A DNA stretch of 64,000 nt from a virus, in the IMG/VR virus record IMGVR_UViG_3300020417_001527, positions 1 through 64,000 of that record. One strand, 5' to 3'. The notes beneath the pieces were generated by a model. It worked only from the letters and a program-made list of their open reading frames with translations, had not been told where the DNA came from and did no database searches. This document shows positions 1 through 64,000 of the stretch, in pieces. How positions within the stretch are numbered: the stretch's first letter is position 1; each line of letters begins with the position of its first letter. Position numbers and translations under genes: made by a program.

Positions 1-1695
1 ATGTATAAGAATGTAGACTACGCTATAGAAAGAGATAACATGCGTAACAAGTATGGTTGTGATACCATGTGTACAGCTAAATTCTTTACCAGCACAATAT
101 ATTTACAGAGTGGACAAACACATTCATGTTACCATCCGTTACCACATAATATTCCATTGAATGAACTCAAAGGTAATCCGGGTGCATTGCACAATACCAA
201 ACACAAAATTGAACGCAGACGTCAAATGCTCATGGGCGAAAAGCCTGAAGAATGCAACTACTGTTGGCGTGTAGAAGCAATTGGTGGTCCTGGCGAAGAT
301 CACGGTGGTCTTATTTCAGATAGAATTATTAAAAGTAAAAATGAACTTCTGCTCACACCAGATGCACATGAACAGATACTTGCAAATGGTTGGGATCACA
401 ATTACAGACCCACATATTTAGAAATAAGTTTTGGCAACGAATGTAACATGCGTTGTGCATATTGTCACCCCAAGGCAAGTTCAGCCTGGATGAAAGAAAT
501 GAATCAACATGGACCATTCAAAGACGCAGAACATTTACAAAATTTAGATGAAAAAATTTACCCAGAAGATGATAATCCATATGTAGATGCATTTTGGGAA
601 TGGTGGCCGTATTTGCGAAAAACATTAAAAGTGTTGCGTATCACCGGTGGCGAACCTTTATTGCAACAAAACTTTTGGAAGTTCTTAAAGAAACTGGAAG
701 AAAATGGTATTGGCGAAACCAAAGACCTAGTGCTTCAAGTTAACAGCAACTTCAATGTAAAACCTAAATTGATAAAACGATTCGTTGATTCAATGAATAG
801 AATATTAGATGCAGATCAAGTACGAAGATTTGCCATATACACTTCAATTGAAAGCTGGGGAGATCGAGCAACATACACAAGAAATGGATTGGATCTAAAA
901 CTGTGGGAAGAAAACTTGTATACTGTTATGAAAGGTTTACAAGGACAAATGGCAAAAAAATTCAATGGTGTAACCATTATGAACACATTTAATATCATGT
1001 GTGTCACGAGTTATGTAGACTTTTTAAAGCAAGTAATCAAATGGAGGAACGATCTACACAATGGTATGGATTGGCCCAAAGTGTTGTTTGACATTCCGCA
1101 TTGCACAGAACCAAATCACTGGACACTTGCAGGTTTACCAGATGAGTTTGATGAATACTTTCATCTAGCCACAGCATATTTAGAAACAAAACGCTGGAAA
1201 AATAATTGGGAAAAATATCCAAAAGATTTTCACAATGATGCATATCACAATTATTTCAGTGAAGAAGAAATGGCCGCATGGCAACGTGTGGTTGCAGTTT
1301 GGGAAGATATTAAAAAACAAAGAGGGTCTTTGAGACCCGATCACCATTTAGCACCAAGACAGGTAGATGATGCACGTAGGAATTGGATACTGTTTATTGA
1401 TGCTACAGATAAAAGAAGAGGCACAAATTTTAAAAAGACATTTCCAGAAATGGCTGGTTTCTATGATTTGTGTTCATCTTTGAGACGCATAGAAGATATA
1501 GAATACAATGGTGAAATTAAAAGAGAACTATTAGCAGAGGGGTTAGTTGAATTTCATTGGGACGATGATTTTGTTTGGCATTATCCAGCATTGGCTCAAT
1601 CATTGATAAATCACAGAAAAGTAAATAACCTGCCTACTATAATGTACGACAATGAACAAGAGGTAGCAAGGTTTGGACCAGTTAAGGACAAATAA
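1..1695 (+). CDS. Radical SAM protein with N-terminal twitch-like Cys module (may be 5'-truncated at the window edge)
   Basis: CNMRCAYC motif, ITGGEP, N-terminal CTAKF...SCYHP...CNYC, C-terminal DKRRGTNFKKTFPE. Confidence 0.9.
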   Translation: MYKNVDYAIERDNMRNKYGCDTMCTAKFFTSTIYLQSGQTHSCYHPLPHNIPLNELKGNPGALHNTKHKIERRRQMLMGEKPEECNYCWRVEAIGGPGEDHGGLISDRIIKSKNELLLTPDAHEQILANGWDHNYRPTYLEISFGNECNMRCAYCHPKASSAWMKEMNQHGPFKDAEHLQNLDEKIYPEDDNPYVDAFWEWWPYLRKTLKVLRITGGEPLLQQNFWKFLKKLEENGIGETKDLVLQVNSNFNVKPKLIKRFVDSMNRILDADQVRRFAIYTSIESWGDRATYTRNGLDLKLWEENLYTVMKGLQGQMAKKFNGVTIMNTFNIMCVTSYVDFLKQVIKWRNDLHNGMDWPKVLFDIPHCTEPNHWTLAGLPDEFDEYFHLATAYLETKRWKNNWEKYPKDFHNDAYHNYFSEEEMAAWQRVVAVWEDIKKQRGSLRPDHHLAPRQVDDARRNWILFIDATDKRRGTNFKKTFPEMAGFYDLCSSLRRIEDIEYNGEIKRELLAEGLVEFHWDDDFVWHYPALAQSLINHRKVNNLPTIMYDNEQEVARFGPVKDK

Positions 1696-2929
1696 GGAAC
1701 ATGCACTAAAAGAAAGCAAACACTTTTGTATGGCTCCATGGGTTACAATGCATGCCTGGCCTAGTGGCGAGGCATATCCCTGTTGTGCTATTCAAACACA
1801 AGGTGTAATGAACGGCAAAGGCATGGCCAATCTACATCACTCTTCGTTTGAAGAAGCATGGAACAGCGAAGTCATGCGTAACCTACGCAAATCCGTTCTC
1901 AACGATAAATTTAATCCTATATGCAAAAAGTGTGTTGAAAGTGAACAGACTGGAAACATATGGACTCTGCGTACCAGCCTTAACAACAACTTTGGTGACA
2001 AGCATTGGGAACGAGTGTTAGCAACCAATGAAGATTACACACATGATGATCCTAGAATGTTGTATTGGGATATTAGATTTAACAACCTATGCAACATGAA
2101 ATGCAGAAGCTGTTCTCCAGAGTTCAGCACTCAGTGGCACAAAGATTATATAGAAATGTATGGTGATTCTGGTCGGCCCATGTACAAAGGTTTACCCAAA
2201 AACTTTTGGACAGACATACTGCCAAGGATTACAGAAGTTGAGTATGCCTACTTTGCTGGCGGCGAGCCACTTATAACCGAAGAACACTATCGCATGTTGG
2301 ACACATGGTTGGAAGCAGGCAACTCAGAACTTAAAATTGATTACACCACAAACTTCAGTAAAATGCATTTGGGCAATAAACATGCATTTGACTATTGGAA
2401 CAAACTACCCAATGTAAGTGTGGGTGCAAGTCTTGACGGCACATGGGCCAGAGGTGAATACATACGTGCTGGCACAGTATGGCAAACCATTGTGGACAAT
2501 AGACGTGACATGATGCGTGAATGCCCAGACACCAACTTCTTTCTTTCACCTACCATCAGTCTGTACAACGTTCTACACTTGCCTGACTTTCACAGAGAAT
2601 GGGTAGAAGAAGAACTGATACATGCTAATGCAATCAGTTTGGCAAACACTTTGTTTGAACCTGATTACATGAGGGCACAAAATTTACCTGATGCTTGGAA
2701 GAAACAGGTCAGAGACAAGTATGAAAAACACATAGAATACCTAAATACAATAGGAGCCCACGATACAGAAAAATGGCAAAACATTATAACGTTTGTTGAA
2801 CGCAAACCTGCCAAGTATCATCACATACAGAGATTTATGGATATGAACATAAGACTCGATCAAATACGAAAGGAAAACTTCAGAGAAACGTTTCCGGAGT
2901 TAGTAGGAATAGAAGATGCAGTTAGATAA
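1673..2929 (+). CDS. Twitch-domain radical SAM protein (N-terminal twitch)
   Basis: CMAPW...PCC...CKKC, then CNMKCRSC and FAGGEP; TTG start overlaps the previous stop. Confidence 0.9.
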   Translation: MDQLRTNKEHALKESKHFCMAPWVTMHAWPSGEAYPCCAIQTQGVMNGKGMANLHHSSFEEAWNSEVMRNLRKSVLNDKFNPICKKCVESEQTGNIWTLRTSLNNNFGDKHWERVLATNEDYTHDDPRMLYWDIRFNNLCNMKCRSCSPEFSTQWHKDYIEMYGDSGRPMYKGLPKNFWTDILPRITEVEYAYFAGGEPLITEEHYRMLDTWLEAGNSELKIDYTTNFSKMHLGNKHAFDYWNKLPNVSVGASLDGTWARGEYIRAGTVWQTIVDNRRDMMRECPDTNFFLSPTISLYNVLHLPDFHREWVEEELIHANAISLANTLFEPDYMRAQNLPDAWKKQVRDKYEKHIEYLNTIGAHDTEKWQNIITFVERKPAKYHHIQRFMDMNIRLDQIRKENFRETFPELVGIEDAVR

Positions 2930-4208
2930 AGATTTTCTTTTAAATGAAAGTAAAACATTTTGTCTGTCACCGTGGATACACATGCACGTATGGCCCAATG
3001 GTCGTGCGTTTCCTTGTTGTTTGGCTGATCATCATGATGACAAAGAGTATGGCAACACCAACACAAGCACCTTGAAAGAACTGTGGAATTCAGAAACTGC
3101 TCGTAGACTAAGACGCAACATGCTGAACAACAAACCGTCTCCTGAATGTAAAAGATGTTATAGATTAGAATCAGAAGGTGATGCATACACATTACGCAAG
3201 AACATGAATTACAAATTTAAACATCATTTTGACAAAGTGTTGTCAACCAAAGAAGATGGGCATCATGAAGAAATGAATTTTACATACATGGATTTTCGTT
3301 TCAGTAATCTATGCAACATGTCATGCAGAAGTTGTTCACCCACATTCAGCACACAATGGTATGATGATTTTGTAAAACGTTTTGGATCTGTACCAAAAGA
3401 TTTAGCAGAACGAAAATACATACAACTCAAAAACAAAAAAGGATTTGAAGAAGAGCTGTGGCCTTATTTAGACACAGTTGAAGAAGTGTATTGGGCAGGT
3501 GGTGAACCAATGATCACTGATACACATTGGAAAATAATGAATCATTGGGTAGAAACAGGACATGCTGAAAACATTTCAATTCTGTACACCACAAACTTTT
3601 CTCAACTGGAATATAAAAGACAAAACATACTTGACCTATGGCCTAAATTTAAAAATGTTACAGTTAGTGCCAGTTTAGATGGTATGGGTTCACATGCTGA
3701 ATTTATACGCAAAGGAACTGTGTGGTCAGACATTGAAGCAAACAGACGATTGATGATAGAACGCACACCAGAAATAGAATTTGATATATGCCCAACTGTG
3801 AGTTTGATGAATGTGTTACATCTGCCAGACTTCATTGAAGATTGGACACGCAAAGGATTGATTAAACCTGGTAATGTGCGTATCAACAATCTATTAGATC
3901 CTAATCATTTTTGCACACAAATTTTACCCACTGAATACAAACAGCGAGTTACAAAACGTTGGAAAGAACTGTTGGTATGGGTAGGGTCTTTAGATAACTT
4001 TGATGATTCAAAATGGCCAGCCGCAGAATTTTTAACAGCAGGTAATGGTTTGCTTAAATTTATGAACACAGAACTATCCGAAGAGGATAGTGTTAAGCAT
4101 TTGAAACAATGCAAACAAGAATTTGATCAATGGGATATTATAAGAAATGAAAAGTGGCACGAAGCTATACCAGAACTACAGGATGTGATAGACTTTTCAT
4201 GGCCATGA
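2916..4208 (+). CDS. Twitch-domain radical SAM protein; close paralog of 1673..2929
   Basis: CLSPW...PCC...CKRC, CNMSCRSC, WAGGEP, YTTNFS. Confidence 0.9.
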   Translation: MQLDKDFLLNESKTFCLSPWIHMHVWPNGRAFPCCLADHHDDKEYGNTNTSTLKELWNSETARRLRRNMLNNKPSPECKRCYRLESEGDAYTLRKNMNYKFKHHFDKVLSTKEDGHHEEMNFTYMDFRFSNLCNMSCRSCSPTFSTQWYDDFVKRFGSVPKDLAERKYIQLKNKKGFEEELWPYLDTVEEVYWAGGEPMITDTHWKIMNHWVETGHAENISILYTTNFSQLEYKRQNILDLWPKFKNVTVSASLDGMGSHAEFIRKGTVWSDIEANRRLMIERTPEIEFDICPTVSLMNVLHLPDFIEDWTRKGLIKPGNVRINNLLDPNHFCTQILPTEYKQRVTKRWKELLVWVGSLDNFDDSKWPAAEFLTAGNGLLKFMNTELSEEDSVKHLKQCKQEFDQWDIIRNEKWHEAIPELQDVIDFSWP

Positions 4209-5503
4209 GTAAAACATATTGCTTGTATCCTTTTGTAAATTTAAACAGTAACACAGAAGGTAGTGTCAAGCTATGCTGTAGCATCAATGAAAATATACAT
4301 GCCACTGACAAAGATGGGCGTGAGTTAAACTTTGGTAACAATAGTGTGGAAGAAATATGGAACTCAGATTATATGACAACCATACGCAAACAGTTACTCA
4401 ACGGAGAAAGACCTGAAGCATGTAATGTGTGTTGGAACTTGGAAGATCAAGGCCTGCGTAGCAGTAGGCAAAGTGCGTTTGCAGAATTAAAAGATCGTGG
4501 CTTGTATGCAAAAGACTATCAAGATCCTAATCCACCTTTGCCACAGAGTTTAGAATTACGCTTGGGTAATTTTTGTAACCTGCGTTGCAATAGCTGTTGG
4601 TCATTGAGCTCTGATAGAATATATGATGAACGTTCAAAAATAATGGCACCGGGTCCTATACGCAGAGCAACTCCAGACTGGTTAAAAGATGAATGGAACT
4701 ACGAGCTTGACCTTGCTCGTCAAGCCAATTGGGTATGGTGGGAAAATGAAGAGTTCATTGAAACAATTAGAAAAATTGCCCCCACACTCAAACGATTGTA
4801 TCTCACAGGCGGCGAACCCACACTTATAAAACGCAACACAGAAGTCATGCAAACTATACTTGACTCAGGCAACAAAGACTGTTACATTGCTCTAACAACC
4901 AATCTAACCAATTGGGATGAAAAGTTTTTTAACACAATGTCGCAGTTTAATAACGGAGAACTACAGGTATCTATAGATGATGTTAGAGAAAGAAACGAGT
5001 ACATACGTTTTCCAACCAAGTGGCAAAAGGTAGAAGACAACCTTGCAAAAATTACTGTGACGTTTCCGCAGAGCTGGTTGATTAAACATTACACAGTTTA
5101 TCAAGTGTACAACTTTGATGCTCCAACTCAAATACTGGATTGGTTGCATCATTATAGATCTGGGTTTTCATATGATCGAGGCAGAGTGTACATATGGAGC
5201 CCTATCATATTGGATCATCCAGCATACTTAAATACTAGAATAATACCACTGGAAGTTAGAAAAGAATATGCATATTATCTAAGACAGTACAAACCACCGG
5301 TGCGTATCAAAAACATATGGTATCAACACGGCATAGATCAAGTGTGCAATCTATTAGAAAATGTAGAAGAAATGGAAAATGCAGAAGAGCTTCGATCTAA
5401 GTTTATTGATTATTCTACTGTGTTAGACAGGCAAAGACAGCCTGACAAGAAATGGTATGAGCTGTTTGATTCATTGGCACGAGCATTAAAATATGAGCAA
5501 TGA
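4205..5503 (+). CDS. Twitch-domain radical SAM protein
   Basis: CLYPF...LCC...CNVC, CNLRCNSC, LTGGEP; start placed at ATG 4205 (ATGA overlap) rather than 4154. Confidence 0.9.
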   Translation: MSKTYCLYPFVNLNSNTEGSVKLCCSINENIHATDKDGRELNFGNNSVEEIWNSDYMTTIRKQLLNGERPEACNVCWNLEDQGLRSSRQSAFAELKDRGLYAKDYQDPNPPLPQSLELRLGNFCNLRCNSCWSLSSDRIYDERSKIMAPGPIRRATPDWLKDEWNYELDLARQANWVWWENEEFIETIRKIAPTLKRLYLTGGEPTLIKRNTEVMQTILDSGNKDCYIALTTNLTNWDEKFFNTMSQFNNGELQVSIDDVRERNEYIRFPTKWQKVEDNLAKITVTFPQSWLIKHYTVYQVYNFDAPTQILDWLHHYRSGFSYDRGRVYIWSPIILDHPAYLNTRIIPLEVRKEYAYYLRQYKPPVRIKNIWYQHGIDQVCNLLENVEEMENAEELRSKFIDYSTVLDRQRQPDKKWYELFDSLARALKYEQ

Positions 5504-7670
5504 TGGAACCTACATAGAAGATCGCAGTACTGTCACTCAGCGAGTGATGGAGCAGTACAGCAAAGGCCGACAAAAAGGCCTACAAGATATTGTGATTGAT
5601 CGTGATTATAATCGTAAAACTTCACTAGCACTTGTGATGTGTCCAGAGTGGGATCCAGGTTTCCCGCACTACAGCATTGCCAAATTGGCTGGAGTGGCCA
5701 AGTCAGCAGGTTATAGAACCAAAGCATATGATCTAAATGTTGAAGCATATCATAATTGGGAAACCAACGACGAATGGGGTTTGGAATGGCAACCGTGGGA
5801 CGGTCCAAGAGATTGGCATTGGTTAGGAGAACAGTACTGGAAAGATTTACATGAATTTGTGAAACCTGTGTTGGATCTAGCAATAGATGACATCTGCAAA
5901 TTCAAACCTGACTTTGTTGGGTTCAGTTTATACTATTGCAACAAAGAACCCACAGACTACATGATCAAAGAAATTAAAAAACGCAGACCTGATACACAGA
6001 TTATTATAGGTGGTCCACAAACACACTATTCTTGGTTTAAGCCAGAACCATGGTATGAAATTGTTGTGCAAGGCGAAGGCGAACAGGCAATACTGAATAT
6101 TCTTAACGCACAGGAAATGAAAACAGGGTTTACATTTTCAGAACAGAAAGACAAATCAAAAATAATTAGGCAGGATGAATCTGTTAGATTTTCATTGGAC
6201 AATCTGCCATTTCCTGACTATTCAGACATGCAGTTTGAAAAATACAGATTTGGAGATGGTGCTCTGTGTGCCATATCAAGAGGTTGTGTTGCCAAATGCA
6301 CATTCTGTGAAGAAACACACTATTACAAATACAGACAGCGTACCGCAGTAAGCACACTAGATGAAGTACGACACATGTATCACACCTATGGCTCTCGTGT
6401 GTTTTATTTTGTTGATAGTTTAGTAAATGGTAATTTAAAAGAACTTCGAGCGTTTGTGGAAGGCGTTAAAGCAGAAGGCATGGGCGACATCAAATGGTCA
6501 GGCTATTGTCGACATGATGGGCGTATGGATTTAGAATACATGCAGGCACTCAAAGATGGCGGTTGCGAAGTGCTTAACTATGGAACTGAATCAGGCTCAG
6601 AAAGTGTGCTACTGGCAATGGACAAAAAAGTTACACTTCCAGAAATGGAGCAAAATTTTATTGATGGACACAAAGTAGGCATCAAATCAATGACCAATTG
6701 GATTGTGGGTTTTCCAAATGAAACACCCAAAGACCTTGAAGATACATTTACGCTGTGCTGGAGAGTAAGACATCATGGTTTATATCAGATGAGTCAAGGC
6801 ACAGGATTTAATGTGGGTGTGGATACCATCGTAGGACAGGACATGCGAAAGTATGGATTGTTTCCTTTCTATTATTACGGACATTGGATGAAAGCAGATC
6901 AAACAGCAAGTATTGTACACAAGTTGATCAAAATGAAAACATTCTCTATGTTCACTGATATAATTGCAAGTAATTTATATCCGTCAGAAGGATATTATGG
7001 CATTGGAGAAGGTGGTGTACCTCATACTCCTAGAAGACGCAATCTAGCAGAACGTCATTACACCATAGAATTCAATGACTGGCATCTACAAAAAGAAATT
7101 GAATACGACTATGCTGATTTTGATTACAACATCATTAAACCAGGTATAAGTAACTTTGCAGACAGCCTTGTGAATGAAATATGGCCTTTCCTAAGAATAT
7201 GTTGGCGTGCCAGAGGCGGATACAAACTTAACCTCAAATTTGTCAAGGAATGGGAATACGAAGAGTGGGGAGACAGAAATGCGGCTCCACTGGATGCAAA
7301 CTATGATTTTGAAATTGATGATGACGGAAATTGGGAAGCATACTTTTGGTGGGATTATCAACAGGACCAAGTTGGTTTTGAATGGGTAGATGAACCAATT
7401 GGCAATGGACCTGAGTCACATATTTACAAAATAAATCATTTGCAGAATGATGTGTATCAAAATGTTAATTTTCATCAAGAGGTATCCAGCTCGGTTGTGC
7501 GAGCTCGTAGGCTGGCATGGAAAGGACAAGACTATTACAAAGAACGTGATCCATATAAAGCGTTTGATAAAATAGAATGGATGAATGATAAAAATATATT
7601 TGCAAAATGGAGAACACATGATTTCAGTTTCAAGTATCAATGGAAAGGCTCAGGCAAGTGGACAAACTAG
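5493..7670 (+). CDS. Cobalamin (B12)-binding radical SAM protein, class B methyltransferase-like
   Basis: N-terminal B12-binding motifs (VGFSLY, IIIGGPQ, QGEGE), SRGCVAKCTFC, YGTESGS, IVGFPNET. Confidence 0.88.
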   Translation: MSNDGTYIEDRSTVTQRVMEQYSKGRQKGLQDIVIDRDYNRKTSLALVMCPEWDPGFPHYSIAKLAGVAKSAGYRTKAYDLNVEAYHNWETNDEWGLEWQPWDGPRDWHWLGEQYWKDLHEFVKPVLDLAIDDICKFKPDFVGFSLYYCNKEPTDYMIKEIKKRRPDTQIIIGGPQTHYSWFKPEPWYEIVVQGEGEQAILNILNAQEMKTGFTFSEQKDKSKIIRQDESVRFSLDNLPFPDYSDMQFEKYRFGDGALCAISRGCVAKCTFCEETHYYKYRQRTAVSTLDEVRHMYHTYGSRVFYFVDSLVNGNLKELRAFVEGVKAEGMGDIKWSGYCRHDGRMDLEYMQALKDGGCEVLNYGTESGSESVLLAMDKKVTLPEMEQNFIDGHKVGIKSMTNWIVGFPNETPKDLEDTFTLCWRVRHHGLYQMSQGTGFNVGVDTIVGQDMRKYGLFPFYYYGHWMKADQTASIVHKLIKMKTFSMFTDIIASNLYPSEGYYGIGEGGVPHTPRRRNLAERHYTIEFNDWHLQKEIEYDYADFDYNIIKPGISNFADSLVNEIWPFLRICWRARGGYKLNLKFVKEWEYEEWGDRNAAPLDANYDFEIDDDGNWEAYFWWDYQQDQVGFEWVDEPIGNGPESHIYKINHLQNDVYQNVNFHQEVSSSVVRARRLAWKGQDYYKERDPYKAFDKIEWMNDKNIFAKWRTHDFSFKYQWKGSGKWTN

Positions 7671-8650
7671 TTAAGATTGTACAAGCAGGTGATCCATTTG
7701 TAAACATAACCTGGCAGGTCAGCAATCTGTGTAACTTTCGCTGTACCTATTGCAACGAGTCTAATTGGTCAGGCACCAATTTAAATCTAGATGTTGAATC
7801 TGTGAAACGTGGACTTACCAAATTGATTGACTATGAACTTGCAAGAGGCTATACCAGACTGAAAGTGTTTTTCTCTGGTGGCGAACCAGGTTATTGGAAG
7901 CCACTCACAAAGATAATGGATCATATACTTGCATCTGGTATGTCAGAAGTAAAGTTTGCAGTAAACACAAATCTATCCAACAAGTTAGCATGGTGGGAAA
8001 AGAATGTGCATTACTTTGATGATGTGGTTGCAAGTTATCATCCAGAGTTTGTAGATTCTGATCACTATTTGAAAGTGTACAAGTTTTTATCTGACAAAGT
8101 CAATTATCTATGTGGGCGTATGATGATGCATGAACCCACGTGGGACCAAGTGATAGACTTTAGCAAAAGAATAAAACAAGAAATGAAAGATGATAACTGG
8201 CGTATCGAGTATGTGCCTATTTTTGAAGAACTGTCACACACAACACGCCCTTACAACTACAAGAATCCTGAACACAAAAAGTTTTTAGAAACCACAAACT
8301 TGGAACAGGATATAAAATTTGGAGTGCCAGCCAAAGCAGAAGGCATGGCAAGTTTAGAAGTGTATGCAGATGGCACAGAACAACCAATCAACTGTAATAG
8401 AATCGTTGCAGAAAACAAAAACTTTTTTAAAGGTTGGAAATGCATGATACCAATGGAAAGTATTTTTATCAACTGTGAAGGACACATTGATATGGGAAGC
8501 TGTGGTGTAATGCCACGTGTGGGCAACCTATACGATCCGGAGTTGACATTAGAATTACCTGATTCAATCATATGTCCCAAGTCGCATTGTCATTGTGGCA
8601 CAGACATTTACATTACAAAATACAGCAAAGGTACACCAGAATATGCCTAA
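7640..8650 (+). CDS. Radical SAM protein with C-terminal twitch/SPASM-like module
   Basis: CNFRCTYC, FSGGEP, C-terminal FKGWKC...SCG...CPKSHCHCGTD; alternative GTG start at 7658. Confidence 0.9.
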   Translation: MERLRQVDKLVKIVQAGDPFVNITWQVSNLCNFRCTYCNESNWSGTNLNLDVESVKRGLTKLIDYELARGYTRLKVFFSGGEPGYWKPLTKIMDHILASGMSEVKFAVNTNLSNKLAWWEKNVHYFDDVVASYHPEFVDSDHYLKVYKFLSDKVNYLCGRMMMHEPTWDQVIDFSKRIKQEMKDDNWRIEYVPIFEELSHTTRPYNYKNPEHKKFLETTNLEQDIKFGVPAKAEGMASLEVYADGTEQPINCNRIVAENKNFFKGWKCMIPMESIFINCEGHIDMGSCGVMPRVGNLYDPELTLELPDSIICPKSHCHCGTDIYITKYSKGTPEYA

Positions 8651-9953
8651 GAGAATAAAAAGACACATGAATCCAGACACCTACTGTATTTTGCCTTTCA
8701 ATCATTTGAGCATTGATCCTGTGGGGCATGTAAGACCCTGCTGTAACTATGACATACACAGCAAAACATTTAGAGAATCAGGCGTACCCATGGACAAAGT
8801 GCAAGACGTGGATAATCCAATGGATAACCTTTGGCACAAACAGTTGAGAGAAGATATCAAAGATGGCAAAAGACATTCGCTGTGCAAACGCTGTTGGACA
8901 GTAGAAGACAATGGTGGTTTTTCATACAGACAAAACTACAATCAATGGTTCATGGATCCCAAGTCAGACATGTACATGGGCTACACAGAACCACCCACTG
9001 AAATAAAAATAGAATATGTTGAAATGACTCTGGGTAACAAATGTAACATTCAATGTCGTATGTGCAATCCATGGTCATCCAGCATGTGGCAAGAAGATAT
9101 GGTGCATCATCCACAACTGGATTTTTGGCGTACCAAGTATGATAATCTAACATTTGATTGGTATGAATCAGATCGTTTTGAAAAAATACTGACAGATATA
9201 CTGCCCACAGTAAAACACATCAACTTTTTAGGTGGAGAGCCTCTGTTCAATGAAAAATATTATCAAATCATGGAACGCATAATGCAATCAGGCAGAGCAG
9301 AAGAAATCAGCATACAGTTTAACACCAACGGATTGGCCATACAAGACAAAAGCAAAGAGTCTTGGAATCGATTAAAAAAGGTAGGATTCAATTTGTCATG
9401 TGATGGTATTGGTGCAGTAAACGAATATGTTCGTTGGCCCGGCAAATGGAGCAAGTGGGAACGCAACATGAATAAACTCAAAACATGGCGTAAAGAATTA
9501 GGTAAAATTAATTGGGAAAATATACAAGAAAGCAAATGGACATTTCAATTTCATTCAACCATGAGCAGTTTAACTTGGTTAAACTTTCCAGACCTATTGA
9601 GATACACAGCAAAATTTGATGGACATTCAGGTCTGTTTCCTTTTGCAATTCAAGTTACACAACCAGAATACATGGATCCTATACACATGCCAGATGAAAT
9701 AAAAGAAAAAGGATACAAAGCCATAACTGAAACAATAGCAGAAGTAAAAACTCAAGCAAAACCTTGGCATTGGGTTGATTCAAAAAACATTGAAGGATTA
9801 ATGAATCATATCATGAATACACCTCGCGATGAATCACTGTGGGAACAAATGATTTTTGAATCCAACAAATTGGATCGTATACGCAACTCTTGTATACTGG
9901 ACATTGTACCTGAATTTAAAGACTATTGGCATGACGCAAACGTTCCACTCTAA
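8643..9953 (+). CDS. Twitch-domain radical SAM protein
   Basis: CILPF...PCC...CKRC, CNIQCRMC, FLGGEP, LDRIR...VPEF tail. Confidence 0.9.
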   Translation: MPKRIKRHMNPDTYCILPFNHLSIDPVGHVRPCCNYDIHSKTFRESGVPMDKVQDVDNPMDNLWHKQLREDIKDGKRHSLCKRCWTVEDNGGFSYRQNYNQWFMDPKSDMYMGYTEPPTEIKIEYVEMTLGNKCNIQCRMCNPWSSSMWQEDMVHHPQLDFWRTKYDNLTFDWYESDRFEKILTDILPTVKHINFLGGEPLFNEKYYQIMERIMQSGRAEEISIQFNTNGLAIQDKSKESWNRLKKVGFNLSCDGIGAVNEYVRWPGKWSKWERNMNKLKTWRKELGKINWENIQESKWTFQFHSTMSSLTWLNFPDLLRYTAKFDGHSGLFPFAIQVTQPEYMDPIHMPDEIKEKGYKAITETIAEVKTQAKPWHWVDSKNIEGLMNHIMNTPRDESLWEQMIFESNKLDRIRNSCILDIVPEFKDYWHDANVPL

Positions 9954-11139
9954 AATAAATCTACTGTCAGACGATCGTTATTATGATCTATTTGCAAACT
10001 TAAATCAATGGGGTATAAACCATGATGAGATCTGTGCAATCATTGGTGATTCACCTGTGCAAGAATATATCATAAAGAGTCATCCGTATTGGTTACCAGG
10101 GCTGAATGGTTCAGCCACATATGAAACTGATCCACAAACAGAATACTTCAAAAACTATGCTGACTCCATTGAAACACATTGGGACAGCATACGTGCTGGC
10201 GATACTCGACTGGTATTTCTGTTACAGGATTGGTGGACCACCATGAACGAACAAGAAAAAGCACACTCACCCAACATGGAAGGTGAATTCACTTCATTGG
10301 ATTTATACAATACTCTGTATCACAGTTTGAAAGCACGTGATTTACTTGCAGGTTCAAGATTTGTATGTGGCTCCAGCATACAAGGAGTTGTACAACACAC
10401 AGACTGGCCCATATATGATTACAATGAACCTTTCTTACGCTGGTCCATGCTTAAAAATTATCCTGTAGAAACTGCCACCAGTTTTCGTAAACATTTTTTG
10501 TGGTTGAACAGACGTTTACGCACACATCGAGTGTTGGCTCTGCATGAAGCATATAAACATCAACTGTTACAGCATTGCACATACACCGCACACGAATGGT
10601 CTGAACTGGATGAAACCTTCTACGAAGATACCATAAGAGCATACACAGACGAAGTTGACATGTCATTTGCTGAGTTCAATGGTAGACAATACATTGGTGA
10701 TTCATATGATGTATCCACTGATGTACAGTATGTGCCTGAAGCTCTAGCAACTCGGAATGCATCTGCAGACTGCTTTGCAGAAATTGTAACAGAATTTAAT
10801 TACAGCGATAATAAAGTTTATTTGACAGAAAAAATTGCTCGTGCTATTGTTAATAAAAAACCTTTTTTAATCATTGGAGATCGAAACAGTTTGAAAGAAT
10901 TACAACGCATGGGTTTTAAAACATTTAATAACTTTTGGGGTGAAAGTTATGACACACAGCCTGGCATATATAATAGAATAAAGAAAGTAATGTATCAACT
11001 TCAAAATATTGTACAAACCATAGATTTAAATCAACCGTACACAGATGAAATGCACAGCGTTCTAGAACACAACTATCGTCATTTCTTTGGTGCATTCACA
11101 GACCAACAGAATAAAAAACTTGAAAGTATATTTGCATGA
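9931..11139 (+). CDS. Uncharacterised protein, possibly a GT-B/GT10-like glycosyltransferase (TEK motif family)
   Basis: FLWLNRR.RTHR and IVTE...YLTEKI...KPFLIIG...GFKTF; paralog of 19794..20969. Confidence 0.5.
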   Translation: MTQTFHSKINLLSDDRYYDLFANLNQWGINHDEICAIIGDSPVQEYIIKSHPYWLPGLNGSATYETDPQTEYFKNYADSIETHWDSIRAGDTRLVFLLQDWWTTMNEQEKAHSPNMEGEFTSLDLYNTLYHSLKARDLLAGSRFVCGSSIQGVVQHTDWPIYDYNEPFLRWSMLKNYPVETATSFRKHFLWLNRRLRTHRVLALHEAYKHQLLQHCTYTAHEWSELDETFYEDTIRAYTDEVDMSFAEFNGRQYIGDSYDVSTDVQYVPEALATRNASADCFAEIVTEFNYSDNKVYLTEKIARAIVNKKPFLIIGDRNSLKELQRMGFKTFNNFWGESYDTQPGIYNRIKKVMYQLQNIVQTIDLNQPYTDEMHSVLEHNYRHFFGAFTDQQNKKLESIFA

Positions 11140-12656
11140 CACCACAAGAAGTAATTGACAATGCCAATGATATGAGCATTTGGGATAATGCTGTATGGGT
11201 AAACACACAGCAAGGTACATTCTTTGTACCTATATGGCGTAACGGCAATACTAAATTTCTGTACATTGCAGAACAGTTTGGTTATACTCTAGAAAACAAT
11301 TATGATGTCACAGGTCTAATAGGATATGCCTTTGTGAGACAGCCTGAAAAAAGAATTGTTGGCCAAATAAAAAGAGCCATGGTTAATCAGGACTGGTCGT
11401 TTGAGGATGCTGTAAACAATGCAAAGGGCAATAAGCATGAACTGGATGTACATTTGCTCTCACAACACAGTTTTTTAGATCAATATCCGTTACGCTATTG
11501 CATTGATTTAGATGATATACGCAAAACAGGACATGAACATATAGATAGTGTACTAGATGAATTTATACATGATGATCAAAGACCTTCGCAAGTAATAGAT
11601 GAAACAGTTAATGAACTCATAACACCACACATAATAGATCTATATCATGAGGATCGTATGCCTTCTGTGGGCATTGTGGGTGTGGGCAACATAGGCTCTG
11701 TGTTAGCAGATGTTCTAACACAAAAAAATGTTGTTGTCAAGAAGTTTGATATTCATGAACAGTACGACACACTTGAAGATGTTCGTGCATGTGATGTCAT
11801 ATGGATATGTGTGGACACTCCTACCACTCAGGATTATGGTGATTATGATTATACCAATCTAAATTCTGCACTTAATTATTTTGAAAATAAAGTTATTATC
11901 GTTGGTTGCACAGTATCACCTGGCACAATTCGTACTCTGCACACAAAAAATTGTGTATTAATCTACATGCCTTTTTTGATTTCACAGGGCAATGTTGCTG
12001 ATGGATTGATAGAACCTGACTGCTGGTTCATTGGTGGAGTGTACAATCGTTCAGTGAATGCACTGGTATCCAGATTAAGCAATGCACCAAAGCATTGGGG
12101 CACTTGGCAAGAAGCAGAAATGGCCAAGGTGCTGTACAACTGTTGGATCATACAAAAGATAAACTTTGCCAATTGGGCATCTGATCTAGCATATGAAGTT
12201 GTGGGTAATGCAGATGCTCAAAAAGTAATGCGTTGGCTTGGAGAGTCGAACAAACTTATAACCAGCGATGCATACATGCGACCAGGTTGGGGTGATGGTG
12301 GACCTTGTCACCCACGTGATAATTTAATGATGAGTTACATTTCAGGTCAAAAATTAGGTTATGATCCAGCCTGGAATCAACACACAACCAGACTGGCACA
12401 AGCCAAACTGATGGCAAAACGTGCAGTAGCAACAGGATTGCCTGTTATCATATTGGGCAAAAGTTACAAAGCCGGAACTGATAGCACAGAAGGTTCATAC
12501 AGTTTGGTGGTTGCAGAACAAATTGAGCTACAGGGTGGAACAGTTTATTTTGAAGACCACTTGACAAGTGGCGATTATTGTTATATACTAGCACATAACG
12601 ATTTCTATGGACACGAGCCGTCTGAAAGAAGCACAGTAATTAATCCATGGGTATAA
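11136..12656 (+). CDS. Fusion of a sulfotransferase-2-like N-terminal domain with a UDP-glucose/GDP-mannose dehydrogenase family domain
   Basis: C-terminal part: GIVGVGNIG, ICVDTP, TVSPGT, EAEMAK..YN, GWGDGGPCHPRD, LGKSYK. N-terminal part: VPIWRNGNT, AFVRQPEKR, DVHLLSQ. Confidence 0.8.
   Translation: MTPQEVIDNANDMSIWDNAVWVNTQQGTFFVPIWRNGNTKFLYIAEQFGYTLENNYDVTGLIGYAFVRQPEKRIVGQIKRAMVNQDWSFEDAVNNAKGNKHELDVHLLSQHSFLDQYPLRYCIDLDDIRKTGHEHIDSVLDEFIHDDQRPSQVIDETVNELITPHIIDLYHEDRMPSVGIVGVGNIGSVLADVLTQKNVVVKKFDIHEQYDTLEDVRACDVIWICVDTPTTQDYGDYDYTNLNSALNYFENKVIIVGCTVSPGTIRTLHTKNCVLIYMPFLISQGNVADGLIEPDCWFIGGVYNRSVNALVSRLSNAPKHWGTWQEAEMAKVLYNCWIIQKINFANWASDLAYEVVGNADAQKVMRWLGESNKLITSDAYMRPGWGDGGPCHPRDNLMMSYISGQKLGYDPAWNQHTTRLAQAKLMAKRAVATGLPVIILGKSYKAGTDSTEGSYSLVVAEQIELQGGTVYFEDHLTSGDYCYILAHNDFYGHEPSERSTVINPWV
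12561..12589 (+). promoter_or_regulatory. Sigma70-type promoter inside the 3' end of a CDS
   Basis: TTGACA (12561-66), 17 nt spacer, TATACT (12584-89); about 58 nt upstream of ATG 12647. Confidence 0.55.
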
Positions 12657-13822
12657 TAATTAACTCAGTCAATAACTGCAGAGTTTGTAAATCACCGGTT
12701 AAAATTGTGGCAAACTTTGGCGACATATACGTCAATGACTTTCCAGCACGATCAGGTGAGCATCGAGGTCAAGCACCCATGGTGCTACAGCAATGCACCG
12801 AATGTGATCTAGTACAAATGAAAGATACAGTAGATCCTCAAATACTGTATGGTGATCATTACTGGTATGAATCAGGTTTAAATCCTAAACTAAAACAAAA
12901 CCTATTGGACATTGCAGGATATGTCAACGAGCATACCTCACCAGGTGATGTGGTATTGGATATAGGTGCCAATGACGGTACGCTGTTATCAGGCATAGAA
13001 ACAGATAGATTTCGCATAGGCTGTGAACCTGCTTCTAATCTATGGGATAAACTTGCTCCACATTGTGATGAAATGATCAAAACCATGTTCTCACATCTAC
13101 AAATAGAATCAGACATAGCAATACACAAAGCCTCAGCTATCACAGCCATTGGCATGTTTTATGATATGGATGATCCCAATGAATTTATTCATAGTGTAGA
13201 AAAGTGTTTGGCAGACGATGGTATTTTTATTGCACAATTAATGACACTGGCTCCTATGCTGGAAATGAATGATTTAGGCAATGTGTGTCACGAACATTTA
13301 GAATATTATTCATACAAAAGTTTAGTGGCTCTGTATGAACGCAATGGATTAGAAATATTTGATTTATACTTTAATGACATACAGGGTGGATCATATCAAA
13401 TATGGGCAAGAAAATATCGCACAGGTTCTATAGAACACACAGAAGATATATCATCCATACACGACTTTTATGATTCAGTTATAACTCGTGGCATGCAACT
13501 ACGAGCCGAACTAACACAATTTACAAATGCTGGTAAAAAAGTATATGTATACGGTGCTTCAACAAAAGGTAACACAATGTTACAGTTATGGGACATAGGC
13601 AACTACTTTGAAGGAGCGGCCGAAATACACCCGGATAAGATAGGTAGATTCACTGTAGGTACAAACATTCCTATTGTGAGTGAACAAGAAGCACGAGAAA
13701 ATGCTGATGTGTTCTTTGTGCCAAATTTTGGATTTCGAGATATGTTCGTCAAAAAAGAACGTGAATGGTTAGAAAAGGGTGGCCGTATGATATTTGCCAT
13801 GCCCCGGGTTGAAGTGATATGA
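12647..13822 (+). CDS. NDP-hexose C-methyltransferase (C3-methyltransferase family)
   Basis: Zn ligands CRVC...CTEC, LDIGANDG, CHEHLEYYS, YGASTKGNT. Confidence 0.85.
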   Translation: MGIIINSVNNCRVCKSPVKIVANFGDIYVNDFPARSGEHRGQAPMVLQQCTECDLVQMKDTVDPQILYGDHYWYESGLNPKLKQNLLDIAGYVNEHTSPGDVVLDIGANDGTLLSGIETDRFRIGCEPASNLWDKLAPHCDEMIKTMFSHLQIESDIAIHKASAITAIGMFYDMDDPNEFIHSVEKCLADDGIFIAQLMTLAPMLEMNDLGNVCHEHLEYYSYKSLVALYERNGLEIFDLYFNDIQGGSYQIWARKYRTGSIEHTEDISSIHDFYDSVITRGMQLRAELTQFTNAGKKVYVYGASTKGNTMLQLWDIGNYFEGAAEIHPDKIGRFTVGTNIPIVSEQEARENADVFFVPNFGFRDMFVKKEREWLEKGGRMIFAMPRVEVI

Positions 13823-14544
13823 AAACATTAATAGTGGCCGCACCACGCACAGGATCACATGCATTAACCAGTACTCTACCAAACCCTTTGTACGAATGTT
13901 TTAATATAGAAGATTTAATTATACCAAGATTAAAACACAGTGGCAAAATAAATTATGATTTATTAAGCAAATGGTTTTTAGATGCACTAGAAAGATATGA
14001 TTTTGTGGAAGCATATAAAAATAGACCGGTTATACCCGCAGAACATTTTTTAAAAAGCTATGACGCAGACATGCAAAGCATAGAGCTTGATGAGTATCCT
14101 ACTCTAACAGAAGTGCTCAATGAACACCAAAGACGCTGGAAAATTATATCTGCTATGCCTGAATGGACAGTAAAAATAATTCGCTATCAAGGTGTACCTG
14201 CCACAGTGGTTGCGGACATAAAAGAACAAGCAGATCGTGTTATAAGACTACAGCGTAGGAACAAATTAGAACAAGCAATATCTTGGGTAAAAACACAAGG
14301 CGACACACAAGCATATCACAATGCTTCAGGCGATGCAGGCGAGTTGGATTATGCTCTGTTTGAACGTGCAGTACTGGCCATGCATGAAGAAGATCTTTGG
14401 ATTGAAGAACATTTTGGAGACATAGAGCCAACATACTATGAAGACCTTGACTTGTCAACCTCTGAATGGTATAAAAACACAGTCGCACTTGAATATGATG
14501 AATCTAAATGCAAAGAAATACTTGACCGATGCTTAAAAATATAA
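13819..14544 (+). CDS. Sulfotransferase-like protein (Stf0-like)
   Basis: PAPS-binding-like loop APRTGSH, LQRRNKLEQAIS, YYEDL. Confidence 0.65.
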   Translation: MKTLIVAAPRTGSHALTSTLPNPLYECFNIEDLIIPRLKHSGKINYDLLSKWFLDALERYDFVEAYKNRPVIPAEHFLKSYDADMQSIELDEYPTLTEVLNEHQRRWKIISAMPEWTVKIIRYQGVPATVVADIKEQADRVIRLQRRNKLEQAISWVKTQGDTQAYHNASGDAGELDYALFERAVLAMHEEDLWIEEHFGDIEPTYYEDLDLSTSEWYKNTVALEYDESKCKEILDRCLKI

Positions 14545-15185
14545 TAGAACAAACAGACTTTTCTGAATTATATCGTACAGAAAAATCAGATTACTTTCGA
14601 CGTATCACAACCACAGAAATGGATTATTGGGACACGCACGAACGAATGTTTGCTACAGTTCCAAAAACAGCAAAGATATTAGATGTAGGTGTGTGGTTTG
14701 GAGTTGTGCCATGGGCTTTACAACAACTGGGCTATACTGATGTAAGCACCACAGAATGTGAAGCACACTCACAGGGCAAAAGAGAAAGTTTTGAAGTGTT
14801 GTGGTCATGGATGAATATCCAACCTTTTGAATTGCATATAAAACCACAACAAGAGTTTGTGTTACCAGACACATATGATGTTATAACAATGACCAAAAGC
14901 AATGTGTTTTGGAAAACAGAAGAAGTTGTGCATCATGCAGGAGATCTTGTAAACACAGAATGGCAGGTAACAGGTGCAGACAATCAAATACACAGTTACT
15001 TTACTCTGTACACGGTGGATGACTGGGTGTTCTTTGTGAATAATATTCGGAAATTTTTAAACCCAGGTGGTCGTGCTTTAATACAGCCTGAACCTTGGGC
15101 ATATGATTCTATTGCACATTACTCCACAGCAAGAGATTATCTACTGAGATTTAAACGTGATGGTTATTTGGAAATTAAAAAATGA
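14529..15185 (+). CDS. Class I SAM-dependent methyltransferase
   Basis: ILDVGVWFG motif I, YDVI, LNPGG. Confidence 0.75.
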   Translation: MLKNIIEQTDFSELYRTEKSDYFRRITTTEMDYWDTHERMFATVPKTAKILDVGVWFGVVPWALQQLGYTDVSTTECEAHSQGKRESFEVLWSWMNIQPFELHIKPQQEFVLPDTYDVITMTKSNVFWKTEEVVHHAGDLVNTEWQVTGADNQIHSYFTLYTVDDWVFFVNNIRKFLNPGGRALIQPEPWAYDSIAHYSTARDYLLRFKRDGYLEIKK

Positions 15186-16090
15186 TATATTATTTGGCAG
15201 GTGACAGAGGATTGGTAGGTCGTAACTATCGTGAATATTTAAAAAAGAAAAATATCACAGTGAGAGGTGGTAATACCGATACAACTGATTATACACATTA
15301 TCAACAAACATTCAGTGATATTACACGTGACGGTCCACGCCCTTCGCATATGATTATTAATGCGGCCACAGTAGGAGGACTACAAGAGGATTTAGATCGT
15401 AGTTTTGAATTACTATTGCGTAACTTAAAAATACAAAACAACCTACTTGAAATGGCAAGCACAGCAGGTATAGAAAGAGTATTGTTACAAGGCAGTACTT
15501 GCAGTTATCCGGAACTGGGTGAACAACCATACCAAGAAGATCAATTGATGGACGGCAAAATATATGAAGGATATTTAACTACAGCGTTACCTAAACTTGT
15601 AGGTATGCATCAATGTAGAGCTATTAATAAAGAACGTGGTTATCGATGGCGTACAGCCGTATGCACAAACATGTTTGGTCCAGGTGATCGTACAGGAGAA
15701 CACGCACATGTCGTTGGTGCGTTAATGCAAAAGTTTGTTGATGCAGTAAAGAATGATCACACAGAAATAGAAATATGGGGTTCAGGAAGGCAAAGCAGAG
15801 ATTTATTATATATCGACGATGCTGTAAGAGCCATGGATATTATCGTTAATAACGACAAGTATGATACAGTTAACGTAGCAAGTGGTTATGAGGTTTCTAT
15901 TAGCGAAATAGCCACTTGCATTGCAAACATTGCCGGGTTTAAAGGTAGACTTTGGTATAATACAGACAGGCCAGAGGGCATTAATAAACGTGCAATTTCA
16001 AATAAAAGATTAATTGAATTAGGATGGGAACATCATTATTGTATGCAAGATGCTCTTGCAATCACATACGAGTGGTATTATAATGCATGA
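15182..16090 (+). CDS. fcl: GDP-L-fucose synthase-like epimerase/reductase (extended SDR)
   Basis: GDRGLVG, AATVGG, GSTCSYP, TNMFGPGD, HVVGAL, IWGSG..SRDLLY; the canonical YxxxK tyrosine appears replaced (TALPK). Confidence 0.75.
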   Translation: MIYYLAGDRGLVGRNYREYLKKKNITVRGGNTDTTDYTHYQQTFSDITRDGPRPSHMIINAATVGGLQEDLDRSFELLLRNLKIQNNLLEMASTAGIERVLLQGSTCSYPELGEQPYQEDQLMDGKIYEGYLTTALPKLVGMHQCRAINKERGYRWRTAVCTNMFGPGDRTGEHAHVVGALMQKFVDAVKNDHTEIEIWGSGRQSRDLLYIDDAVRAMDIIVNNDKYDTVNVASGYEVSISEIATCIANIAGFKGRLWYNTDRPEGINKRAISNKRLIELGWEHHYCMQDALAITYEWYYNA

Positions 16091-16955
16091 TTTTATCTAT
16101 GCAGGACCTTCATGGGCAGTACAGAGTTTTGAAACTCCTGGCGGCGATGATGCACAAAAGGTAAACATAGGTGACATGTTTGCCCAAGAATACAATCTAT
16201 CTGCTCTGCGTGTACCAAAAATGGGAGTCAGCAATGGCTGGTTGTGTGAACAGGTGCGTAGGTCCGGAGCATCACAGGACACTCCAATAATATGGGTATA
16301 CTGCGAACCACTGGGTAAACTGTATCACAAACGCACAGAGCATGACATGGCTTGGCCCTGTTATTTGGAACAATATCAACACACAGTGGCCATGCTGTTA
16401 ACTCGTGATGATTGGCGACAGTACAGATCCAACATTGCAGATTCAGAACTGGCAGAAATGAATTCACTGGGTCACCCCATTGGCATTGTAGGATCGCATG
16501 CCGATATTTTACCAGAGCAGGTGGCTGACTATGAAAACCTAACAGTGATAGAACCATCATGGCAACAGATACTGGCTTCGCATTGTAGAATAACTGCCAT
16601 GCCAGAACATATAGGGGTTGACTTTATACATCAAACCATTAAAATATATGCTAAGGATGAAAAAATATTCAATTACATTAAACAGTACAATCTCAGTCGA
16701 TGGATGGGCTACGAAGAAGTTAAAGGTGCTGTCTGCAGAGGATTAATGAAATTGGTGTATGGCGACCAAGTGCCAGAACCCTATGAACATGTTAATGCTG
16801 ATGTAATACAAACCATACACGAACACTATGAATATTGGAAACAGTTCGAAGAAGCTGGCGTATGGTCTTGGGTACATCCAAACATACGTGGAAATGAAAT
16901 ATTTTATCGTCATGTAAAAACAAAATTAAAAGGATTTATAGATGCTTACTCCTAA
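16083..16955 (+). CDS. SGNH/GDSL-like hypothetical protein
   Basis: N-terminal AGPSWA, GVSN, C-terminal HPN..GN pattern. Confidence 0.45.
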   Translation: MHDFIYAGPSWAVQSFETPGGDDAQKVNIGDMFAQEYNLSALRVPKMGVSNGWLCEQVRRSGASQDTPIIWVYCEPLGKLYHKRTEHDMAWPCYLEQYQHTVAMLLTRDDWRQYRSNIADSELAEMNSLGHPIGIVGSHADILPEQVADYENLTVIEPSWQQILASHCRITAMPEHIGVDFIHQTIKIYAKDEKIFNYIKQYNLSRWMGYEEVKGAVCRGLMKLVYGDQVPEPYEHVNADVIQTIHEHYEYWKQFEEAGVWSWVHPNIRGNEIFYRHVKTKLKGFIDAYS

Positions 16956-18012
16956 CTCACACATGAATCCGGTGTATGATCGCCGTGAAATTGATGCTGT
17001 AAAAGATTACATGTTTTCAGATGGTTGGATCATGGAACACACAGTTACTCGTGAAATGGAATCAAAGATTTGCGAATACACAGGTGCCAAACATGCACAC
17101 ATGGTTCCTTCAGCAACAATGGGACTGTTACTTGCTTCAATGTTGAGTGATATACAACCCAGTGAACATTTTGATTGTCCTGCATACACACAGGCCGCCA
17201 CAGCAAATGGTTCTATATTAATGGGTGCATTTCCAGAGTTTATTGATGTTGATCCTGTGAGCTACACAATAGACTTTAGCCGAGTAAAAAATAGAGTGGT
17301 GTATGTGACATCTATCAATGGTAGATATCCTGTTAACGCAAGAAAAGAAATAATGAATTTACGAGATCGCGGACACTTTGTGATCGAAGATTCAGCACAA
17401 GCACTAGGCTCTTGGCATCAAGGACATCACATTGGCACCATGGGACACGTGGGTGTTTTCTCTTTTGGTGCTCCTAAAATTATCACCACTGGACAAGGCG
17501 GTTGTATTGTTACCAATGATGATGCAATATCAGAACGCATACACGCTATTAAAAACTTTGGTCGTACAGTAGGCATTGGTGAAACATATAATATAATGGG
17601 AATGAATTTTAAATTTACAGATCTACAGGCCGCATTTGGCTGTGAGCAAATGAATCGGTTACCGAAAGTAGTAAATCGTAAAAAAGAAATATACACAGCA
17701 TATAGACGATTGCTGGGAGATACCTGTGAATTTGTTGCAACAAATGTTCGCACAACCACACCAACCTATCCTGAAATATTGGTAGACGATAGAGATGCAC
17801 TGGCTGAACATCTGCGTTCTCAGAATATTGGGTGTAGAGCTGTGTATTCAAGTCTGGCCAAACAGCCTTATCATGGTTCTAGATTTGCCAGACATGCTCC
17901 TGTTACAGAACGAATTGGTAGCAGAGGATTACAGTTACCAGGACAAGCCAATCTCACTGATGCAGACATTGTTTCTGTTTGTACAGCAATTAAAGATTAT
18001 TATAAACAGTGA
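16942..18012 (+). CDS. DegT/DnrJ/EryC1/StrS family PLP sugar aminotransferase
   Basis: SATMGL, IEDSAQALG, FSFGAPKIITTGQGG, GMNFKFTDLQAA. Confidence 0.92.
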   Translation: MLTPNSHMNPVYDRREIDAVKDYMFSDGWIMEHTVTREMESKICEYTGAKHAHMVPSATMGLLLASMLSDIQPSEHFDCPAYTQAATANGSILMGAFPEFIDVDPVSYTIDFSRVKNRVVYVTSINGRYPVNARKEIMNLRDRGHFVIEDSAQALGSWHQGHHIGTMGHVGVFSFGAPKIITTGQGGCIVTNDDAISERIHAIKNFGRTVGIGETYNIMGMNFKFTDLQAAFGCEQMNRLPKVVNRKKEIYTAYRRLLGDTCEFVATNVRTTTPTYPEILVDDRDALAEHLRSQNIGCRAVYSSLAKQPYHGSRFARHAPVTERIGSRGLQLPGQANLTDADIVSVCTAIKDYYKQ

Positions 18013-18910
18013 TTAAATTACGAATACCTTGATCCAGTGTTTCTTCAGCTGAAAATCCTATATTTTTTATTTTAGTATAATCAACAAAATAGTTTCTGCC
18101 ATCTTGGTCATGCTTCAATGATGTATCTTCTGTGTAGTTCCAAGCAGGTATGTGTTGTTTAATTATTTCACATATTTCTAGTTTGGTATGATTTAATCGA
18201 GCATCACCCACATTCCAAATTTCGCCACGCATGACATCATTGTGCGTGATACCCCACAAAAAGGCACGTGTTAAATCGTTGGTTGAAAGGAATGTGCGTT
18301 TAAAGTGTCCTTCAAACAGAGTCATTGCCTTTCCTTGACATGCTTGGCGTACAAAATCATTTATTAATAAATCATTGCGTAATCTATTTGAAACACCAAA
18401 TGCTGTGGCTGGTCTCAGTATCACAGCGTCTGTTCCAGCCAAATATTCTTCTCCAGCCAGTTTGTAAACACTATATGTGCTAATAGGATTGGTGGAAACC
18501 GACTCAGTACATACTGTATCTAGTGCCCCATACACGGATCCAGTACTTGCATATACAAACATTTTACCCACACTTGCATCTACGACTCGTCGAGTACCTT
18601 CTACGTTAACTCGGTACGCAAGATCAGGCTGTGCGTTACAGGCCGGAAAGCCAATAATACCTGCCAGATGTATCACAGCATCACAACTTGCTAGGATAGG
18701 CTCAACAGCAGGATCGCATATATCCATTTTATGTAGATGAAACCGTTCATGATCAATGATGTTTAACACAGGTTCTATGCCCCATGCTAACCAATCTATG
18801 CAATGCACTTCATAGGTGGCATTTAATAATTGTTCGCACAGTCTAGCACCTATATAACCGGCACCTCCTGTTACTGCTATTTTACTTCGTTCTGGTAATT
18901 GGTTCATCAC
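17990..18910 (-). CDS. NAD-dependent nucleotide-sugar epimerase/dehydratase
   Basis: TGGAGYIG, HLAGIIG, ASTGSVYG, YSVYK. Confidence 0.9.
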   Translation of the reverse strand: MMNQLPERSKIAVTGGAGYIGARLCEQLLNATYEVHCIDWLAWGIEPVLNIIDHERFHLHKMDICDPAVEPILASCDAVIHLAGIIGFPACNAQPDLAYRVNVEGTRRVVDASVGKMFVYASTGSVYGALDTVCTESVSTNPISTYSVYKLAGEEYLAGTDAVILRPATAFGVSNRLRNDLLINDFVRQACQGKAMTLFEGHFKRTFLSTNDLTRAFLWGITHNDVMRGEIWNVGDARLNHTKLEICEIIKQHIPAWNYTEDTSLKHDQDGRNYFVDYTKIKNIGFSAEETLDQGIRNLITVYNNL

Positions 18911-19256
18911 AGTCGTCCCAGCGTTTGGTCAGTAGTGCAATCATTTTACAATCAGCAGTAGGATAAAATGTATGAGGTACATTCTGAGGCAAGTATATAC
19001 AATCTCCAGCACTAACAGGAGTTACTAATTCTTCTTCATTGGTTATTTCTGTGTACACACCTTCTCCTTCCACAAACATAATATATTCATCAAACTCTTT
19101 GTGGTAATGATGTCCTCTCACAGCACCTTTGAGTGTTACAATGTAATTCCATTCTTTAATGGACCATTGTTCCGGCAAATAGGTTTGAATAATGCCTCTG
19201 CCGTCTTTAAAAGTAATGGGATTTATTTGAGGATTTAGTTTTTTAATACGCTTCAT
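18882..19256 (-). CDS. Cupin, sugar 3,4-ketoisomerase/3,5-epimerase-like (FdtA/RmlC-like)
   Basis: DGRG, VRGHHYHK..DE, PHTF cupin motifs. Confidence 0.75.
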   Translation of the reverse strand: MKRIKKLNPQINPITFKDGRGIIQTYLPEQWSIKEWNYIVTLKGAVRGHHYHKEFDEYIMFVEGEGVYTEITNEEELVTPVSAGDCIYLPQNVPHTFYPTADCKMIALLTKRWDDCDEPITRTK

Positions 19257-19285
19257 ACTGATATTTATTAAAGCTAAATATAATT
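19257..19285. promoter_or_regulatory. Divergent intergenic region with back-to-back TAAATA boxes (T4 late-promoter-like)
   Basis: TAAATA on + at 19275-80 and on - at 19262-67, each exactly 5 nt before an ATG. Confidence 0.5.
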
Positions 19286-19804
19286 ATGATCAAGCAAATA
19301 CACCTAGACCTTGACTGCAATCATTTTTTAAATGCAGACTACTCACAACACTATGGTTCATGCATTTCATATCAAGTGCGTGAACAAAAAGATTTACATG
19401 TGGGTGGCTTTCCTAAAAGCTACACAGAAGATAACACACGCATACAACAACTGTGGTGGGATCACTTTCCGCTGAGTGGCAGAGATCTAGGCATGGAAAT
19501 TGTCACAGTCAGCACAATACTACAACCTCCTGGTAATACTGTTACCTGTCACAGAGATACATTTTTTCAAATTAATAAAAGATATCCTGACGACACACGT
19601 AAAAAAGTAAGAGCAAATATATATTTAGAAGATTGGAAGCCAGGACATTTAATACATTACCAAGATGAAAATAAAGAATGGCAATCCAGCACACATTGGC
19701 GAGCCGGTGATGGCTTTATTTGGGATTCAGATCATTTGCATCTGAGTGGTAATTGTGGACTGGAAGACAAGTATACTCTGCAGGTTTCAGGATTTGTCAT
19801 ATAG
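19286..19804 (+). CDS. Fe(II)/2OG-dependent oxygenase-like cupin
   Basis: PPGN...HRD...HLSGN, an HxD...H facial triad. Confidence 0.6.
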   Translation: MIKQIHLDLDCNHFLNADYSQHYGSCISYQVREQKDLHVGGFPKSYTEDNTRIQQLWWDHFPLSGRDLGMEIVTVSTILQPPGNTVTCHRDTFFQINKRYPDDTRKKVRANIYLEDWKPGHLIHYQDENKEWQSSTHWRAGDGFIWDSDHLHLSGNCGLEDKYTLQVSGFVI

Positions 19805-20969
19805 CATAATAATTGAAAACATCGTGGATCGTCCATATGATCCTGTTTATTTTGTAAATCCAGGACACCATGGTGAATGGTGTGGTGTAGAATATGTGTT
19901 TCCCTATGACAACTTTCCTATAAATTCTGTGTATCACTCCAATTGGTTATCCACGCTGTCAGGTTTAAAATTTGTATTTCATTGGTCACAACTGCCTGTG
20001 TACACAGACATTGTGTTGTCCACAGACAGCATCAATGCTGTTAGAAATGATCCTGAATGTTTTTTATTAATTCATAATTTACATGAAGCACGAATGCATG
20101 GTATAAATGAAATAGCAGAAAAAATTCAATTATTGGGCATACCTTTACACAAATGCATCATGCTTACATCAGATCCTAATTCAGACTCTGAACTGAGAGG
20201 CGGAATACAACAGGTGTGGGTAGACAACTATTGGGAAGCTCTGTGTCGCAAACATCATAAAACATCAACAAATACCGCCATGGTGCATCCTCGGGATTAC
20301 ACTCTGGAGCATGTGGATAGAAAATTTTTATCACTGAATAGAAATGTAAAAATACATAGAATGCAATGGATGTATGCCATGCGTAATGAAATTTTTGATA
20401 TTACACCACAAGGACATGTTTCATTTCATTTGCCTGAATGGAAAAAAGAAGATTATTATCAACATTGCATGGACAATTGGCGTAATCACAATGACGGCAT
20501 ACCTGATCAAAACTTTACCGTAATGAAACTGGATCCACTGGATCCTGTCACACAACCATGGACCATATCCAACTCTGATCAATTGACAGAATTTTATCAA
20601 CGCTCATACTTTTCTGTTGTAACAGAATCGGATCATCATTTGCCTTTTGTTACAGAAAAAACATTCAAAACCATTGCATGTATGCACCCTTTTGTTATCA
20701 TTGGCAATCCACAAATGAATTCAATACTGAGAGACAAAGGCTATCACACATTTGAAGATTACTTTGAAAGAGATTCGGTGCAAACACAACGTGACATGAT
20801 TGAATTGTGTGAATGGATAAACAGTAAAGACATGCAATTTTTTCAGAAAAAGACTGAAAAGGTTCTTGACAAGTTAACAGATAATTATTATAATTATATA
20901 AATGGTTCTGTGGATTGGAACCATATCATGGGAAAAATAATCAATGCAACAACCAGCACCACCACCTGA
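19794..20969 (+). CDS. Uncharacterised TEK-motif (GT10-like) protein; paralog of 9931..11139
   Basis: FLSLNRN.KIHR, SVVTES...VTEKTFK...HPFVIIG...GYHTF; start uncertain (TTG 19794 or GTG 19746). Confidence 0.5.
   Translation: MSYSIIIENIVDRPYDPVYFVNPGHHGEWCGVEYVFPYDNFPINSVYHSNWLSTLSGLKFVFHWSQLPVYTDIVLSTDSINAVRNDPECFLLIHNLHEARMHGINEIAEKIQLLGIPLHKCIMLTSDPNSDSELRGGIQQVWVDNYWEALCRKHHKTSTNTAMVHPRDYTLEHVDRKFLSLNRNVKIHRMQWMYAMRNEIFDITPQGHVSFHLPEWKKEDYYQHCMDNWRNHNDGIPDQNFTVMKLDPLDPVTQPWTISNSDQLTEFYQRSYFSVVTESDHHLPFVTEKTFKTIACMHPFVIIGNPQMNSILRDKGYHTFEDYFERDSVQTQRDMIELCEWINSKDMQFFQKKTEKVLDKLTDNYYNYINGSVDWNHIMGKIINATTSTTT
20866..20894 (+). promoter_or_regulatory. Perfect sigma70 consensus promoter inside the 3' end of a CDS
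   Basis: TTGACA (20866-71), 17 nt spacer, TATAAT (20889-94); about 50 nt upstream of ATG 20944. Confidence 0.7.
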
Positions 20970-21348
20970 CTTTCATATCCATCCCAATGGATTTGATTCA
21001 ACTCGACCCACAGCACAAATGATGGGTAGATATCAACCGTGGCATGACGGCCACACAGCTCTGTTTAAACGCATCATCGAAACAGAAGCAGATCAAGTGT
21101 TTATCATGATTAGACACATGCCACAGGATGAAAACAATCCGGCTATGCCTCATGAATCAATTCCCTTGATCAAGGAACGATTATCAGCAGAGGGTTATGA
21201 AGAAAACAAACATTACATGATTGCGATTGTGCCAAACATAGTAAACATCAGCTGGGGTCGTGATGTGGGCTATTCTACCACACAACATGATCTAGGCGAA
21301 GAAATACATTCAATAAGTGCAACAAAGATAAGAAATGGGACAGTTTAG
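20944..21348 (+). CDS. Cytidylyltransferase-like (HxGH) nucleotidyltransferase
   Basis: GRYQPWHDGH and ISATKIR signature motifs. Confidence 0.8.
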   Translation: MQQPAPPPDFHIHPNGFDSTRPTAQMMGRYQPWHDGHTALFKRIIETEADQVFIMIRHMPQDENNPAMPHESIPLIKERLSAEGYEENKHYMIAIVPNIVNISWGRDVGYSTTQHDLGEEIHSISATKIRNGTV

Positions 21349-22012
21349 AGACATAATTCTTCGAGATGGTTATACTGCAATTCCTGAGTTTTTTAACTCG
21401 GAAGAAGTGGCTCGTCTGCGTGAACTCAACACACAAAAACCTGTTGCAAGAGGACATCATAATTTACATGGTTGGCAAGACAAAGAAATTCCCACTGAAA
21501 AATCAGGTTATCAACACTATTGGACACAGCCAGTACATGCAGAAACTCGTTGGGCACAGGATCGATTGTCACCATTCATTGCTGACATGATGCAGGATAA
21601 TTACCAATGGGAATATGCTGATTTTCATGTGGCCAATCCTGATTCTGCATACATACATGCACACATTGATTCACCCTATCAGTTTCGTCCGTGGCATGAA
21701 ATAACAGAACTGTTGGCAGTACAATGTTTAATTGCTGTGGATGATTTCACTGAAATGAATGGTGGAACAGCCATACTGCCAGGATCACATCGCGAACAGT
21801 TTGCTCTGTCAGAAATAGGATCTGATGAATTAAACATGCGATTGACTGACGATGGTTATCGATTTATAGCACCAGCTGGATCTGTGCTGATGTATCATCC
21901 TCGTACTCTGCACTCCACAATGCCAAACTTTTCTGATCTGCCAAGAACAGCTCTACTGATTCTGGCCATAAGACCGGATCTGTCAGAACCATTGTCGGTG
22001 TATCACACATAA
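21335..22012 (+). CDS. Phytanoyl-CoA dioxygenase (PhyH) family Fe(II)/2OG dioxygenase
   Basis: DGY, HID, DDFTEMNGGTAILPGSH, GSVL...LHSTMPN.S..PR. Confidence 0.85.
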   Translation: MGQFRDIILRDGYTAIPEFFNSEEVARLRELNTQKPVARGHHNLHGWQDKEIPTEKSGYQHYWTQPVHAETRWAQDRLSPFIADMMQDNYQWEYADFHVANPDSAYIHAHIDSPYQFRPWHEITELLAVQCLIAVDDFTEMNGGTAILPGSHREQFALSEIGSDELNMRLTDDGYRFIAPAGSVLMYHPRTLHSTMPNFSDLPRTALLILAIRPDLSEPLSVYHT

Positions 22013-22022
22013 AGGATAGAAC

Positions 22023-22451
22023 GTGAAAATATTAATATTTGGATTGCCTGGTTCGGGTAAAACCACACTTGCGAAACCGTTTGCTGAGTTGATTGGTGGG
22101 ATACATATAAATGCTGATGTTGTTCGTGCAAGTTATAATGATTGGGACTTCAGTGAACAGGGTAGAATACGCCAAGCACAAAGAATGAAACATTTAGCAG
22201 ATGGTGTTGTAATGGCAGGTAAAGTGGCCGTCGCAGACTTTGTGTGTCCAACAGAACGTGCAAGACAAGAGTTTAATCCAGACTTTACTGTGTGGTTGGA
22301 TACTATTAAAGAAGGCAGGTTTGAAGATACTAATGCTATGTTTGAAAAGCCTGCATATAAAGTGGACTATCATGTGGCTGAATGGTTTGAAGATACTCAT
22401 GCACAATTGGTTCCAGTCATTGAACGCTGGATGACGAGGAATAAAAAATGA
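22023..22451 (+). CDS. cysC: Adenylyl-sulfate (APS) kinase-like protein
   Basis: GLPGSGKTT P-loop, NADVVR, DFS..GR, FEKP; GTG start with upstream AAGGA. Confidence 0.75.
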   Translation: MKILIFGLPGSGKTTLAKPFAELIGGIHINADVVRASYNDWDFSEQGRIRQAQRMKHLADGVVMAGKVAVADFVCPTERARQEFNPDFTVWLDTIKEGRFEDTNAMFEKPAYKVDYHVAEWFEDTHAQLVPVIERWMTRNKK

Positions 22452-22618
22452 AAAGTTTATTAACAATATGGCAATACGCATTGGGATCTTATTCAGACGA
22501 TAAGACCAAACCCTATGACAAACAGATGTTGATCATAAGAACATTTTGGGTATTATTGCACATTGCAACCTGCGTAATGATTATATTAGGCAACGGACAT
22601 TTGCTAGGATGGTGGTAA
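22448..22618 (+). CDS. Small membrane protein, 56 aa (not in the ORF track)
   Basis: Hand translation MKSLLTIWQYALGSYSDDKTKPYDKQMLIIRTFWVLLHIATCVMIILGNGHLLGWW; ATGA overlap and exact gap fill; resembles small proteins of marine T4-like phages (from recall). Confidence 0.7.
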   Translation: MKSLLTIWQYALGSYSDDKTKPYDKQMLIIRTFWVLLHIATCVMIILGNGHLLGWW

Positions 22619-22619
22619 C

Positions 22620-22925
22620 ATGAAAAGAATATATAGAACTAACCGACTGGGTCGTATAAAAGAATTTATTAAAGAATCACACAGATTATCGCCCACAGCA
22701 TTCTATTGTGAAATGGTAGAAACTGTGTTGCTGTTAACAGCTTCAGCAATACTTTCATTTACTATTCTAGATCCTGCAACAGAGATATTCATTCCATTAT
22801 ATCTAGCAGGTTCAATACTTGGTATAATTAGTACTGTAATACGCAAAGCATTCTTTGCCATTGTGCTATGTGCGTGGTTCACAGTAATGAACACCATAGC
22901 ACTCGTTCAACTAGTAATATATTAA
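22620..22925 (+). CDS. Small membrane protein, about 3 transmembrane segments
   Basis: Three hydrophobic stretches; in operon context. Confidence 0.65.
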   Translation: MKRIYRTNRLGRIKEFIKESHRLSPTAFYCEMVETVLLLTASAILSFTILDPATEIFIPLYLAGSILGIISTVIRKAFFAIVLCAWFTVMNTIALVQLVIY

Positions 22926-22934
22926 AAGGTACAT

Positions 22935-23213
22935 ATGATAAAAGTATTCTTTATCGCAAAAATAAAAGATTTAAATGCAGACTATAAAAATAGAAGCACA
23001 AGACTACGTAAAATGGCAGAAGGAATGCCAGGCTTTGTTTCAATTGAATCAGAAGAAATAGATGATGTTGAAATCACAGTTAGCACATGGCGTAGCCGAG
23101 AAGATGTAGAAGCATGGGCACAAGATGTAACACATGTAGAAGCAAAACGCAAACACCGAGAATGGTATCATTGGGTGCGTGGTATACATGTGGAAACTGT
23201 GGATGACGAGTAG
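22935..23213 (+). CDS. Antibiotic biosynthesis monooxygenase (ABM) family protein
   Basis: MPGFVS, ITVSTW, W..D..H.EAK, WY pattern. Confidence 0.75.
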   Translation: MIKVFFIAKIKDLNADYKNRSTRLRKMAEGMPGFVSIESEEIDDVEITVSTWRSREDVEAWAQDVTHVEAKRKHREWYHWVRGIHVETVDDE

Positions 23214-24741
23214 ATACGATGTCACGTGGGGTTGGACTGGGCTGTCACACGATGCCTCTCTGGCTGTGTTTGTGAATGATCGTCTTGAGTTTGCTTCACA
23301 TTCCGAACGTTTTTCTCAAGTAAAAAATGAACGTTTCGTTCATGCAGGTCTGATGCATGAAGCACTTCAGTATGGCGTACCAGAAGAAATATTCTTTTAT
23401 GAAACTCCATGGTTAAAGAAAACTCGGCAGGCGTATGCAGGACAATACGAATTAATCAAAAAGCCTTCACCCGACCATTTTTTAAACATGGTGTACAATG
23501 TGATGTTGAAAGCAGGCATTTCTAAGAACTGTTTTCCTGAGCAACTGCCACGTTCTCAGCCTACTCGACATCATCTTGCTCATGCCGCCGGAGGCTACTA
23601 CACATCCACATACGATCATGCAACCATTGTTGTGTTGGACTCTATAGGTGAATGGGAAACATTCACCGTATGGGAAGGCATAGACAATTCTCTGCACAAA
23701 CGTTTTTCACAATCATATCCACACTCTGTGGGCATATGGTATTCTGCCATGACACAGCGTATAGGATTAAAACCACAGGAACATGAATACATACTGATGG
23801 GCATGGCCGCAATAGGCGATCCAAAAAAATATTATTCTGAAATAAAACGAGATTTTATTGCTCGCATGCCTGATCAATCCAATCCTCGTGTGCGGTTTCG
23901 ACGCAACTGTCATAGAGGCTGTAGAGATTGGCGACCTGATTTAAACACACCACAGGATTATGCCGACATTGCCGCGGCCACACAACGCATATATGAAGAA
24001 ATATTCACAGGCATACTGGAATACACTCGTACTCATTTCCCTTCACGCAACCTTGTGTTGATGGGTGGCTGTGTGTTAAATTGTGTAGCAAACAGTTTAG
24101 CGGCCAATTATTATGATGATATATGGATAATGCCCAACCCAGGTGATGCTGGTTCGGCCATTGGTTGTGTACTTGCACACAAAAAACAAAGATTAGAGTT
24201 TACTCATGCATTTCTAGGAGCGGATATACCTGGTGAATATCCCATAGAAGAAATATTGGAAGATCTGCATGAACACAAAATTACAGCGGTTGCTTCGGGC
24301 CGAGCCGAGTTTGGACCACGAGCATTAGGACATAGAAGTATCTTGGCCGATCCCCGAGGCGCCGATGTAAAAGACAGAGTTAATCGAATTAAACAGCGTG
24401 AAGCATTTAGACCATTTGCTCCAATGATACTGGAAGAACATGCATATCGGTATTTTGATATGCCTGTAAAAACATCTCCGTATATGCAATTTGTAGCCAA
24501 ATGTAAACGGCCCAAAGAGTTTCCTGCCATCATACACTATGATAATACTTCTAGAGTGCAAACTGTGGGCAAGGAAATGGGTCCTGTTAGAACGCTGTTG
24601 GAACGTTGGTATGCAGAAACTGGTTGTCCCATGCTGTTAAATACTAGTCTTAACATAAAAGGAAAGCCTCTGGTAAACATACATCATGATGCTGTACGCT
24701 GGAGTGCTGAATATGGGGTTGACATATGCTTGCCAAGATAG
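23203..24741 (+). CDS. Carbamoyltransferase (NodU/CmcH/TobZ family)
   Basis: SHDAS, HHLAHAA, DSIGE, MGGCVLN, PGDAG, GRAEFGPRALG.RSILADP, RPFAP, LLNTSLN. Confidence 0.95.
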   Translation: MTSRYDVTWGWTGLSHDASLAVFVNDRLEFASHSERFSQVKNERFVHAGLMHEALQYGVPEEIFFYETPWLKKTRQAYAGQYELIKKPSPDHFLNMVYNVMLKAGISKNCFPEQLPRSQPTRHHLAHAAGGYYTSTYDHATIVVLDSIGEWETFTVWEGIDNSLHKRFSQSYPHSVGIWYSAMTQRIGLKPQEHEYILMGMAAIGDPKKYYSEIKRDFIARMPDQSNPRVRFRRNCHRGCRDWRPDLNTPQDYADIAAATQRIYEEIFTGILEYTRTHFPSRNLVLMGGCVLNCVANSLAANYYDDIWIMPNPGDAGSAIGCVLAHKKQRLEFTHAFLGADIPGEYPIEEILEDLHEHKITAVASGRAEFGPRALGHRSILADPRGADVKDRVNRIKQREAFRPFAPMILEEHAYRYFDMPVKTSPYMQFVAKCKRPKEFPAIIHYDNTSRVQTVGKEMGPVRTLLERWYAETGCPMLLNTSLNIKGKPLVNIHHDAVRWSAEYGVDICLPR

Positions 24742-24851
24742 TAAAATTATTAGAGTATTTGCCCATTATAGGGCCGCGATTGCGTAAACAAAGACGCAGA
24801 CGTGAACTGATGGAAAAGATTGCAAAACAAGATCCATTTATATATGAATAG
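24726..24851 (+). CDS. Small basic protein ending DPFIYE, 41 aa (not in the ORF track)
   Basis: Hand translation MLAKIVKLLEYLPIIGPRLRKQRRRRELMEKIAKQDPFIYE; overlaps the carbamoyltransferase stop. Confidence 0.7.
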   Translation: MLAKIVKLLEYLPIIGPRLRKQRRRRELMEKIAKQDPFIYE

Positions 24852-24859
24852 GAGTACAG

Positions 24860-25222
24860 ATGTCACAATTTGACTGGAAACGTCCTACGTGTGCAATGCT
24901 GGGAGCATTTCAACCATGGACAGACGAACACACACGAGAGTTCGAATCAATCATTAAAAGATCCTCACAGGTGGTTGTGTGGGTACAGGAAGCAGACAAG
25001 ACTGTGAAACGACCACATGATTTTATTTTTGTGAGAGATCAAATTGAACAGGCATTGAGCCAAGCTGGCTATGACAATGAAGAAGACTTTATCATTCAGC
25101 CTGTGCCTTATGTGGTAGATTTTGTTTTTACCAATGAAGGTGAATACAGAATTACCAGGCCTTTTCTGGGTCAAACACAAGAGCCTGATGTGATAGATGC
25201 CACGGCCCAAACTGTAAATTAA
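24860..25222 (+). CDS. Degenerate cytidylyltransferase-like paralog of 20944..21348
   Basis: RPTCAMLGAFQPWTDEH versus RPTAQMMGRYQPWHDGH; lacks the ISATKIR tail; AGGAG SD upstream. Confidence 0.65.
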   Translation: MSQFDWKRPTCAMLGAFQPWTDEHTREFESIIKRSSQVVVWVQEADKTVKRPHDFIFVRDQIEQALSQAGYDNEEDFIIQPVPYVVDFVFTNEGEYRITRPFLGQTQEPDVIDATAQTVN

Positions 25223-25940
25223 CTGCGTCAGCACAATCATAAAATTTTTGCAAAGTGTTTGCGAGTTCAATTCTAAATCGCAGAGCTTTTATTTCTAGAT
25301 GACGAATCTCTGGCACCGAGTCCAATTCATATTCTATGGTGTCTAGATACTTCTGCATATTCTTTTTAAACATGCCCATGAAGCCAGCCTTGGACACATC
25401 CGTGTCGTAGGGCACATTATAATACTGTGAAGAGTCCCAATTTTGATAGTATGTTTTTAGATGTTCTTTGTTTTCAATCGTAACGAGTTTTAAATCAGGC
25501 AACCAATGATACACATCCAGAGTTGATTTCATCCAGGATTGTTCTTCAATCTGCATGTGTATTCGATCTTCTATTAGTCCTTGTGTGATCAATTCAGATA
25601 TGTACATCATTCTGTCAGAGCCAGGATGTGCAACCAATTTATAATTTTCAGACCATTGCATCTGTTGTGGAGCCAATATGCCTCGACGATAAATGTCTGA
25701 ACCTACCACACATGCTTTGTGCATGGTATAAAATCCTTTTATTCGGTCTAGATCTCTCCAGTCGGTGGCAATATATTGAGCGATACTTTCTGCTTCTAAC
25801 CAAGCAGGATCCATGCGTCTAATATCTGCCAACTGCACATACTGATCCAGAGTAACTTCAGCCATGTAGATGGTGTTGCCTGAATTGGCGAAATAATCAT
25901 CCACCACTGAATCTAATAGATTAGAATTAAAGTCTACCAC
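25152..25940 (-). CDS. Hypothetical protein, HPG-motif family (possibly ParB/Srx-like)
   Basis: GILAP...VAHPGSDR; paralogs at 26571 and 42718. Confidence 0.45.
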   Translation of the reverse strand: MVDFNSNLLDSVVDDYFANSGNTIYMAEVTLDQYVQLADIRRMDPAWLEAESIAQYIATDWRDLDRIKGFYTMHKACVVGSDIYRRGILAPQQMQWSENYKLVAHPGSDRMMYISELITQGLIEDRIHMQIEEQSWMKSTLDVYHWLPDLKLVTIENKEHLKTYYQNWDSSQYYNVPYDTDVSKAGFMGMFKKNMQKYLDTIEYELDSVPEIRHLEIKALRFRIELANTLQKFYDCADAVNLQFGPWHLSHQALVFDPEKAW

Positions 25941-26647
25941 TTGTCAATGCCCAGTATTGCTCTCATTTGATAGTATTGTAAATCTTGTTTGGTTTTAATA
26001 TCGCACCATGGACCACCATTGGTGAAATGCAGAGCACCAGCATCTTCTCGATATTCATATTCGTCTACCAACCAATTCCAGCGTAAATCAATTGATCCTA
26101 TTTCTTCGTCTTTAAGATGTAAAAACCTGTGCAGTTCTCGAGGCTCAGCTGAATTACAATACTCGGGTGTTAGTGTTCTATTACTGGGGTGGGCACAATT
26201 CCACATTATTAGACTGCTCCAGTTCTTGCGTGGAAAATTTTCCTGCACATGACCAAATGCTTTTTCTTTTATTGTGCTTTTGTAGTCGTGTTTGCAAACC
26301 ATTACAGCATAACGATCGTCACGCTGTTCCCAAAGTCTAGCAACATTGTCTTGCCATAAAAAATCTCCATCACAGAATATGGCCCAGCCTTGCCAAAAAC
26401 TCACAAATGGAATAAAAAATCTAGAATAAACAAAAGCAGTTGATTCATTGTCTTTCTTTTCTCGCCCATAATATGGAATGGTATTGATACAATTTGGTTT
26501 TATTATCGCATCTTTGCAATAGTGCCTCATTGAGCTGATGCACAAATCATACATTTCTCTGTGTCGAGAATCAAAACCAACGTGAACTATAGGGTGTGTA
26601 CTTGTCGATTGGGCTCGTTGGATTGTGGATTGCATTAAAGAAAACAT
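25934..26647 (-). CDS. Glycosyltransferase (GT8-like)
   Basis: VGFDSR, STAFVYSRF, FCDGDFL (DxD), PRKNWSS, WNWLV, HFTNGGPW. Confidence 0.85.
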   Translation of the reverse strand: MFSLMQSTIQRAQSTSTHPIVHVGFDSRHREMYDLCISSMRHYCKDAIIKPNCINTIPYYGREKKDNESTAFVYSRFFIPFVSFWQGWAIFCDGDFLWQDNVARLWEQRDDRYAVMVCKHDYKSTIKEKAFGHVQENFPRKNWSSLIMWNCAHPSNRTLTPEYCNSAEPRELHRFLHLKDEEIGSIDLRWNWLVDEYEYREDAGALHFTNGGPWCDIKTKQDLQYYQMRAILGIDKW

Positions 26648-27497
26648 TGTTGGGTCTCCATATTCCGTATTCTTTGGTGATACATCGGTCTCCGATCATT
26701 AGAGTGTTATCATCTATCAGTTTTATATCCCACAGCATGTCAATGTCACGCCACATGCCTTCTCTGTGTATTGCATCAAAATAACTCAAATGCCACACAG
26801 CCGTACGAAAACGATTTTCACCCCAGGTGTTTAGTTTTTTGTGATACTTGCGTATGCCGTTGAACACTGGCATGTTGTGTGGTGAACAACCTTCACGCCA
26901 CATTTCCAACCATTCATACACACAATGATGAGTAGGGTGTGTGAAATTTGGAAAACATGCTTCAATCTTTTCACGAGTATCGCATACTTCATGATCCCAG
27001 TCTCGGTAAAACTTGTAGTTTACACGAGCATAATCAATGTACACAAAAGGCACTTCGTCCAGTGGCTCAGCTAAAAATATAATAGCATATGATTTGTCTG
27101 AACCGGGGTGACAGTTTACAGTTGGATATCCAAAGCTCAACATCTGTACAGGTGCAGTTATACAGCCCTGTTCATTGATATCTTGACTCAGCCAATAGAT
27201 CTTAAATAGCTTGTATATGGCTTGTAGATCTGGATCTGCATCAGCGTGAACATGCAGAGGACCTATTCGATGAAATTCTTCTTTTTTGGATCTATCAACC
27301 CGCAAAAAATTATCAATTATACGAGAAAAGTCATTCACAACTCGCAAACCATTCTGTGCCAAGATGTCATAGAATACTTGACTAGATATAGAACCTCGTA
27401 TATAATAAGCATTATGAGTTGAATTTGACCAGTCTACAAAGTGTTCAAGATAGGAACGTTTTTCAGCAAGATCTGTGCTTTGGTTAAAACTACGCAT
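26571..27497 (-). CDS. Hypothetical protein, HPG-motif family
   Basis: I...G.ITAPVQ...CHPGSDK. Confidence 0.45.
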   Translation of the reverse strand: MRSFNQSTDLAEKRSYLEHFVDWSNSTHNAYYIRGSISSQVFYDILAQNGLRVVNDFSRIIDNFLRVDRSKKEEFHRIGPLHVHADADPDLQAIYKLFKIYWLSQDINEQGCITAPVQMLSFGYPTVNCHPGSDKSYAIIFLAEPLDEVPFVYIDYARVNYKFYRDWDHEVCDTREKIEACFPNFTHPTHHCVYEWLEMWREGCSPHNMPVFNGIRKYHKKLNTWGENRFRTAVWHLSYFDAIHREGMWRDIDMLWDIKLIDDNTLMIGDRCITKEYGIWRPNNVFFNAIHNPTSPIDKYTPYSSRWF

Positions 27498-27523
27498 ATA
27501 ATTAGTTATGATAGGAAAAACAC
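27498..27523. promoter_or_regulatory. Divergent promoter region
   Basis: TAACTA-N5-ATG on the - strand; TAATTA plus AGGA SD before ATG 27524 on the + strand. Confidence 0.4.
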
Positions 27524-28228
27524 ATGCTAGACGTCTTTTATATCAGCTACAATGAATCGTTTGCTGATGAGAATTATGAAATGCTGAAAGTCTTTGCCCC
27601 ACATGCCCAACGAGTGCATGGTGTCAAAGGCATATTTGAAGCACACAAAACAGCGGCCGAACGAGCAAAAACTTCACACTTTTATGTGGTTGATGCAGAT
27701 GCAATCATTGAAGAAGAATTTAAATTTAAATTTGTACCCAACAAGTTTAAAGAAGCATATCCAAATGTGATGGAAACAGAATGTGTGTTCACATACAGAT
27801 CACGCAATCCTGTCAATGATTTAATTTACGGCTATGGTGCTGTTAAACTGTTTCCCAGAGAACCTTTTCTCAAACTAACAGATTGGTCAGTGGACATGAC
27901 AACATCAATTGGTTGTCCTTTTGTGCCCAAGTTCCAAATAAGTAATGTTACAGCGTTTAACACAGATCCTTTTAACACATGGAAATCAGCGTTCAGAGAA
28001 TGTGTTAAACTCAGCTCAAACATTATAGATAACAATGATAACATTGACGATGAATACAGACTTAAAGTTTGGTGTGCAAGAGGTGAAAAACGACCTTTTG
28101 GAGAATACGCTCTACTGGGAGCTCAACAAGGAGCAGACTTTGGCGAAACATATCGTGGTGACAAAGACGCACTAAAAATGATCAACGACTTTGATTGGTT
28201 GGCAAAGAAATTTGAAGAAGCAGTATGA
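27524..28228 (+). CDS. GT-A fold glycosyltransferase-like protein
   Basis: VVDADA (DxD), YGYGAVKL, WKSAFRECVKL. Confidence 0.6.
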   Translation: MLDVFYISYNESFADENYEMLKVFAPHAQRVHGVKGIFEAHKTAAERAKTSHFYVVDADAIIEEEFKFKFVPNKFKEAYPNVMETECVFTYRSRNPVNDLIYGYGAVKLFPREPFLKLTDWSVDMTTSIGCPFVPKFQISNVTAFNTDPFNTWKSAFRECVKLSSNIIDNNDNIDDEYRLKVWCARGEKRPFGEYALLGAQQGADFGETYRGDKDALKMINDFDWLAKKFEEAV

Positions 28229-29172
28229 CCGCAGATTGGGAAGAAACAACAGAGCTGGTAACCAGCAAGTATCATTGGGTAAACGGAATAGATGAATATC
28301 TAAAACGTACCAAGCACCCTCTGTACAAAAAGTTTTCTGCAATTCGCAATGCAGTATTCTTTATGAATGCATACAGACAAAAAGAACTTATACTGGACGA
28401 AATAGGCAGAGGTGATTCTCCTTATTCAGAAGAATTTGTTAATATTATCCTGCATGGCAACATACAATGGACTGAATGGTTGACACACAAGAAACTGGTC
28501 AACTACATGGCTCATTGCATAGACATAGATCTGTTTAAAATATTGAATGATTGGCATGATAGATTTGGCGGAGATGTGATCAATATCAATGATCATTTTT
28601 CACGTGGACAAATACAGAGCAAACTGTGGATGATGGATGAGCTGGATAAAATTGTAGAAGATGGCAACATGGGCAATGTACTCATGTACGGTGGATGGTT
28701 CAACACGTTTGCATACTTCTTGTTTGAGCGTTTTAAAATAAAACAGATATTTTCATTGGACATAGACCCAGACGTTTGGGAAGTGGCAGACTGCTTCAAT
28801 GCTAAAAAATGCTATGACGAAGCATGGACTTTCAAGGCCGCAACAGCAGATTGTAATCGTTTGCAATATAAAAATGGCAAAACCACATTTGAAGTGCCCA
28901 GGCCCAACATGAATCCTACCACAGTAGAATTTAAACCCAATCTTGTTATTAACACATCATGTGAACACATGAAAGATGATTGGTTTTATAATCTGCCCAA
29001 AGGCATGCCTGTGTGTTTGCAAACCAATGATTATTTTGAAAACACACAACACATGAACTGTGTGCATAATTTGGATGAAGCTCGTGCAAAATATCAATTT
29101 TCAGAAGAGCTGTATGGCGGTGAATTAAAAACATATCTATATAAAAGGTACACACTAATTGGAATTGTTTGA
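28225..29172 (+). CDS. Class I SAM-dependent methyltransferase-like protein
   Basis: MYGGWFN, SLDIDP, INTSCEH. Confidence 0.7.
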   Translation: MTADWEETTELVTSKYHWVNGIDEYLKRTKHPLYKKFSAIRNAVFFMNAYRQKELILDEIGRGDSPYSEEFVNIILHGNIQWTEWLTHKKLVNYMAHCIDIDLFKILNDWHDRFGGDVININDHFSRGQIQSKLWMMDELDKIVEDGNMGNVLMYGGWFNTFAYFLFERFKIKQIFSLDIDPDVWEVADCFNAKKCYDEAWTFKAATADCNRLQYKNGKTTFEVPRPNMNPTTVEFKPNLVINTSCEHMKDDWFYNLPKGMPVCLQTNDYFENTQHMNCVHNLDEARAKYQFSEELYGGELKTYLYKRYTLIGIV

Positions 29173-29764
29173 GCAACAGTTGACAGGCAGAGATGATCAT
29201 CTTGCTGGCCAATCAGAAACCATGGATGATGTTGTGTATCACTATAACAGTCTAGGCTTTCGCGGTCAAGAGTTTGCAGGTGAAGTTGGCGTTGTAGGAG
29301 ATTCGTTTGTGTTTGGATTGGGTGTAGCACATGCATTTCCACACATACTGTCCATGGATAACATGGGCTATCCTTCTGCTTCCAATGACATGATTGTAAG
29401 ACATGCTATACAGTACATTCGCAACTATGCACCTGCCACAGTCGTTGTGTGCTGGACATACGGATACAGAAGAGAATGGATACGACCTGATGGCAAAGTG
29501 TATAGATTTAAAAACATGGATATGGACACACCAGATGATTATTTTTGGTTGATGTCTGAATTACAAAATGAACCGTGGGACAATTACAACTACTACAAGA
29601 ACAAACTGTTGATTGAATCGTTTTGTGCAGTAAATAATGTAAAACTGTTACAGATAGATAATCATGTAATTGTAAATGATAAAAAGGGTGCAGACGGAAA
29701 GCACCCAGGACAAGAATGGCACAACGCAGTGGCCATAAAAGTGAGTGAGATGCTGGATGCTTAA
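29159..29764 (+). CDS. SGNH/GDSL hydrolase-like protein
   Basis: YNSLGFR, GDSFVFGLG, SASND, DGKHPG. Confidence 0.65.
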   Translation: MELFEQQLTGRDDHLAGQSETMDDVVYHYNSLGFRGQEFAGEVGVVGDSFVFGLGVAHAFPHILSMDNMGYPSASNDMIVRHAIQYIRNYAPATVVVCWTYGYRREWIRPDGKVYRFKNMDMDTPDDYFWLMSELQNEPWDNYNYYKNKLLIESFCAVNNVKLLQIDNHVIVNDKKGADGKHPGQEWHNAVAIKVSEMLDA

Positions 29765-30026
29765 CAATGTAACATGGGGCCGTAATGCAGGTCGAATCAA
29801 CATAGAGGATCTATCCACACGTGAGTTACAGCGTGAATGTTCAAGAGCTTTGGCATCTGGAGCCATTGTGGCCACGTCTGCAAACCTAACTAAGTACAAC
29901 AAACAGGCTCCTCATAACAGTCATCTATGGTATAGAGCTGTTATAGAAGATTATGTAAAACAATACGGTGGCTTGCCAAGTCGTGCAGGTCCTGGTGTAG
30001 ATGTAAAACTGATACTGGAGGAATAA
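29757..30026 (+). CDS. Hypothetical protein
   Basis: Overlapping start and stop with both neighbours; contains IEDLSTRELQRE. Confidence 0.6.
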   Translation: MLNNVTWGRNAGRINIEDLSTRELQRECSRALASGAIVATSANLTKYNKQAPHNSHLWYRAVIEDYVKQYGGLPSRAGPGVDVKLILEE

Positions 30027-30712
30027 TGAATAGAAAAATACGCAACGCACTAGAACAGTTCTGTGTAGAAACGTTTGGTGTGAAACCAGATTACAACGCA
30101 ATGGAACCAATGGTTGATGCATTAGACCGACAGGTGTTGCACAATTATTTTGGTAACACAGGTAATTGGCGGCCTGACAATAAAAATTTCAAAGCATCAG
30201 GTGAACAGTTAATAGAAAAAGTAAACGCACTTAGACCCGATTCTGTGTTGGACATAGGTTGTGGTTATAATCTACTCAAAGGTAAAATTAAAAATCTATG
30301 GGGTATAGATCCATACAACACAGAAGCTGATGAAGTTATTGATTTGATGGATATAAGATTAACCGGCACCAATGATGTGGTGTTGTGTTTAGGATCAATA
30401 AACTTTGGCGATCAAACAGAAATTGAACGCAAGGTTGCAAAAGCAGTCAGTTTGTGTAAGCCTGGCGGTTCGTTGTTTTGGAGAGTAAATCCTGGACTTA
30501 CACACAGCAGAGCTGGTGCTGAATGGGTTGACTTTTTTGAATGGAATGAAGATAAGCTACGAGAGTTAGCAATCAAAAATGATTGTGTATGCGTTGATGT
30601 ACAAGAAGATCGTTGGCGAGACGACGGAGAAGGTTTGAGATATTATGCTCAATGGAATCGGAACAGAAATACAGAAGCAGAATCCGTTTCATTACAGAAT
30701 ATGGGAAGGTAA
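30026..30712 (+). CDS. Class I SAM-dependent methyltransferase (paralog 1 of 4)
   Basis: VLDIGCGYN, GIDP, LCLGSINFG, KPGG; GGAGG SD. Confidence 0.85.
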   Translation: MNRKIRNALEQFCVETFGVKPDYNAMEPMVDALDRQVLHNYFGNTGNWRPDNKNFKASGEQLIEKVNALRPDSVLDIGCGYNLLKGKIKNLWGIDPYNTEADEVIDLMDIRLTGTNDVVLCLGSINFGDQTEIERKVAKAVSLCKPGGSLFWRVNPGLTHSRAGAEWVDFFEWNEDKLRELAIKNDCVCVDVQEDRWRDDGEGLRYYAQWNRNRNTEAESVSLQNMGR

Positions 30713-32027
30713 TTTTTTACCTGAAGATTTGTATGACAAACTAGAACGTATGGTTTATGCTTACGAGCCCGAGCCAGACAGTCTGCTTAATGCTGAAGAT
30801 TATGTGTACCCAATGGGTCAAGCACATCTGTCGCCAGGACTGGATGGCTTTCGTGATCTGTGGTACATGCCTGCAAACAAACAATGGTTGTTGGATCTGC
30901 TGGATTGGCCGGCTGACCTAGATGCACAACTGGAAATTAAAATACACATTGATTCCAAAGGCTTTTATCAAAGACCACACAGAGATTTAAAAGATATTCG
31001 TTCACCTCGTGGATACGGCACTCTGCAGATATACTTTGGTTCAGATGAATTGGAAGACACAGGTGCATGGGTACTGGATGCTGATCACAACAAAGTTAGG
31101 CAGATTCCTTTTCAACGCAACACAGCCTGGTGTTTTAAAGCCACTGATATATCGTGGCATTCAGTGGATCGAATTGAACGTGAAGTAGACAGACGCTCCA
31201 TAATGATTAATGTATTTTCAAGAACAAGAATGTCAGACACCACGCCTGTTGCTGTTACATCAGAAGTAAAACGTAATCCTGTAAAATTTAAATCGTTTAG
31301 AGATCACACTCGTATTGATTTTTGTATAACCACATACTGTCAATCAAAGTGTCCTACCTGTCCTAGAACAGATGCAGAAACACTTGAACTTGCAAACTTC
31401 ATAACATTACAACACATGCCATTTCCTGTGTGGATGGATGTGATTGACAAAGTTGATTGGTCAACAAAAACCATACAGTTTTGTGGTGAACATGGTGATC
31501 CAATGATGCACCCTGACATAGAAAAATTTATACTGGCAGGCACAGCTCGTGCTTGGCAAGTGATGATAAACACCAATGGTGGCATACGCAAAAAAGAATG
31601 GTATCGCGAAATATACGACAAAGTTGAAGACCAGGATTATGGTGAGCTGTGCTTTACATTTGCCATTGATGGACTAACACAAGAGACCAATGAAAAATAC
31701 AGAATAGATGTTGATTTTGATCGTGCATGGGAAAACTTCTTGACTTGTGCTGAAAATCATAGTAGACTTACGTATTGGGACTTTCTTGTGTTCGAACACA
31801 ACTGGCATGAACTTGAAGATGTTATACGCATTGGCAAAGAGCTGGAAGTGAACATGGACATCAAAGTCAATCGCGGCGAACATGGCTTGCTGGTCAGTGA
31901 TGAAGGCAAACAGCATGTGAGAAACATACTTGGCATTGATGTTGATGCAGAAGAACAACAGATTGTGGATATACAGGATGCAAAAACAGTAGCACTATCC
32001 AATCTCATGGAGCAGAGCAAACTATGA
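30645..32027 (+). CDS. Fusion of a 2OG-Fe(II) oxygenase-like domain with a radical SAM domain
   Basis: N-terminal PHRD...SWHSV...RRS; C-terminal CQSKCPTC, FCGEHGDP, NTNGG, FAIDG. Confidence 0.8.
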   Translation: MLNGIGTEIQKQNPFHYRIWEGNFLPEDLYDKLERMVYAYEPEPDSLLNAEDYVYPMGQAHLSPGLDGFRDLWYMPANKQWLLDLLDWPADLDAQLEIKIHIDSKGFYQRPHRDLKDIRSPRGYGTLQIYFGSDELEDTGAWVLDADHNKVRQIPFQRNTAWCFKATDISWHSVDRIEREVDRRSIMINVFSRTRMSDTTPVAVTSEVKRNPVKFKSFRDHTRIDFCITTYCQSKCPTCPRTDAETLELANFITLQHMPFPVWMDVIDKVDWSTKTIQFCGEHGDPMMHPDIEKFILAGTARAWQVMINTNGGIRKKEWYREIYDKVEDQDYGELCFTFAIDGLTQETNEKYRIDVDFDRAWENFLTCAENHSRLTYWDFLVFEHNWHELEDVIRIGKELEVNMDIKVNRGEHGLLVSDEGKQHVRNILGIDVDAEEQQIVDIQDAKTVALSNLMEQSKL

Positions 32028-32353
32028 AAAAGGTTATCTGTGAAGCAATGAAAGGCAAAGAAATTGATATTGATATCAATTTTAAGATGTGGCCTTGCTG
32101 TATGTATCAAAATATATTTGCAGAATTTGGCAAGACTGGAGATCCATACATAGACTCTCTGCCGGCAGATTGGAATGATACACGAGTACACGGCATTGAC
32201 AAAATATTAAGGCACTATGCATACACAGAACATTTCAATGACAAGAGTTGGACAGATGAAAAGAAGTGTTCTCCTGTGTGCTATGAAAAATGTGCAGAAG
32301 GCGGTGAAATGCATTTGAATCATGCACCGTTAAATTTAGATGGCAAAGATTAG
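32024..32353 (+). CDS. Stand-alone twitch/SPASM-like Fe-S domain; split partner of 30645..32027
   Basis: C...WPCC...CSPVCYEKC; ATGA overlap; paralog of 63177..63470. Confidence 0.75.
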   Translation: MKKVICEAMKGKEIDIDINFKMWPCCMYQNIFAEFGKTGDPYIDSLPADWNDTRVHGIDKILRHYAYTEHFNDKSWTDEKKCSPVCYEKCAEGGEMHLNHAPLNLDGKD

Positions 32354-33221
32354 ATTAATGAATGTGCCTAAAAGGCAACTGGGAAAATTTAGATTTGTAG
32401 AAAAGAAAGATATCACAGATCGTTTTGTGTTGCCACAGTGGTGGCGACTGCCCGAATCAGTGAGATGGTCACACACAGCTCGTAACTATCAAAAAAGTTA
32501 TGATGCATGGACGGCCGAGTTTACATTTGATACTCGCAAATACACAGGACAATGGTTGGTAGACTACATTCAGCAACGTGATCCCAATGGGCTTGTGCTG
32601 GATGTTGGTTGTGGATCTAATCCTTACAAAGGTAAGATTAAAAATTTAGTAGGTATGGAGCCAGGCGATTGGGGCAGTAAAGATTTACAATGGGATATTA
32701 TGGGTCATATATACAAGTACGTGGAAGACAACAAATGGGATTGGCTACTTGCAATAGGTCCTCTCAATCATGGTGATACAAATGAAATTACTGAAATGCT
32801 CACCACCATGCATGGTTGTCTTAAACCAGGTGGTAAACTAGTATGTTTGGTCAAGCCAGCCAATTGGGCTCATCTCAAAGTTGACCCATGGAGAGAAAAC
32901 AGAGGCTTGTGCTATCCGTGGATGAAAGAAAGTATTTACAGATTTGGTGCTCAACAAGATTTTGAACTTGAACTTGCTCCTGTGCTGGATGGCACAGATC
33001 TTGGCAAACTCACAGATGAAAAATTACAAAAACTTGCTGACATTGAACCATGGGAACACACTCTAAATGGTGCACCACCAGTGGAGACTGAAGTGCAAGA
33101 CGGAGACATGTACTCGCAATGGGAAGCGGTACAACGGGAAATAAAACGCAGGAAAGACACACCTGATGCACCCAGCGAAGTTATAAGACAGCGTTGGTTT
33201 TGGATCTGGAGGAAGTTATGA
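32340..33221 (+). CDS. Class I SAM-dependent methyltransferase (paralog 2 of 4)
   Basis: VLDVGCGSN, IGPLNHG, LKPGG, terminal RWFWIWRK. Confidence 0.85.
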   Translation: MAKIRLMNVPKRQLGKFRFVEKKDITDRFVLPQWWRLPESVRWSHTARNYQKSYDAWTAEFTFDTRKYTGQWLVDYIQQRDPNGLVLDVGCGSNPYKGKIKNLVGMEPGDWGSKDLQWDIMGHIYKYVEDNKWDWLLAIGPLNHGDTNEITEMLTTMHGCLKPGGKLVCLVKPANWAHLKVDPWRENRGLCYPWMKESIYRFGAQQDFELELAPVLDGTDLGKLTDEKLQKLADIEPWEHTLNGAPPVETEVQDGDMYSQWEAVQREIKRRKDTPDAPSEVIRQRWFWIWRKL

Positions 33222-33242
33222 TTGTGTTAAGCAGAAGGAATC

Positions 33243-33620
33243 ATGAATCAACTAGTACCAGTTAAGAAAGGAGCCTTGGTTCCATATAAAAATAAAAAAC
33301 CAACTGAAGTACAACCATTTTTACTAGTCGAAGAACGCAAAGTGTTCGAGACACGTGAAGAAATAAAAAGATACTTACCGGACATCTGTGGCCTAGCATT
33401 GGCTCGCAGTTGGCACGACAAAGCGTATATGCACAAATTAGAAACAGATATTTACAACACATTTAAGGAAGGCGGAGTAATACTGCCAGAAGATACACTA
33501 TTACAATTTGAAAAAACAAGTGGCCAGAGAGCCAAGATTACAGTATATGAGCAATCTCCTCACAGCAACTTTAAATTAAAAGTTTGCAGTTTGAGTTTGA
33601 ACATGATAGCACAAAGGTAA
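33243..33620 (+). CDS. Small protein with a nitrile-hydratase-like leader peptide (NHLP)-like segment
   Basis: LARSWHDKAYMHKLETDIYNTFKEGGVILPE matches the A(R/K)AWxDxxFxxxLxxDPxxxLxExGxxLP pattern; AAGGA SD upstream. Confidence 0.5.
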   Translation: MNQLVPVKKGALVPYKNKKPTEVQPFLLVEERKVFETREEIKRYLPDICGLALARSWHDKAYMHKLETDIYNTFKEGGVILPEDTLLQFEKTSGQRAKITVYEQSPHSNFKLKVCSLSLNMIAQR

Positions 33621-33624
33621 AACA

Positions 33625-33795
33625 ATGTTAATTAATATATTAAAAATAGAAGCAATAGTTATAGGATTATTGATTATTTTGTATTTGATGGCATCATTGG
33701 CATACATTGGTATGGATTTAGAAATGATGTCCACAGATTATGAAATGGAGAAAATAATGGCAGAAAGGTTGGCAGTAATTGAACCAGGAAGCTAA
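33625..33795 (+). CDS. Small single-TM protein, 56 aa (not in the ORF track)
   Basis: Hand translation MLINILKIEAIVIGLLIILYLMASLAYIGMDLEMMSTDYEMEKIMAERLAVIEPGS; fills the intergenic gap. Confidence 0.6.
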   Translation: MLINILKIEAIVIGLLIILYLMASLAYIGMDLEMMSTDYEMEKIMAERLAVIEPGS

Positions 33796-34726
33796 TCTAG
33801 AACAAAGCGAACAGTATATGTCTGCTTTAAGTAGCGTAAAATCCAAGTTCGATCCAGAAGAAGTAGCTGGCTGGTCACGTGATAAAAGACTAGCACAGTT
33901 ACGTGAACACTTTTCCACTGGACATTCGGATATTATAAGAACAACATCACACACAAAAACAGGCTCAGGCTTTCCAGCCGCCGAAGTAATCAATGCAATG
34001 AATCCCGATCTGGTGCTTGATCTAGGTTGTGGATTTTCATTGTTTAAAGAACACATACAAGGGTTGATAGGTGTTGACCTACTGCCTTACGAAGGCAGAG
34101 TTGATCTTGTTATGGATTGTGATGATGCACTAGAACTGTTTCAGGACAATAGCGTAGATGCTATTCGTTGTGTAGGTCCATTCAACTTTGGCACACAAGA
34201 AGAACAGGAAAAACTCATTGGTTTGTGTTATGACAAACTTAAACCCGGAGGTGTAGTCTGTGGACATGCTCGTCCAGGACGCAAAAGCGATGCAACAGGA
34301 TTTAATTCACGTGGTATTATTCACTATCCATGGACAAGAACTGCGGTGCATGAGTTTACTGAACTGTTTGGTTGGGAACTGTGTGACCCACACCTAAGTG
34401 TGCCAGGCTGGGTGGAACAAAGCGATCACAAGTCACCCATCATCACAGAATGGACAGACCTACGACAGTTGAGCTGGCCACAGTTGAAAGACTACATGGT
34501 GCGTTTCAATCCAGACGATACACCCATTGATGATTTCAACAAATGGTTGGACAGAGAACATGACAACTCAGACATGTTTGATCCTCTGGAGTATCAAGAA
34601 GGACTCAAAGATGCACATGTTAAAGTGCAGAACGAATATTGGCGTAGATTAAAAGATGAACGATTTAACAGGCACATGCACGATGGTGTGAGACCTCGTT
34701 ATAATTGGTGGTGGAGGAAACCCTAA
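33779..34726 (+). CDS. Class I SAM-dependent methyltransferase (paralog 3 of 4)
   Basis: VLDLGCG, GVD, CVGPFNFG, LKPGG, terminal RYNWWWRK; alternative ATG at 33818. Confidence 0.85.
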   Translation: MNQEANLEQSEQYMSALSSVKSKFDPEEVAGWSRDKRLAQLREHFSTGHSDIIRTTSHTKTGSGFPAAEVINAMNPDLVLDLGCGFSLFKEHIQGLIGVDLLPYEGRVDLVMDCDDALELFQDNSVDAIRCVGPFNFGTQEEQEKLIGLCYDKLKPGGVVCGHARPGRKSDATGFNSRGIIHYPWTRTAVHEFTELFGWELCDPHLSVPGWVEQSDHKSPIITEWTDLRQLSWPQLKDYMVRFNPDDTPIDDFNKWLDREHDNSDMFDPLEYQEGLKDAHVKVQNEYWRRLKDERFNRHMHDGVRPRYNWWWRKP

Positions 34727-34947
34727 TGTACACAGTAGAATTTGAACATGACACATTTGAAATTGTGGTATTGGATGATGGTGGTTATGAAGATGATTTG
34801 CGAGTAGAAATTCAATCAGATGCAGTTTTTATTTCACAATGGAATACTGTGTTGAATGAAGAACAGAATATACGTATTTCGCCACAGATGTGGGACGAAC
34901 TGCTGTCAGCAGTTAAAAGCCCAGAAGGAGCATACATAAAAAGATGA
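34726..34947 (+). CDS. Small acidic hypothetical protein
   Basis: TAATG overlap with GGAGG SD; ATGA overlap with apt. Confidence 0.6.
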   Translation: MYTVEFEHDTFEIVVLDDGGYEDDLRVEIQSDAVFISQWNTVLNEEQNIRISPQMWDELLSAVKSPEGAYIKR

Positions 34948-35474
34948 TAAAAGATTTTATAAGAACAGTACCAAACTATCCTGTTAAAGGCGTAAATTTT
35001 TATGACTTGAACAGTTTGTTTGCAGGACCAATGTTTAAAACTGTGATTGGTTTGTTGTTGGACAAAGCCACTGCAATGAAAACACCCACACACATCATTG
35101 GTGTTGAAAGCAGAGGTTTTGTGTTAGGTTCTGCTGTAGCATATGCAATGGGTCTACCTTTTGTTATGGTACGTAAAAAAGGCGCCAAGTATCCAGGTAA
35201 ACTATTAAAAGAATCATACGAACTTGAATATGGTAAAGCAACTCTGGTGCTACAAGAAGGCCTGCTTGGACACACAGACAGATGTATCATTGTGGATGAT
35301 CTGGTTGCCACAGGCGGTTCATTGGGAGCAACAGCAAAGTTGATTGAACAAACAGGTGCAAAAGTATTGGGTGCATTAACTGTTATGGATTTGAAATACA
35401 TACGCAACAATGCAGATTTTGATTATCCAGTACACTCTATAGAAGAAGAATGGAACAATCCGCTTGAACAGTAA
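34944..35474 (+). CDS. apt: Adenine phosphoribosyltransferase
   Basis: GVNFYD, GVESRGF, VRKKG, YELEYG, IVDDLVATGGS PRPP-binding motif. Confidence 0.95.
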   Translation: MIKDFIRTVPNYPVKGVNFYDLNSLFAGPMFKTVIGLLLDKATAMKTPTHIIGVESRGFVLGSAVAYAMGLPFVMVRKKGAKYPGKLLKESYELEYGKATLVLQEGLLGHTDRCIIVDDLVATGGSLGATAKLIEQTGAKVLGALTVMDLKYIRNNADFDYPVHSIEEEWNNPLEQ

Positions 35475-36102
35475 CGGCATATTGAAACGTTTGAAAGAAC
35501 GTTTTGAACAGCAACACGAAGTACGCAAAAGATCACTTGCGTTACACAGGACACTCAGCGGAAGAAAACTGGCAGAAGAAATAGCAGAAAGCAATCCTAC
35601 GCTGGTTTTAGATCTTGGCTGTGGCAGTAACGAGTTCAAAAAGATAGTGCCAAATGTTATTGGTGTAGATGTTGCAGAGCTTCCTGAAGTAGATTTTAAA
35701 ATGAGCATACAAAATTTTCACAGACGCAAGCCTTTCAAAGAACGTACTGCTGATTGGATTCTGTGCTTTGGACCTTTCAATTATGGCGGTTCAAAATGGG
35801 CCACAGAAATTGGTGAATGTATGAGTTACTACTTGGCAGAACATGGCACCATAGTGTGTCATACTCATCCTACCAACAGTGAAATAGACTGGACAGAAGA
35901 AAACATAACTACATATGGAAAAGAATTTGGCTTTGTGACAGAAAGTGTACAGATAGGTCACACAGATATTATGACCATGTCCATGGAAGAACTGGATATT
36001 CAACAGGAAGTTGCATCACGTTCTCCTGATATTGCAATGGAATTATCGTTGGGCAAGGATCTTATAAGACCGATGGTGGTATGGCGATGGAAACACAAGT
36101 AA
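35464..36102 (+). CDS. Class I SAM-dependent methyltransferase (paralog 4 of 4)
   Basis: VLDLGCGSN, GVD, LCFGPFNYG, terminal RPMVVWRWK. Confidence 0.8.
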   Translation: MNSNGILKRLKERFEQQHEVRKRSLALHRTLSGRKLAEEIAESNPTLVLDLGCGSNEFKKIVPNVIGVDVAELPEVDFKMSIQNFHRRKPFKERTADWILCFGPFNYGGSKWATEIGECMSYYLAEHGTIVCHTHPTNSEIDWTEENITTYGKEFGFVTESVQIGHTDIMTMSMEELDIQQEVASRSPDIAMELSLGKDLIRPMVVWRWKHK

Positions 36103-36539
36103 AAGAAATTACATGGGACACCTGTAAAAAGATATGGGTACATCATCTTTGGAAGGGCAGAAAAGATATCAAAACAATGAGTAGCATGGCATCTGCCACT
36201 GAAACTGATATGGAAATTTATAAGAAATACTTTCCTTATTTCTTTGGTGCTTATGTGGATGGAAAGTTAGCAGGTGTTAATTCAGGACATAAAACTTCAG
36301 AAACAAATTTTCGTTCTAGAGGATTATATGTGCTGGAAGAGTATCGTAGATTAAACGTTAGCACAGATATATTACAACACACAATAGATACTGCACGTGA
36401 TATGGGCTGTACCATGTGTTGGACTTTGCCTCGTGAAACAGCATTGCCGGCCTATGAAAAGGTTGGCTTTGTAAAAATGAGTGAATGGTTTGCTACAGAT
36501 ACCAGTGAAAGTAACTGTTATGCAGAGGTACAATTATGA
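36081..36539 (+). CDS. GNAT family N-acetyltransferase
   Basis: RGLYVLEEYRR, ALPAYEKVGF acetyl-CoA motifs. Confidence 0.85.
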   Translation: MAMETQVKEITWDTCKKIWVHHLWKGRKDIKTMSSMASATETDMEIYKKYFPYFFGAYVDGKLAGVNSGHKTSETNFRSRGLYVLEEYRRLNVSTDILQHTIDTARDMGCTMCWTLPRETALPAYEKVGFVKMSEWFATDTSESNCYAEVQL

Positions 36540-37513
36540 GTAAAATAGATCGTAAAGAATATCAACGTTATTTTTTAGAAAAAGAATTGTTTGAACAATC
36601 AGATCAACATCAAGATTTAGACTTTGAAGATTATTATCCTGAACAACCATTGGAACCTTATTGGGATTCTCGTTGGTATGGCGGAGACAATGAACGATAC
36701 TTTTCACAGTTTGAACAAGCAGGTTGGATTGGTTGTCAAGGCATGGATTACAAATATGATCATGTCAAACAGGATCGTGTGTGGACACGTGAAGAAGTAA
36801 ACTATAATTTAGACAAGCACGGATTACGTTCAAATCACAGACCATCAGCAATGAGCAATAGCACTCGCATACTACACATGGGACAATGCAACACATTTGG
36901 AATGGGTTTAGCATACAAAGACAGTCACCCTGCTCTAACTGCCGAATACACAGGAGGATCACACATCAATCTTTCTCCTTATCATTCATTGATGACCATG
37001 TGGGAACCACTCAAACATTGGGTAGAAGAATATAAACCCACACACATTATTATCACCAATCCTCGTTTCTTTACAGAATCAGATTACATATATTTGCATT
37101 TGTATGAACAGAATGGACATAGAAATGATGCTGTAGAATGGCGTAAAGCACTGGCGGCCATGTATTTAGAAAACAATCGCAACTATGGTGAATTGTTTTT
37201 TGACTATGTTAACACACTCAATATACCCACAGCGTTCTACTTTGAACCCAGCAGACTGTGGAGACATCGTTGGATGAGACACATGAAGCCACGCAAAAAC
37301 ATGACCATCATGCGTGGAGACTTTAGTTGGGTTGTTGATCTTGCAAGGGATTGTAGACGACCTGGAATTAAATCTCAAATTAATATCGCAGAACAAATGG
37401 CTGATTGGATTGAAAATCCCAAGCCTCAATTGGGTCAATATATTAATCAAAAAGATTGGACATACAAATACCCACCAGTGGGCAAGTATGATATAAACAC
37501 TAACCTAGCTTAG
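36536..37513 (+). CDS. Degenerate SGNH-like protein
   Basis: YNLDKHGLR, GQCNTFGMG and DLARDCRRPG parallel the motifs of 29159..29764 but lack the catalytic Ser and His. Confidence 0.45.
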   Translation: MSKIDRKEYQRYFLEKELFEQSDQHQDLDFEDYYPEQPLEPYWDSRWYGGDNERYFSQFEQAGWIGCQGMDYKYDHVKQDRVWTREEVNYNLDKHGLRSNHRPSAMSNSTRILHMGQCNTFGMGLAYKDSHPALTAEYTGGSHINLSPYHSLMTMWEPLKHWVEEYKPTHIIITNPRFFTESDYIYLHLYEQNGHRNDAVEWRKALAAMYLENNRNYGELFFDYVNTLNIPTAFYFEPSRLWRHRWMRHMKPRKNMTIMRGDFSWVVDLARDCRRPGIKSQINIAEQMADWIENPKPQLGQYINQKDWTYKYPPVGKYDINTNLA

Positions 37514-38261
37514 TGGCCCAAACGTATTTTATCCACCAACCTACTGGATCAAACTGCCACCATTTTTCTTGTGTGGTATATCGCATAGGCTTTGCATGAT
37601 GATTGTTATGCCAACCTTCACCTAAACTTATCAATGCTATTAACCAATTGTTGGTTGAATGATCACGTGTGCGATGGTCCTGTGAACCCCACAGATGATT
37701 TATAATAGCATTTCCTCCTATGCCAGCAATGTATCCGTACATGATAGGAAATGAAAACACGATGCCTGCCAGTACTGGATGGTAAGCAAAAGTAAAAATT
37801 AATCCATATGTGTGAATTTTAAAATAATGTTTTTGAATAAATCTTAACTGTTTGTCACGTACAACATCACGCAACATTTTTGGTCGTGCGTTGAATGTTT
37901 TATAATATCCAAAAAACAATTTGTACCATGGTGTGTCTTTGGGACAATGTGGATCATCTTCTTTGTCTGAATTTGCATGATGTATTCTGTGTACAGCAAT
38001 AACATGAATAGGTGCACCAGACAATGCTAGTATTCCTAGCCACGACATTATGTTTCTACGTATAGGACCTGTTTCATAGGCTCGATGGCTCCAGTATCTG
38101 TGCCAACCTGCCCATGTGCCTACACCTATTGCAAACAGAGCCCATGCAAAACCTATCCAAAATAAATCCCATCTGTCATTGACAGAGCACCAATAGACTG
38201 TGTATATTGTTAATGCAATATTTGTAATTAATAATGTTCTTATTTTTGAACCGTAGCTCAT
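37500..38261 (-). CDS. Membrane fatty acid desaturase (delta-9/DesC-like)
   Basis: Histidine boxes HRYWSH, HRIHH...DPH, GEGWHNNHH; WWQFD; TM segments. Confidence 0.93.
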   Translation of the reverse strand: MSYGSKIRTLLITNIALTIYTVYWCSVNDRWDLFWIGFAWALFAIGVGTWAGWHRYWSHRAYETGPIRRNIMSWLGILALSGAPIHVIAVHRIHHANSDKEDDPHCPKDTPWYKLFFGYYKTFNARPKMLRDVVRDKQLRFIQKHYFKIHTYGLIFTFAYHPVLAGIVFSFPIMYGYIAGIGGNAIINHLWGSQDHRTRDHSTNNWLIALISLGEGWHNNHHAKPMRYTTQEKWWQFDPVGWWIKYVWATKLG

Positions 38262-38569
38262 GCACCTGCTTCGTATTCTGATGCTGTTACTGTTAACATG
38301 TTCATTTGTACTTTGAAATTATAACCTGCTGAAGATTCATTCAACAGTATGTTGCTCCAAACTGAATTGTTATCAATTTGTCCTTTACAATACACGGCAT
38401 TTTTTGCCTGTGCTAGTTTATATTCGATTGAATCAATCAAACTATTGTCAATTTGATTTTGAATAAAATTACGCATGTTGTTGGAAGGATCAACATCAGC
38501 AAAATAATCATCCACTGTGTTGTAAGGACCTACTCCTAAACATTTTCTGTAATACTGTATTGCCATCAT
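38258..38569 (-). CDS. Hypothetical protein
   Basis: AGGAG SD and TAAATA upstream; ATGA overlap with the desaturase. Confidence 0.65.
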   Translation of the reverse strand: MMAIQYYRKCLGVGPYNTVDDYFADVDPSNNMRNFIQNQIDNSLIDSIEYKLAQAKNAVYCKGQIDNNSVWSNILLNESSAGYNFKVQMNMLTVTASEYEAGA

Positions 38570-38586
38570 TGTCTCCTGTACTGTAT

Positions 38587-39096
38587 TTAGTATAGCTCAT
38601 TGGACCAATGTTCACTTGGTTTGGTATATTTTTGTCTGCCCTGTCCTTGTGATGGACCACGCTGTGAAAAATGATGATCCAACATCACAGCCAGCCCAGC
38701 TGGTCTAAGATCCATTTTGCTTTCTTTGTTGTATGCACTTTTACGAGCAACTTCTGTGTGACTCAACAGCATGTCCATGATAACCATGTGTGAACTTGCA
38801 GGTTTAGGCATACGGTCTAAACAATGAGCACCAAACACAGCAATACGAATTGTGTCGTTAAACTGCCAAAGATCTATTGCTTCAATGTATGACTCTTCCA
38901 GACTGGGCATGGATTTGTCTGCTGTCATTATCACACAATCAGGATAATAAGGATAGACAGTTTTTAAAAAATGCTGTGCATGTTTGTACTCAGGTAACAG
39001 TACAAAATTTTTACTCGGTATCGTGTATTTTGCTTTGTTCAAGTAGTTTCTTCTTTTCTTCTTGTTGTATCCATTTTTCACGGAAGTCGTATACAT
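38587..39096 (-). CDS. Hypothetical protein (true start possibly TTG 39042)
   Basis: Fills the gap in the - strand gene run. Confidence 0.55.
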   Translation of the reverse strand: MYTTSVKNGYNKKKRRNYLNKAKYTIPSKNFVLLPEYKHAQHFLKTVYPYYPDCVIMTADKSMPSLEESYIEAIDLWQFNDTIRIAVFGAHCLDRMPKPASSHMVIMDMLLSHTEVARKSAYNKESKMDLRPAGLAVMLDHHFSQRGPSQGQGRQKYTKPSEHWSNELY

Positions 39097-39274
39097 TGTC
39101 CGACTTTATTAAACTGATAATTGAGTTTGTCAAGTCTACTTCTCTGCTCAGCATACTGATTTTTTTGGTTAACTTGATTAACTCATCTTGATAAAATTCT
39201 AATTCTTTTTCTTTGCGTAATTTTTGTTCAATGAACTCTGATATTAATATCAGTTTTGCATCATCATCGACCAT
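39011..39274 (-). CDS. Coiled-coil hypothetical protein
   Basis: Heptad-rich sequence (EQKLRKEKELEFYQDELIKL); GGA SD. Confidence 0.65.
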   Translation of the reverse strand: MVDDDAKLILISEFIEQKLRKEKELEFYQDELIKLTKKISMLSREVDLTNSIISLIKSDNVYDFREKWIQQEEKKKLLEQSKIHDTE

Positions 39275-39275
39275 A

Positions 39276-39473
39276 TTAGTTCCCTACATCTTCGCCTAAA
39301 CCTACGCATATATAACCTTTGTGATATTCGTACGAACCTGTTAAAAACATTTGTCTGCCTTCAGCCGCCATTTGGCAACTTGGTTTGTAATCATATCTTG
39401 CTTCTTCAGTTACTGTGAATGTTCCATTTGCTTCTGCTGTAACCAACAGTAGCAACCACCATGTTTTGCCCAT
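39276..39473 (-). CDS. Small protein with a signal-peptide-like N-terminus and two Cys
   Basis: MGKTWWLLLLV...C...C. Confidence 0.6.
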   Translation of the reverse strand: MGKTWWLLLLVTAEANGTFTVTEEARYDYKPSCQMAAEGRQMFLTGSYEYHKGYICVGLGEDVGN

Positions 39474-39475
39474 CT

Positions 39476-40849
39476 CTACTCACACTTTATCCCTAGTCCT
39501 CGTACCTGATTGTTCCAGGCACTCTGTGCAAATGGTCCTTTGCCTTCATAGGCACGTTTGTAATACCATTTCTCACTGCCATGCTTTTCTCTTTCGCTGT
39601 AGTCCAAACCCAAGGTGTATTCCATAACATAGTAGTCTGCCAATGGGTGTATATACCTTCTTTCATGATCTGTGCTATAGCCACGTATTCTAAATACTTT
39701 GTGATGCAGGCAACCTACATTGACCAAACAGTTTCGTTGATACTGTTTGTCTGTGCTGGTCCAGAAACCCCAACGATCCAGCGTTTCTCGTACATCATCA
39801 ACAATGCGTTTCCAAGCCATTTCTGCCATTACCTCATCACGTTCAAACTGGTCACTGAAACTACTGCAATTTAGAGTTGTGGTTTTAAAATTTTCAACAT
39901 GACTACACATCATGCTGGCAATTTCTTCCGCTTTCCATTCTCCATATCTGTTTACATAGTAGCTCAGTCTTTTACCGGCTTCTCCATAACTAATTATGTT
40001 CCCAACTTCACCGGTTATTACTGTGCCGTCTATTTTGTGTCTGTTCATGGTTTGATACTTTACCAGCCATGATGAATCGTTAAATTCATATTCCAATGGC
40101 GGATCATACGCAGGTGGCTTTATGTTGGCTTGTACATTTACAGGTGCAATACCTATCATTTCACCATTAAAAAGTGCATCGTGATATTCATTGTGTTTGC
40201 CTTTTTTATGTGTTATGGTGTAAAAGTCTATGTGTTTTTGATATCCTAATTGTGCCAATGCTGAGGCAACCACAGCTGAATCTCTACCACTGCTGAAAAG
40301 CATATTGATAGGCTGATCATAATACAATCTACGATCATAAATTTTTCTAATATTATTATCTAATAGCTCTTTGTATAGGTTGCCGTCCCACACATAGCCT
40401 TTGGGTCGTGCAATGTCTGAGTATCTATGCTGTACACCATTGTGTACATAATGTTCTGGTTTAACTGTGAGAATATCATCATATGGTGTGTGTTCGCCTA
40501 TAGCATAACAAAAACCAAACATAGAACGCTGTAATTCATACACACCATTTTTAATTCTGTAGTGTGCATCCTTCATCGGGTGTGTAGCATCTTGCACCCA
40601 CAATGACAAGTTGTGAAATATTTTTTCTGTGTCTGTGTAGAATAGTGGAGTTTCTGCTAGATGATTTACACATGCCCACCAGTTATCATCTTCAATGTAA
40701 ACAAATGCAAAGGAACCACGCAGTTCAATGGGAAACTGACCTTGGCGTAAACTTTCATATACTATACCTGGTGATAGATTTGCATCACCCCACCAATAAA
40801 AGTCTGGGTACAGTTCTTCAAATTTGTTATGTTGATTTATGAATATCAA
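39476..40849 (-). CDS. Asparagine synthetase-like (AsnB/PP-loop) ATP-dependent amide ligase with a degenerate glutaminase domain
   Basis: LRGSFAFV, PLFY, FSSGRDS PP-loop, VITGE, HPLAD, EKW; no N-terminal catalytic Cys. Confidence 0.7.
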   Translation of the reverse strand: MIFINQHNKFEELYPDFYWWGDANLSPGIVYESLRQGQFPIELRGSFAFVYIEDDNWWACVNHLAETPLFYTDTEKIFHNLSLWVQDATHPMKDAHYRIKNGVYELQRSMFGFCYAIGEHTPYDDILTVKPEHYVHNGVQHRYSDIARPKGYVWDGNLYKELLDNNIRKIYDRRLYYDQPINMLFSSGRDSAVVASALAQLGYQKHIDFYTITHKKGKHNEYHDALFNGEMIGIAPVNVQANIKPPAYDPPLEYEFNDSSWLVKYQTMNRHKIDGTVITGEVGNIISYGEAGKRLSYYVNRYGEWKAEEIASMMCSHVENFKTTTLNCSSFSDQFERDEVMAEMAWKRIVDDVRETLDRWGFWTSTDKQYQRNCLVNVGCLHHKVFRIRGYSTDHERRYIHPLADYYVMEYTLGLDYSEREKHGSEKWYYKRAYEGKGPFAQSAWNNQVRGLGIKCE

Positions 40850-41993
40850 ACGTTTTATCTCCAGGCCATAATGGCAGTTGAGTACCAGGTGCTCGTTTTG
40901 GTATTTTTGAGTCAGCTGAACTTACACAACTATCACTGATGCATGGCATTGGAGTATCGAACAGATTGAAACCTGTTTCTATGTTGCCGAGCGGAACATC
41001 CGCACAACTGTAGGAACGTTTGATACTTCCGTCAGGCTCTCGGATAATAATACTACGATATCCTGCACTACATTCCCATCCTTTAAATTTGTTAAAGTTA
41101 AACGCATTGAATCTCTCTGCTTGATCCATGTACCATGTTTCACCATTGGCATCTTTGAATTCAACCTGCATGTTCCACGGAACAGATTTGTCGTCTCGTT
41201 GATCTATTTCTGTGGGAATTTGAAACTGTGGTCTTGGACGGTCACTCCAAACAGCTTTCGTGTCGGTGTAGGCTCTTTGCGGCATTCCGTTGTAGAGTCG
41301 CTTGAGCATATCCCTAGTGTATCCATCAACCACTTTTGACGCAGTCGGATCCGACTGGGGTTTAAGTGTGACGTTGATTCCTTGTTCGTGGAAGAAGAGG
41401 GCGTTGTCCCAGTCTCGTTCAAATTGGTCGGGAACCATAACCATGTTAATGGTAATCTGTACATCGTGTTCTTGACACAGGATAAGTTTGTCGGCAAACT
41501 CCTGCATCTTCTCCTTTGTGTTTACGTGTTCAACGTGTAGACTACTAGTTATGCTCGCACGATGAAGTGGTTTTACTATTTCCACATACTGCTCAAACCA
41601 TTTTAATGGCCTTGAACAGTTTGACGTCATGTGGACACTAGTATAATTAGTGTTGCTGACATCAGAAGCCAAATGCCCAAGGATGTCCAAGTATCCTGGG
41701 TGGAAAGTAGGCTCACCGCCAGATAAAGAAAAATGAAAACTGTTAAAATTATTAGCACGAGCTTGTCTTTTTATCTCATCGATCGTAGCATTAATGAGGT
41801 GTGTGGGCCTGTGATCTTTTTTATCTGATCTGGCGTATGGCCAACAATAACTGCAACGGTAATTGCAAAAGCGACCAAGAAGCCAACTGACAGTAAACAT
41901 GTCTCTATAGAGCATCGTTCTTTGACCCACCCTAACAAGTTCGTCAAAAGGTATTTTAGTAAAGTCATAATCGCTCCATTTTAGTTCTGACAA
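40827..41993 (-). CDS. Radical SAM protein with C-terminal twitch module
   Basis: CNYRCSYC, LSGGEP, FKGWEC...SC...CISDSCVSSAD; TTG start with AGGAG SD. Confidence 0.9.
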   Translation of the reverse strand: MSELKWSDYDFTKIPFDELVRVGQRTMLYRDMFTVSWLLGRFCNYRCSYCWPYARSDKKDHRPTHLINATIDEIKRQARANNFNSFHFSLSGGEPTFHPGYLDILGHLASDVSNTNYTSVHMTSNCSRPLKWFEQYVEIVKPLHRASITSSLHVEHVNTKEKMQEFADKLILCQEHDVQITINMVMVPDQFERDWDNALFFHEQGINVTLKPQSDPTASKVVDGYTRDMLKRLYNGMPQRAYTDTKAVWSDRPRPQFQIPTEIDQRDDKSVPWNMQVEFKDANGETWYMDQAERFNAFNFNKFKGWECSAGYRSIIIREPDGSIKRSYSCADVPLGNIETGFNLFDTPMPCISDSCVSSADSKIPKRAPGTQLPLWPGDKTFDIHKST

Positions 41994-42004
41994 AAGTTAA
42001 ACTC

Positions 42005-42736
42005 CTACTCTATATTATAACAAGAATCCCAGCACTTGTCAAGCCAGTCACGTCTTTTTGTGTAAAATTTTTCAAACACAGGCATTCGTATTTCTCTGTA
42101 ATTATCATATACAAAGTCAAAAATCTGTTTGTCTATGTCATTGTTAAACCACGAACATAAATCATATAACTCTTCTCGTTCGTCTTTGATGATTAAATTT
42201 ACAGGATCTACGGATTTCCACTTGACTTTGTGTTTATAATCCAGTATATATTGAGGAGTAGATTGAAAATAAAGTGTCCAAGCCAATGATTCTCGTGTGC
42301 TTGGTATCAGTGATATTGGTAAAAAATCCCAACCGATATTCTGAACTTTTTCTTTAATAACTTCTACCATTGGTTCATTGTTGTTCCAATGTGGATGACC
42401 ACTCATCCACACAGAGTGATAATTGTTAAGATCTTCTATTTTTAAATTATTATTCAAAACAAAAGTAAGCAACATATTCTGTAAATAGTTTTCCAGTATA
42501 GGTCTTTCATCATTCATTGTTTTTTCAAGTATAAACTGTACAATAGTTTTGTTAGGTAAATTTATACCCGAAGCAAGATCACGTGCTTGTTTTTTAAATG
42601 TGTCCTTGCCGCCAAAGCCTAGTGTTCCCACAGATGCTCCACCGCACATATTAGAAAACAAATCTCCAGCTGATCCAGATATAAATTCTAGATATATTAA
42701 ACGCTTTTTACCAACGTCTAACCAATCTCTTCCCAT
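42005..42736 (-). CDS. Hypothetical protein, possibly P-loop/sulfotransferase-like
   Basis: N-terminal beta strand followed by ISGSAGDLF loop. Confidence 0.45.
   Translation of the reverse strand: MGRDWLDVGKKRLIYLEFISGSAGDLFSNMCGGASVGTLGFGGKDTFKKQARDLASGINLPNKTIVQFILEKTMNDERPILENYLQNMLLTFVLNNNLKIEDLNNYHSVWMSGHPHWNNNEPMVEVIKEKVQNIGWDFLPISLIPSTRESLAWTLYFQSTPQYILDYKHKVKWKSVDPVNLIIKDEREELYDLCSWFNNDIDKQIFDFVYDNYREIRMPVFEKFYTKRRDWLDKCWDSCYNIE
42014..42042 (-). promoter_or_regulatory. Perfect sigma70 consensus promoter inside the 3' end of a CDS
   Basis: Minus strand TTGACA (42042-37), 17 nt spacer, TATAAT (42019-14), then AGGAG and the TTG at 41993. Confidence 0.75.
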
Positions 42737-43560
42737 GAGTAAAACCTTTCTGTTGTTTCTGTTATAAAAAATATTCCTTCTGTGGCAGGTTGTAGTATAT
42801 CACCCAAACGAGTATTGTTGCCACGCATACGCAATCTATGATATCTATCAAACACTCCACAGTACACACAATTTTCTGTGTTTTCTCTGCCACGCACTTG
42901 ATCAAACACACCTTCATAACAGTTATACAAAGGTTTAAGTTTGCCCCATACGTCAGGATAATTGTCCCAAATGTATGACATGGGCTGACATTCAAATTTA
43001 AGTTGTGCATCATGTATTGCATCACCATAAAGATCAGCATACTCATCTGGTGTGGTTATTTCTCTGGTTGTATCTTCAAAGTCGCGGAACCAGGCTGTCC
43101 TGTGAAACTTTTTGTGTGGCCATTGCACTTCGGGATCTGGAAACAGTTCATGATGAAACTCGCAATCTCTCCACAGTATAGGCACAGTATCCAACTCTAG
43201 TATGCCAGATATAATACTGGCTTTGTCATTGGAAGGGTGTCTTACTTGTCCAGCTGACCAATGCCAATGAGCATGTACAGGAGTTAACAAACCATTCCTA
43301 TTAATTGAGTCTGTGATAATTTTTGCTTTGTGTATAAAGAATTCATCGCACCCACCAGATCGTTCTTCGGCCTCTTCGGCTGTGATGTTTTGCCAATCAT
43401 CACGTTTGCGTATGTCACGTATACGCATACATATTTCATTGCCTTTGTCAAAAAACTTTTTAAAAAATTCAATAGGCACATCAACCACAATGTCTCTGTG
43501 ATAATCTTTTTTGATATCAAAGTAATGTTCTAATTCCTGTTTAGGTGTGCGTTCCGGCAT
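42718..43560 (-). CDS. Hypothetical protein, HP(G/S)-motif family
   Basis: SINRNGLLTPV...RHPSNDK; shares FDxxHR with 26571..27497. Confidence 0.45.
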   Translation of the reverse strand: MPERTPKQELEHYFDIKKDYHRDIVVDVPIEFFKKFFDKGNEICMRIRDIRKRDDWQNITAEEAEERSGGCDEFFIHKAKIITDSINRNGLLTPVHAHWHWSAGQVRHPSNDKASIISGILELDTVPILWRDCEFHHELFPDPEVQWPHKKFHRTAWFRDFEDTTREITTPDEYADLYGDAIHDAQLKFECQPMSYIWDNYPDVWGKLKPLYNCYEGVFDQVRGRENTENCVYCGVFDRYHRLRMRGNNTRLGDILQPATEGIFFITETTERFYSWEEIG

Positions 43561-44572
43561 AGTCTACTGTGGCTCCTATTAAATCTATTACAGTTTGTTC
43601 TGACAGTTGATTTGCTTTATCCTCTGCAAAATATAAATCAACGAGTGTTTCAAACACTTCATACTCGTGTGGTTGTATTGATAAAAAGTCACACACATCT
43701 TGATATGTGCCTTCATAGTCTTTGTCACGTAACATTGCAAGTAAATCTATTTTAAGTTCTGGCACTGGCAAAGGTATTGTGTATTTGTTTATTTGTTCAT
43801 CTGCTATTTCAGATTGCCATTTATCCATCATGGTTGTCATGGTTGCATCTATATTGAATTTCATTGAAGCATGTGTGATTGCAATAACCAATTTATACCA
43901 TGTCCATGGTTTACCCATATATTCTAACAGAGCAAGACAGCGTTCTTTATCCATGTCACTATGCTGTTTGACTTTTTTTGCAAATTTGTTTTCAAACTCA
44001 TCCATGTAATCTTCGTGTGTGTTGTATTCATGAAACCAAATCTTTTTTATTATATTAGAAACAAACTGTGGCCAAGTGTCTGCATCTTTGGTATTCAAAC
44101 AGGTAATCACTCGAAAACTTTTAAATTGCTGTGGCCACATGTGTACTTCGCACCATGCTTCGTGTGATCGTGTGATGGTTTGTGTTGTACGATAGCGTTG
44201 TAATTTTTCTCTCAGTGTGTGTTCACGACTGGCTTCAATGGCATTAGCAATCGCTTTTTTATAGTATGCTTCTGATCCATCATAGTCATCTGTGTTCCAA
44301 TAATCATTTCTGTATTGATTGCTAACTTTTGCAACAAGATCAGAATTAATACGCCAACGATTCTGTTTGTTTACTTTTTTGGCTCGCATGTCTGTGTTAA
44401 GATCTGCTAGATCTTCATGTGTTGCAAGGAAACCAGCAAACCATTCACCACCTGTACCTGCTGTGTAATTTACAACTATTTGATCTTGATCAACATGATG
44501 TTCAGTCCAACGCCAGAAGTCTGAATTATCATCTTTGAATTCTGTCAAGAGAGATTTCATTGATATTGACAT
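43541..44572 (-). CDS. Hypothetical protein, possibly P-loop/sulfotransferase-like
   Basis: VVNYTAGTGGEWFAGFL, RSH, VCDFL. Confidence 0.45.
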   Translation of the reverse strand: MSISMKSLLTEFKDDNSDFWRWTEHHVDQDQIVVNYTAGTGGEWFAGFLATHEDLADLNTDMRAKKVNKQNRWRINSDLVAKVSNQYRNDYWNTDDYDGSEAYYKKAIANAIEASREHTLREKLQRYRTTQTITRSHEAWCEVHMWPQQFKSFRVITCLNTKDADTWPQFVSNIIKKIWFHEYNTHEDYMDEFENKFAKKVKQHSDMDKERCLALLEYMGKPWTWYKLVIAITHASMKFNIDATMTTMMDKWQSEIADEQINKYTIPLPVPELKIDLLAMLRDKDYEGTYQDVCDFLSIQPHEYEVFETLVDLYFAEDKANQLSEQTVIDLIGATVDYAGTHT

Positions 44573-45083
44573 TTGAAGGTGCCTCTACTATCCATTTTAC
44601 ATAACTGGCCGCATCGGGTATGCTCATGCATTTGCGTCCAGGGTGTTTGTCTTCATTGTTTTCTAGTGTGCCAAAACTGATAAGGCTAACACGTGGCACA
44701 GTTTTTTCACTCCACACACTCTGTAATGCCAGTGATTGACAGTAGCTCTGCAGAGCTTTCTTTTCCTGTTGGTATATCCACGAGCTACCTTTGGTAACTC
44801 TGTCCACAGTACTGCCAATACACACAATATGTAGTGATTTTCCTGCCGTTTCTGCCAACTTCCATACTAGTTCTAGTAGTAGTGATTGGCGAAAGTGCCA
44901 TAATGCACTATTATTAATAAAAACATCGTACTCAATGGCCTTTTTTGCTACTGCTTCCATATTCATTCTAGTTTCTAAGTCGCAACCACTGTCACGACTG
45001 ACAAAGTCAGCTTTAGGAAACACAGATGCAAGTCCTTTAGCCAATCCCTCTTTGGGATTGCCTGTGATAAAAATTGATTTCAT
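44529..45083 (-). CDS. Short-chain dehydrogenase/reductase (compact SDR)
   Basis: FITG...GLA, DVFINNS, CIGS, YQQEK (YxxxK). Confidence 0.8.
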   Translation of the reverse strand: MKSIFITGNPKEGLAKGLASVFPKADFVSRDSGCDLETRMNMEAVAKKAIEYDVFINNSALWHFRQSLLLELVWKLAETAGKSLHIVCIGSTVDRVTKGSSWIYQQEKKALQSYCQSLALQSVWSEKTVPRVSLISFGTLENNEDKHPGRKCMSIPDAASYVKWIVEAPSNVNINEISLDRIQR

Positions 45084-46252
45084 ATATAATCCTTGAATTC
45101 TGGCACAACATTAAGTATATTTTCTTTTCTGCTTTGGTCCAAAGTATGCGTGTACCTAACATACTCTGGCCAGCGATCACTCCAGTCTTCAGCCCACATA
45201 TAATCTATGGTACTGTCCAGCTTTTCAACGCTGTAATTTTCCAAACGTTCAGTGGCCAACTGTTTAAGTTCTGGTGGCAACACTCTGATGTTTAGATATT
45301 CTGGATGATTCAGTATATTCAGGTAAACAAATTTATCAAATTGTTGTACCCAATCAAACCATGTGTTTAAATGTAATATATTGTTTATCTGTACAGTGGT
45401 GTGTATTTGAACTCTCACACTTTTCATGTCTAGGAAACGTTTTAGATTTTTATCTACCAACTTCCAATTTGTAGGATAGCGTATGTAACGATTTAAATCT
45501 CCATATGCGTCTATAGAACAGTTTAGTTTAACAGTTTTAAATCGATCCCAATAATCAATCATACGCTGTGGAATGTTTGTAAGGTTGGTGTTGTATTTTA
45601 AAATAATGTTTTCATTCAGCCCACGCTCAATGAGGTAATCAAACAGTTTGTACTGAGCTGTTGCAAGTGTGGGTTCACCACCTGTGAGGTAAACTTCTTC
45701 TATTGTGTCTGCAACATCAATTAAATTTTCCCAAGTCTTAGGTTTGTTGGGCCATGTCATTGTGTCTGTGTCCAAACGCTGTAGTTCTTCTTCGGGCAGA
45801 GGATCTTCAACCATGTTCCACTCATCTATCCATTGATTACTGGCGTATGGATTACACATTCTACATTTTAGATTACACAGGTTGCCCAAACGTAGGTCAA
45901 TGTACTGTGCTTTTGGTTCTGGTGTAATATCAGAATAGTCAGAATCAGCATTGTACCAACCTTCATTCCATGATTGCCTTGCTGATTTTACTCCTGCGTC
46001 TTCTTCTCTAAAACAGCGTTCGCACATTTCAGGACGTTCTCCATTCAAAAACTGCTGACGTATTGTGGTCATTGTTTTGGAGTTCCATGCTTCACGTATG
46101 TCATGTTTGTGCAATTTGTATTTGCCACCATCTGGGTGTTCTAATCCGTTTTTGCCCGGAGTTGAATTACAACAGACACGCAGAGTGCCCGCGGCATTTG
46201 TGGCCACGTGCATCCAAGGTAACACACAGAATGTTTTGCTGGGCATGTTCAT
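45080..46252 (-). CDS. Twitch-domain radical SAM protein
   Basis: CVLPW...VCC...CERC, CNLKCRMC, LTGGEP. Confidence 0.9.
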   Translation of the reverse strand: MNMPSKTFCVLPWMHVATNAAGTLRVCCNSTPGKNGLEHPDGGKYKLHKHDIREAWNSKTMTTIRQQFLNGERPEMCERCFREEDAGVKSARQSWNEGWYNADSDYSDITPEPKAQYIDLRLGNLCNLKCRMCNPYASNQWIDEWNMVEDPLPEEELQRLDTDTMTWPNKPKTWENLIDVADTIEEVYLTGGEPTLATAQYKLFDYLIERGLNENIILKYNTNLTNIPQRMIDYWDRFKTVKLNCSIDAYGDLNRYIRYPTNWKLVDKNLKRFLDMKSVRVQIHTTVQINNILHLNTWFDWVQQFDKFVYLNILNHPEYLNIRVLPPELKQLATERLENYSVEKLDSTIDYMWAEDWSDRWPEYVRYTHTLDQSRKENILNVVPEFKDYI

Positions 46253-47220
46253 ATAAAGTTCCTGTAGTCAGTTCCGTGTATGCTGTCTAATATTTCACTT
46301 TGTTCTATCAACTGTTGTTTTAATTCTTCGTCTTCTAGTGCCGTTGGTCGCATAAATGCAGGGTTTATCACAGGCGTAGACACAGAATGTTCAAGTCTGT
46401 GCAGAGTGCACCAGCGTGTCACATCATCGATGTTGTTCCTGTTAAACACCATTGGCAATATACTCACAAACAAATGTGTATTGGCAGGTTTGCGTTTATT
46501 GAATTGTAACACATTCTGTTGTGTGGTCAACCAACTTGATCCTGCACGTATAAATTCATATCTACTTCCTATTGCATCAATGCTGACATTAACTGTAACA
46601 GATTTAAACTTTTTAAACAGACTGTTCCATGCTGTTATGTCATGAGATCCATTTGTAATAATTTCTAGCGTAACTGCTGGTGCTATATCTTCTTCTATGA
46701 GTGTTTCAATTATGCGTTTTACTTGAGGTATCATAAAAGGTTCACCACCAGTGAACTTTACTGTTCGAGCATCATACATCAACTCAGTGAACGATTCAGC
46801 TTCTTTGGCCCAGCGTGTGTCATGTTTGTGAGTGTAGTATTCTGCCAATTCCTGTTCGCCAACGTTGCGAACAATGTTTGCCCATGTACTAGAGCTGGTT
46901 TGGTTACACATTCTACAAGCAAAATTACAGGTGTTGTTTATTTTCAAATCCCAAAAATTTATGCCATCTGCATGTTCTAGTATTTTATTGTAATGTGTTC
47001 TCAAACTTGCTCCGGTTTGTTGTTCTGATATTCTACATTCTTCACATTCATCTAGCCAAGAAGTCTTACTTTGTTCACACCATTCTGCATGTCGTGTTTG
47101 CCAATCATCTTTCCAATATAGATTTGCTGTTCCTTCTTTAACATTAAATGCACAACATGGCCTCACAGCACCTGTGGGTCCAATGGTAACACCATGTTTA
47201 AATATCAAGCATTCCGCCAC
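46249..47220 (-). CDS. Twitch-domain radical SAM protein
   Basis: C...PCC...CEEC, CNFACRMC, FTGGEP. Confidence 0.9.
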   Translation of the reverse strand: MAECLIFKHGVTIGPTGAVRPCCAFNVKEGTANLYWKDDWQTRHAEWCEQSKTSWLDECEECRISEQQTGASLRTHYNKILEHADGINFWDLKINNTCNFACRMCNQTSSSTWANIVRNVGEQELAEYYTHKHDTRWAKEAESFTELMYDARTVKFTGGEPFMIPQVKRIIETLIEEDIAPAVTLEIITNGSHDITAWNSLFKKFKSVTVNVSIDAIGSRYEFIRAGSSWLTTQQNVLQFNKRKPANTHLFVSILPMVFNRNNIDDVTRWCTLHRLEHSVSTPVINPAFMRPTALEDEELKQQLIEQSEILDSIHGTDYRNFI

Positions 47221-47953
47221 GTCTTTTATAACTTTCTACACATCTATCTTTGAAGTAATCACCCATGCCGCCATCCACAATCATGTGTATGCGTGGAGTA
47301 TCACTGCGATTCCAAACAGCATGATTATAGTGTGTATTGATTTTCATTATAGCACCAGGTTCAAATGGCATGGTACCCCAGTTTTCCATAACCAATGCAC
47401 AACCGTCTGGATTGTTTACAGCAATGTTTGTAGCACCAAAACCTTGTCTGTCTTTGTCTGAGTGTGGTCCAATCCAACCACCAGGCAGTAGTATCATAAA
47501 ACGTACACGAGTATAATCTTCATAGCGTAAATGGTTTTCCATAAAGTCCACAGTCTTTGGACAAAATTTTGCAATGTCTGTCCAATGTGAATCTGTTTCT
47601 TCATAGTCATCGGGTAACCCGTAATCATCTGCACAGTTGGTGTGTACAGAACTGATGCCATGTATACACAAACTCATCCATCCAGCAGATTGTGGACGAT
47701 GATATGTAAAGCAGGCTGTGTCTAGTAGGTGCATGGCTTCAGCAAGTATACCTTCGTGATCCATTTCAATGTCATCAACACGTAGCCATGGATTGGTACA
47801 ATGATCCAACATCAAATCGTTGTCTTCTGGATCGTTTACCAGCAAAGGATCGTATGTATGTTCTTTGCTGAGAGATTCGTTTTTCTCAAAAAACTCTTGT
47901 GTGTAATCATTTGCTTCCACATTTTGTGGAATGCTGTAACCTTCTAACCACAT
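47198..47953 (-). CDS. Aspartyl/asparaginyl beta-hydroxylase-like Fe(II)/2OG oxygenase
   Basis: RVRFM.L.PGG.I.PHSD, HAVWN.S..PRIH. Confidence 0.8.
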   Translation of the reverse strand: MWLEGYSIPQNVEANDYTQEFFEKNESLSKEHTYDPLLVNDPEDNDLMLDHCTNPWLRVDDIEMDHEGILAEAMHLLDTACFTYHRPQSAGWMSLCIHGISSVHTNCADDYGLPDDYEETDSHWTDIAKFCPKTVDFMENHLRYEDYTRVRFMILLPGGWIGPHSDKDRQGFGATNIAVNNPDGCALVMENWGTMPFEPGAIMKINTHYNHAVWNRSDTPRIHMIVDGGMGDYFKDRCVESYKRRGGMLDI

Positions 47954-49152
47954 TATTCGCTCCCTATAATTTCTTCTAGTGTATTTAAAACTTCTTCACT
48001 TGTATCATTCAATGGATACTCTGTGAGTATTGCCTGTTTAATTGTATTACGAGTAAAATCTAATGCAAATCTTTTGCCTGTTTCTGGATTCATACCTGTG
48101 TTTACTAGAAATACATTTGAATTGTGTTGTTCAACTTTTTCCATGAGCATATCGCTGTACTCTTTTACTTTACGTGGCATGAATGGTGATCCATAACAGG
48201 GTGAAAGTGTGCGTTGTATTTCTGTTACTCCATGTTCGGTGCCAGGCATTGTGCTTGTGTATCCTGTTTCAAAAAATCTACGTACTGCATTGCCGGATAT
48301 TCTACTGATAGCAGGAAACACACCTTCAGCATCCATGGTTAAAAAGAATATGTTATCTGCATGTGAGAAGTTACTGCGTTTGTGATACGCATTTTCAACA
48401 CAGCTGATAGGATAACTCAGTCTTGCGTTGGCGGCCTCTGGATTTTCTTCTACCAGTGTTCCTCTTTGTCTTGCTACTTCGACTGCATTAAAAATAGTTG
48501 GATGTGTCTCAGGTGTTAAGCCTTCGCTTTTTGCATAGCAACCTGTTTCAATCATTCTAATACCCATGTTGCTCCAACAAACTTCATCATCTGATATCAG
48601 TTTATAATCTGGATCACTTGATAATGTAGTTTTGCCTGTGCCTGATAATCCAAACATTAGGTTTGTGGTTTTACGATATGTAAATGCTCCGCAATGCATT
48701 GGAAGTCTATCATACTTTGGCAGTATAAAACTTATAATACCAAACACACCTTTTTTAATTTCTCCTAAAAATGTTGTACCTGCAATTAACAATAGTTTCT
48801 TGTCAAGGTGAACATATATTTTAGGCTCCATATCAATTGATGTGTTGTGCCATATTGTCCAATCACCTTCTTGATCTTCTGCTGTAACTTTAAACATGTT
48901 CCACACAAATTGTTTGTGTCTTTCGTCATTGGTGTGTAGTGTAAAATTAGTACCCACAGTTTCAAAATTCATAGGCTCTAAATAATTTGTTTGTTGTTGT
49001 AGGAGATGATAAAAATCATCAAAGTCTGCTTCAAGTCCTATTTTGTTAAACTTGGGTCTTGATAAATCTAAGTCTTTGGCTTGTTCACCAAAAAAGAATT
49101 TGTTTTCTGGTGAGCGACCGGTTGGGTGAGTGGTTATGTTTATGTTGGGCAT
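47953..49152 (-). CDS. pckA: Phosphoenolpyruvate carboxykinase (ATP), compact form
   Basis: TGRSP, GEIKKG, PMHC, FGLSGTGKTTLS, ISDDE, GCYAK, NARLSYP, PCYGSPF, LVNTG. Confidence 0.9.
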   Translation of the reverse strand: MPNINITTHPTGRSPENKFFFGEQAKDLDLSRPKFNKIGLEADFDDFYHLLQQQTNYLEPMNFETVGTNFTLHTNDERHKQFVWNMFKVTAEDQEGDWTIWHNTSIDMEPKIYVHLDKKLLLIAGTTFLGEIKKGVFGIISFILPKYDRLPMHCGAFTYRKTTNLMFGLSGTGKTTLSSDPDYKLISDDEVCWSNMGIRMIETGCYAKSEGLTPETHPTIFNAVEVARQRGTLVEENPEAANARLSYPISCVENAYHKRSNFSHADNIFFLTMDAEGVFPAISRISGNAVRRFFETGYTSTMPGTEHGVTEIQRTLSPCYGSPFMPRKVKEYSDMLMEKVEQHNSNVFLVNTGMNPETGKRFALDFTRNTIKQAILTEYPLNDTSEEVLNTLEEIIGSE

Positions 49153-50675
49153 TATTCTTCCTCAGTTGCTACATTTACTCTGGCACTTTCAATGCTAGTT
49201 ACTCGTTGAAATAGCTGATTGTCAGCCACGTCAGTTCCTTCGTAAAAATTATTTGGATTCTTTTTGCGTAGACCTGTGATTAAATCTACAAAACTTTTTT
49301 CCAAATTGATACCACAGCGTATAATATTAGGCAGATAACTGTAAAGGTTACTTGCATAAAATAGTGTGGTTTTGTCTTCTGGCACATGTTCTAATATTTG
49401 ATCAACATCATAAACCATGTCCAGTTGTATAAATTTAAATTTGCATTCAGTGGTTACTCTGTTCCAAAAGTCTAACCATGAATCAAACCCTCCGCATATC
49501 TCATACAGTAGATTCATGCGTTCGGGTATTTGATGTCCGTTGTGTGCATGATAGCCATTCTTTTCACACCATTCAATGGCTACACGTTCATAGTCCCTGC
49601 CGTCCCAGTTTTCAACCAAATACTGTTTCAGTTCCACAGACGGACCACTTATATCATACCACGTGACTTCGGTGCCTTTTTCCCAACCATGGTGGAACAT
49701 GTGATGCAACAATTTCCAACCTGCGGCCACGCCCACATAGTTGTTAAATTTAATATGGCTGGTTTCTCTAGCACAGTACCAATTGGTATTTGAAACTTCT
49801 GTGTTGATCAAATATATAAAATTTTCATAGCTCTGAAACACATAGTTTTGTAACCATATGGCATCTTCATCCACATGTGGTTCTACTTCGTCCCATGTTT
49901 TTTTGCCTATCAATAAATCCTCAAGGTGCTTACTGCCTTCTTCAGGATATACGCTGACCTTGTTACAGCGTAATTCGTCTGGCAAGTTCCACACACGATA
50001 TCTATTGTTCAGTGATTTTACAATCAATACATTGCCTGGTTGATTAACAAACTCTACTTCATTTTCATTTAACAAACCTGGCAAGCCATCAACATAGGTT
50101 GGCGTGTAGTGGTCATGCATGTGTTCTTCTGAAGGTTTATAGTTTGCACACGCATCATTGCTCCATTCTTGATCAAGATCTGGCCAACCAATTTCTTTCC
50201 AAGATTGTAAATTCATTATCAAACATTGATGATGCCAATGTGGATAATCATATTGTTCTATTGTGTCACGCCAACTGGTAACTGCTTCACGTCCTTTTTT
50301 GTTTTTATTAATTTTTCTATCCAGTAGAATATGTCCTGCCACAGCCCATGGCTCTTCGTGTTTGTTCCATTTGTCTATCGTTTCCAGCAAAGCCATGTTC
50401 CACTTTTCATCTGTGGGCCAACAGCCATCATACCAAATAACTGCATAACGTTTGCCTATGTCATACATGTGTTTCATCCAGTAACGATCGTGTGATACAT
50501 TTAACTCTATAAAGTCACCACGCATTGAATTTTGTGCTTCAATGATTTGTATTTGATTCAGTTTTGTTTTCAGCATTGGCCATGATGCTGTGAGTCTGCT
50601 GTCTCTGATAAACACATTCACAATAGGCCAAGAGCTGTCTCTGTTGTAGTAGATATAGGTTTGATTAGTTAGCAT
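49152..50675 (-). CDS. Hypothetical two-domain protein
   Basis: 507 aa ORF within the operon; VAGHIL, HHQC, HDHYTP, GVAAG...WYDIS; family not recognised with confidence. Confidence 0.6.
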   Translation of the reverse strand: MLTNQTYIYYNRDSSWPIVNVFIRDSRLTASWPMLKTKLNQIQIIEAQNSMRGDFIELNVSHDRYWMKHMYDIGKRYAVIWYDGCWPTDEKWNMALLETIDKWNKHEEPWAVAGHILLDRKINKNKKGREAVTSWRDTIEQYDYPHWHHQCLIMNLQSWKEIGWPDLDQEWSNDACANYKPSEEHMHDHYTPTYVDGLPGLLNENEVEFVNQPGNVLIVKSLNNRYRVWNLPDELRCNKVSVYPEEGSKHLEDLLIGKKTWDEVEPHVDEDAIWLQNYVFQSYENFIYLINTEVSNTNWYCARETSHIKFNNYVGVAAGWKLLHHMFHHGWEKGTEVTWYDISGPSVELKQYLVENWDGRDYERVAIEWCEKNGYHAHNGHQIPERMNLLYEICGGFDSWLDFWNRVTTECKFKFIQLDMVYDVDQILEHVPEDKTTLFYASNLYSYLPNIIRCGINLEKSFVDLITGLRKKNPNNFYEGTDVADNQLFQRVTSIESARVNVATEEE

Positions 50676-51366
50676 GTATATTCCATTGTCTAATATAAGG
50701 TTTCAAAATATTGTTAAAAAACTTTTCTGCTCCCTTTTCGTTTGGGTGCAATTCATCTTGTTGCATGTCATCTCCATTGGATTTTACCCAATCCACATAG
50801 CCAAAATCTGTGTAGATGACACCAAACTGATCAAAACGATCTGTAATTTTTGTCCATATATCATCAGGCACAGCACCAGTCCAGCCTCTAAACACAATAA
50901 CTTGACATTGCAAAGCACACAAACAGATCAATGCAACAACATTTTCTAATGTAGCATTGAAACTTGTTACAAGATTTTCATGAACTTGCCCACCCCAACC
51001 GGATACAATTTTTGTATCAGTGAACATAGCAGGAGATTCTAATGTAAATTTTTGTTTATCAGGAAACATAGATTTAACCAATTGGAAATATTTTTCATCT
51101 GCTAATACTTCTAGTCGTTGCCAACCACTGAGTTGCCAAATCACATATGTGTTATCCAAGCCTTGATTAATTATATGTCTGTTCAATTGATGTGCATTAA
51201 CTGTGTTGCCTCTGCCACCCTTGGCAAAGTGTATGTGGTTTGATCCAGGAAGTAATTTATCTTTGTCGTAGCCTTTATAAAAAAGTTCTTCCCACAACAA
51301 TTCATACGACCACCTTGGCCAAGTCTGTATAGGAGATAAACTACAACCTAGTGTGACCAGTTTCAT
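50665..51366 (-). CDS. SGNH/GDSL hydrolase-like protein
   Basis: LGCSLS, GGRGN, QLS..QR, DELHPN. Confidence 0.6.
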   Translation of the reverse strand: MKLVTLGCSLSPIQTWPRWSYELLWEELFYKGYDKDKLLPGSNHIHFAKGGRGNTVNAHQLNRHIINQGLDNTYVIWQLSGWQRLEVLADEKYFQLVKSMFPDKQKFTLESPAMFTDTKIVSGWGGQVHENLVTSFNATLENVVALICLCALQCQVIVFRGWTGAVPDDIWTKITDRFDQFGVIYTDFGYVDWVKSNGDDMQQDELHPNEKGAEKFFNNILKPYIRQWNIHAN

Positions 51367-52523
51367 AGATATTTCTCCAGTAAACCTTCAAAGGTGTCTG
51401 CGTCTTTGTATCTTGTTTCTAATGCTTGTGCATAAGGCACAGTTTTTTTATTCCATAGTTTTGTTTGATCATTGCTGTCCAAGTATTTTACAATATGATC
51501 AAATCTACCATCTGCTTTTAATTTGTTTTGTATTGCTGATCTAATTGGTTCTGGGTAGACACCAATGTTCAAGTACTTGGGTGTTTGCAACATGTATGCT
51601 CCGATGTGAAACCAGTCAATACCCATACCTTCAAAGTAATTGTAAAATTCTGGTAACTGAAAACAATTAAATGCTTGTACTGTTAGCCCTAATCCCAAAC
51701 TCACATTTACAGGCGAAGCATACAACGTTCTAATATTACTTACCACATCTTCAAACTCGGCTCCTGTGCGTATGTAATTGTACACATCATGCACACCATC
51801 AACAGATATTTTTACTTGCACATGTCTAAACTGACGCCATAGTTCTATTAGATCATGTTTCTTAAATTGTAGATGTGTAAGATTTGATGCATAACGTAAT
51901 TGTATTTTGTGTCTGCGATGCTTGGGTATGCTGTTTAACAGCGTATAATGTTCTTCGTTAATAATTGGTTCACCACCTGAAAACTGTAGCCTATCAACAT
52001 CTTCCCAAAGCTCTGGATCGTTTTGCAAATACTCATACAGTTCTAATGGGCGTAGCAGTCTAGTTTCATGTTGAAATTCATTGTCCTCGGGTGAAAACTT
52101 GCGTATAATATCCAAGTCGTGTGTACGTTTGTATGAGCTTTCAGTACTGCACATTTTACACTTTAAGTTGCAAAAGTTTGAAACTTTACTTTCAATCCAC
52201 ATAGGTGCTGTTTCAACAGTACCATCTTCAAACGCTACAATTTTATCTGCGTAGTCGTCCCAAAAGTCACGTTCGTTTATTTCTCTGTTGCTTTCTATTC
52301 CGTTGGCTTCGTTGTGCCAACACACATGACATGCAGGGTGTTGTTCGCCACGCATGAGTGCCGTGCGTAATTCTTTGTACTTTGTACCATTCCATGTTTC
52401 ACGCAGATTACCAGCATTCATTATGCTTTCTTGTGCTTCACAGCAAGGCACAACATCTCCACCAGCACTGGTATAGATATGCATCCAGGGTAATATACAC
52501 ATGGTAGGACCTTTGGTGATCAT
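51363..52523 (-). CDS. Twitch-domain radical SAM protein
   Basis: CILPW...PCC...CHVC, CNLKCKMC, FSGGEP; start placed at the ATGA overlap (52523). Confidence 0.9.
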   Translation of the reverse strand: MITKGPTMCILPWMHIYTSAGGDVVPCCEAQESIMNAGNLRETWNGTKYKELRTALMRGEQHPACHVCWHNEANGIESNREINERDFWDDYADKIVAFEDGTVETAPMWIESKVSNFCNLKCKMCSTESSYKRTHDLDIIRKFSPEDNEFQHETRLLRPLELYEYLQNDPELWEDVDRLQFSGGEPIINEEHYTLLNSIPKHRRHKIQLRYASNLTHLQFKKHDLIELWRQFRHVQVKISVDGVHDVYNYIRTGAEFEDVVSNIRTLYASPVNVSLGLGLTVQAFNCFQLPEFYNYFEGMGIDWFHIGAYMLQTPKYLNIGVYPEPIRSAIQNKLKADGRFDHIVKYLDSNDQTKLWNKKTVPYAQALETRYKDADTFEGLLEKYL

Positions 52524-53650
52524 AATTTTAACAATCTCCAAAGCCTATCAAACGTGTTAACATCATCGCCGCGAATCTTTGCAAGTCGATCTATGTCTTT
52601 GCGTAATTCTTCTACACCTATATTGCTACCAGTACGTTTGCACATTTTTTTAACTTTTTTATAATACTTTTCAAACTTGTGTGCTTTAGGATGATACTGC
52701 ATAAACTGATTGTCCAGAGTATATTCTATTCTATCTTTGACCCAGTCTGGATACATTGCAATACCAAGATGCTTTGGTTCAAATACTGTTTGCAACATAA
52801 CATTGATATTGTAACGACCTTTAAAATAATGCACCACATCATAGATGTAAAGCACATTAAGTATGCCAACTGTGGTAGCCAGTTGCAGATTAACATTTGT
52901 ATCTTTGGCAAGTTTGTGCCACTTTAAAAATATTTGTTCTGTTTTAATCCAGTCAGCACCTTTGCGTAGATATTCAAACTGTTCATCTAGTGCATCTATA
53001 GATAAACTTATGTCCACCTGTTTAAATTTAAGCAGAGCAGACTCATCCATTTTGTTAGGATAAAATGTACAGTTGGTAAAAATTTCTAGTGCAATTTGTT
53101 TTGCATAACCACTTAGTGCTAAACGTTTTATTAGATTTAAAAACTGTCGATGCAGGAATGGCTCACCACCTGTAACTTTCATAAACTTGATGTTTTTAAA
53201 AATTTCAATATCTAGGTTATCTAAATCAAATTCATCTATGTATTTGCTTCTCACAGTCATGCCCATTTCTTTAGCATCACTGTCCCATTTGTTGCTCCAA
53301 TCAGAATCACAGGTAACACAACGTAGATTACATAACCTACCCACAACAATTTCCATGCCAGCAAATTCTATATCGTCATTGTCCCACAGTTCAAAACTTT
53401 CATGACGCATGGAAAAGTTGCCATTCTTTTCATCTTCATAACACTTCCAACAACCAGGCACATATTCATTGCTCAACATTTTTGCACGAATGTCAGTGAA
53501 CAGTTTGTCAAAGTTTTGTATTTTACCTTTGTCTTCTTTGGCTAAAAAGTTATGATTAAAACGACAGCAGGGCATCGCAGGATCGTTTGGAGTCACCTGG
53601 GCATGTTTAAATGGATATCTGCAAAAGAAACGACCGTGTTTGCTATTCAA
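52520..53650 (-). CDS. Twitch-domain radical SAM protein
   Basis: CRYPF...PCC...CWKC, CNLRCVTC, VTGGEP; probable TTG start at 53650 (ORF open to 53740). Confidence 0.88.
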   Translation of the reverse strand: MNSKHGRFFCRYPFKHAQVTPNDPAMPCCRFNHNFLAKEDKGKIQNFDKLFTDIRAKMLSNEYVPGCWKCYEDEKNGNFSMRHESFELWDNDDIEFAGMEIVVGRLCNLRCVTCDSDWSNKWDSDAKEMGMTVRSKYIDEFDLDNLDIEIFKNIKFMKVTGGEPFLHRQFLNLIKRLALSGYAKQIALEIFTNCTFYPNKMDESALLKFKQVDISLSIDALDEQFEYLRKGADWIKTEQIFLKWHKLAKDTNVNLQLATTVGILNVLYIYDVVHYFKGRYNINVMLQTVFEPKHLGIAMYPDWVKDRIEYTLDNQFMQYHPKAHKFEKYYKKVKKMCKRTGSNIGVEELRKDIDRLAKIRGDDVNTFDRLWRLLKL

Positions 53651-54554
53651 ACTTTTTGTGTTTCTTGTAGTACTTGATATGTTTTCTGATGTTAATGCGG
53701 TTGTAGGTTCCATCTCTGCTGTATTCGTCCCAGGCGTCATCGCCCTTGGCTATGTGTACAGTTTTACTTCTTTCAAGTCCAAACTGTTTGCATACTGCAT
53801 CTGCATGTTTGCTGTATACATTAGGAATAGTGTCAGGAGAAAAGTTTCTAATTAATTCTAACGCTATGCTTGTATTTAGATGTATGCCATGATGCCATTC
53901 TGTTTGCAAGTGTAAACTGCTATAATCTTCTCTGGTAAACACCATGCCTGCTCGCCAATTACCACTGCTTAAACTTTTGGTTGTGCTGAATGCTACTGCA
54001 CGAATTGGATCGTGTCCAAATTTAACTTCAATGTCTTCGCAACAACCAAACCATGCACAATCTACATATATTGGTATGCTTTTTTCGTAGCATTGTTCTA
54101 TGAGCCATTTCCAATACGGGTGCTTGTCACCATGTCCTGAGAATGGTGTGCTGATTATAACAGCATCACCTTTGCGTAGATTTTCATTTTCAATGTATTG
54201 TGTATGATCCCATTTGTATGCTACATCTCTGTGATAAGGATATTCTCCTTTAAAAACACGAATACGCTGACCCCGACTGGTACACATAAAGTGCCACCAA
54301 TCAAAGGCCTGCGTGGTACCCAAACTTATTACTCTATGTGGATAGAGATCTATATCCAACCCTCTAAATGAGTTGAGTTTACTGCTACCTATCCATTCTG
54401 GAAATTCTAGCAAAAATGCGTCCTGAGATTTCGGAAGGTCGGAGGCGTCTATACGGCTCCAAAAACCTGAGTCCTGTAGGTAATCAAAGTAAGGATTGTG
54501 CCAAATTGAATTGGCACTCTTTTCAAAGTTTGGGGTAGTCATAGTATTTCTCAT
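53643..54554 (-). CDS. PLP-dependent (fold type I) aminotransferase-like protein
   Basis: GTTQAFD, GEYPYH, STPFS, YVDCAW, FSTTK (Schiff-base Lys), RAG. Confidence 0.65.
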   Translation of the reverse strand: MRNTMTTPNFEKSANSIWHNPYFDYLQDSGFWSRIDASDLPKSQDAFLLEFPEWIGSSKLNSFRGLDIDLYPHRVISLGTTQAFDWWHFMCTSRGQRIRVFKGEYPYHRDVAYKWDHTQYIENENLRKGDAVIISTPFSGHGDKHPYWKWLIEQCYEKSIPIYVDCAWFGCCEDIEVKFGHDPIRAVAFSTTKSLSSGNWRAGMVFTREDYSSLHLQTEWHHGIHLNTSIALELIRNFSPDTIPNVYSKHADAVCKQFGLERSKTVHIAKGDDAWDEYSRDGTYNRINIRKHIKYYKKHKKFE

Positions 54555-55779
54555 GCCATGGTTTTAGTGCTGGTACAAGATCAAAATAGTTAGTATCTCT
54601 TATCCTGTCTAAATCTCCCATGTATTTCAAGAAGTGTTTGAATCGTTTCATTCTTTCTTCTTCTGTGAACTTTGGTGTTTGTAAACTTTTAATAACATTA
54701 TGGATGCCTGAGTTGTACTCACCGCCTGCACGATATTCCAATGTCTGTGGAATAAGCTGTACTTTAGAAAGTGCATCTTGTTTTATATCCTTGGGCAATA
54801 CATCAATGTCCAAATACCTAGGCGACACCACTGTGTTACTGAAACTGAACTCGACACCATAATCTAAATATGGTTTTAACCAACGCCATGTGTCCAGTAG
54901 AGTCATAACGTTGGCACTCATAGTAGTTATCGCAAAACAAATTCGTAGATTTGGAATGTCTAAAAATGTTTTAACATTCTCTTCTAGATCTTCTGCTGTG
55001 TATTTGCCACCACGTAGAATACTGTACATTTCACCTGCACCTTCAATGCTGATGTACAGTTGTATTTCTTTAAAGTGTGGAAACAGTTCTAAAAATTCTG
55101 GATCCAACACAGTTGCATTGGTGCTGATATCTAGCGTGATATTTTGTGATGTTTTGTTGTTGACAAATTGCTGTAGGAGGTGTAGGTTGTGTTTTTCATA
55201 AAGAGGCTCACCACCACGAAGAGCAACAAACCTAAGATTCCTAAAGTGATCAGGGTTGGCAAAAAGATTATCAATGCAAGATACGTCCAGCCTGCCCCAT
55301 GGTGCTGTTTTGCTACGCCAGTCTCTGTGTTGTAATTTTTTCTCATCTTTTATCCATGCTGTACTTACCTCACCTGAACAATGCACACACTTTAAATTAC
55401 ACACATTGCTGGTTGTAAAGTCCAAGTATACAATGTCAGGATCATCTTCTAGTGTTACTGGTCGCTGTTTTAGTTCGTGTGGAAATATATCCCAAAAATA
55501 ATGTCGTCTGCTTTTACCAACCAACTGTTCTTTTTTCATGCAGGTTTCACAGAACTTGTTGTAGCGTCTTTTGATTATGTCTGTGCGTAAATCTCGTGCT
55601 ACATCACTGTGCCAAAGTTCCTGTAACGTGTTCTCATATAGACTGCCGTAAAAGCCTTTGAAATGCATGTCGCTGTTGATACGACCATCAGGATGTACTG
55701 TTAGACAATTCCAAGGTGCTAAACATAAAGGATTTGGAGCATCATAAAAGTTGTTATAGATAAGACTCACAGTTACCAT
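54523..55779 (-). CDS. Twitch-domain radical SAM protein with an altered N-terminal module
   Basis: CLAPWNC...(SD in place of CC)...CETC, CNLKCVHC, LRGGEP, LDRIR. Confidence 0.88.
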   Translation of the reverse strand: MVTVSLIYNNFYDAPNPLCLAPWNCLTVHPDGRINSDMHFKGFYGSLYENTLQELWHSDVARDLRTDIIKRRYNKFCETCMKKEQLVGKSRRHYFWDIFPHELKQRPVTLEDDPDIVYLDFTTSNVCNLKCVHCSGEVSTAWIKDEKKLQHRDWRSKTAPWGRLDVSCIDNLFANPDHFRNLRFVALRGGEPLYEKHNLHLLQQFVNNKTSQNITLDISTNATVLDPEFLELFPHFKEIQLYISIEGAGEMYSILRGGKYTAEDLEENVKTFLDIPNLRICFAITTMSANVMTLLDTWRWLKPYLDYGVEFSFSNTVVSPRYLDIDVLPKDIKQDALSKVQLIPQTLEYRAGGEYNSGIHNVIKSLQTPKFTEEERMKRFKHFLKYMGDLDRIRDTNYFDLVPALKPWHEKYYDYPKL

Positions 55780-56812
55780 CTCGTACCCAGTCGCTGGTTA
55801 AACAATGAATGCCACCATCCCAAAAGTATTGGTGCCTCCATTTCCAGTAAACTGTATCTATGCCACGTTTTTCTATAGCAGTACGAGCCTTTTTATCATC
55901 ACCTGTTACAATAACAGTCTTTTCGTCAATGCTTAGTACATTGACGTCAAAAACGCTTTCGTCAGCATAACCAACCCAATGTGAAAGCCATTTGCTGACG
56001 TATTCTCTGTGGAACCTACGCTTTCGTGTATTTAAAAAATCTTCAGGCATATCGTGTGTATCTTCTATTTCAATGATATCCCAACTTTTAAGTTCATCAG
56101 GTATCCAATCACGATTCCAAGTCATTAACACACCTGGTTTAAGCAATGCAATTTTTCCATCTATGTGTCCGCCAACTCTAACATCTATGAACTTGGTGTT
56201 AGGATACAATCTTTTTGTTATACGTTCAATCCAAGCTCTGCCATAGTTTGTGCCTTTGCCTCGTTCATCATGTCTTTGATATGGCTGTGAACACAATATC
56301 ACATCACCTAACTTGATCATGTTGGCGGCATGATATATCAACTTTAAGTCTTGTTCAAAGTCTATGTATTTTTGTCCTGTGTTAACCATCACACCTGGCA
56401 TACTGATCCAATCTCCTCCAATGAGCCAATTGGTTGTGTTTTCTCTATAATAGGCCATGTTTTCAAAGTAACGATTATCAGATCCTGTAAACATTTCAAA
56501 CATTGTTTCTCCATATGGAAACAGCGTGTCACGTGGCATCAGTGGATGATTAGGATATCCACATTTCATCCAAGGCAAGTTAACTTGTTCTTCACCATTG
56601 ATAGTAAATATGTTATCAGGACGAGTTACCATTACGTCAGCTGATTCAAGAATGCCCACAAGTGTTTGTAGGTCTTCTTCAGTTTCTTCAAATATTTGTC
56701 GCATAGATTCTCGCTGTTCGCGATTGCCATGCCAGTCAAATGTTTCTGGAGGATATGCTCTACCGAGCATTATTTGTTGTAGTGGCTGAAATTCAGTCCA
56801 TGCATTTATCAT
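55754..56812 (-). CDS. Amidinotransferase (glycine/inosamine-phosphate amidinotransferase family)
   Basis: WTEFQPL, MPRD, GHIDG, VNVLSI, GGIHC.T.D (catalytic Cys); AAGGAG SD. Confidence 0.88.
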   Translation of the reverse strand: MINAWTEFQPLQQIMLGRAYPPETFDWHGNREQRESMRQIFEETEEDLQTLVGILESADVMVTRPDNIFTINGEEQVNLPWMKCGYPNHPLMPRDTLFPYGETMFEMFTGSDNRYFENMAYYRENTTNWLIGGDWISMPGVMVNTGQKYIDFEQDLKLIYHAANMIKLGDVILCSQPYQRHDERGKGTNYGRAWIERITKRLYPNTKFIDVRVGGHIDGKIALLKPGVLMTWNRDWIPDELKSWDIIEIEDTHDMPEDFLNTRKRRFHREYVSKWLSHWVGYADESVFDVNVLSIDEKTVIVTGDDKKARTAIEKRGIDTVYWKWRHQYFWDGGIHCLTSDWVRDGNCESYL

Positions 56813-56844
56813 TCTTGGTTAGACTCCTTGTATGATAATTATAT

Positions 56845-57696
56845 ATGTATTTAACGGAGATGTCAATGCTAAAAACACAAATTGCAATAGATCCAGAAGC
56901 AAGATGCTCAAACAAACTGGATTATCATTACTATGGTCCAAATGATAACATCTATGATACCATGTATGAAGCATTTGAATCAGGTGAACCTGTAATCATA
57001 GACGGTCACACAGTAGATGGTATTGACATGGACTATTATAGTAATTTACCTGAGTGGTACACAGACAAGAATGCTTGGGTGAAGCCATGGTATCTGTCAG
57101 ATCTAAAACGTGAACCCATGCCTGCTAGTACCAAAGATATGGGATTAGACGGAGAAGAGTTTTTAAAACGACATAGAAAAGATCAAAAGCATTGGGACGC
57201 ATTTTTTGATCAATGTTTTCCAAAATACACAGTAAATGCTCGTATGCTTTCGCACAGATACAATCAACTGGTGCAAAACAATCTGCACTTGGATTTGCCA
57301 GATGAAGAACACACAGGCAACGACCATCAAATACGCATGTTTCTAAATTTGGATCGTAAAAAGCCACGCATACTTGCATTCAGTTACAGCGTAGAACAGT
57401 ATTTTAGATTGTACTATGATGAAAAAAGTCTTGACCAATTGGATAAAACCAACTATCATTCTTTTATAAAAGAACTGCGTGACAGATGTATTTGGAACGA
57501 AGACAAATGGGATCAGTTTCATTTGCCACGCCATTACATTACGTTTCCTCCTGGCTCTATGTGGTTTTTTAATGCACAATGGATTTCACATCAAATTATA
57601 TTTGGTAACAAACTGCAATGCTACGAAGCTGATATAGAAGTAGACAGTCTACAGTTTCCAGAACTAGGTGTGCCTAACAGAATTGCACAGCTATGA
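56845..57696 (+). CDS. Kdo hydroxylase (KdoO)-like Fe(II) oxygenase
   Basis: LHLD...IRMFLNL, FPPGSMWF, ISHQIIFG. Confidence 0.6.
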   Translation: MYLTEMSMLKTQIAIDPEARCSNKLDYHYYGPNDNIYDTMYEAFESGEPVIIDGHTVDGIDMDYYSNLPEWYTDKNAWVKPWYLSDLKREPMPASTKDMGLDGEEFLKRHRKDQKHWDAFFDQCFPKYTVNARMLSHRYNQLVQNNLHLDLPDEEHTGNDHQIRMFLNLDRKKPRILAFSYSVEQYFRLYYDEKSLDQLDKTNYHSFIKELRDRCIWNEDKWDQFHLPRHYITFPPGSMWFFNAQWISHQIIFGNKLQCYEADIEVDSLQFPELGVPNRIAQL

Positions 57697-58403
57697 TTTG
57701 GATTGTTTCTAAATCTGGCATGTCTGCACAATTTTTAGAAGCATGTATCAATAATGTAGATTTATGTTCAGACCAAAAGCATTATGATTTAATCCAAACA
57801 CCATGTAAATTTGGATATTTTTTAGAACTTAATCACGATTGGGGAGGTACCTATGTGCCTTTAAAAAGGACAACCCAAGAAGCATGGAACGATGAATGGT
57901 ATGATGGATTTAGTCGTGCAAAAAGTATTGCTGAAAGCAAAGGACACAATGCTCTGTTTACACACAGGCATGATAAAGAACTTATTCAATGGATGAAGGA
58001 AGCAGGAGACTCAGTAATTGTACTGCGACATGTAAATCATTTGCCACTGTGGATTTGTCGTGAATCTGTGCTAGATGAAAAGTATGAAAAGACTGTGGGC
58101 TACTTCTTACAAAAATTAAAAAGTCGTCTTATAGAATTAGATACAATGCCTGATCACATCAGCGAACAACCATATCTAGATCAGAACGATTTTTTAACAC
58201 TTGCTACCAGACAGTTACAAAAATTAGCACCCTGTATGGATATTGAACTTTTTAGACACAACTTGAATTACTATGTGCCAGCAAATTTAAAAGGCATTAC
58301 AAAATGGGATATGATGACAGAAATAATAATCAAATATCATTCAAGTAATCCATTAATTGCATGGGGTTATGATGATTTAATCAACACTGATCTCACTTTT
58401 TAA
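57693..58403 (+). CDS. Hypothetical protein, possibly P-loop/sulfotransferase-like
   Basis: MIWIVSKSGMSAQFL N-terminal loop; ATGA overlap. Confidence 0.45.
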   Translation: MIWIVSKSGMSAQFLEACINNVDLCSDQKHYDLIQTPCKFGYFLELNHDWGGTYVPLKRTTQEAWNDEWYDGFSRAKSIAESKGHNALFTHRHDKELIQWMKEAGDSVIVLRHVNHLPLWICRESVLDEKYEKTVGYFLQKLKSRLIELDTMPDHISEQPYLDQNDFLTLATRQLQKLAPCMDIELFRHNLNYYVPANLKGITKWDMMTEIIIKYHSSNPLIAWGYDDLINTDLTF

Positions 58404-59621
58404 TCTTGCAAATTCAGGCGACACTTTCATAACATCATCATCTCTAAATTTATCATGCACTTCTGTAACACGCACATAGTCACGCATGTGACTTTCATTG
58501 TATATGTGTTTAGGATCTTCTGCAAAGTTTACACAATCCATTAGAGCTTCTTGCCAGGTTTCAAAGTGTTCGCTGTTGCCTATTTTGTGTAACAGCTTTT
58601 CTATTTTACGCTTTTGTTCTTTCTTTAACCAATCAGGTGCATGTTGCATACTGTAGTAGGCTGGCTCAATGAGTTGGTTACTGCTGAGTCCTATACCACG
58701 CTTCTGTGTTATTTGATAGTCATGTAAAAACTCAAAGAAGTCAGGCAGGTGTAGTGCGTTTGTAATTTGATTAACAGTGGTTACACGCACCTTAATACGT
58801 TTGCCTGCTTTGGTACTTGCAAAGTCCATTAACTTGGTAAAGTTTTTCCAAACTGAATCCCAGTTGCTTGGAGGACGCAGATAATCATTCATAGCACCCA
58901 TGCCTTCAAGTGAACAGTTTACCACAACACGTTTGAACTGTCCTAGTTGTTCTAGCCAACGATCCTGCATGTTTGTGATGTTTGTATAAAATGACAGTTC
59001 AATATTTTTTGCATAATCGTTTGCTGTGCAATAGTCCAACAGACGAAACATATCTGGAAAGACTGTGGGCTCACCACCAATCATTTTTATTTCACGAGCA
59101 TGTGGTATCATGGGTTCAAATGTGTTCCAATCAATGCCCGGTTGTAGCAGAGCTTCTTTTTTGTTGTCAGTTACACGTTCCCAGTCTTCATGCTGTACAG
59201 GTGCACCATACTTTTCTTTTATTTTTGCACGTTCGACGCTAACCAAATGTGATGCATCTTTGTTGCACATTTGACAATGTAGGTTGCACATGTTACCCAA
59301 ACGAAAGTCAAACTGCACAGGACTGGATACATTTTCATCTAGTGTTGCTGTGTAGTCTTGCCATTTTTGATTTTCCCATTGTCTACTCGATCCAATACCA
59401 TTGCGTTCCAAGTGTTGACATTCTGAGCATTCAGGCCTCCACTTGCCAGCCAACATGTCTTTGCGAACCTCTTTCATGTAATCAGAGTTCCATATTTGTT
59501 CCATGCTTAGATGATTTTGGTTTAATTCTTCAGCAGGTTCTTTGGCCATACAACAAAGTCTATAACGCCCATGGTTATAGGTGCTGTACTGCACAAAAGG
59601 TAATGCACAGTAACCACTCAT
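58377..59621 (-). CDS. Twitch-domain radical SAM protein
   Basis: CALPF...LCC...CSEC, CNLHCQMC, MIGGEP. Confidence 0.9.
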   Translation of the reverse strand: MSGYCALPFVQYSTYNHGRYRLCCMAKEPAEELNQNHLSMEQIWNSDYMKEVRKDMLAGKWRPECSECQHLERNGIGSSRQWENQKWQDYTATLDENVSSPVQFDFRLGNMCNLHCQMCNKDASHLVSVERAKIKEKYGAPVQHEDWERVTDNKKEALLQPGIDWNTFEPMIPHAREIKMIGGEPTVFPDMFRLLDYCTANDYAKNIELSFYTNITNMQDRWLEQLGQFKRVVVNCSLEGMGAMNDYLRPPSNWDSVWKNFTKLMDFASTKAGKRIKVRVTTVNQITNALHLPDFFEFLHDYQITQKRGIGLSSNQLIEPAYYSMQHAPDWLKKEQKRKIEKLLHKIGNSEHFETWQEALMDCVNFAEDPKHIYNESHMRDYVRVTEVHDKFRDDDVMKVSPEFARLKSEISVD

Positions 59622-60637
59622 CGATGTTTCCTTGTACGCATGTCAGTGGCATTCATACAGCGTGGCTGTTCACAGATGTAAGGCTCAGTGGGCCAATTTA
59701 GTTTATCCAATTGATCCAATCTACCTATCTTATCTGGGTGTGACCAATTGGCCTGTGGACACCATGATCCTGCTGTAATTTCTTTGAACTGATTAATAAA
59801 AATTTTATCTATACCTATGTAACATTTCATGCCTGTAAAAACATTATGATTTTGATTTATGTTTCTGTTTGCATGTAGTAGTTCTTCTTTGCCATCGCTG
59901 TATGTAATTATGTGTGGCACACCTATACGCTTTGGTTTGGCTCTAGGCAATGTCCATTCAGAATTATATGTGTTAAACAGAGCATAAGTTTGTAATATGT
60001 GTTCCTGTTCTTCTGTGTAAGGATAACTTTTAGCACCAAATTCAATTCGCATACGCTTGAGGCTCACTGGATAACCATTGCTGTTACTGGCTAATAATTC
60101 AGCACATGCAATAGACTTATCCCAAAGCTCGGGCAGTATAGCAACCAGCACATTTAGTTCATTTACGCCTGGTTTATAGAATGTGTGTGCTACATCTAGT
60201 AGGTGTTCTGGGTCGCACGATTCAATATGCACACTTAGATTAACTGTGTCAATTAGATCTCCGTAACGTTCCCACCAACGCACGGTGCGTGATCCATTTG
60301 TAATTACGCTGATTAAATTTTCTGTATTGTGTTTTTTGATGGCTTGCAAAAACTTATTAAAGTTTGGCATCACAGTTGGCTCACCTCCACTCAACACATA
60401 CTGTATGGGTCGCTGAAAATGATTGTGCATTGCATCCAGTATTTCCAACCATTTGTCTTCTGTGGGCCATGGTTGTTTGCCGTCATGCAACGGAGGAGGA
60501 CAATATGAACAAGCATAGTTACAGGTTGTACCCATGCTCCAATCTACAAGTGCAATATTCTTCTGTGGTACAATGCTGACAATATCAGGCAAATTGTTCT
60601 GCAAATGCATCAAATTTGTCTCCACACTTCTGAGCAC
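59618..60637 (-). CDS. Radical SAM protein with C-terminal twitch module
   Basis: CNYACSYC, LSGGEP, FTGMKC...WC...CEQPRCMNATD. Confidence 0.9.
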   Translation of the reverse strand: MLRSVETNLMHLQNNLPDIVSIVPQKNIALVDWSMGTTCNYACSYCPPPLHDGKQPWPTEDKWLEILDAMHNHFQRPIQYVLSGGEPTVMPNFNKFLQAIKKHNTENLISVITNGSRTVRWWERYGDLIDTVNLSVHIESCDPEHLLDVAHTFYKPGVNELNVLVAILPELWDKSIACAELLASNSNGYPVSLKRMRIEFGAKSYPYTEEQEHILQTYALFNTYNSEWTLPRAKPKRIGVPHIITYSDGKEELLHANRNINQNHNVFTGMKCYIGIDKIFINQFKEITAGSWCPQANWSHPDKIGRLDQLDKLNWPTEPYICEQPRCMNATDMRTRKHR

Positions 60638-61682
60638 ACACTCCTAGTTTACCAGATTTAATACTGTCTTTGTTCCAACTGTTTTTTATACTACCAAGTA
60701 TACCACTTTCAAAAACTGTTTCTAGTCCGTGTACTTTACAATCAATGACATCTTTGCCACCTACACCATCTATGTGATCCCAAATTTGTTCTACTTTAGG
60801 ATCCAACTGCCACCATTTGTACATGCGTCCTGCTGTCCAACAGCAAGGCAACAGCAATCCTTCTGCTGTGATATAGATGTTCTTTTCTTCTGCTACCTTG
60901 CATTTAATTTTACATGAATCGTAATAATCCATCATTGAACCAAATTGATTTTTAATTTCTTCTTCTTTGGCAAGTGCTTTGTTTTGATATGCTTCATTTT
61001 TTGGTTTTGCCAGAGTTGCAGTATCTTCGCCTTTTCTGTTCTGTGCTTGATGTGTTTCTTTGCCTGTGTTTTTTGCTGTACTAAAAAACCTGCCAGTTTT
61101 CTTTGCTCTAAACTTTTCAAAACCCCAAGCCATTGCCATGCCTTCTGCGTCTTCCACTTGATGTTCATTGTAGTCAAATATGATGTAATCCCATCTAGCT
61201 CTACCACCTGCATCTATAAAACTTGTAAATGAACGCTCTACAATATCCCAACGCACATTCTGTCTGTACATGTGATTTGTGTCTTCAAGTCCATCCAATG
61301 AGAATATAACTGCACCCATACGACCATAAACTCGTGCAAGTTCACGCCACCAATCTGGATCTTTTGCTCCGCCGTTTGTGTTCATGCTCAGCCAAATTTT
61401 AGGATTGTGTTGTCTAAAGTATTCAAATATTTCTAGTGTGTCACGTGCCACAATAGGATCACCCAAGTTGCCACACATATACATTGTATTAAGTTGTTGT
61501 ATAAATTTTGGTTCAAATATTGCTTTAGCATCATCTAGTGTAAGTTCAGCATTTGTGATATGTCGATTGTCGCGACCGCCATTTTCATTGCGATCACACA
61601 TAGGGCAAGCCGCCTGGCACCTTTGTGTAACTTCCAAATGTACCATTTTAATATCGTTGTAGCTATACACTTTGTTTACCAA
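60585..61682 (-). CDS. Radical SAM/SPASM protein; unsplit relative of the split pairs
   Basis: CQAACPMC, MCGNLGDP, NTNGG, C-terminal C...LPCC...CAQKC. Confidence 0.9.
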   Translation of the reverse strand: MVNKVYSYNDIKMVHLEVTQRCQAACPMCDRNENGGRDNRHITNAELTLDDAKAIFEPKFIQQLNTMYMCGNLGDPIVARDTLEIFEYFRQHNPKIWLSMNTNGGAKDPDWWRELARVYGRMGAVIFSLDGLEDTNHMYRQNVRWDIVERSFTSFIDAGGRARWDYIIFDYNEHQVEDAEGMAMAWGFEKFRAKKTGRFFSTAKNTGKETHQAQNRKGEDTATLAKPKNEAYQNKALAKEEEIKNQFGSMMDYYDSCKIKCKVAEEKNIYITAEGLLLPCCWTAGRMYKWWQLDPKVEQIWDHIDGVGGKDVIDCKVHGLETVFESGILGSIKNSWNKDSIKSGKLGVCAQKCGDKFDAFAEQFA

Positions 61683-63168
61683 GCAACCTTTCTATAATTG
61701 CACTTTCATGTTTTTGTGTTTTGTTGTTAAACTGATCTACACTTATGATGCTGGGCTCATCATCCATCAACACAGCCATTTCTGGAAATGTTTTACAGAA
61801 GTCTAAGTTTCTAGTTTTATCAATGAGTCGTATGTATTCTCTAAACTGTGGCATACGTCTGCTCCAGTCTTCACTTTTCATAAAATTGATCATGCCACGC
61901 ATACGTTCTATGCCGTGACTTGCATTCATAAAATCGTCCTTGGTTACTTTCCCTCGGTACCAACTTGGTATTCCTAATTCCCAATTTTCTTCCCACCATG
62001 TATAAAACTTTTCATACTTGATTTCTGTTTGCTGTTTGAACCATAATGGCAATGTCTTTACATTCAAAGGAGCAGGCCAATAAACAAAATGTGTGTTCAC
62101 ACTTCCTGCTGAAAAAGGCCACATGTTTACTTTTGTAAAGCCTTGTTGCAGTTTCCATTTGAAAAAATCTGGCAGATAATATATGTTCAATGCATTAACG
62201 GCACAGGCCAGAGTTACTTCAACATTGTCTGTGGTTTCGTTGTTAAGTTTCCATATCTGTCTAACTTGATGATTCCAATCGCTGGGGTAACGTATGTAAT
62301 CATTCATTGCACCTATGCTGTCTAAACTGTAATGAAAACGCACCAGTTTAAAATGACTCCACAGTTCAAACAAATCATCACGCCATTCAACAGCATTTGA
62401 ATTGTAACGCAGTTCTAAATTAGGTGCATGTCCACTTTCAATTATTTTTTCTAATATTGTGTAGTGTTCATCCATCACAGTTGATTCACCACCAGCAAAA
62501 TAAAGTTGTAGCATGTTTGGTATCTGTTTCCAAAACTGCTCCCAAAACTTGTCATTGCTTTTGTGCCAATTGTAACTGGCGTTAAAGTTTTTACCTTTGT
62601 TTTCCCAATTCCATATTTCTTTAAGTTCAGGATCTTTCAGTTGTGGATACATTTTGTTCCACTCTTTGACCCAACCTGATGAATCATGTGGTGAACACAT
62701 AACACAGGCAAGTTGACATTTAGTACCCATACGCAAATCTATGTAACGCAGTTTGGTTGGTATGCTACCATCTGTTTCTGTTTCTTTGAGCATTTCATCA
62801 ATATCAATGCGTTTGCTCCAATAGTTTGTTTCCCATTGGCGTTTGCTGTGATGTCCTGCATCTTCTTCTTTGTAGCACTTCATACAGGAAGGAGGTCGCT
62901 GTCCTTTCAACATCATCTGTCGTGTGCCACGCATGTACGAATTGTTCCACGAACTTTCAAGGTCAGAGTTGTTTAAATTGGCTGGTATACCCTCCTCTGT
63001 ACGCAGTACACCCACCTGTCCTCCAAACTCTTTGTCGTTGGTTACACCAACACTACTGGCGTTTGCTGTACAGCATACACGCATAGCACCGTCAGGACGA
63101 GTGCTTAAATGTATCCATGGCAACACACAAAATGTATCGCTGGGTGGTGTAAAACGTTTCTTGGTCAT
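61663..63168 (-). CDS. Twitch-domain radical SAM protein
   Basis: CVLPW...VCC...CMKC, CQLACVMC, FAGGE, DKTR..DF..TFPE; TAAATA-N5-ATG upstream. Confidence 0.9.
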   Translation of the reverse strand: MTKKRFTPPSDTFCVLPWIHLSTRPDGAMRVCCTANASSVGVTNDKEFGGQVGVLRTEEGIPANLNNSDLESSWNNSYMRGTRQMMLKGQRPPSCMKCYKEEDAGHHSKRQWETNYWSKRIDIDEMLKETETDGSIPTKLRYIDLRMGTKCQLACVMCSPHDSSGWVKEWNKMYPQLKDPELKEIWNWENKGKNFNASYNWHKSNDKFWEQFWKQIPNMLQLYFAGGESTVMDEHYTILEKIIESGHAPNLELRYNSNAVEWRDDLFELWSHFKLVRFHYSLDSIGAMNDYIRYPSDWNHQVRQIWKLNNETTDNVEVTLACAVNALNIYYLPDFFKWKLQQGFTKVNMWPFSAGSVNTHFVYWPAPLNVKTLPLWFKQQTEIKYEKFYTWWEENWELGIPSWYRGKVTKDDFMNASHGIERMRGMINFMKSEDWSRRMPQFREYIRLIDKTRNLDFCKTFPEMAVLMDDEPSIISVDQFNNKTQKHESAIIERLLGKQSV

Positions 63169-63176
63169 ACTATTAT

Positions 63177-63470
63177 TTACTGATTCATTTTCTCTACACG
63201 CATTGACTTACTGCAATTTTCAACACACAATGGAGGTGGTGTAGTGTTCCAATTATCTGTGTTCCAATGCTCTGTGAAAGGTTTGCTTTTTAATATAGCA
63301 GTCAATTTGTGTTTGTTAATATCATTCCAATCGCTGGGCAGATTATCTATGTAGTCGTCTCCTGTACAGCCAAATCTATTTGCGGCCGCACTATAAAAAC
63401 AGCAAGGCCATACACGACCTTCTGTGTCTAATTTTATTTCTTTTTCACGCAGAGCTAGACAATCAATCAT
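63177..63470 (-). CDS. Stand-alone twitch/SPASM-like domain; split partner of 63467..64000
   Basis: C...WPCC...TGD.YID.LP.DWND...CVENC; strongly similar to 32024..32353. Confidence 0.78.
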   Translation of the reverse strand: MIDCLALREKEIKLDTEGRVWPCCFYSAAANRFGCTGDDYIDNLPSDWNDINKHKLTAILKSKPFTEHWNTDNWNTTPPPLCVENCSKSMRVEKMNQ

Positions 63471-64000
63471 TGCAATATGCTCCGTGCTTGTTCTATCATA
63501 TCGTTTGCCTTTGATATATTTGCATCAGCAATCAATCCATATTCTCTATCTTGGAATTTAAAATCAATGCCTATGTTATACTGTTTAGCAATTCTGGCCG
63601 CTTCTGGTATCTGTTGCCAGTTCCAATCAAATATAAGAAAGTCCCATGAACAACCTCCTTCATGACAATGTTGTGCAAATGTTATCATGTTATCCATTGC
63701 ACGTTCAAAGTTAACTCGCTTTCTGTACAGATCATTTACTTCTGCTGTGGTTCCATCTATAGAAAAAACCAAGTGTCCAAACGGATCTAATGTTTCTGCT
63801 AGTTTAACATAGAAGTCTTTGTTTCGCAAGCCTCCATTTGTGTGAACAAGAACTGTGTTTTCCTGTCTGTGTCTAACATAACGAATAATATCAAATATCT
63901 GTGGGTGCATCATTGGATCGCCAAATTCACCACACAATTTTATTTTGTAATCTTTGCCATGTGGAATATTATTTTTGATCCATCGTATAACAGTTTCAAA
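63467..64000 (-). CDS. Radical SAM protein (5' end lies beyond the window)
   Basis: Frame open to the window edge; LCGEFGDPMMHP, HTNGG, FSIDG, WDFLIF match the rSAM half of 30645..32027; the CxxxCxxC motif is outside the window. Confidence 0.8.
   Translation of the reverse strand, partial: FETVIRWIKNNIPHGKDYKIKLCGEFGDPMMHPQIFDIIRYVRHRQENTVLVHTNGGLRNKDFYVKLAETLDPFGHLVFSIDGTTAEVNDLYRKRVNFERAMDNMITFAQHCHEGGCSWDFLIFDWNWQQIPEAARIAKQYNIGIDFKFQDREYGLIADANISKANDMIEQARSILQ

Follow-up and report, generated by a model that had tools for sequence, protein, structure and literature searches.

The locus raises the question of why a phage should gather so many radical SAM genes in one island, and on what substrate their products act. 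The window, that is, the whole 64-kb stretch of DNA analysed, had been predicted to hold 18 ORFs with a CxxxCxxC motif and a 19th cut by its edge, and our recount agreed. The motif (C...C..C) was found in 20 window ORFs of at least 90 aa, antisense shadows included; 54890-55201 and 60945-61232, both on the plus strand, were such shadows within real genes and were excluded, leaving 18 complete genes. The 19th ORF (63467-64000, minus strand) proved complete on the contig, where it spans 63467-64153 and encodes a radical SAM protein of 228 aa with its CxxxCxxC at residue 21, and a 20th gene lies beyond the window at 74614-75645. In total, the 85.8-kb contig carries 20 radical SAM genes of four families. 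When residues were shuffled 500 times in each of the 74 gene products, the motif arose in a mean of 0.21 ORFs (maximum 2) versus 19 observed. Upon profile scanning, every motif gene matched Pfam Radical_SAM and/or SPASM, or else NF033640 over its full length with more than 170 bits, and all 20 genes were thereby recognised. No paralog reached any NCBIfam equivalog cut-off, which speaks against the objection that they belong to well-characterised cofactor families. The island had been expected to run past both window edges; it does so at the right, where the genes go on, but the left edge is the contig end. Nor is a multi-radical-SAM array in itself as unusual as first thought, since Campylobacter phages CP220 and CPt10 carry 11-12 such genes, unexplained too (PMC2853527), and Aeromonas phage 332-Vera carries 8 within its structural gene cluster (PMC12390700).

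IMG/VR lists the contig as a virus record, and CheckV puts its completeness at 25%. It comes from an uncultured marine tailed giant phage and covers about 25% of that phage's genome, the size of which is roughly 340 kb. The suspected viral origin is borne out by this record, by DUF2201/AAA genes whose closest relatives are in cultured jumbo phages, and by the related contig G004, in which the island adjoins genes for a baseplate hub, tail fibres and a virion structural protein of 4948 aa. Related contigs are collinear with ours at 63-87% amino-acid identity; the order of the island genes is preserved in them, and the island adjoins tail-fibre genes and a giant virion-protein gene (4000-4900 aa). 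Beyond the likely source study, at least 8 studies yielded marine metagenomes with near-identical DNA; the contig is therefore not a chimera, as the synteny of the relatives also indicates. The genes co-occur not only in these relatives but also in predatory Bdellovibrionota, which carry the same gene set chromosomally, so that a lack of co-occurrence cannot be held against the prediction. In three Bdellovibrionales genomes, the main arrays lie outside the canonical O-antigen-type cluster, with only some array sites within 2-13 kb of a GT2 gene, which counts against the glycan reading set out below.

Table 1. Features of the window, with position, strand, assignment and supporting match.
Position	Strand	Feature	Support
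1..1695	+	N_Twi_rSAM paralog, 564 aa, at contig end	CxxxCxxC residue 148; NF033640 257.9 bits
1673-2929, 2916-4208	+	Two N_Twi_rSAM paralogs	SPASM residues 16-87 (N-terminal); NF033640 354 and 377 bits
4154..5503	+	N_Twi_rSAM paralog, 449 aa	SPASM 23-94, Radical_SAM 137-300; NF033640 307 bits
5493..7670	+	B12-binding radical SAM enzyme (class B type), 725 aa	B12-binding 34.3 bits, Radical_SAM 51.7 bits
7640..8650	+	Family B radical SAM (C-terminal Cys cluster), 336 aa	Radical_SAM 34.5 bits
8595..9953	+	N_Twi_rSAM paralog, 452 aa	SPASM 31-101, Radical_SAM 145-300; NF033640 296 bits
11136-12656		UDP-Glc/GDP-Man dehydrogenase-like	Pfam
12647-13822		NDP-hexose C-methyltransferase	Pfam
14529-15185		Methyltransferase	Pfam
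15182-16090		NAD epimerase/dehydratase	Pfam
16942-18012		DegT aminotransferase	Pfam, DegT E 1e-66
17990-18910	-	NAD epimerase/dehydratase	Pfam
18882-19256	-	Cupin	Pfam
21335-22012	+	PhyH dioxygenase	Pfam E 1e-16
22023-22451	+	APS-kinase-like P-loop protein, short	APS_kinase E 1e-7
23179-24741	+	Carbamoyltransferase	Carbam_trans_C E 1e-51
25934..26647	-	GT8-like glycosyltransferase, borderline	Glyco_transf_8 24.2 bits vs 24.3-bit cut-off
27524-28228	+	GT-A-fold glycosyltransferase, invariant DxD	AlphaFold pLDDT 90.8; Foldseek
28225-29172	+	Conserved protein, function unknown, core partner of GT-A gene	
30026-30712, 32340-33221, 33779-34726, 35464-36102	+	Four paralogous class I SAM methyltransferases	blastp paralogy; DxGCG motif I
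30645-32027	+	2OG-Fe(II) oxygenase/family C radical SAM fusion	2OG-FeII_Oxy_3 104-189, Radical_SAM 228-395
32024-32353	+	Separate 109-aa gene after the fusion	Matches C-terminal part of full-length family C proteins
34944-35474	+	Phosphoribosyltransferase	E 2e-15
36081-36539	+	GNAT acetyltransferase	Pfam
37500-38261	-	Membrane fatty-acid-desaturase-family protein	Pfam
39476-40849	-	Asparagine-synthase-like amidotransferase	Pfam
40827..41993	-	Family B radical SAM	Radical_SAM 57.1 bits
45080-46252, 46249-47220	-	Two N_Twi_rSAM paralogs	NF033640 399 and 185 bits
47198..47953	-	Asp/Asn beta-hydroxylase-family Fe(II)/2OG oxygenase	Asp_Arg_Hydrox E 5e-14
51363-52541, 52520-53740	-	Two N_Twi_rSAM paralogs	NF033640 301 and 239 bits
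53643-54554	-	PLP-aminotransferase-like	Aminotransferase E 0.03-0.08; invariant DxA, SxxK motifs
54523-55779	-	N_Twi_rSAM of the conserved trio	
55754-56812	-	Amidinotransferase	Profile vs PDB: StrB1 E 5.7e-40; also HsvA, SxtG, AGAT
56845..57696	+	Possible Fe(II)/2OG oxygenase	Kdo_hydroxy E 0.0019, 18 bits, sub-cut-off
58377-59621	-	N_Twi_rSAM	Pfam; NF033640 306 bits
59618-60637	-	Family B radical SAM	Pfam
60585-61682	-	Family C radical SAM	Pfam
61663-63168	-	N_Twi_rSAM	Pfam; NF033640 411 bits; clade support 100
63177-63470	-	Small C-terminal-domain gene	
63467-64000	-	Family C radical SAM, window-cut	Complete on contig to 64153

Twelve of the 20 radical SAM genes belong to NCBIfam NF033640 (N_Twi_rSAM), all above its cut-off of 170 bits. 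These proteins carry a BtrN-like auxiliary-cluster twitch domain N-terminal to the CxxxCxxC catalytic core, with the pattern C-x17-CC-x~45-CxxC; across 54 sequences, C9, C77 and C80 were invariant and C27 and C28 at least 90% conserved. A profile of the N-terminal 110 aa, searched against the whole PDB, found the twitch domain of the aminocyclitol dehydrogenase BtrN alone (E 1.6e-6, next match E 0.23), which makes it the sole solved relative. The AlphaFold model of 45080-46252 reached a pLDDT of 96, and the nearest folds to its core were anSME, SkfB, BlsE and viperin (Z 12.6-13.8). BtrN-like sugar oxidation is here an inference by analogy: NF033640 is a catalogued family, no member of which has a tested activity.

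The 12 paralogs share 20-38% mutual identity and fall into at least 10 orthogroups, while they are 75-87% identical to their orthologues in the related contig G001; 1673-2929 and 2916-4208 are the sole recent in-genome duplicates (38% identity, sister rows in the tree). On the tree, the 12 genes call for 11 label changes, and most clades include genes of Bdellovibrionota. The orthogroup of 1..1695 also contains a gene of G004 and one of Bdellovibrionota, that of 45080-46252 extends to Bdellovibrionota, and 51363-52541 and 52520-53740 (85% and 75% identical to their G001 orthologues) each cluster with Bdellovibrionota genes (support 99 and 95). The paralogs are old and each is conserved in its own right. 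Tandem N_Twi-N_Twi fusions are numerous. In two independent metagenomic proteins, P0065 from Logan and JGI data and its counterpart P0392, which share 66% identity, an EvaA-type NDP-hexose 2,3-dehydratase (E 4e-103 to PDB 4J7G) is fused to an N_Twi_rSAM domain, suggesting a shared pathway. This evidence is limited, being confined to two clusters, rare, and concerned with one subfamily.

Among the other families, the family B gene at 7640..8650 is paralogous to those at 59618 and 40827. No gene in the system is better conserved than the latter, with 73-78% identity in G002-G004 and 59-67% in Bdellovibrionota loci, and its ESM Atlas neighbour clusters are 88-100% viral. Four radical SAM genes follow one another on the minus strand at 58377..63168 (N_Twi, family B, family C, N_Twi), and the pair 60585-61682 and 61663-63168 belongs to the core most widely common to other phages and Bdellovibrionota. 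In phage contigs that are likely misbinned, 60585-61682 showed 62-67% identity and 61663-63168 up to 63%; Bdellovibrionota loci gave 43-48% for the former and up to 58% for the latter. The small ORF at 32024-32353 is paralogous to 63177-63470 and to the C-terminus of 74614-75645. The B12 radical SAM enzyme had no homologue among the related contigs G001-G004, and its NCBIfam matches (ApyD, BchE, RiPP C-methyltransferase family) were all sub-threshold.

Sugars or glycans, proteins or peptides, and DNA bases had been proposed as substrates, and the first is the best supported. We hold it somewhat more probable than otherwise that the island is a pathway tailoring nucleotide-sugars or a glycan; the chemistry is untested and the product unidentified. 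Besides the BtrN-like twitch and the EvaA fusion, this reading is backed by an NDP-sugar gene block at 11136..19256 (Pfam; Methyltransf_14 E 3e-21, Epimerase E 3e-39), by a carbamoyltransferase whose homologues adjoin N_Twi arrays in 10 Bdellovibrionota loci, and by a conserved trio at 53643..56812 (minus strand) of amidinotransferase, N_Twi_rSAM and PLP-aminotransferase-like protein. In the amidinotransferase, Cys and His of GGIHC are invariant, and the trio genes are adjacent in six Bdellovibrionota loci too (L011, L012, L016, L021, L026, L031). Further backing comes from the GT-A-fold glycosyltransferase of the core pair at 27524..29172, both genes of which are kept in G002-G004 and Bdellovibrionota loci. 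The pair gave no Pfam match; homologous clusters sharing 65-70% identity numbered over 4000, on contigs as long as 353 kb. The PDB matches listed by Foldseek for 27524-28228 were GT-A glycosyltransferases, among them WrtF, RmlT, SunS, ArnC, GtrB and PBCV-1 A64R.

Profile and Pfam matches likewise confirmed the predicted interleaving of sugar-nucleotide, methyl-, acetyl-, carbamoyl- and amidinotransferase and Fe(II) oxygenase genes. Between the four methyltransferase paralogs at 30026..36102 (profile matches CFA synthase, E 3e-5, and CalS10, E 2e-4) lie the 2OG-oxygenase/radical SAM fusion and a phosphoribosyltransferase. It was the methyltransferases that had been taken for sulfotransferases, none of which was confirmed; the nearest candidate is just one short APS-kinase-like P-loop protein. 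Homologues of 47198..47953 adjoin arrays in 9 Bdellovibrionota loci and those of 56845..57696 occur in three. Against the reading, about 25 window proteins remain without assignable function.

Of the predicted glycosyltransferases, recognisable candidates number just two, one borderline and one by fold alone (TM-score 0.32-0.47), and the 86 kb yielded neither a sugar nucleotidyltransferase nor a flippase or polymerase. This scarcity, together with the lack of polymer-export genes in the window Pfam scans, would suit a free diffusible small molecule instead of a polymer-bound glycan, such as a compound that resembles an aminoglycoside, aminocyclitol or nucleoside and bears guanidino, carbamoyl and methyl groups, used by phage-infected cells and predatory Bdellovibrionota against competitors or prey. 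The closest relatives of the amidinotransferase (StrB1, HsvA, SxtG) all serve small-molecule pathways, as BtrN acts on an aminocyclitol; antibiotic clusters typically contain a carbamoyltransferase, DegT, methyltransferases and a B12 radical SAM enzyme, and the cassette is common to two sorts of bacterial killers. We nevertheless regard such a product as unlikely: no exporter, resistance gene or scaffold-forming enzyme (such as an inositol/2-deoxy-scyllo-inosose synthase) was recognised, the best conserved gene outside the radical SAM set encodes a glycosyltransferase fold, and the island adjoins tail-fibre and virion-protein genes in relatives.

That same position might point to protein targets, as might the radical SAM genes inside the structural cluster of 332-Vera (8 genes; PMC12390700). 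The enzymes would then epimerise, cross-link or methylate tail fibres, the giant virion protein (4000-4900 aa) or a RiPP precursor, with oxygenases hydroxylating residues for subsequent glycosylation. Core fold neighbours do include the peptide modifiers anSME, SkfB, CteB, SuiB, ChlB and EpeE (Z 11.5-13.8), the top matches of the B12 enzyme, sub-threshold, are RiPP enzymes, and Asp/Asn hydroxylases and P4H-type 2OG domains modify proteins in other systems. A 125-aa ORF at 33243-33620 with a weak NHLP-leader match (E 0.018, 11.6 bits) finds no support as a precursor (score well short of the 50.9-bit cut-off; no NHase_alpha match; ORF missing in the collinear G002). RRE/PqqD domain, leader peptidase and peptide transporter were absent from all window Pfam scans, the twitch domain of N_Twi proteins takes up the N-terminus, which in RiPP enzymes holds the recognition domain, and N_Twi was found fused to an NDP-sugar enzyme. 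Protein modification appears rather improbable to us, and neither peptides nor DNA bases gained support as substrates.

For the desaturase, the AspH/LpxO-type hydroxylase and the Kdo-hydroxylase-like protein, lipid or protein targets fit equally well. An island altering the envelope lipids or lipopolysaccharide (lipid A, Kdo, core) of the infected cell, and so blocking superinfection, could draw on this membrane desaturase-family protein, on the Asp/Asn-hydroxylase family, which includes LpxO and OlsC, on the weak Kdo-hydroxylase-like match, on the match to GT8, the family of LPS core transferases, and on a PagP gene annotated close to N_Twi genes in Vibrio phage K566. All these matches are weak or generic, the recognisable genes are mostly NDP-sugar, amino-sugar and amidino enzymes, and 12 distinct N_Twi enzymes would be left unexplained, making this very doubtful. 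Hypermodification of phage DNA bases is scarcely credible: phage DNA modification does use radical SAM enzymes (e.g. QueE) and sugar transfer, and the contig encodes phosphoribosyltransferases, OMP decarboxylase and PurA (nucleotide metabolism) farther down its length, but Pfam scans of 86 kb gave no thymidylate-synthase-like hydroxymethylase, DpdA/TGT, QueC/QueD, DNA glycosyltransferase or base kinase, and the same cassette is present on Bdellovibrionota chromosomes.

The window is about 64 kb of a phage auxiliary island, which most likely encodes a multi-step pathway making and heavily tailoring one or more unusual sugars, at least in part while these are nucleotide-activated. Each N-twitch enzyme would remove a specific sugar C-H with a 5'-deoxyadenosyl radical, the twitch [4Fe-4S] cluster presumably being the electron acceptor, with an inferred O2-free outcome of C-OH to ketone conversion, epimerisation, or dehydration/rearrangement. 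The resulting keto or amino intermediates could become substrates of further island enzymes; the conserved trio, for example, may oxidise, transaminate and amidinate one position to give a guanidino sugar. Further groups would come from C-, N- or O-methyltransferases, the B12 radical SAM enzyme, the carbamoyltransferase, GNAT, amidotransferase and Fe(II)/2OG hydroxylases. The conserved GT-A glycosyltransferase would then pass the product to an acceptor. Because the island adjoins tail-fibre and giant virion-protein genes in relatives, we speculate that a virion protein or the infected cell's envelope could serve as this acceptor.

The original prediction counted 18 complete CxxxCxxC genes in the window, which has a GC content of 38.5% and is 98.7% coding, and a 19th cut at its edge. 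A six-frame motif scan found C...C..C in 20 ORFs, two of which were antisense shadow ORFs, and with these removed the 18 complete genes were recovered. The ORF cut at 64000 is complete on the single contig of 85,789 bp (the window being its positions 1-64000), with the motif at residue 21. This motif holds the [4Fe-4S] cluster with which radical SAM enzymes cleave SAM. Residue shuffling of each protein gave an expected mean of 0.21 motif-bearing ORFs, against 19 observed. The island also runs on past the right edge as had been supposed, with a 20th radical SAM gene. In profile scans, every candidate matched Pfam Radical_SAM and/or SPASM, or the NCBIfam model NF033640 over its full length. For PF04055, 13 genes scored above the gathering score of 29.5 bits, three at 27.3 to 29.4 bits and one at 23.0 bits; in 1673-2929 and 2916-4208 SPASM was the sole Pfam match, and NF033640, a model that includes the core, scored 354 and 377 bits, respectively.

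All-against-all BLASTP sorted the 20 contig genes into four families, listed in the table with the other features. The single B12-binding enzyme met the test for class B (cobalamin-dependent) enzymes, with a B12-binding score of 34.3 bits (cut-off 32.1) and a Radical_SAM score of 51.7 bits, and reached no NCBIfam equivalog cut-off. Such a cut-off was reached by none of the ten representative radical SAM genes scanned, which covered all four families; the genes are therefore not a collection of known cofactor enzymes, an outcome that would have refuted the original prediction.

Features of the radical SAM island, with contig positions in nucleotides
Position	Strand	Length (aa)	Assignment
1-1695			radical SAM, family A
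1673-2929			radical SAM, family A
2916-4208			radical SAM, family A
4154-5503			radical SAM, family A
8595-9953			radical SAM, family A
45080-46252			radical SAM, family A
46249-47220			radical SAM, family A
51363-52541			radical SAM, family A
52520-53740			radical SAM, family A
54523-55779	-		radical SAM, family A (trio)
58377-59621			radical SAM, family A
61663-63168			radical SAM, family A
7640-8650			radical SAM, family B, C-terminal Cys residues
40827-41993			radical SAM, family B, C-terminal Cys residues
59618-60637			radical SAM, family B, C-terminal Cys residues
30645-32027	+		radical SAM, family C, 2OG oxygenase domain fused
60585-61682			radical SAM, family C
63467-64153		228	radical SAM, family C
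74614-75645			radical SAM, family C
5493-7670			B12-binding radical SAM enzyme
11136-19256			nucleotide-sugar block: UDP-Glc/GDP-Man dehydrogenase-like gene, TylC3-type C-methyltransferase, two epimerase/dehydratases, DegT aminotransferase, cupin
53643-54554	-	303	PLP-aminotransferase-like (trio)
55754-56812	-		amidinotransferase (trio)
27524-28228			predicted GT-A-fold glycosyltransferase
30026, 32340, 33779, 35464 (genes)			class I methyltransferases, paralogs with Gly loop
49152-50675			conserved, no assigned function
32024-32353	+	109	small paralog
63177-63470	-	97	small paralog
33243-33620	+	125	rejected NHLP precursor candidate
47953-49152	-	399	ATP-dependent PEP carboxykinase homologue

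Within family C, the two small paralogs, 42% identical, each come after a short radical SAM gene. Because both align with the C-terminal portion of the intact family C protein 74614-75645, the family C enzyme appears, on this alignment, to have been split into two genes twice. The family C protein 30645-32027 combines in one frame a 2OG-Fe(II) oxygenase domain (residues 104-189), an oxygen-dependent type of enzyme, and a radical SAM domain (residues 228-395), which is oxygen-sensitive. Its best match in the related viral contig G002 (18484-19065, 193 aa) aligned over 193 residues only, and the whole fusion is therefore not matched there.

Family A corresponds to N_Twi_rSAM (NF033640), in which a twitch domain lies ahead of the catalytic core. 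The 12 family A genes scored 185-411 bits over model positions of about 1-398 (curated cut-off 170 bits), whereas the remaining eight contig genes stayed below 45 bits with matches confined to the core. Pfam placed a SPASM-like module at residues 10-100 of family A, upstream of the CxxxCxxC motif at about 100-150. A cysteine module, C-x17-CC-x(36-61)-CxxC, precedes CxxxCxxC in ten of the 12 genes, and the other two (54523-55779 and 1-1695) each keep at least four cysteines with altered spacing; in an alignment of 54 sequences, C9, C77 and C80 were invariant and C27 and C28 were at least 90% conserved. When the first 110 residues of the 12 paralogs were made into a profile and searched against 177,635 PDB sequences, it matched only the twitch domain of BtrN (E 1.6e-6; next match E 0.23), with the cysteine columns aligned to the BtrN twitch-domain cysteines. 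Enzymes of the SPASM subgroup have two auxiliary clusters and a seven-cysteine motif, CX9-15GX4C ... CX2CX5CX3C ... C, C-terminal to the core. The N_Twi proteins failed this test, since CX2CX5CX3C is absent, only four to five cysteines are conserved and the domain is N-terminal; the Pfam SPASM matches fall in the region that SPASM shares with twitch domains.

In the AlphaFold model of 45080-46252 (pLDDT 96), the closest fold matches of the core were anSME, SkfB, BlsE and viperin (Z 12.6-13.8), and fold comparison revealed no close solved relative. BtrN, the 2-deoxy-scyllo-inosamine dehydrogenase of butirosin synthesis (PDB 4M7S/4M7T), with a twitch domain that binds one auxiliary [4Fe-4S] cluster, resembles N_Twi in this related domain and in being a radical SAM enzyme in a sugar/cyclitol gene context. 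However, in BtrN the twitch domain comes after the core, at residues 163-241 of about 250, instead of preceding it, and the cores have no specific relation, BtrN not being among the top fold matches. Only the twitch similarity links the two, and a BtrN-type oxidation of secondary alcohols of aminocyclitols or sugars by N_Twi enzymes would be an inference. That TDP-sugars, glycosides and sugar nucleosides can be substrates of radical SAM enzymes is known from DesII, BlsE and AprD4. BlsE, DesII and AprD4 are among the structural neighbours of N_Twi (Z 12.9, 9.7 and 8.4, respectively), but they do not belong to its sequence family and lack an N-terminal twitch domain; to our knowledge, characterised pathways with enzymes of this type use one of them, not ten or more.

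The family is catalogued in NCBIfam, with the activity of its members inferred only. We found no paper that describes NF033640 or tests any member, and literature searches on N-terminal twitch domains, on Bdellovibrio radical SAM or twitch proteins and on radical SAM genes of jumbo or huge phages left both family and array undescribed. Among metagenomic proteins, N_Twi forms 2,191 clusters at 50% identity (E<=1e-30), including tandem N_Twi-N_Twi fusions of about 800 aa. Two independent proteins from different data sources (P0065 and P0392, 66% identical) carry an EvaA-type NDP-hexose 2,3-dehydratase (E 4e-103 to PDB 4J7G) fused to an N_Twi domain. Because such fusions exist, at least one N_Twi subfamily would be expected to work on NDP-deoxyhexoses, a conclusion supported by gene fusion and by no assay. 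Tandem or other N_Twi fusions were noted in P0001, P0003, P0012, P0019, P0065 and P0392, and one metagenomic protein joins a homologue of the conserved gene 49152-50675 to two N_Twi domains; a profile search with the N-terminal extension of protein P0110 gave no match.

The distribution of N_Twi was compared between phages and bacteria. Cultured phages hold only distant relatives, few in each: Ralstonia phage RsoM2USA has two, Vibrio phage K566 two above the cut-off and three near it, and KVP40-like phages gave weak matches. Among GTDB species genomes, matches fell overwhelmingly in Bdellovibrionota, some on megabase-size contigs. This search used two conserved peptide patterns from a 10-sequence alignment, which bias the genomes found; the 54-sequence alignment offered no stretch conserved enough for a pattern search. 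In an even sample of the phylum, 26 of the 121 Bdellovibrionota genomes had N_Twi genes, with 1-12 copies as minimum values, so that the 12 copies on the phage fragment equal the top count in the sample. The Bdellovibrionota loci share with the island radical SAM families B and C (59-67% identity to 40827-41993 for family B), the Asp/Asn hydroxylase and carbamoyltransferase genes and five proteins without Pfam assignment; the phage's giant virion gene is absent from the N_Twi-bearing Bdellovibrionota genomes. In a maximum-likelihood tree of 100 N_Twi proteins, the 12 window paralogs fell into at least 10 separate groups, with 1673-2929 and 2916-4208 as the sole sister pair, and most groups included Bdellovibrionota members with SH-aLRT support of 93-100. 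The paralogs are therefore old, individually conserved and shared as a set, which is what a multi-step pathway would be expected to look like. In three Bdellovibrionales genomes, the positions of GT2 and DegT genes put the main arrays outside the classical polysaccharide locus, which neither supports nor excludes a glycan role.

Two contigs of the MAG 'Gammaproteobacteria MED685' (C3, which is NZGL01000008.1 with loci L009/L072, and C12) carry N_Twi arrays 55-80% identical to those of the phage. Because the giant virion structural gene lies beside the arrays on both, these contigs are probably misbinned phage; gene content looks similar in loci from a Crocinitomicaceae MAG (L010) and a Neisseriaceae MAG (L027).

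IMG/VR lists the contig as a virus record, and CheckV puts its completeness at 25%, from which a genome of roughly 340 kb follows. Past the window it encodes a 5'-3' exonuclease, a DUF2201 metallopeptidase/VWA protein and an AAA ATPase, the last two with best tblastn matches, at about 40% identity, in the cultured jumbo phages CMSTMSU, PA5oct, Phosso and SCTP-2. No capsid or terminase gene was found on the 85.8-kb fragment itself. Four related IMG/VR contigs (G001-G004) each had 7-14 NF033640 matches. G001 is collinear with contig positions 42005-77699 (63-87% amino-acid identity) and G002, inverted, with 23179-46252 (45-87% identity); G003 and G004 are more distant and retain the core gene set. 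In G004 and G002 the island adjoins tail-fibre genes, a baseplate hub/lysozyme gene and a virion structural protein of 4000-4900 aa (phrog_10938, E 0); by synteny with G002, the left end of the window would lead toward this giant gene. From the virus record, the virion genes of the relatives and the size estimate, the contig comes from a tailed jumbo phage (Caudoviricetes, >200 kb). The viral origin suspected at the outset is thus borne out by the record, the jumbo-phage-like genes and the structural genes of related contigs. A chimeric assembly or a lack of co-occurrence in relatives would likewise have refuted the original prediction; the first is contradicted by the collinear relatives and by near-identical DNA in other studies, and the second by the island genes co-occurring in G001-G004 and in Bdellovibrionota.

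The giant phrog_10938 protein is a single ORF of 4948 aa in G004 (56170-71016; L100:2170-17016), where it also has a head-closure-like segment, and of 4014 aa in G002 (56876-68920); each is followed by an ORF of about 1170 aa right beside the radical SAM island. Proteins in the first ~7 kb of G001 and G002 are nearly identical (tree branch lengths 0.003-0.02), and the two contigs seem to overlap as parts of a single phage, spanning about 104 kb in all. On the contig itself, the Asp/Asn hydroxylase and a conserved unknown gene flank the PEP carboxykinase homologue (PEPCK_ATP, E 5e-91); because collinear G001 has no counterpart, this central-metabolism gene looks recently inserted. Beyond the window, at contig positions 67844-84459 (L001/L002), lie genes for a full-length adenylosuccinate synthetase (E 4e-154), OMP decarboxylase, two phosphoribosyltransferases, the TctA subunit of a tricarboxylate transporter and a second UDP-Glc dehydrogenase-like protein.

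Sixteen marine/seawater metagenome runs dated 2014-2024 contained near-identical DNA (60% or more of the sampled 31-mers). They come from nine studies, and at least eight of these are not the likely source study; in seawater the phage clade is both abundant and persistent. In four metatranscriptome libraries from three studies, contigs with 90-99% identity covered 14-22 of 30 bins across 40001-60000. DNA carry-over is not excluded and such short contigs cannot rank genes, so these data are only compatible with expression of the island. Neither the window nor its relatives yielded tRNA genes, which could have given a clue to the host, and gene sharing with Bdellovibrionota is no evidence that these are the host.

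Outside the nucleotide-sugar block, the island carries PhyH, carbamoyltransferase, borderline GT8, GNAT, Asp/Asn hydroxylase, Asn-synthase-like amidotransferase and membrane desaturase-family genes. The sulfotransferase-like genes of the original prediction did not hold up: none of the scans gave a Sulfotransfer family match, the four Gly-loop paralogs belong to the class I methyltransferases, and nearest to a sulfation toolkit is one 142-aa APS-kinase-like P-loop protein. As the A5 sequence profile gave noise only, a fold search was needed for 27524-28228. Its model (pLDDT 90.8) matched GT-A enzymes in the listed Foldseek matches, with TM-scores of only 0.32-0.47 at E<=0.001, and the protein, in which a DxD motif is invariant, is predicted to adopt the fold of a GT-A glycosyltransferase. 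This gene is among the most conserved of the clade, with >4000 homologous clusters at 65-70% identity and homologues on contigs of 319-353 kb. Searched as a profile together with its homologues, 49152-50675 had no relative in the PDB, ten conserved unknown proteins yielded only sub-threshold hints in a relaxed Pfam scan, and about 25 window proteins remain without functional assignment.

With moderate confidence, we propose that the island makes unusual sugars and tailors them heavily, with at least part of this work done on nucleotide-sugars. The gene content, family assignments, conservation and fusion are observed; by inference, N_Twi enzymes would abstract sugar C-H atoms with the twitch cluster as electron sink, by analogy with BtrN. 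The resulting keto intermediates may be transaminated and amidinated by the trio, and other island enzymes would epimerise, dehydrate, methylate, carbamoylate, acetylate or hydroxylate them, before the GT-A enzyme transfers the product. The destination could be virion proteins, the envelope of the infected cell or a free metabolite; virion proteins are suggested only by neighbouring tail-fibre genes, in the relatives and in Aeromonas phage 332-Vera (PMC12390700).

The trio genes also lie next to one another in six Bdellovibrionota loci. With four homologues, 55754-56812 matched StrB1 in a profile search (E 5.7e-40), and also HsvA, SxtG and AGAT; its catalytic H336 and C337 (GGIHC) are invariant, and on these similarities it is assigned as an amidinotransferase. 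The second member, 53643-54554, has weak aminotransferase similarity with invariant DxA and SxxK motifs. This recalls the logic of streptidine synthesis (dehydrogenase, aminotransferase, StrB1), with a StrB1 homologue (E 6e-40), a PLP-aminotransferase-like protein and a putative oxidising enzyme. In contrast to streptidine, the oxidising step would be catalysed by a radical SAM enzyme, not an NAD dehydrogenase, the PLP assignment is weak, and no cyclitol synthase or kinase was recognised. That the product is a diffusible aminoglycoside-like compound seems to us unlikely.

We give still less credit to modification of proteins or RiPP-like peptides, for which a conserved precursor is lacking and no PqqD or RRE match was obtained in any Pfam scan, so that the criterion for a RiPP maturase was not met. 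The ORF 33243-33620 was considered as an NHLP precursor and rejected as evidence for such a pathway, because its TIGR03793 match (33399-33515; 11.6 bits, E 0.018) lies below the cut-off of 50.9 bits, PF02979 (NHase_alpha) did not match and no orthologue exists in the relatives, including collinear G002. Lipid or LPS modification appears improbable, and DNA modification, without any hallmark enzyme seen, very improbable indeed.

The sugar-tailoring proposal can be extended, tentatively, to a reading that as a whole is less likely than not. N_Twi would be an undescribed class of nucleotide-sugar radical SAM enzymes, of which at least 10 distinct members would act sequentially here, some coupled as the tandem fusions found elsewhere suggest. 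They would rebuild a hexose into a hypermodified guanidino, C-methyl, carbamoyl sugar displayed on tail fibres or the giant virion protein, in a surface-glycan system common to phages and predatory Bdellovibrionota.

Some of biology's most difficult C-H chemistry is done by radical SAM enzymes, and the characterised pathways known to us mostly employ one to a few. Here, one virus fragment has 20 such genes, 12 of them diverged long ago within a family that has thousands of relatives in metagenomes, and the N_Twi gene set is also chromosomal in predatory bacteria. Phages rich in radical SAM genes had been reported before and left unexplained: Campylobacter phages CP220 and CPt10 have 11-12, alongside sugar enzymes and a putative amidinotransferase (Timms et al. 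2010, PMC2853527), and 332-Vera has eight inside its structural and tail-fibre gene cluster (PMC12390700). The best NF033640 score in CP220 was 30.9 bits and its radical SAM proteins are not N_Twi members; the CP220-type module resembles the island in organisation only, and the test for homologous genes was not met. The island is larger than in these phages, with its 20 genes on the contig, and its own phage is from an unrelated marine clade that is uncultured and has genomes of roughly 340 kb. Tractable targets are the conserved trio, the conserved core, the two cultured phages with small arrays and the fusion that names a candidate substrate class. If N_Twi enzymes do act on nucleotide-sugars, this would open a new area of sugar biochemistry and would also explain why some large phages hoard radical SAM genes, as first reported for CP220 in 2010.

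Follow-up and report, generated by a model that had tools for sequence, protein, structure and literature searches.

A stand-alone, coreless protein with a remote NHLP/nitrile hydratase alpha resemblance in an rSAM/methyltransferase island of a marine virus

The DNA considered here, hereafter called the window, is a stretch of 64,000 nucleotides belonging to the IMG/VR virus record IMGVR_UViG_3300020417_001527. The record as a whole is 85,789 bp long and, according to CheckV, approximately 25% complete; its size and estimated completeness point to a large tailed phage as the source. Several studies of marine and seawater metagenomes have sampled the stretch around the gene studied here. This gene, whose product is called P0001 in the following, is flanked by four paralogous class-I-like methyltransferase genes (30026-30712, 32340-33221, 33779-34726 and 35464-36102), the products of which share 22 invariant alignment columns, including VLD-GCG. 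A 2OG-oxygenase/rSAM fusion, an adenine phosphoribosyltransferase and a GNAT protein are encoded close by, and many rSAM/SPASM, B12-rSAM and sugar-nucleotide enzymes belong to the island around them.

The initial annotation had placed an open reading frame here, with a short intergenic gap and an AAGGA Shine–Dalgarno sequence of its own, and this description is borne out (table 1). Indeed, the stop codon of the upstream methyltransferase gene lies at 33219-33221, the gap that follows is 21 nt long, and AAGGA falls inside it. The translation includes LALARSWHDKAYMHKLETDIYNTFKEGGVILPEDTLLQF and the tail VYEQSPHSNFKLKVCSLSLNMIAQR, the two strings quoted in that annotation.

Table 1. Features of the P0001 locus, in window coordinates.
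Feature	Position	Strand	Basis or remark
P0001 gene, 125 aa, coreless NHLP/NHase-alpha fold	33243..33620 (including stop codon)	+	ORF and translation
Shine–Dalgarno-like AAGGA	33235..33239	+	3 nt 5' of the ATG; read from the sequence
N-terminal tail, residues 1-35, predicted unstructured	33243..33347	+	pLDDT 43-67 and 58-80 (two models)
NHLP/NHase-alpha-like domain, residues 36-125	33348..33617	+	pLDDT 90-97; structure and profile matches
Adjacent 56-aa ORF	33625..33795	+	4 nt after the P0001 stop, +1 frame

The gene is real and under purifying selection. Compared with its closest ortholog, carried by the near-twin contig L001, it shows a dN/dS of 0.17 (dS 0.92). Seventeen residues are invariant among the 16 phage-clade sequences (R38, L45, P46, I48, L53, A54, W57, D59, L66, L81, R96, Y102, E103, K111, C115, A123 and R125), and they are spread over the full length of the protein. 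A hint of transcription comes from a seawater RNA library, in which two contigs align without mismatch at 33219-33369 and 33462-33642; such contigs cover parts of the stretch only, the uncovered parts mean nothing, and DNA carry-over may contribute. A scan for promoters and terminators around the gene gave background levels.

Eight close metagenomic relatives of P0001 were recovered by a word-indexed search, and an HMM search of 1.8 billion proteins added a wider set (188 relatives at E ≤ 1e-3, 88 of them at E ≤ 1e-10, counted as representatives at 50% clustering). A maximum-likelihood tree splits 10 viral and 6 metagenomic sequences from all 36 bacterial ones with 96% SH-aLRT support. P0001 belongs to the viral branch and displays a full-length profile match, the LVP motif and the C-terminal ...L-x-L-x-M-x-A-x-R end. 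The family is undescribed (literature searches returned no description of it) and consists of two branches, one in uncultured marine and freshwater phages, the other in Alphaproteobacteria.

Two parts can be distinguished in the protein (table 1). The N-terminal tail carries short conserved motifs, namely LVP (residues 4-6), Tyr15 and F/LxLV (residues 26-30). V5 and Y15 hardly vary among phage-clade sequences, and ALVP is also found at the N-terminus of bacterial members, i.e. a motif common to both branches lies within the predicted disordered tail. In the AlphaFold models, the domain that follows is built of three helices (38-58, 60-68 and 70-76) and three strands (85-92, 96-104 and 111-119), and it ends with the conserved C-terminal motif of the family, KVCSLSLNMIAQR.

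The small ORF adjacent to the P0001 gene encodes one hydrophobic helix followed by an acidic tail, GMDLEMMSTDYEMEK-MA-RL. It is kept only in the near-twin L001 (L001:10380-10535, 51 aa) and is absent beside homologs in the other loci; we treat it as a neighbour of the P0001 gene rather than as its partner. A read-through or frameshift fusion of this ORF with P0001 was considered and dropped, given the +1 frame, the 4-nt gap and the presence of two separate ORFs in L001. The acidic tail resembles a TDIMTMSMEEL-type insert of the flanking methyltransferase paralogs.

Queried alone, P0001 matches nothing in Pfam, NCBIfam or PHROGs, nor TIGR03793 (leader_NHLP) at E ≤ 0.1. Its affinities emerge at the level of the family. 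Of the 30 PDB matches of a profile built from nine sequences, 28 are NHase alpha, thiocyanate hydrolase gamma or NHLP chains, a proportion that reaches 37 out of 37 with a 16-sequence profile (E values from 2e-5 to about 1, with a block at about 1e-3). The matches to NHase alpha and NHLP cover residues 44-90 of P0001, approximately. Among the low-ranking long matches of the search of 1.8 billion proteins (E 1e-8 to 1e-5), eight of the ten scanned contain PF02979 (NHase_alpha), and the alignment of the family with one of these proteins by hhalign gave a probability of 89.5% (E 2e-6). TIGR03793 itself is matched by all ten relatives taken from both branches, and is the best match for nine of them, at 17-30 bits and E values of 3.5e-7 to 5e-3; none reach its cut-off of 50.9 bits. 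A six-frame search of the 85.8-kb record with this model returned a single match (33399-33515, 11.6 bits), which falls inside the P0001 gene.

The predicted structure leads in the same direction. AlphaFold models were obtained from 9 sequences (pLDDT 78.6) and from 73 sequences (pLDDT 87.5, with 90-97 over residues 30-125). With both models, the two solved proteusin precursors, 8tb1 and 9cjx, ranked first and second among 48,161 chains in VIA-align (Z 5.8-6.0 over 69-75 residues, rmsd 3.1-3.6), and in the second of these searches they were the sole chains at Z ≥ 5, although Z values of 5.8-6.0 are modest taken alone. Foldseek found nothing significant in the PDB for either model; the only low-rmsd row corresponds to 8tb1, at E 0.45. 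The resemblance of P0001 to NHLP and NHase alpha is real but remote, and exceeds chance. The likeness that the initial annotation had drawn by eye is hence upheld by profiles, hhalign, the sub-cut-off TIGR03793 matches and the VIA-align ranking alike. Two of the lines of confirmation it proposed succeeded in part: the relatives do match TIGR03793 and the family profile NHase alpha, but P0001 alone does not and scores stay below the cut-offs; likewise, the modelled fold and the top ranking of proteusins in VIA-align stand, whereas Foldseek provided no significant hit.

In the published structure, the proteusin precursor is organized as a rigid NHLP domain (alpha1-alpha3, beta1 and beta2), a proline-rich linker, a flexible leader stretch and a core (PMC10858898). 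P0001 corresponds to the rigid NHLP domain alone, with one extra strand. Compared with the NHLP leaders of TIGR03793 (proteusin, TOMM and lanthipeptide leaders, including MprE7-TH1, 8tb1, and DprE2, 9cjx), which are of the same fold class and provide the best structural matches, it shares N-terminal helices with an A-x-x-W-x-D motif followed by short strands. However, it has neither the proline-rich linker, nor the LxxxxL/GG leader end, nor a core, and it adds, besides the extra strand, an N-terminal tail of roughly 35 residues. It also lies far under the TIGR03793 cut-off and has no fixed association with maturases, a protease or an exporter.

P0001 carries no core peptide. The protein ends in ...NMIAQR where the fold ends, and 80 of the 83 representatives matched up to the last profile position stop 0-3 residues later. 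Conservation in the family is highest in the C-terminal block (...KVCSLTLTMMAQR in phages, ...LLYLQLVMMAGR/K in bacteria), instead of the hypervariable C-termini envisaged for homologs of a precursor. Neither a GG cleavage site nor a variable core is present in P0001 or its family, in agreement with two reservations already expressed in the initial annotation, and no C39 peptidase or YcaO was found in the 85.8-kb record. As P0001 stops at the end of its fold and its C-terminus is the part under the strongest conservation, it is not a precursor, and the reading as a RiPP precursor was rejected on all these grounds.

Homology to NHase alpha and thiocyanate hydrolase gamma (PF02979, TIGR01323, TIGR03887) is remote and extends over the helix-helix-strand part. 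It raises the question of a remnant or minimal nitrile-hydratase-type metalloprotein, i.e. a truncated alpha subunit binding metal through its VCSL strand. Beyond the alignment of the family profile with NHase alpha, this would fit with the VCSLSL of the last strand, which we take to occupy the position of VC(S/T)LCSC in NHase alpha, and with a cysteine (C115) that is invariant in the phage clade. However, the motif in P0001 reads V-C-S-L-S-L-N and retains only the first cysteine of C-(S/T)-L-C-S-C, i.e. one of three metal-binding cysteines, and most bacterial members have Leu, Phe or Tyr at this position. Because there is a single cysteine, not kept in the bacterial branch, a hydratase-type metal site appears unlikely from the sequence. 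Moreover, P0001 has 125 residues versus about 200, the C-terminal half being missing. PF02979 is not matched at its cut-off, either by P0001 or by the bacterial relative P0034 (16.9 bits versus 27.2), and a Pfam scan of about 40 ORFs of the window revealed no NHase beta-subunit gene. Nothing leads us to expect hydratase activity, and we find the metalloprotein scarcely credible.

The relation between the gene and its island was examined from both sides. On L001, the order of the island genes is kept, with 62-100% amino-acid identity. Contig L101 (IMGVR_UViG_3300033182_001206, 75.8 kb) carries orthologs of 16 island genes in conserved order, including both immediate neighbours of the P0001 gene (66% and 88% identity), but the slot between them holds two unrelated genes of about 250 codons (10816-11577 and 11549-12307) that replace the NHLP-like gene and the small ORF. 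The family is not matched anywhere in the 75.8 kb of L101, which represents approximately 21% of a genome, so that a copy elsewhere is possible. The slot between the methyltransferases looks like a site of cassette exchange. In the reverse direction, among the best 80 loci (±10 kb) of the 277 viral relatives of the methyltransferase family, an NHLP-like gene was present in the near-twin contig only, 79 of the 80 being without it. Co-folding of P0001 with the product of the upstream methyltransferase gene (32340-33221) gave a score of 0.00, obtained without control pairs, which speaks neither for nor against binding. The link of the P0001 gene to the rSAM/methyltransferase island is not conserved.

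Several further observations concern these contigs. The two slot genes of L101 sit between the orthologs of window genes 32340 and 33779 (L101:9890-13254); sequence searches of the PDB with both gave no match, and the 56-aa ORF is missing from L101 together with the NHLP-like gene. The methyltransferase family has 277 relatives in IMG/VR, many on contigs of 100-350 kb, and is widespread in large phages; it matches Pfam methyltransferase models below their cut-offs only. The adenine phosphoribosyltransferase gene (34944-35474, + strand; NF002636, 166 bits) lies amid SAM-consuming enzymes and may serve to salvage adenine from the breakdown of 5'-deoxyadenosine or SAH; it has no ortholog in the compared part of L101.

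Elsewhere among viruses, the gene is found in unrelated contexts in 15 of 16 loci, L001 being the exception. In four loci (L004, L005, L007 and L008), it is bordered by genes for a family A DNA polymerase and a helicase, with a gp32-like gene in the vicinity; it overlaps the end of a class I/II aminotransferase gene in three (L006, L009 and L012), and is directly followed by a cytidylyltransferase gene in L002. Other sugar-pathway families were detected in a scan of the pooled viral loci, i.e. at the level of the set and not of individual loci. In L010-L016, the gene is set among small phage ORFs, and a CxxxCxxC gene occurs in L008 and L010 only, 5-8 kb away. A tblastn search of 50,697 GenBank phage records with P0001 and its L004 homolog gave no match.

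One small viral contig shows a partial link with the window: at L003:2146-3309, the NHLP-like gene comes directly after homologs of two window genes, encoding an APS-kinase-like P-loop protein (72% identity) and an unknown protein of 134 aa (61%). Their counterparts in the window (20944-21348 and 22023-22451) are located 11-12 kb upstream of the P0001 gene. This trio represents either an older accessory block since split by island genes, or plain shared ancestry of the phages.

In bacteria, a query of the bacterial type identified 277 loci in genomes of Alphaproteobacteria: Rhodobacteraceae (Cereibacter, Gemmobacter, Tabrizicola, Thalassovita), Puniceispirillum/SAR116-like genomes, and MAGs labelled as Pelagibacteraceae and Rickettsiales. 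A profile search of genome contigs with the phage-type alignment returned nothing. Eighty of the 277 loci were examined, and in 77 of these a Sel1-repeat gene comes next downstream on the same strand. It encodes about 210 aa, including a signal peptide; close reading of three loci showed that it starts only a few bases from the stop codon of the family gene or overlaps it. The family gene often has flagellar and chemotaxis genes beside it. FlhA is encoded within 8 kb in 46 of the 80 loci, and the neighbours also include an FlgE/F/G-type rod protein and a sigma-54 activator, both labelled from Pfam, as well as bactofilins; further labels (FliA, CheA, FlgM, FliD, MotA and RpoN) rest on the appearance of N-terminal sequences only. 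No homolog of the Sel1 protein was found in the window, in the rest of the record or in the viral loci.

Some bacterial loci have features of their own. A 75-aa gene follows the family member in 12 loci (within L020-L099), and in a group of nine loci three tandem bactofilin genes lie just upstream of it; L087:7968-9216 and L092:7986-8980 are examples of bacterial loci. The identity of one neighbour cluster (cl6) as FlhF was not confirmed in a PDB search.

Another known parallel to such a protein is the Os1348 family (NF038399), which comprises leader-only small proteins of the NHLP clan. Relatives of P0001 match it weakly (E 7e-5 to 0.08, all below the cut-off), and the P0001 family differs from it by its own N-terminal LVP, its C-terminal ...L-x-L-x-M-M-A-x-R/K end and its Sel1-repeat partner in bacteria. 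Within the family, P0001 differs from the bacterial branch in being viral, in having no Sel1 partner and in lying inside an rSAM/methyltransferase island.

These contexts bear directly on the proposal that P0001 stands at the heart of a RiPP-like island, as precursor, trans-acting leader or scaffold. Homologs without rSAM and methyltransferase neighbours, which the initial annotation had named as a finding that would refute it, do occur, in 15 of 16 viral loci and in the 80 bacterial ones; such neighbours are confined to the present lineage. A functional tie to the island is disfavoured because of the other contexts of the gene, the reverse search from the methyltransferases and the gene-less island of L101. 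The initial annotation is thus partly supported: its fold call holds, its island-centred role does not. Three readings nonetheless keep a connection with the island enzymes. According to the first, P0001 would be a trans-acting leader, or a docking or activator subunit, recruited in this phage lineage to bind and present, or to activate, the flanking methyltransferases and rSAMs, which would modify a separately encoded peptide or protein. The tight placement of the gene between four paralogous methyltransferases, kept in L001, would be consistent with this, as would the many rSAM/SPASM, B12-rSAM and 2OG enzymes of the island. In proteusins, furthermore, the structured NHLP part can be separated from the leader stretch to which the enzymes bind, and mutants pointed to a role of helices alpha1-alpha2 in contacts with the epimerase OspD (PMC10858898). 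However, the same island occurs in L101 without the gene, 79 of the 80 best viral loci with methyltransferase relatives have no copy, 15 other phage loci and 80 bacterial ones carry it in the absence of such enzymes, and neither a candidate core peptide nor a protease or exporter was identified. We therefore regard a trans-acting leader as unlikely.

The second is a recruitment restricted to this lineage, in which a coreless NHLP fold would have been enlisted as a trans docking or substrate protein for the four methyltransferases and the 2OG/rSAM enzymes. This appears quite improbable to us; if true, the island would be, at least partly, a virus-encoded pathway of protein or peptide modification with a split leader.

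The third takes P0001 itself as the substrate, with either the N-terminal tail as core and the NHLP domain as a C-terminal follower, or the last residue or residues built upon and then released, as on scaffold peptides. The 35 N-terminal residues are indeed predicted to be disordered and yet contain conserved residues, all members finish with a fixed motif in which A-Q/G/T is followed by a terminal Arg/Lys, and modifying enzymes adjoin the gene. However, neither end is hypervariable, and the same ends are kept in members from phages and bacteria whose genes have no modifying enzymes in their vicinity. The gene-less island of L101 argues against this role as well, no protease gene was recognized near the P0001 gene, and the C39 family is absent from the record. 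We give this reading very little credence.

We rather propose that P0001 is a stand-alone, coreless protein of the NHLP clan, encoded by an accessory gene and acting as a protein-binding module, and not as a substrate or leader of the island. On balance, this reading seems probable, if not strongly so. Structurally, P0001 would consist of a flexible N-terminal tail of about 35 residues and of a compact domain of three helices and three strands that extends to the last residue. Its gene would move independently among phages, as a single accessory gene, and the protein would work by binding another protein, since a folded domain combined with a conserved N-terminal linear motif provides the kind of features that repeat proteins such as Sel1/TPR grip. 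Against this reading stands the position of the gene in the window and in L001, tight between four methyltransferase genes and beside the 2OG-oxygenase/rSAM fusion. SPASM-type rSAMs, whose substrates are often peptides, also abound in the island, and this leaves room for the lineage-specific recruitment considered above.

As the phage copy travels without a Sel1 partner, it may act on a host protein. A plausible target would be whatever partner the host's own homolog has in the envelope or flagellar apparatus. This part of the proposal is tentative and on the doubtful side. Indeed, the Sel1 partner has a signal peptide, whereas the family is without an obvious one.

In any case, the presence of the P0001 gene does not justify interpreting this marine phage island as a proteusin-like RiPP cluster. 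The analysis adds a viral member to an unannotated but strongly conserved family, in which the NHLP 'leader' fold is free-standing, and which is common to phages and to flagellar and envelope loci of abundant marine Alphaproteobacteria. If the phage copies do act on a host partner, they would represent a simple case in which a phage mimics an accessory protein of its host, and would provide a first hint of what the structured half of NHLP leaders does.

Two minor observations from elsewhere in the record can be added. Several rSAM proteins of the window (1673-5503, 8595-9953 and 45080-46252) have their SPASM domain N-terminal to the rSAM core, for example with SPASM at residues 23-94 and Radical_SAM at 137-300, which is the opposite of the usual order. 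The remainder of the record (L018, positions 64001-84000), with features at 4487-5989, 7588-8991, 9381-10538 and 12719-13699, encodes a TctA-family transporter subunit, a DUF2201 metallopeptidase/VWA protein beside an AAA ATPase, a 5'-3' exonuclease, another rSAM protein and a second UDP-glucose-dehydrogenase-like protein.
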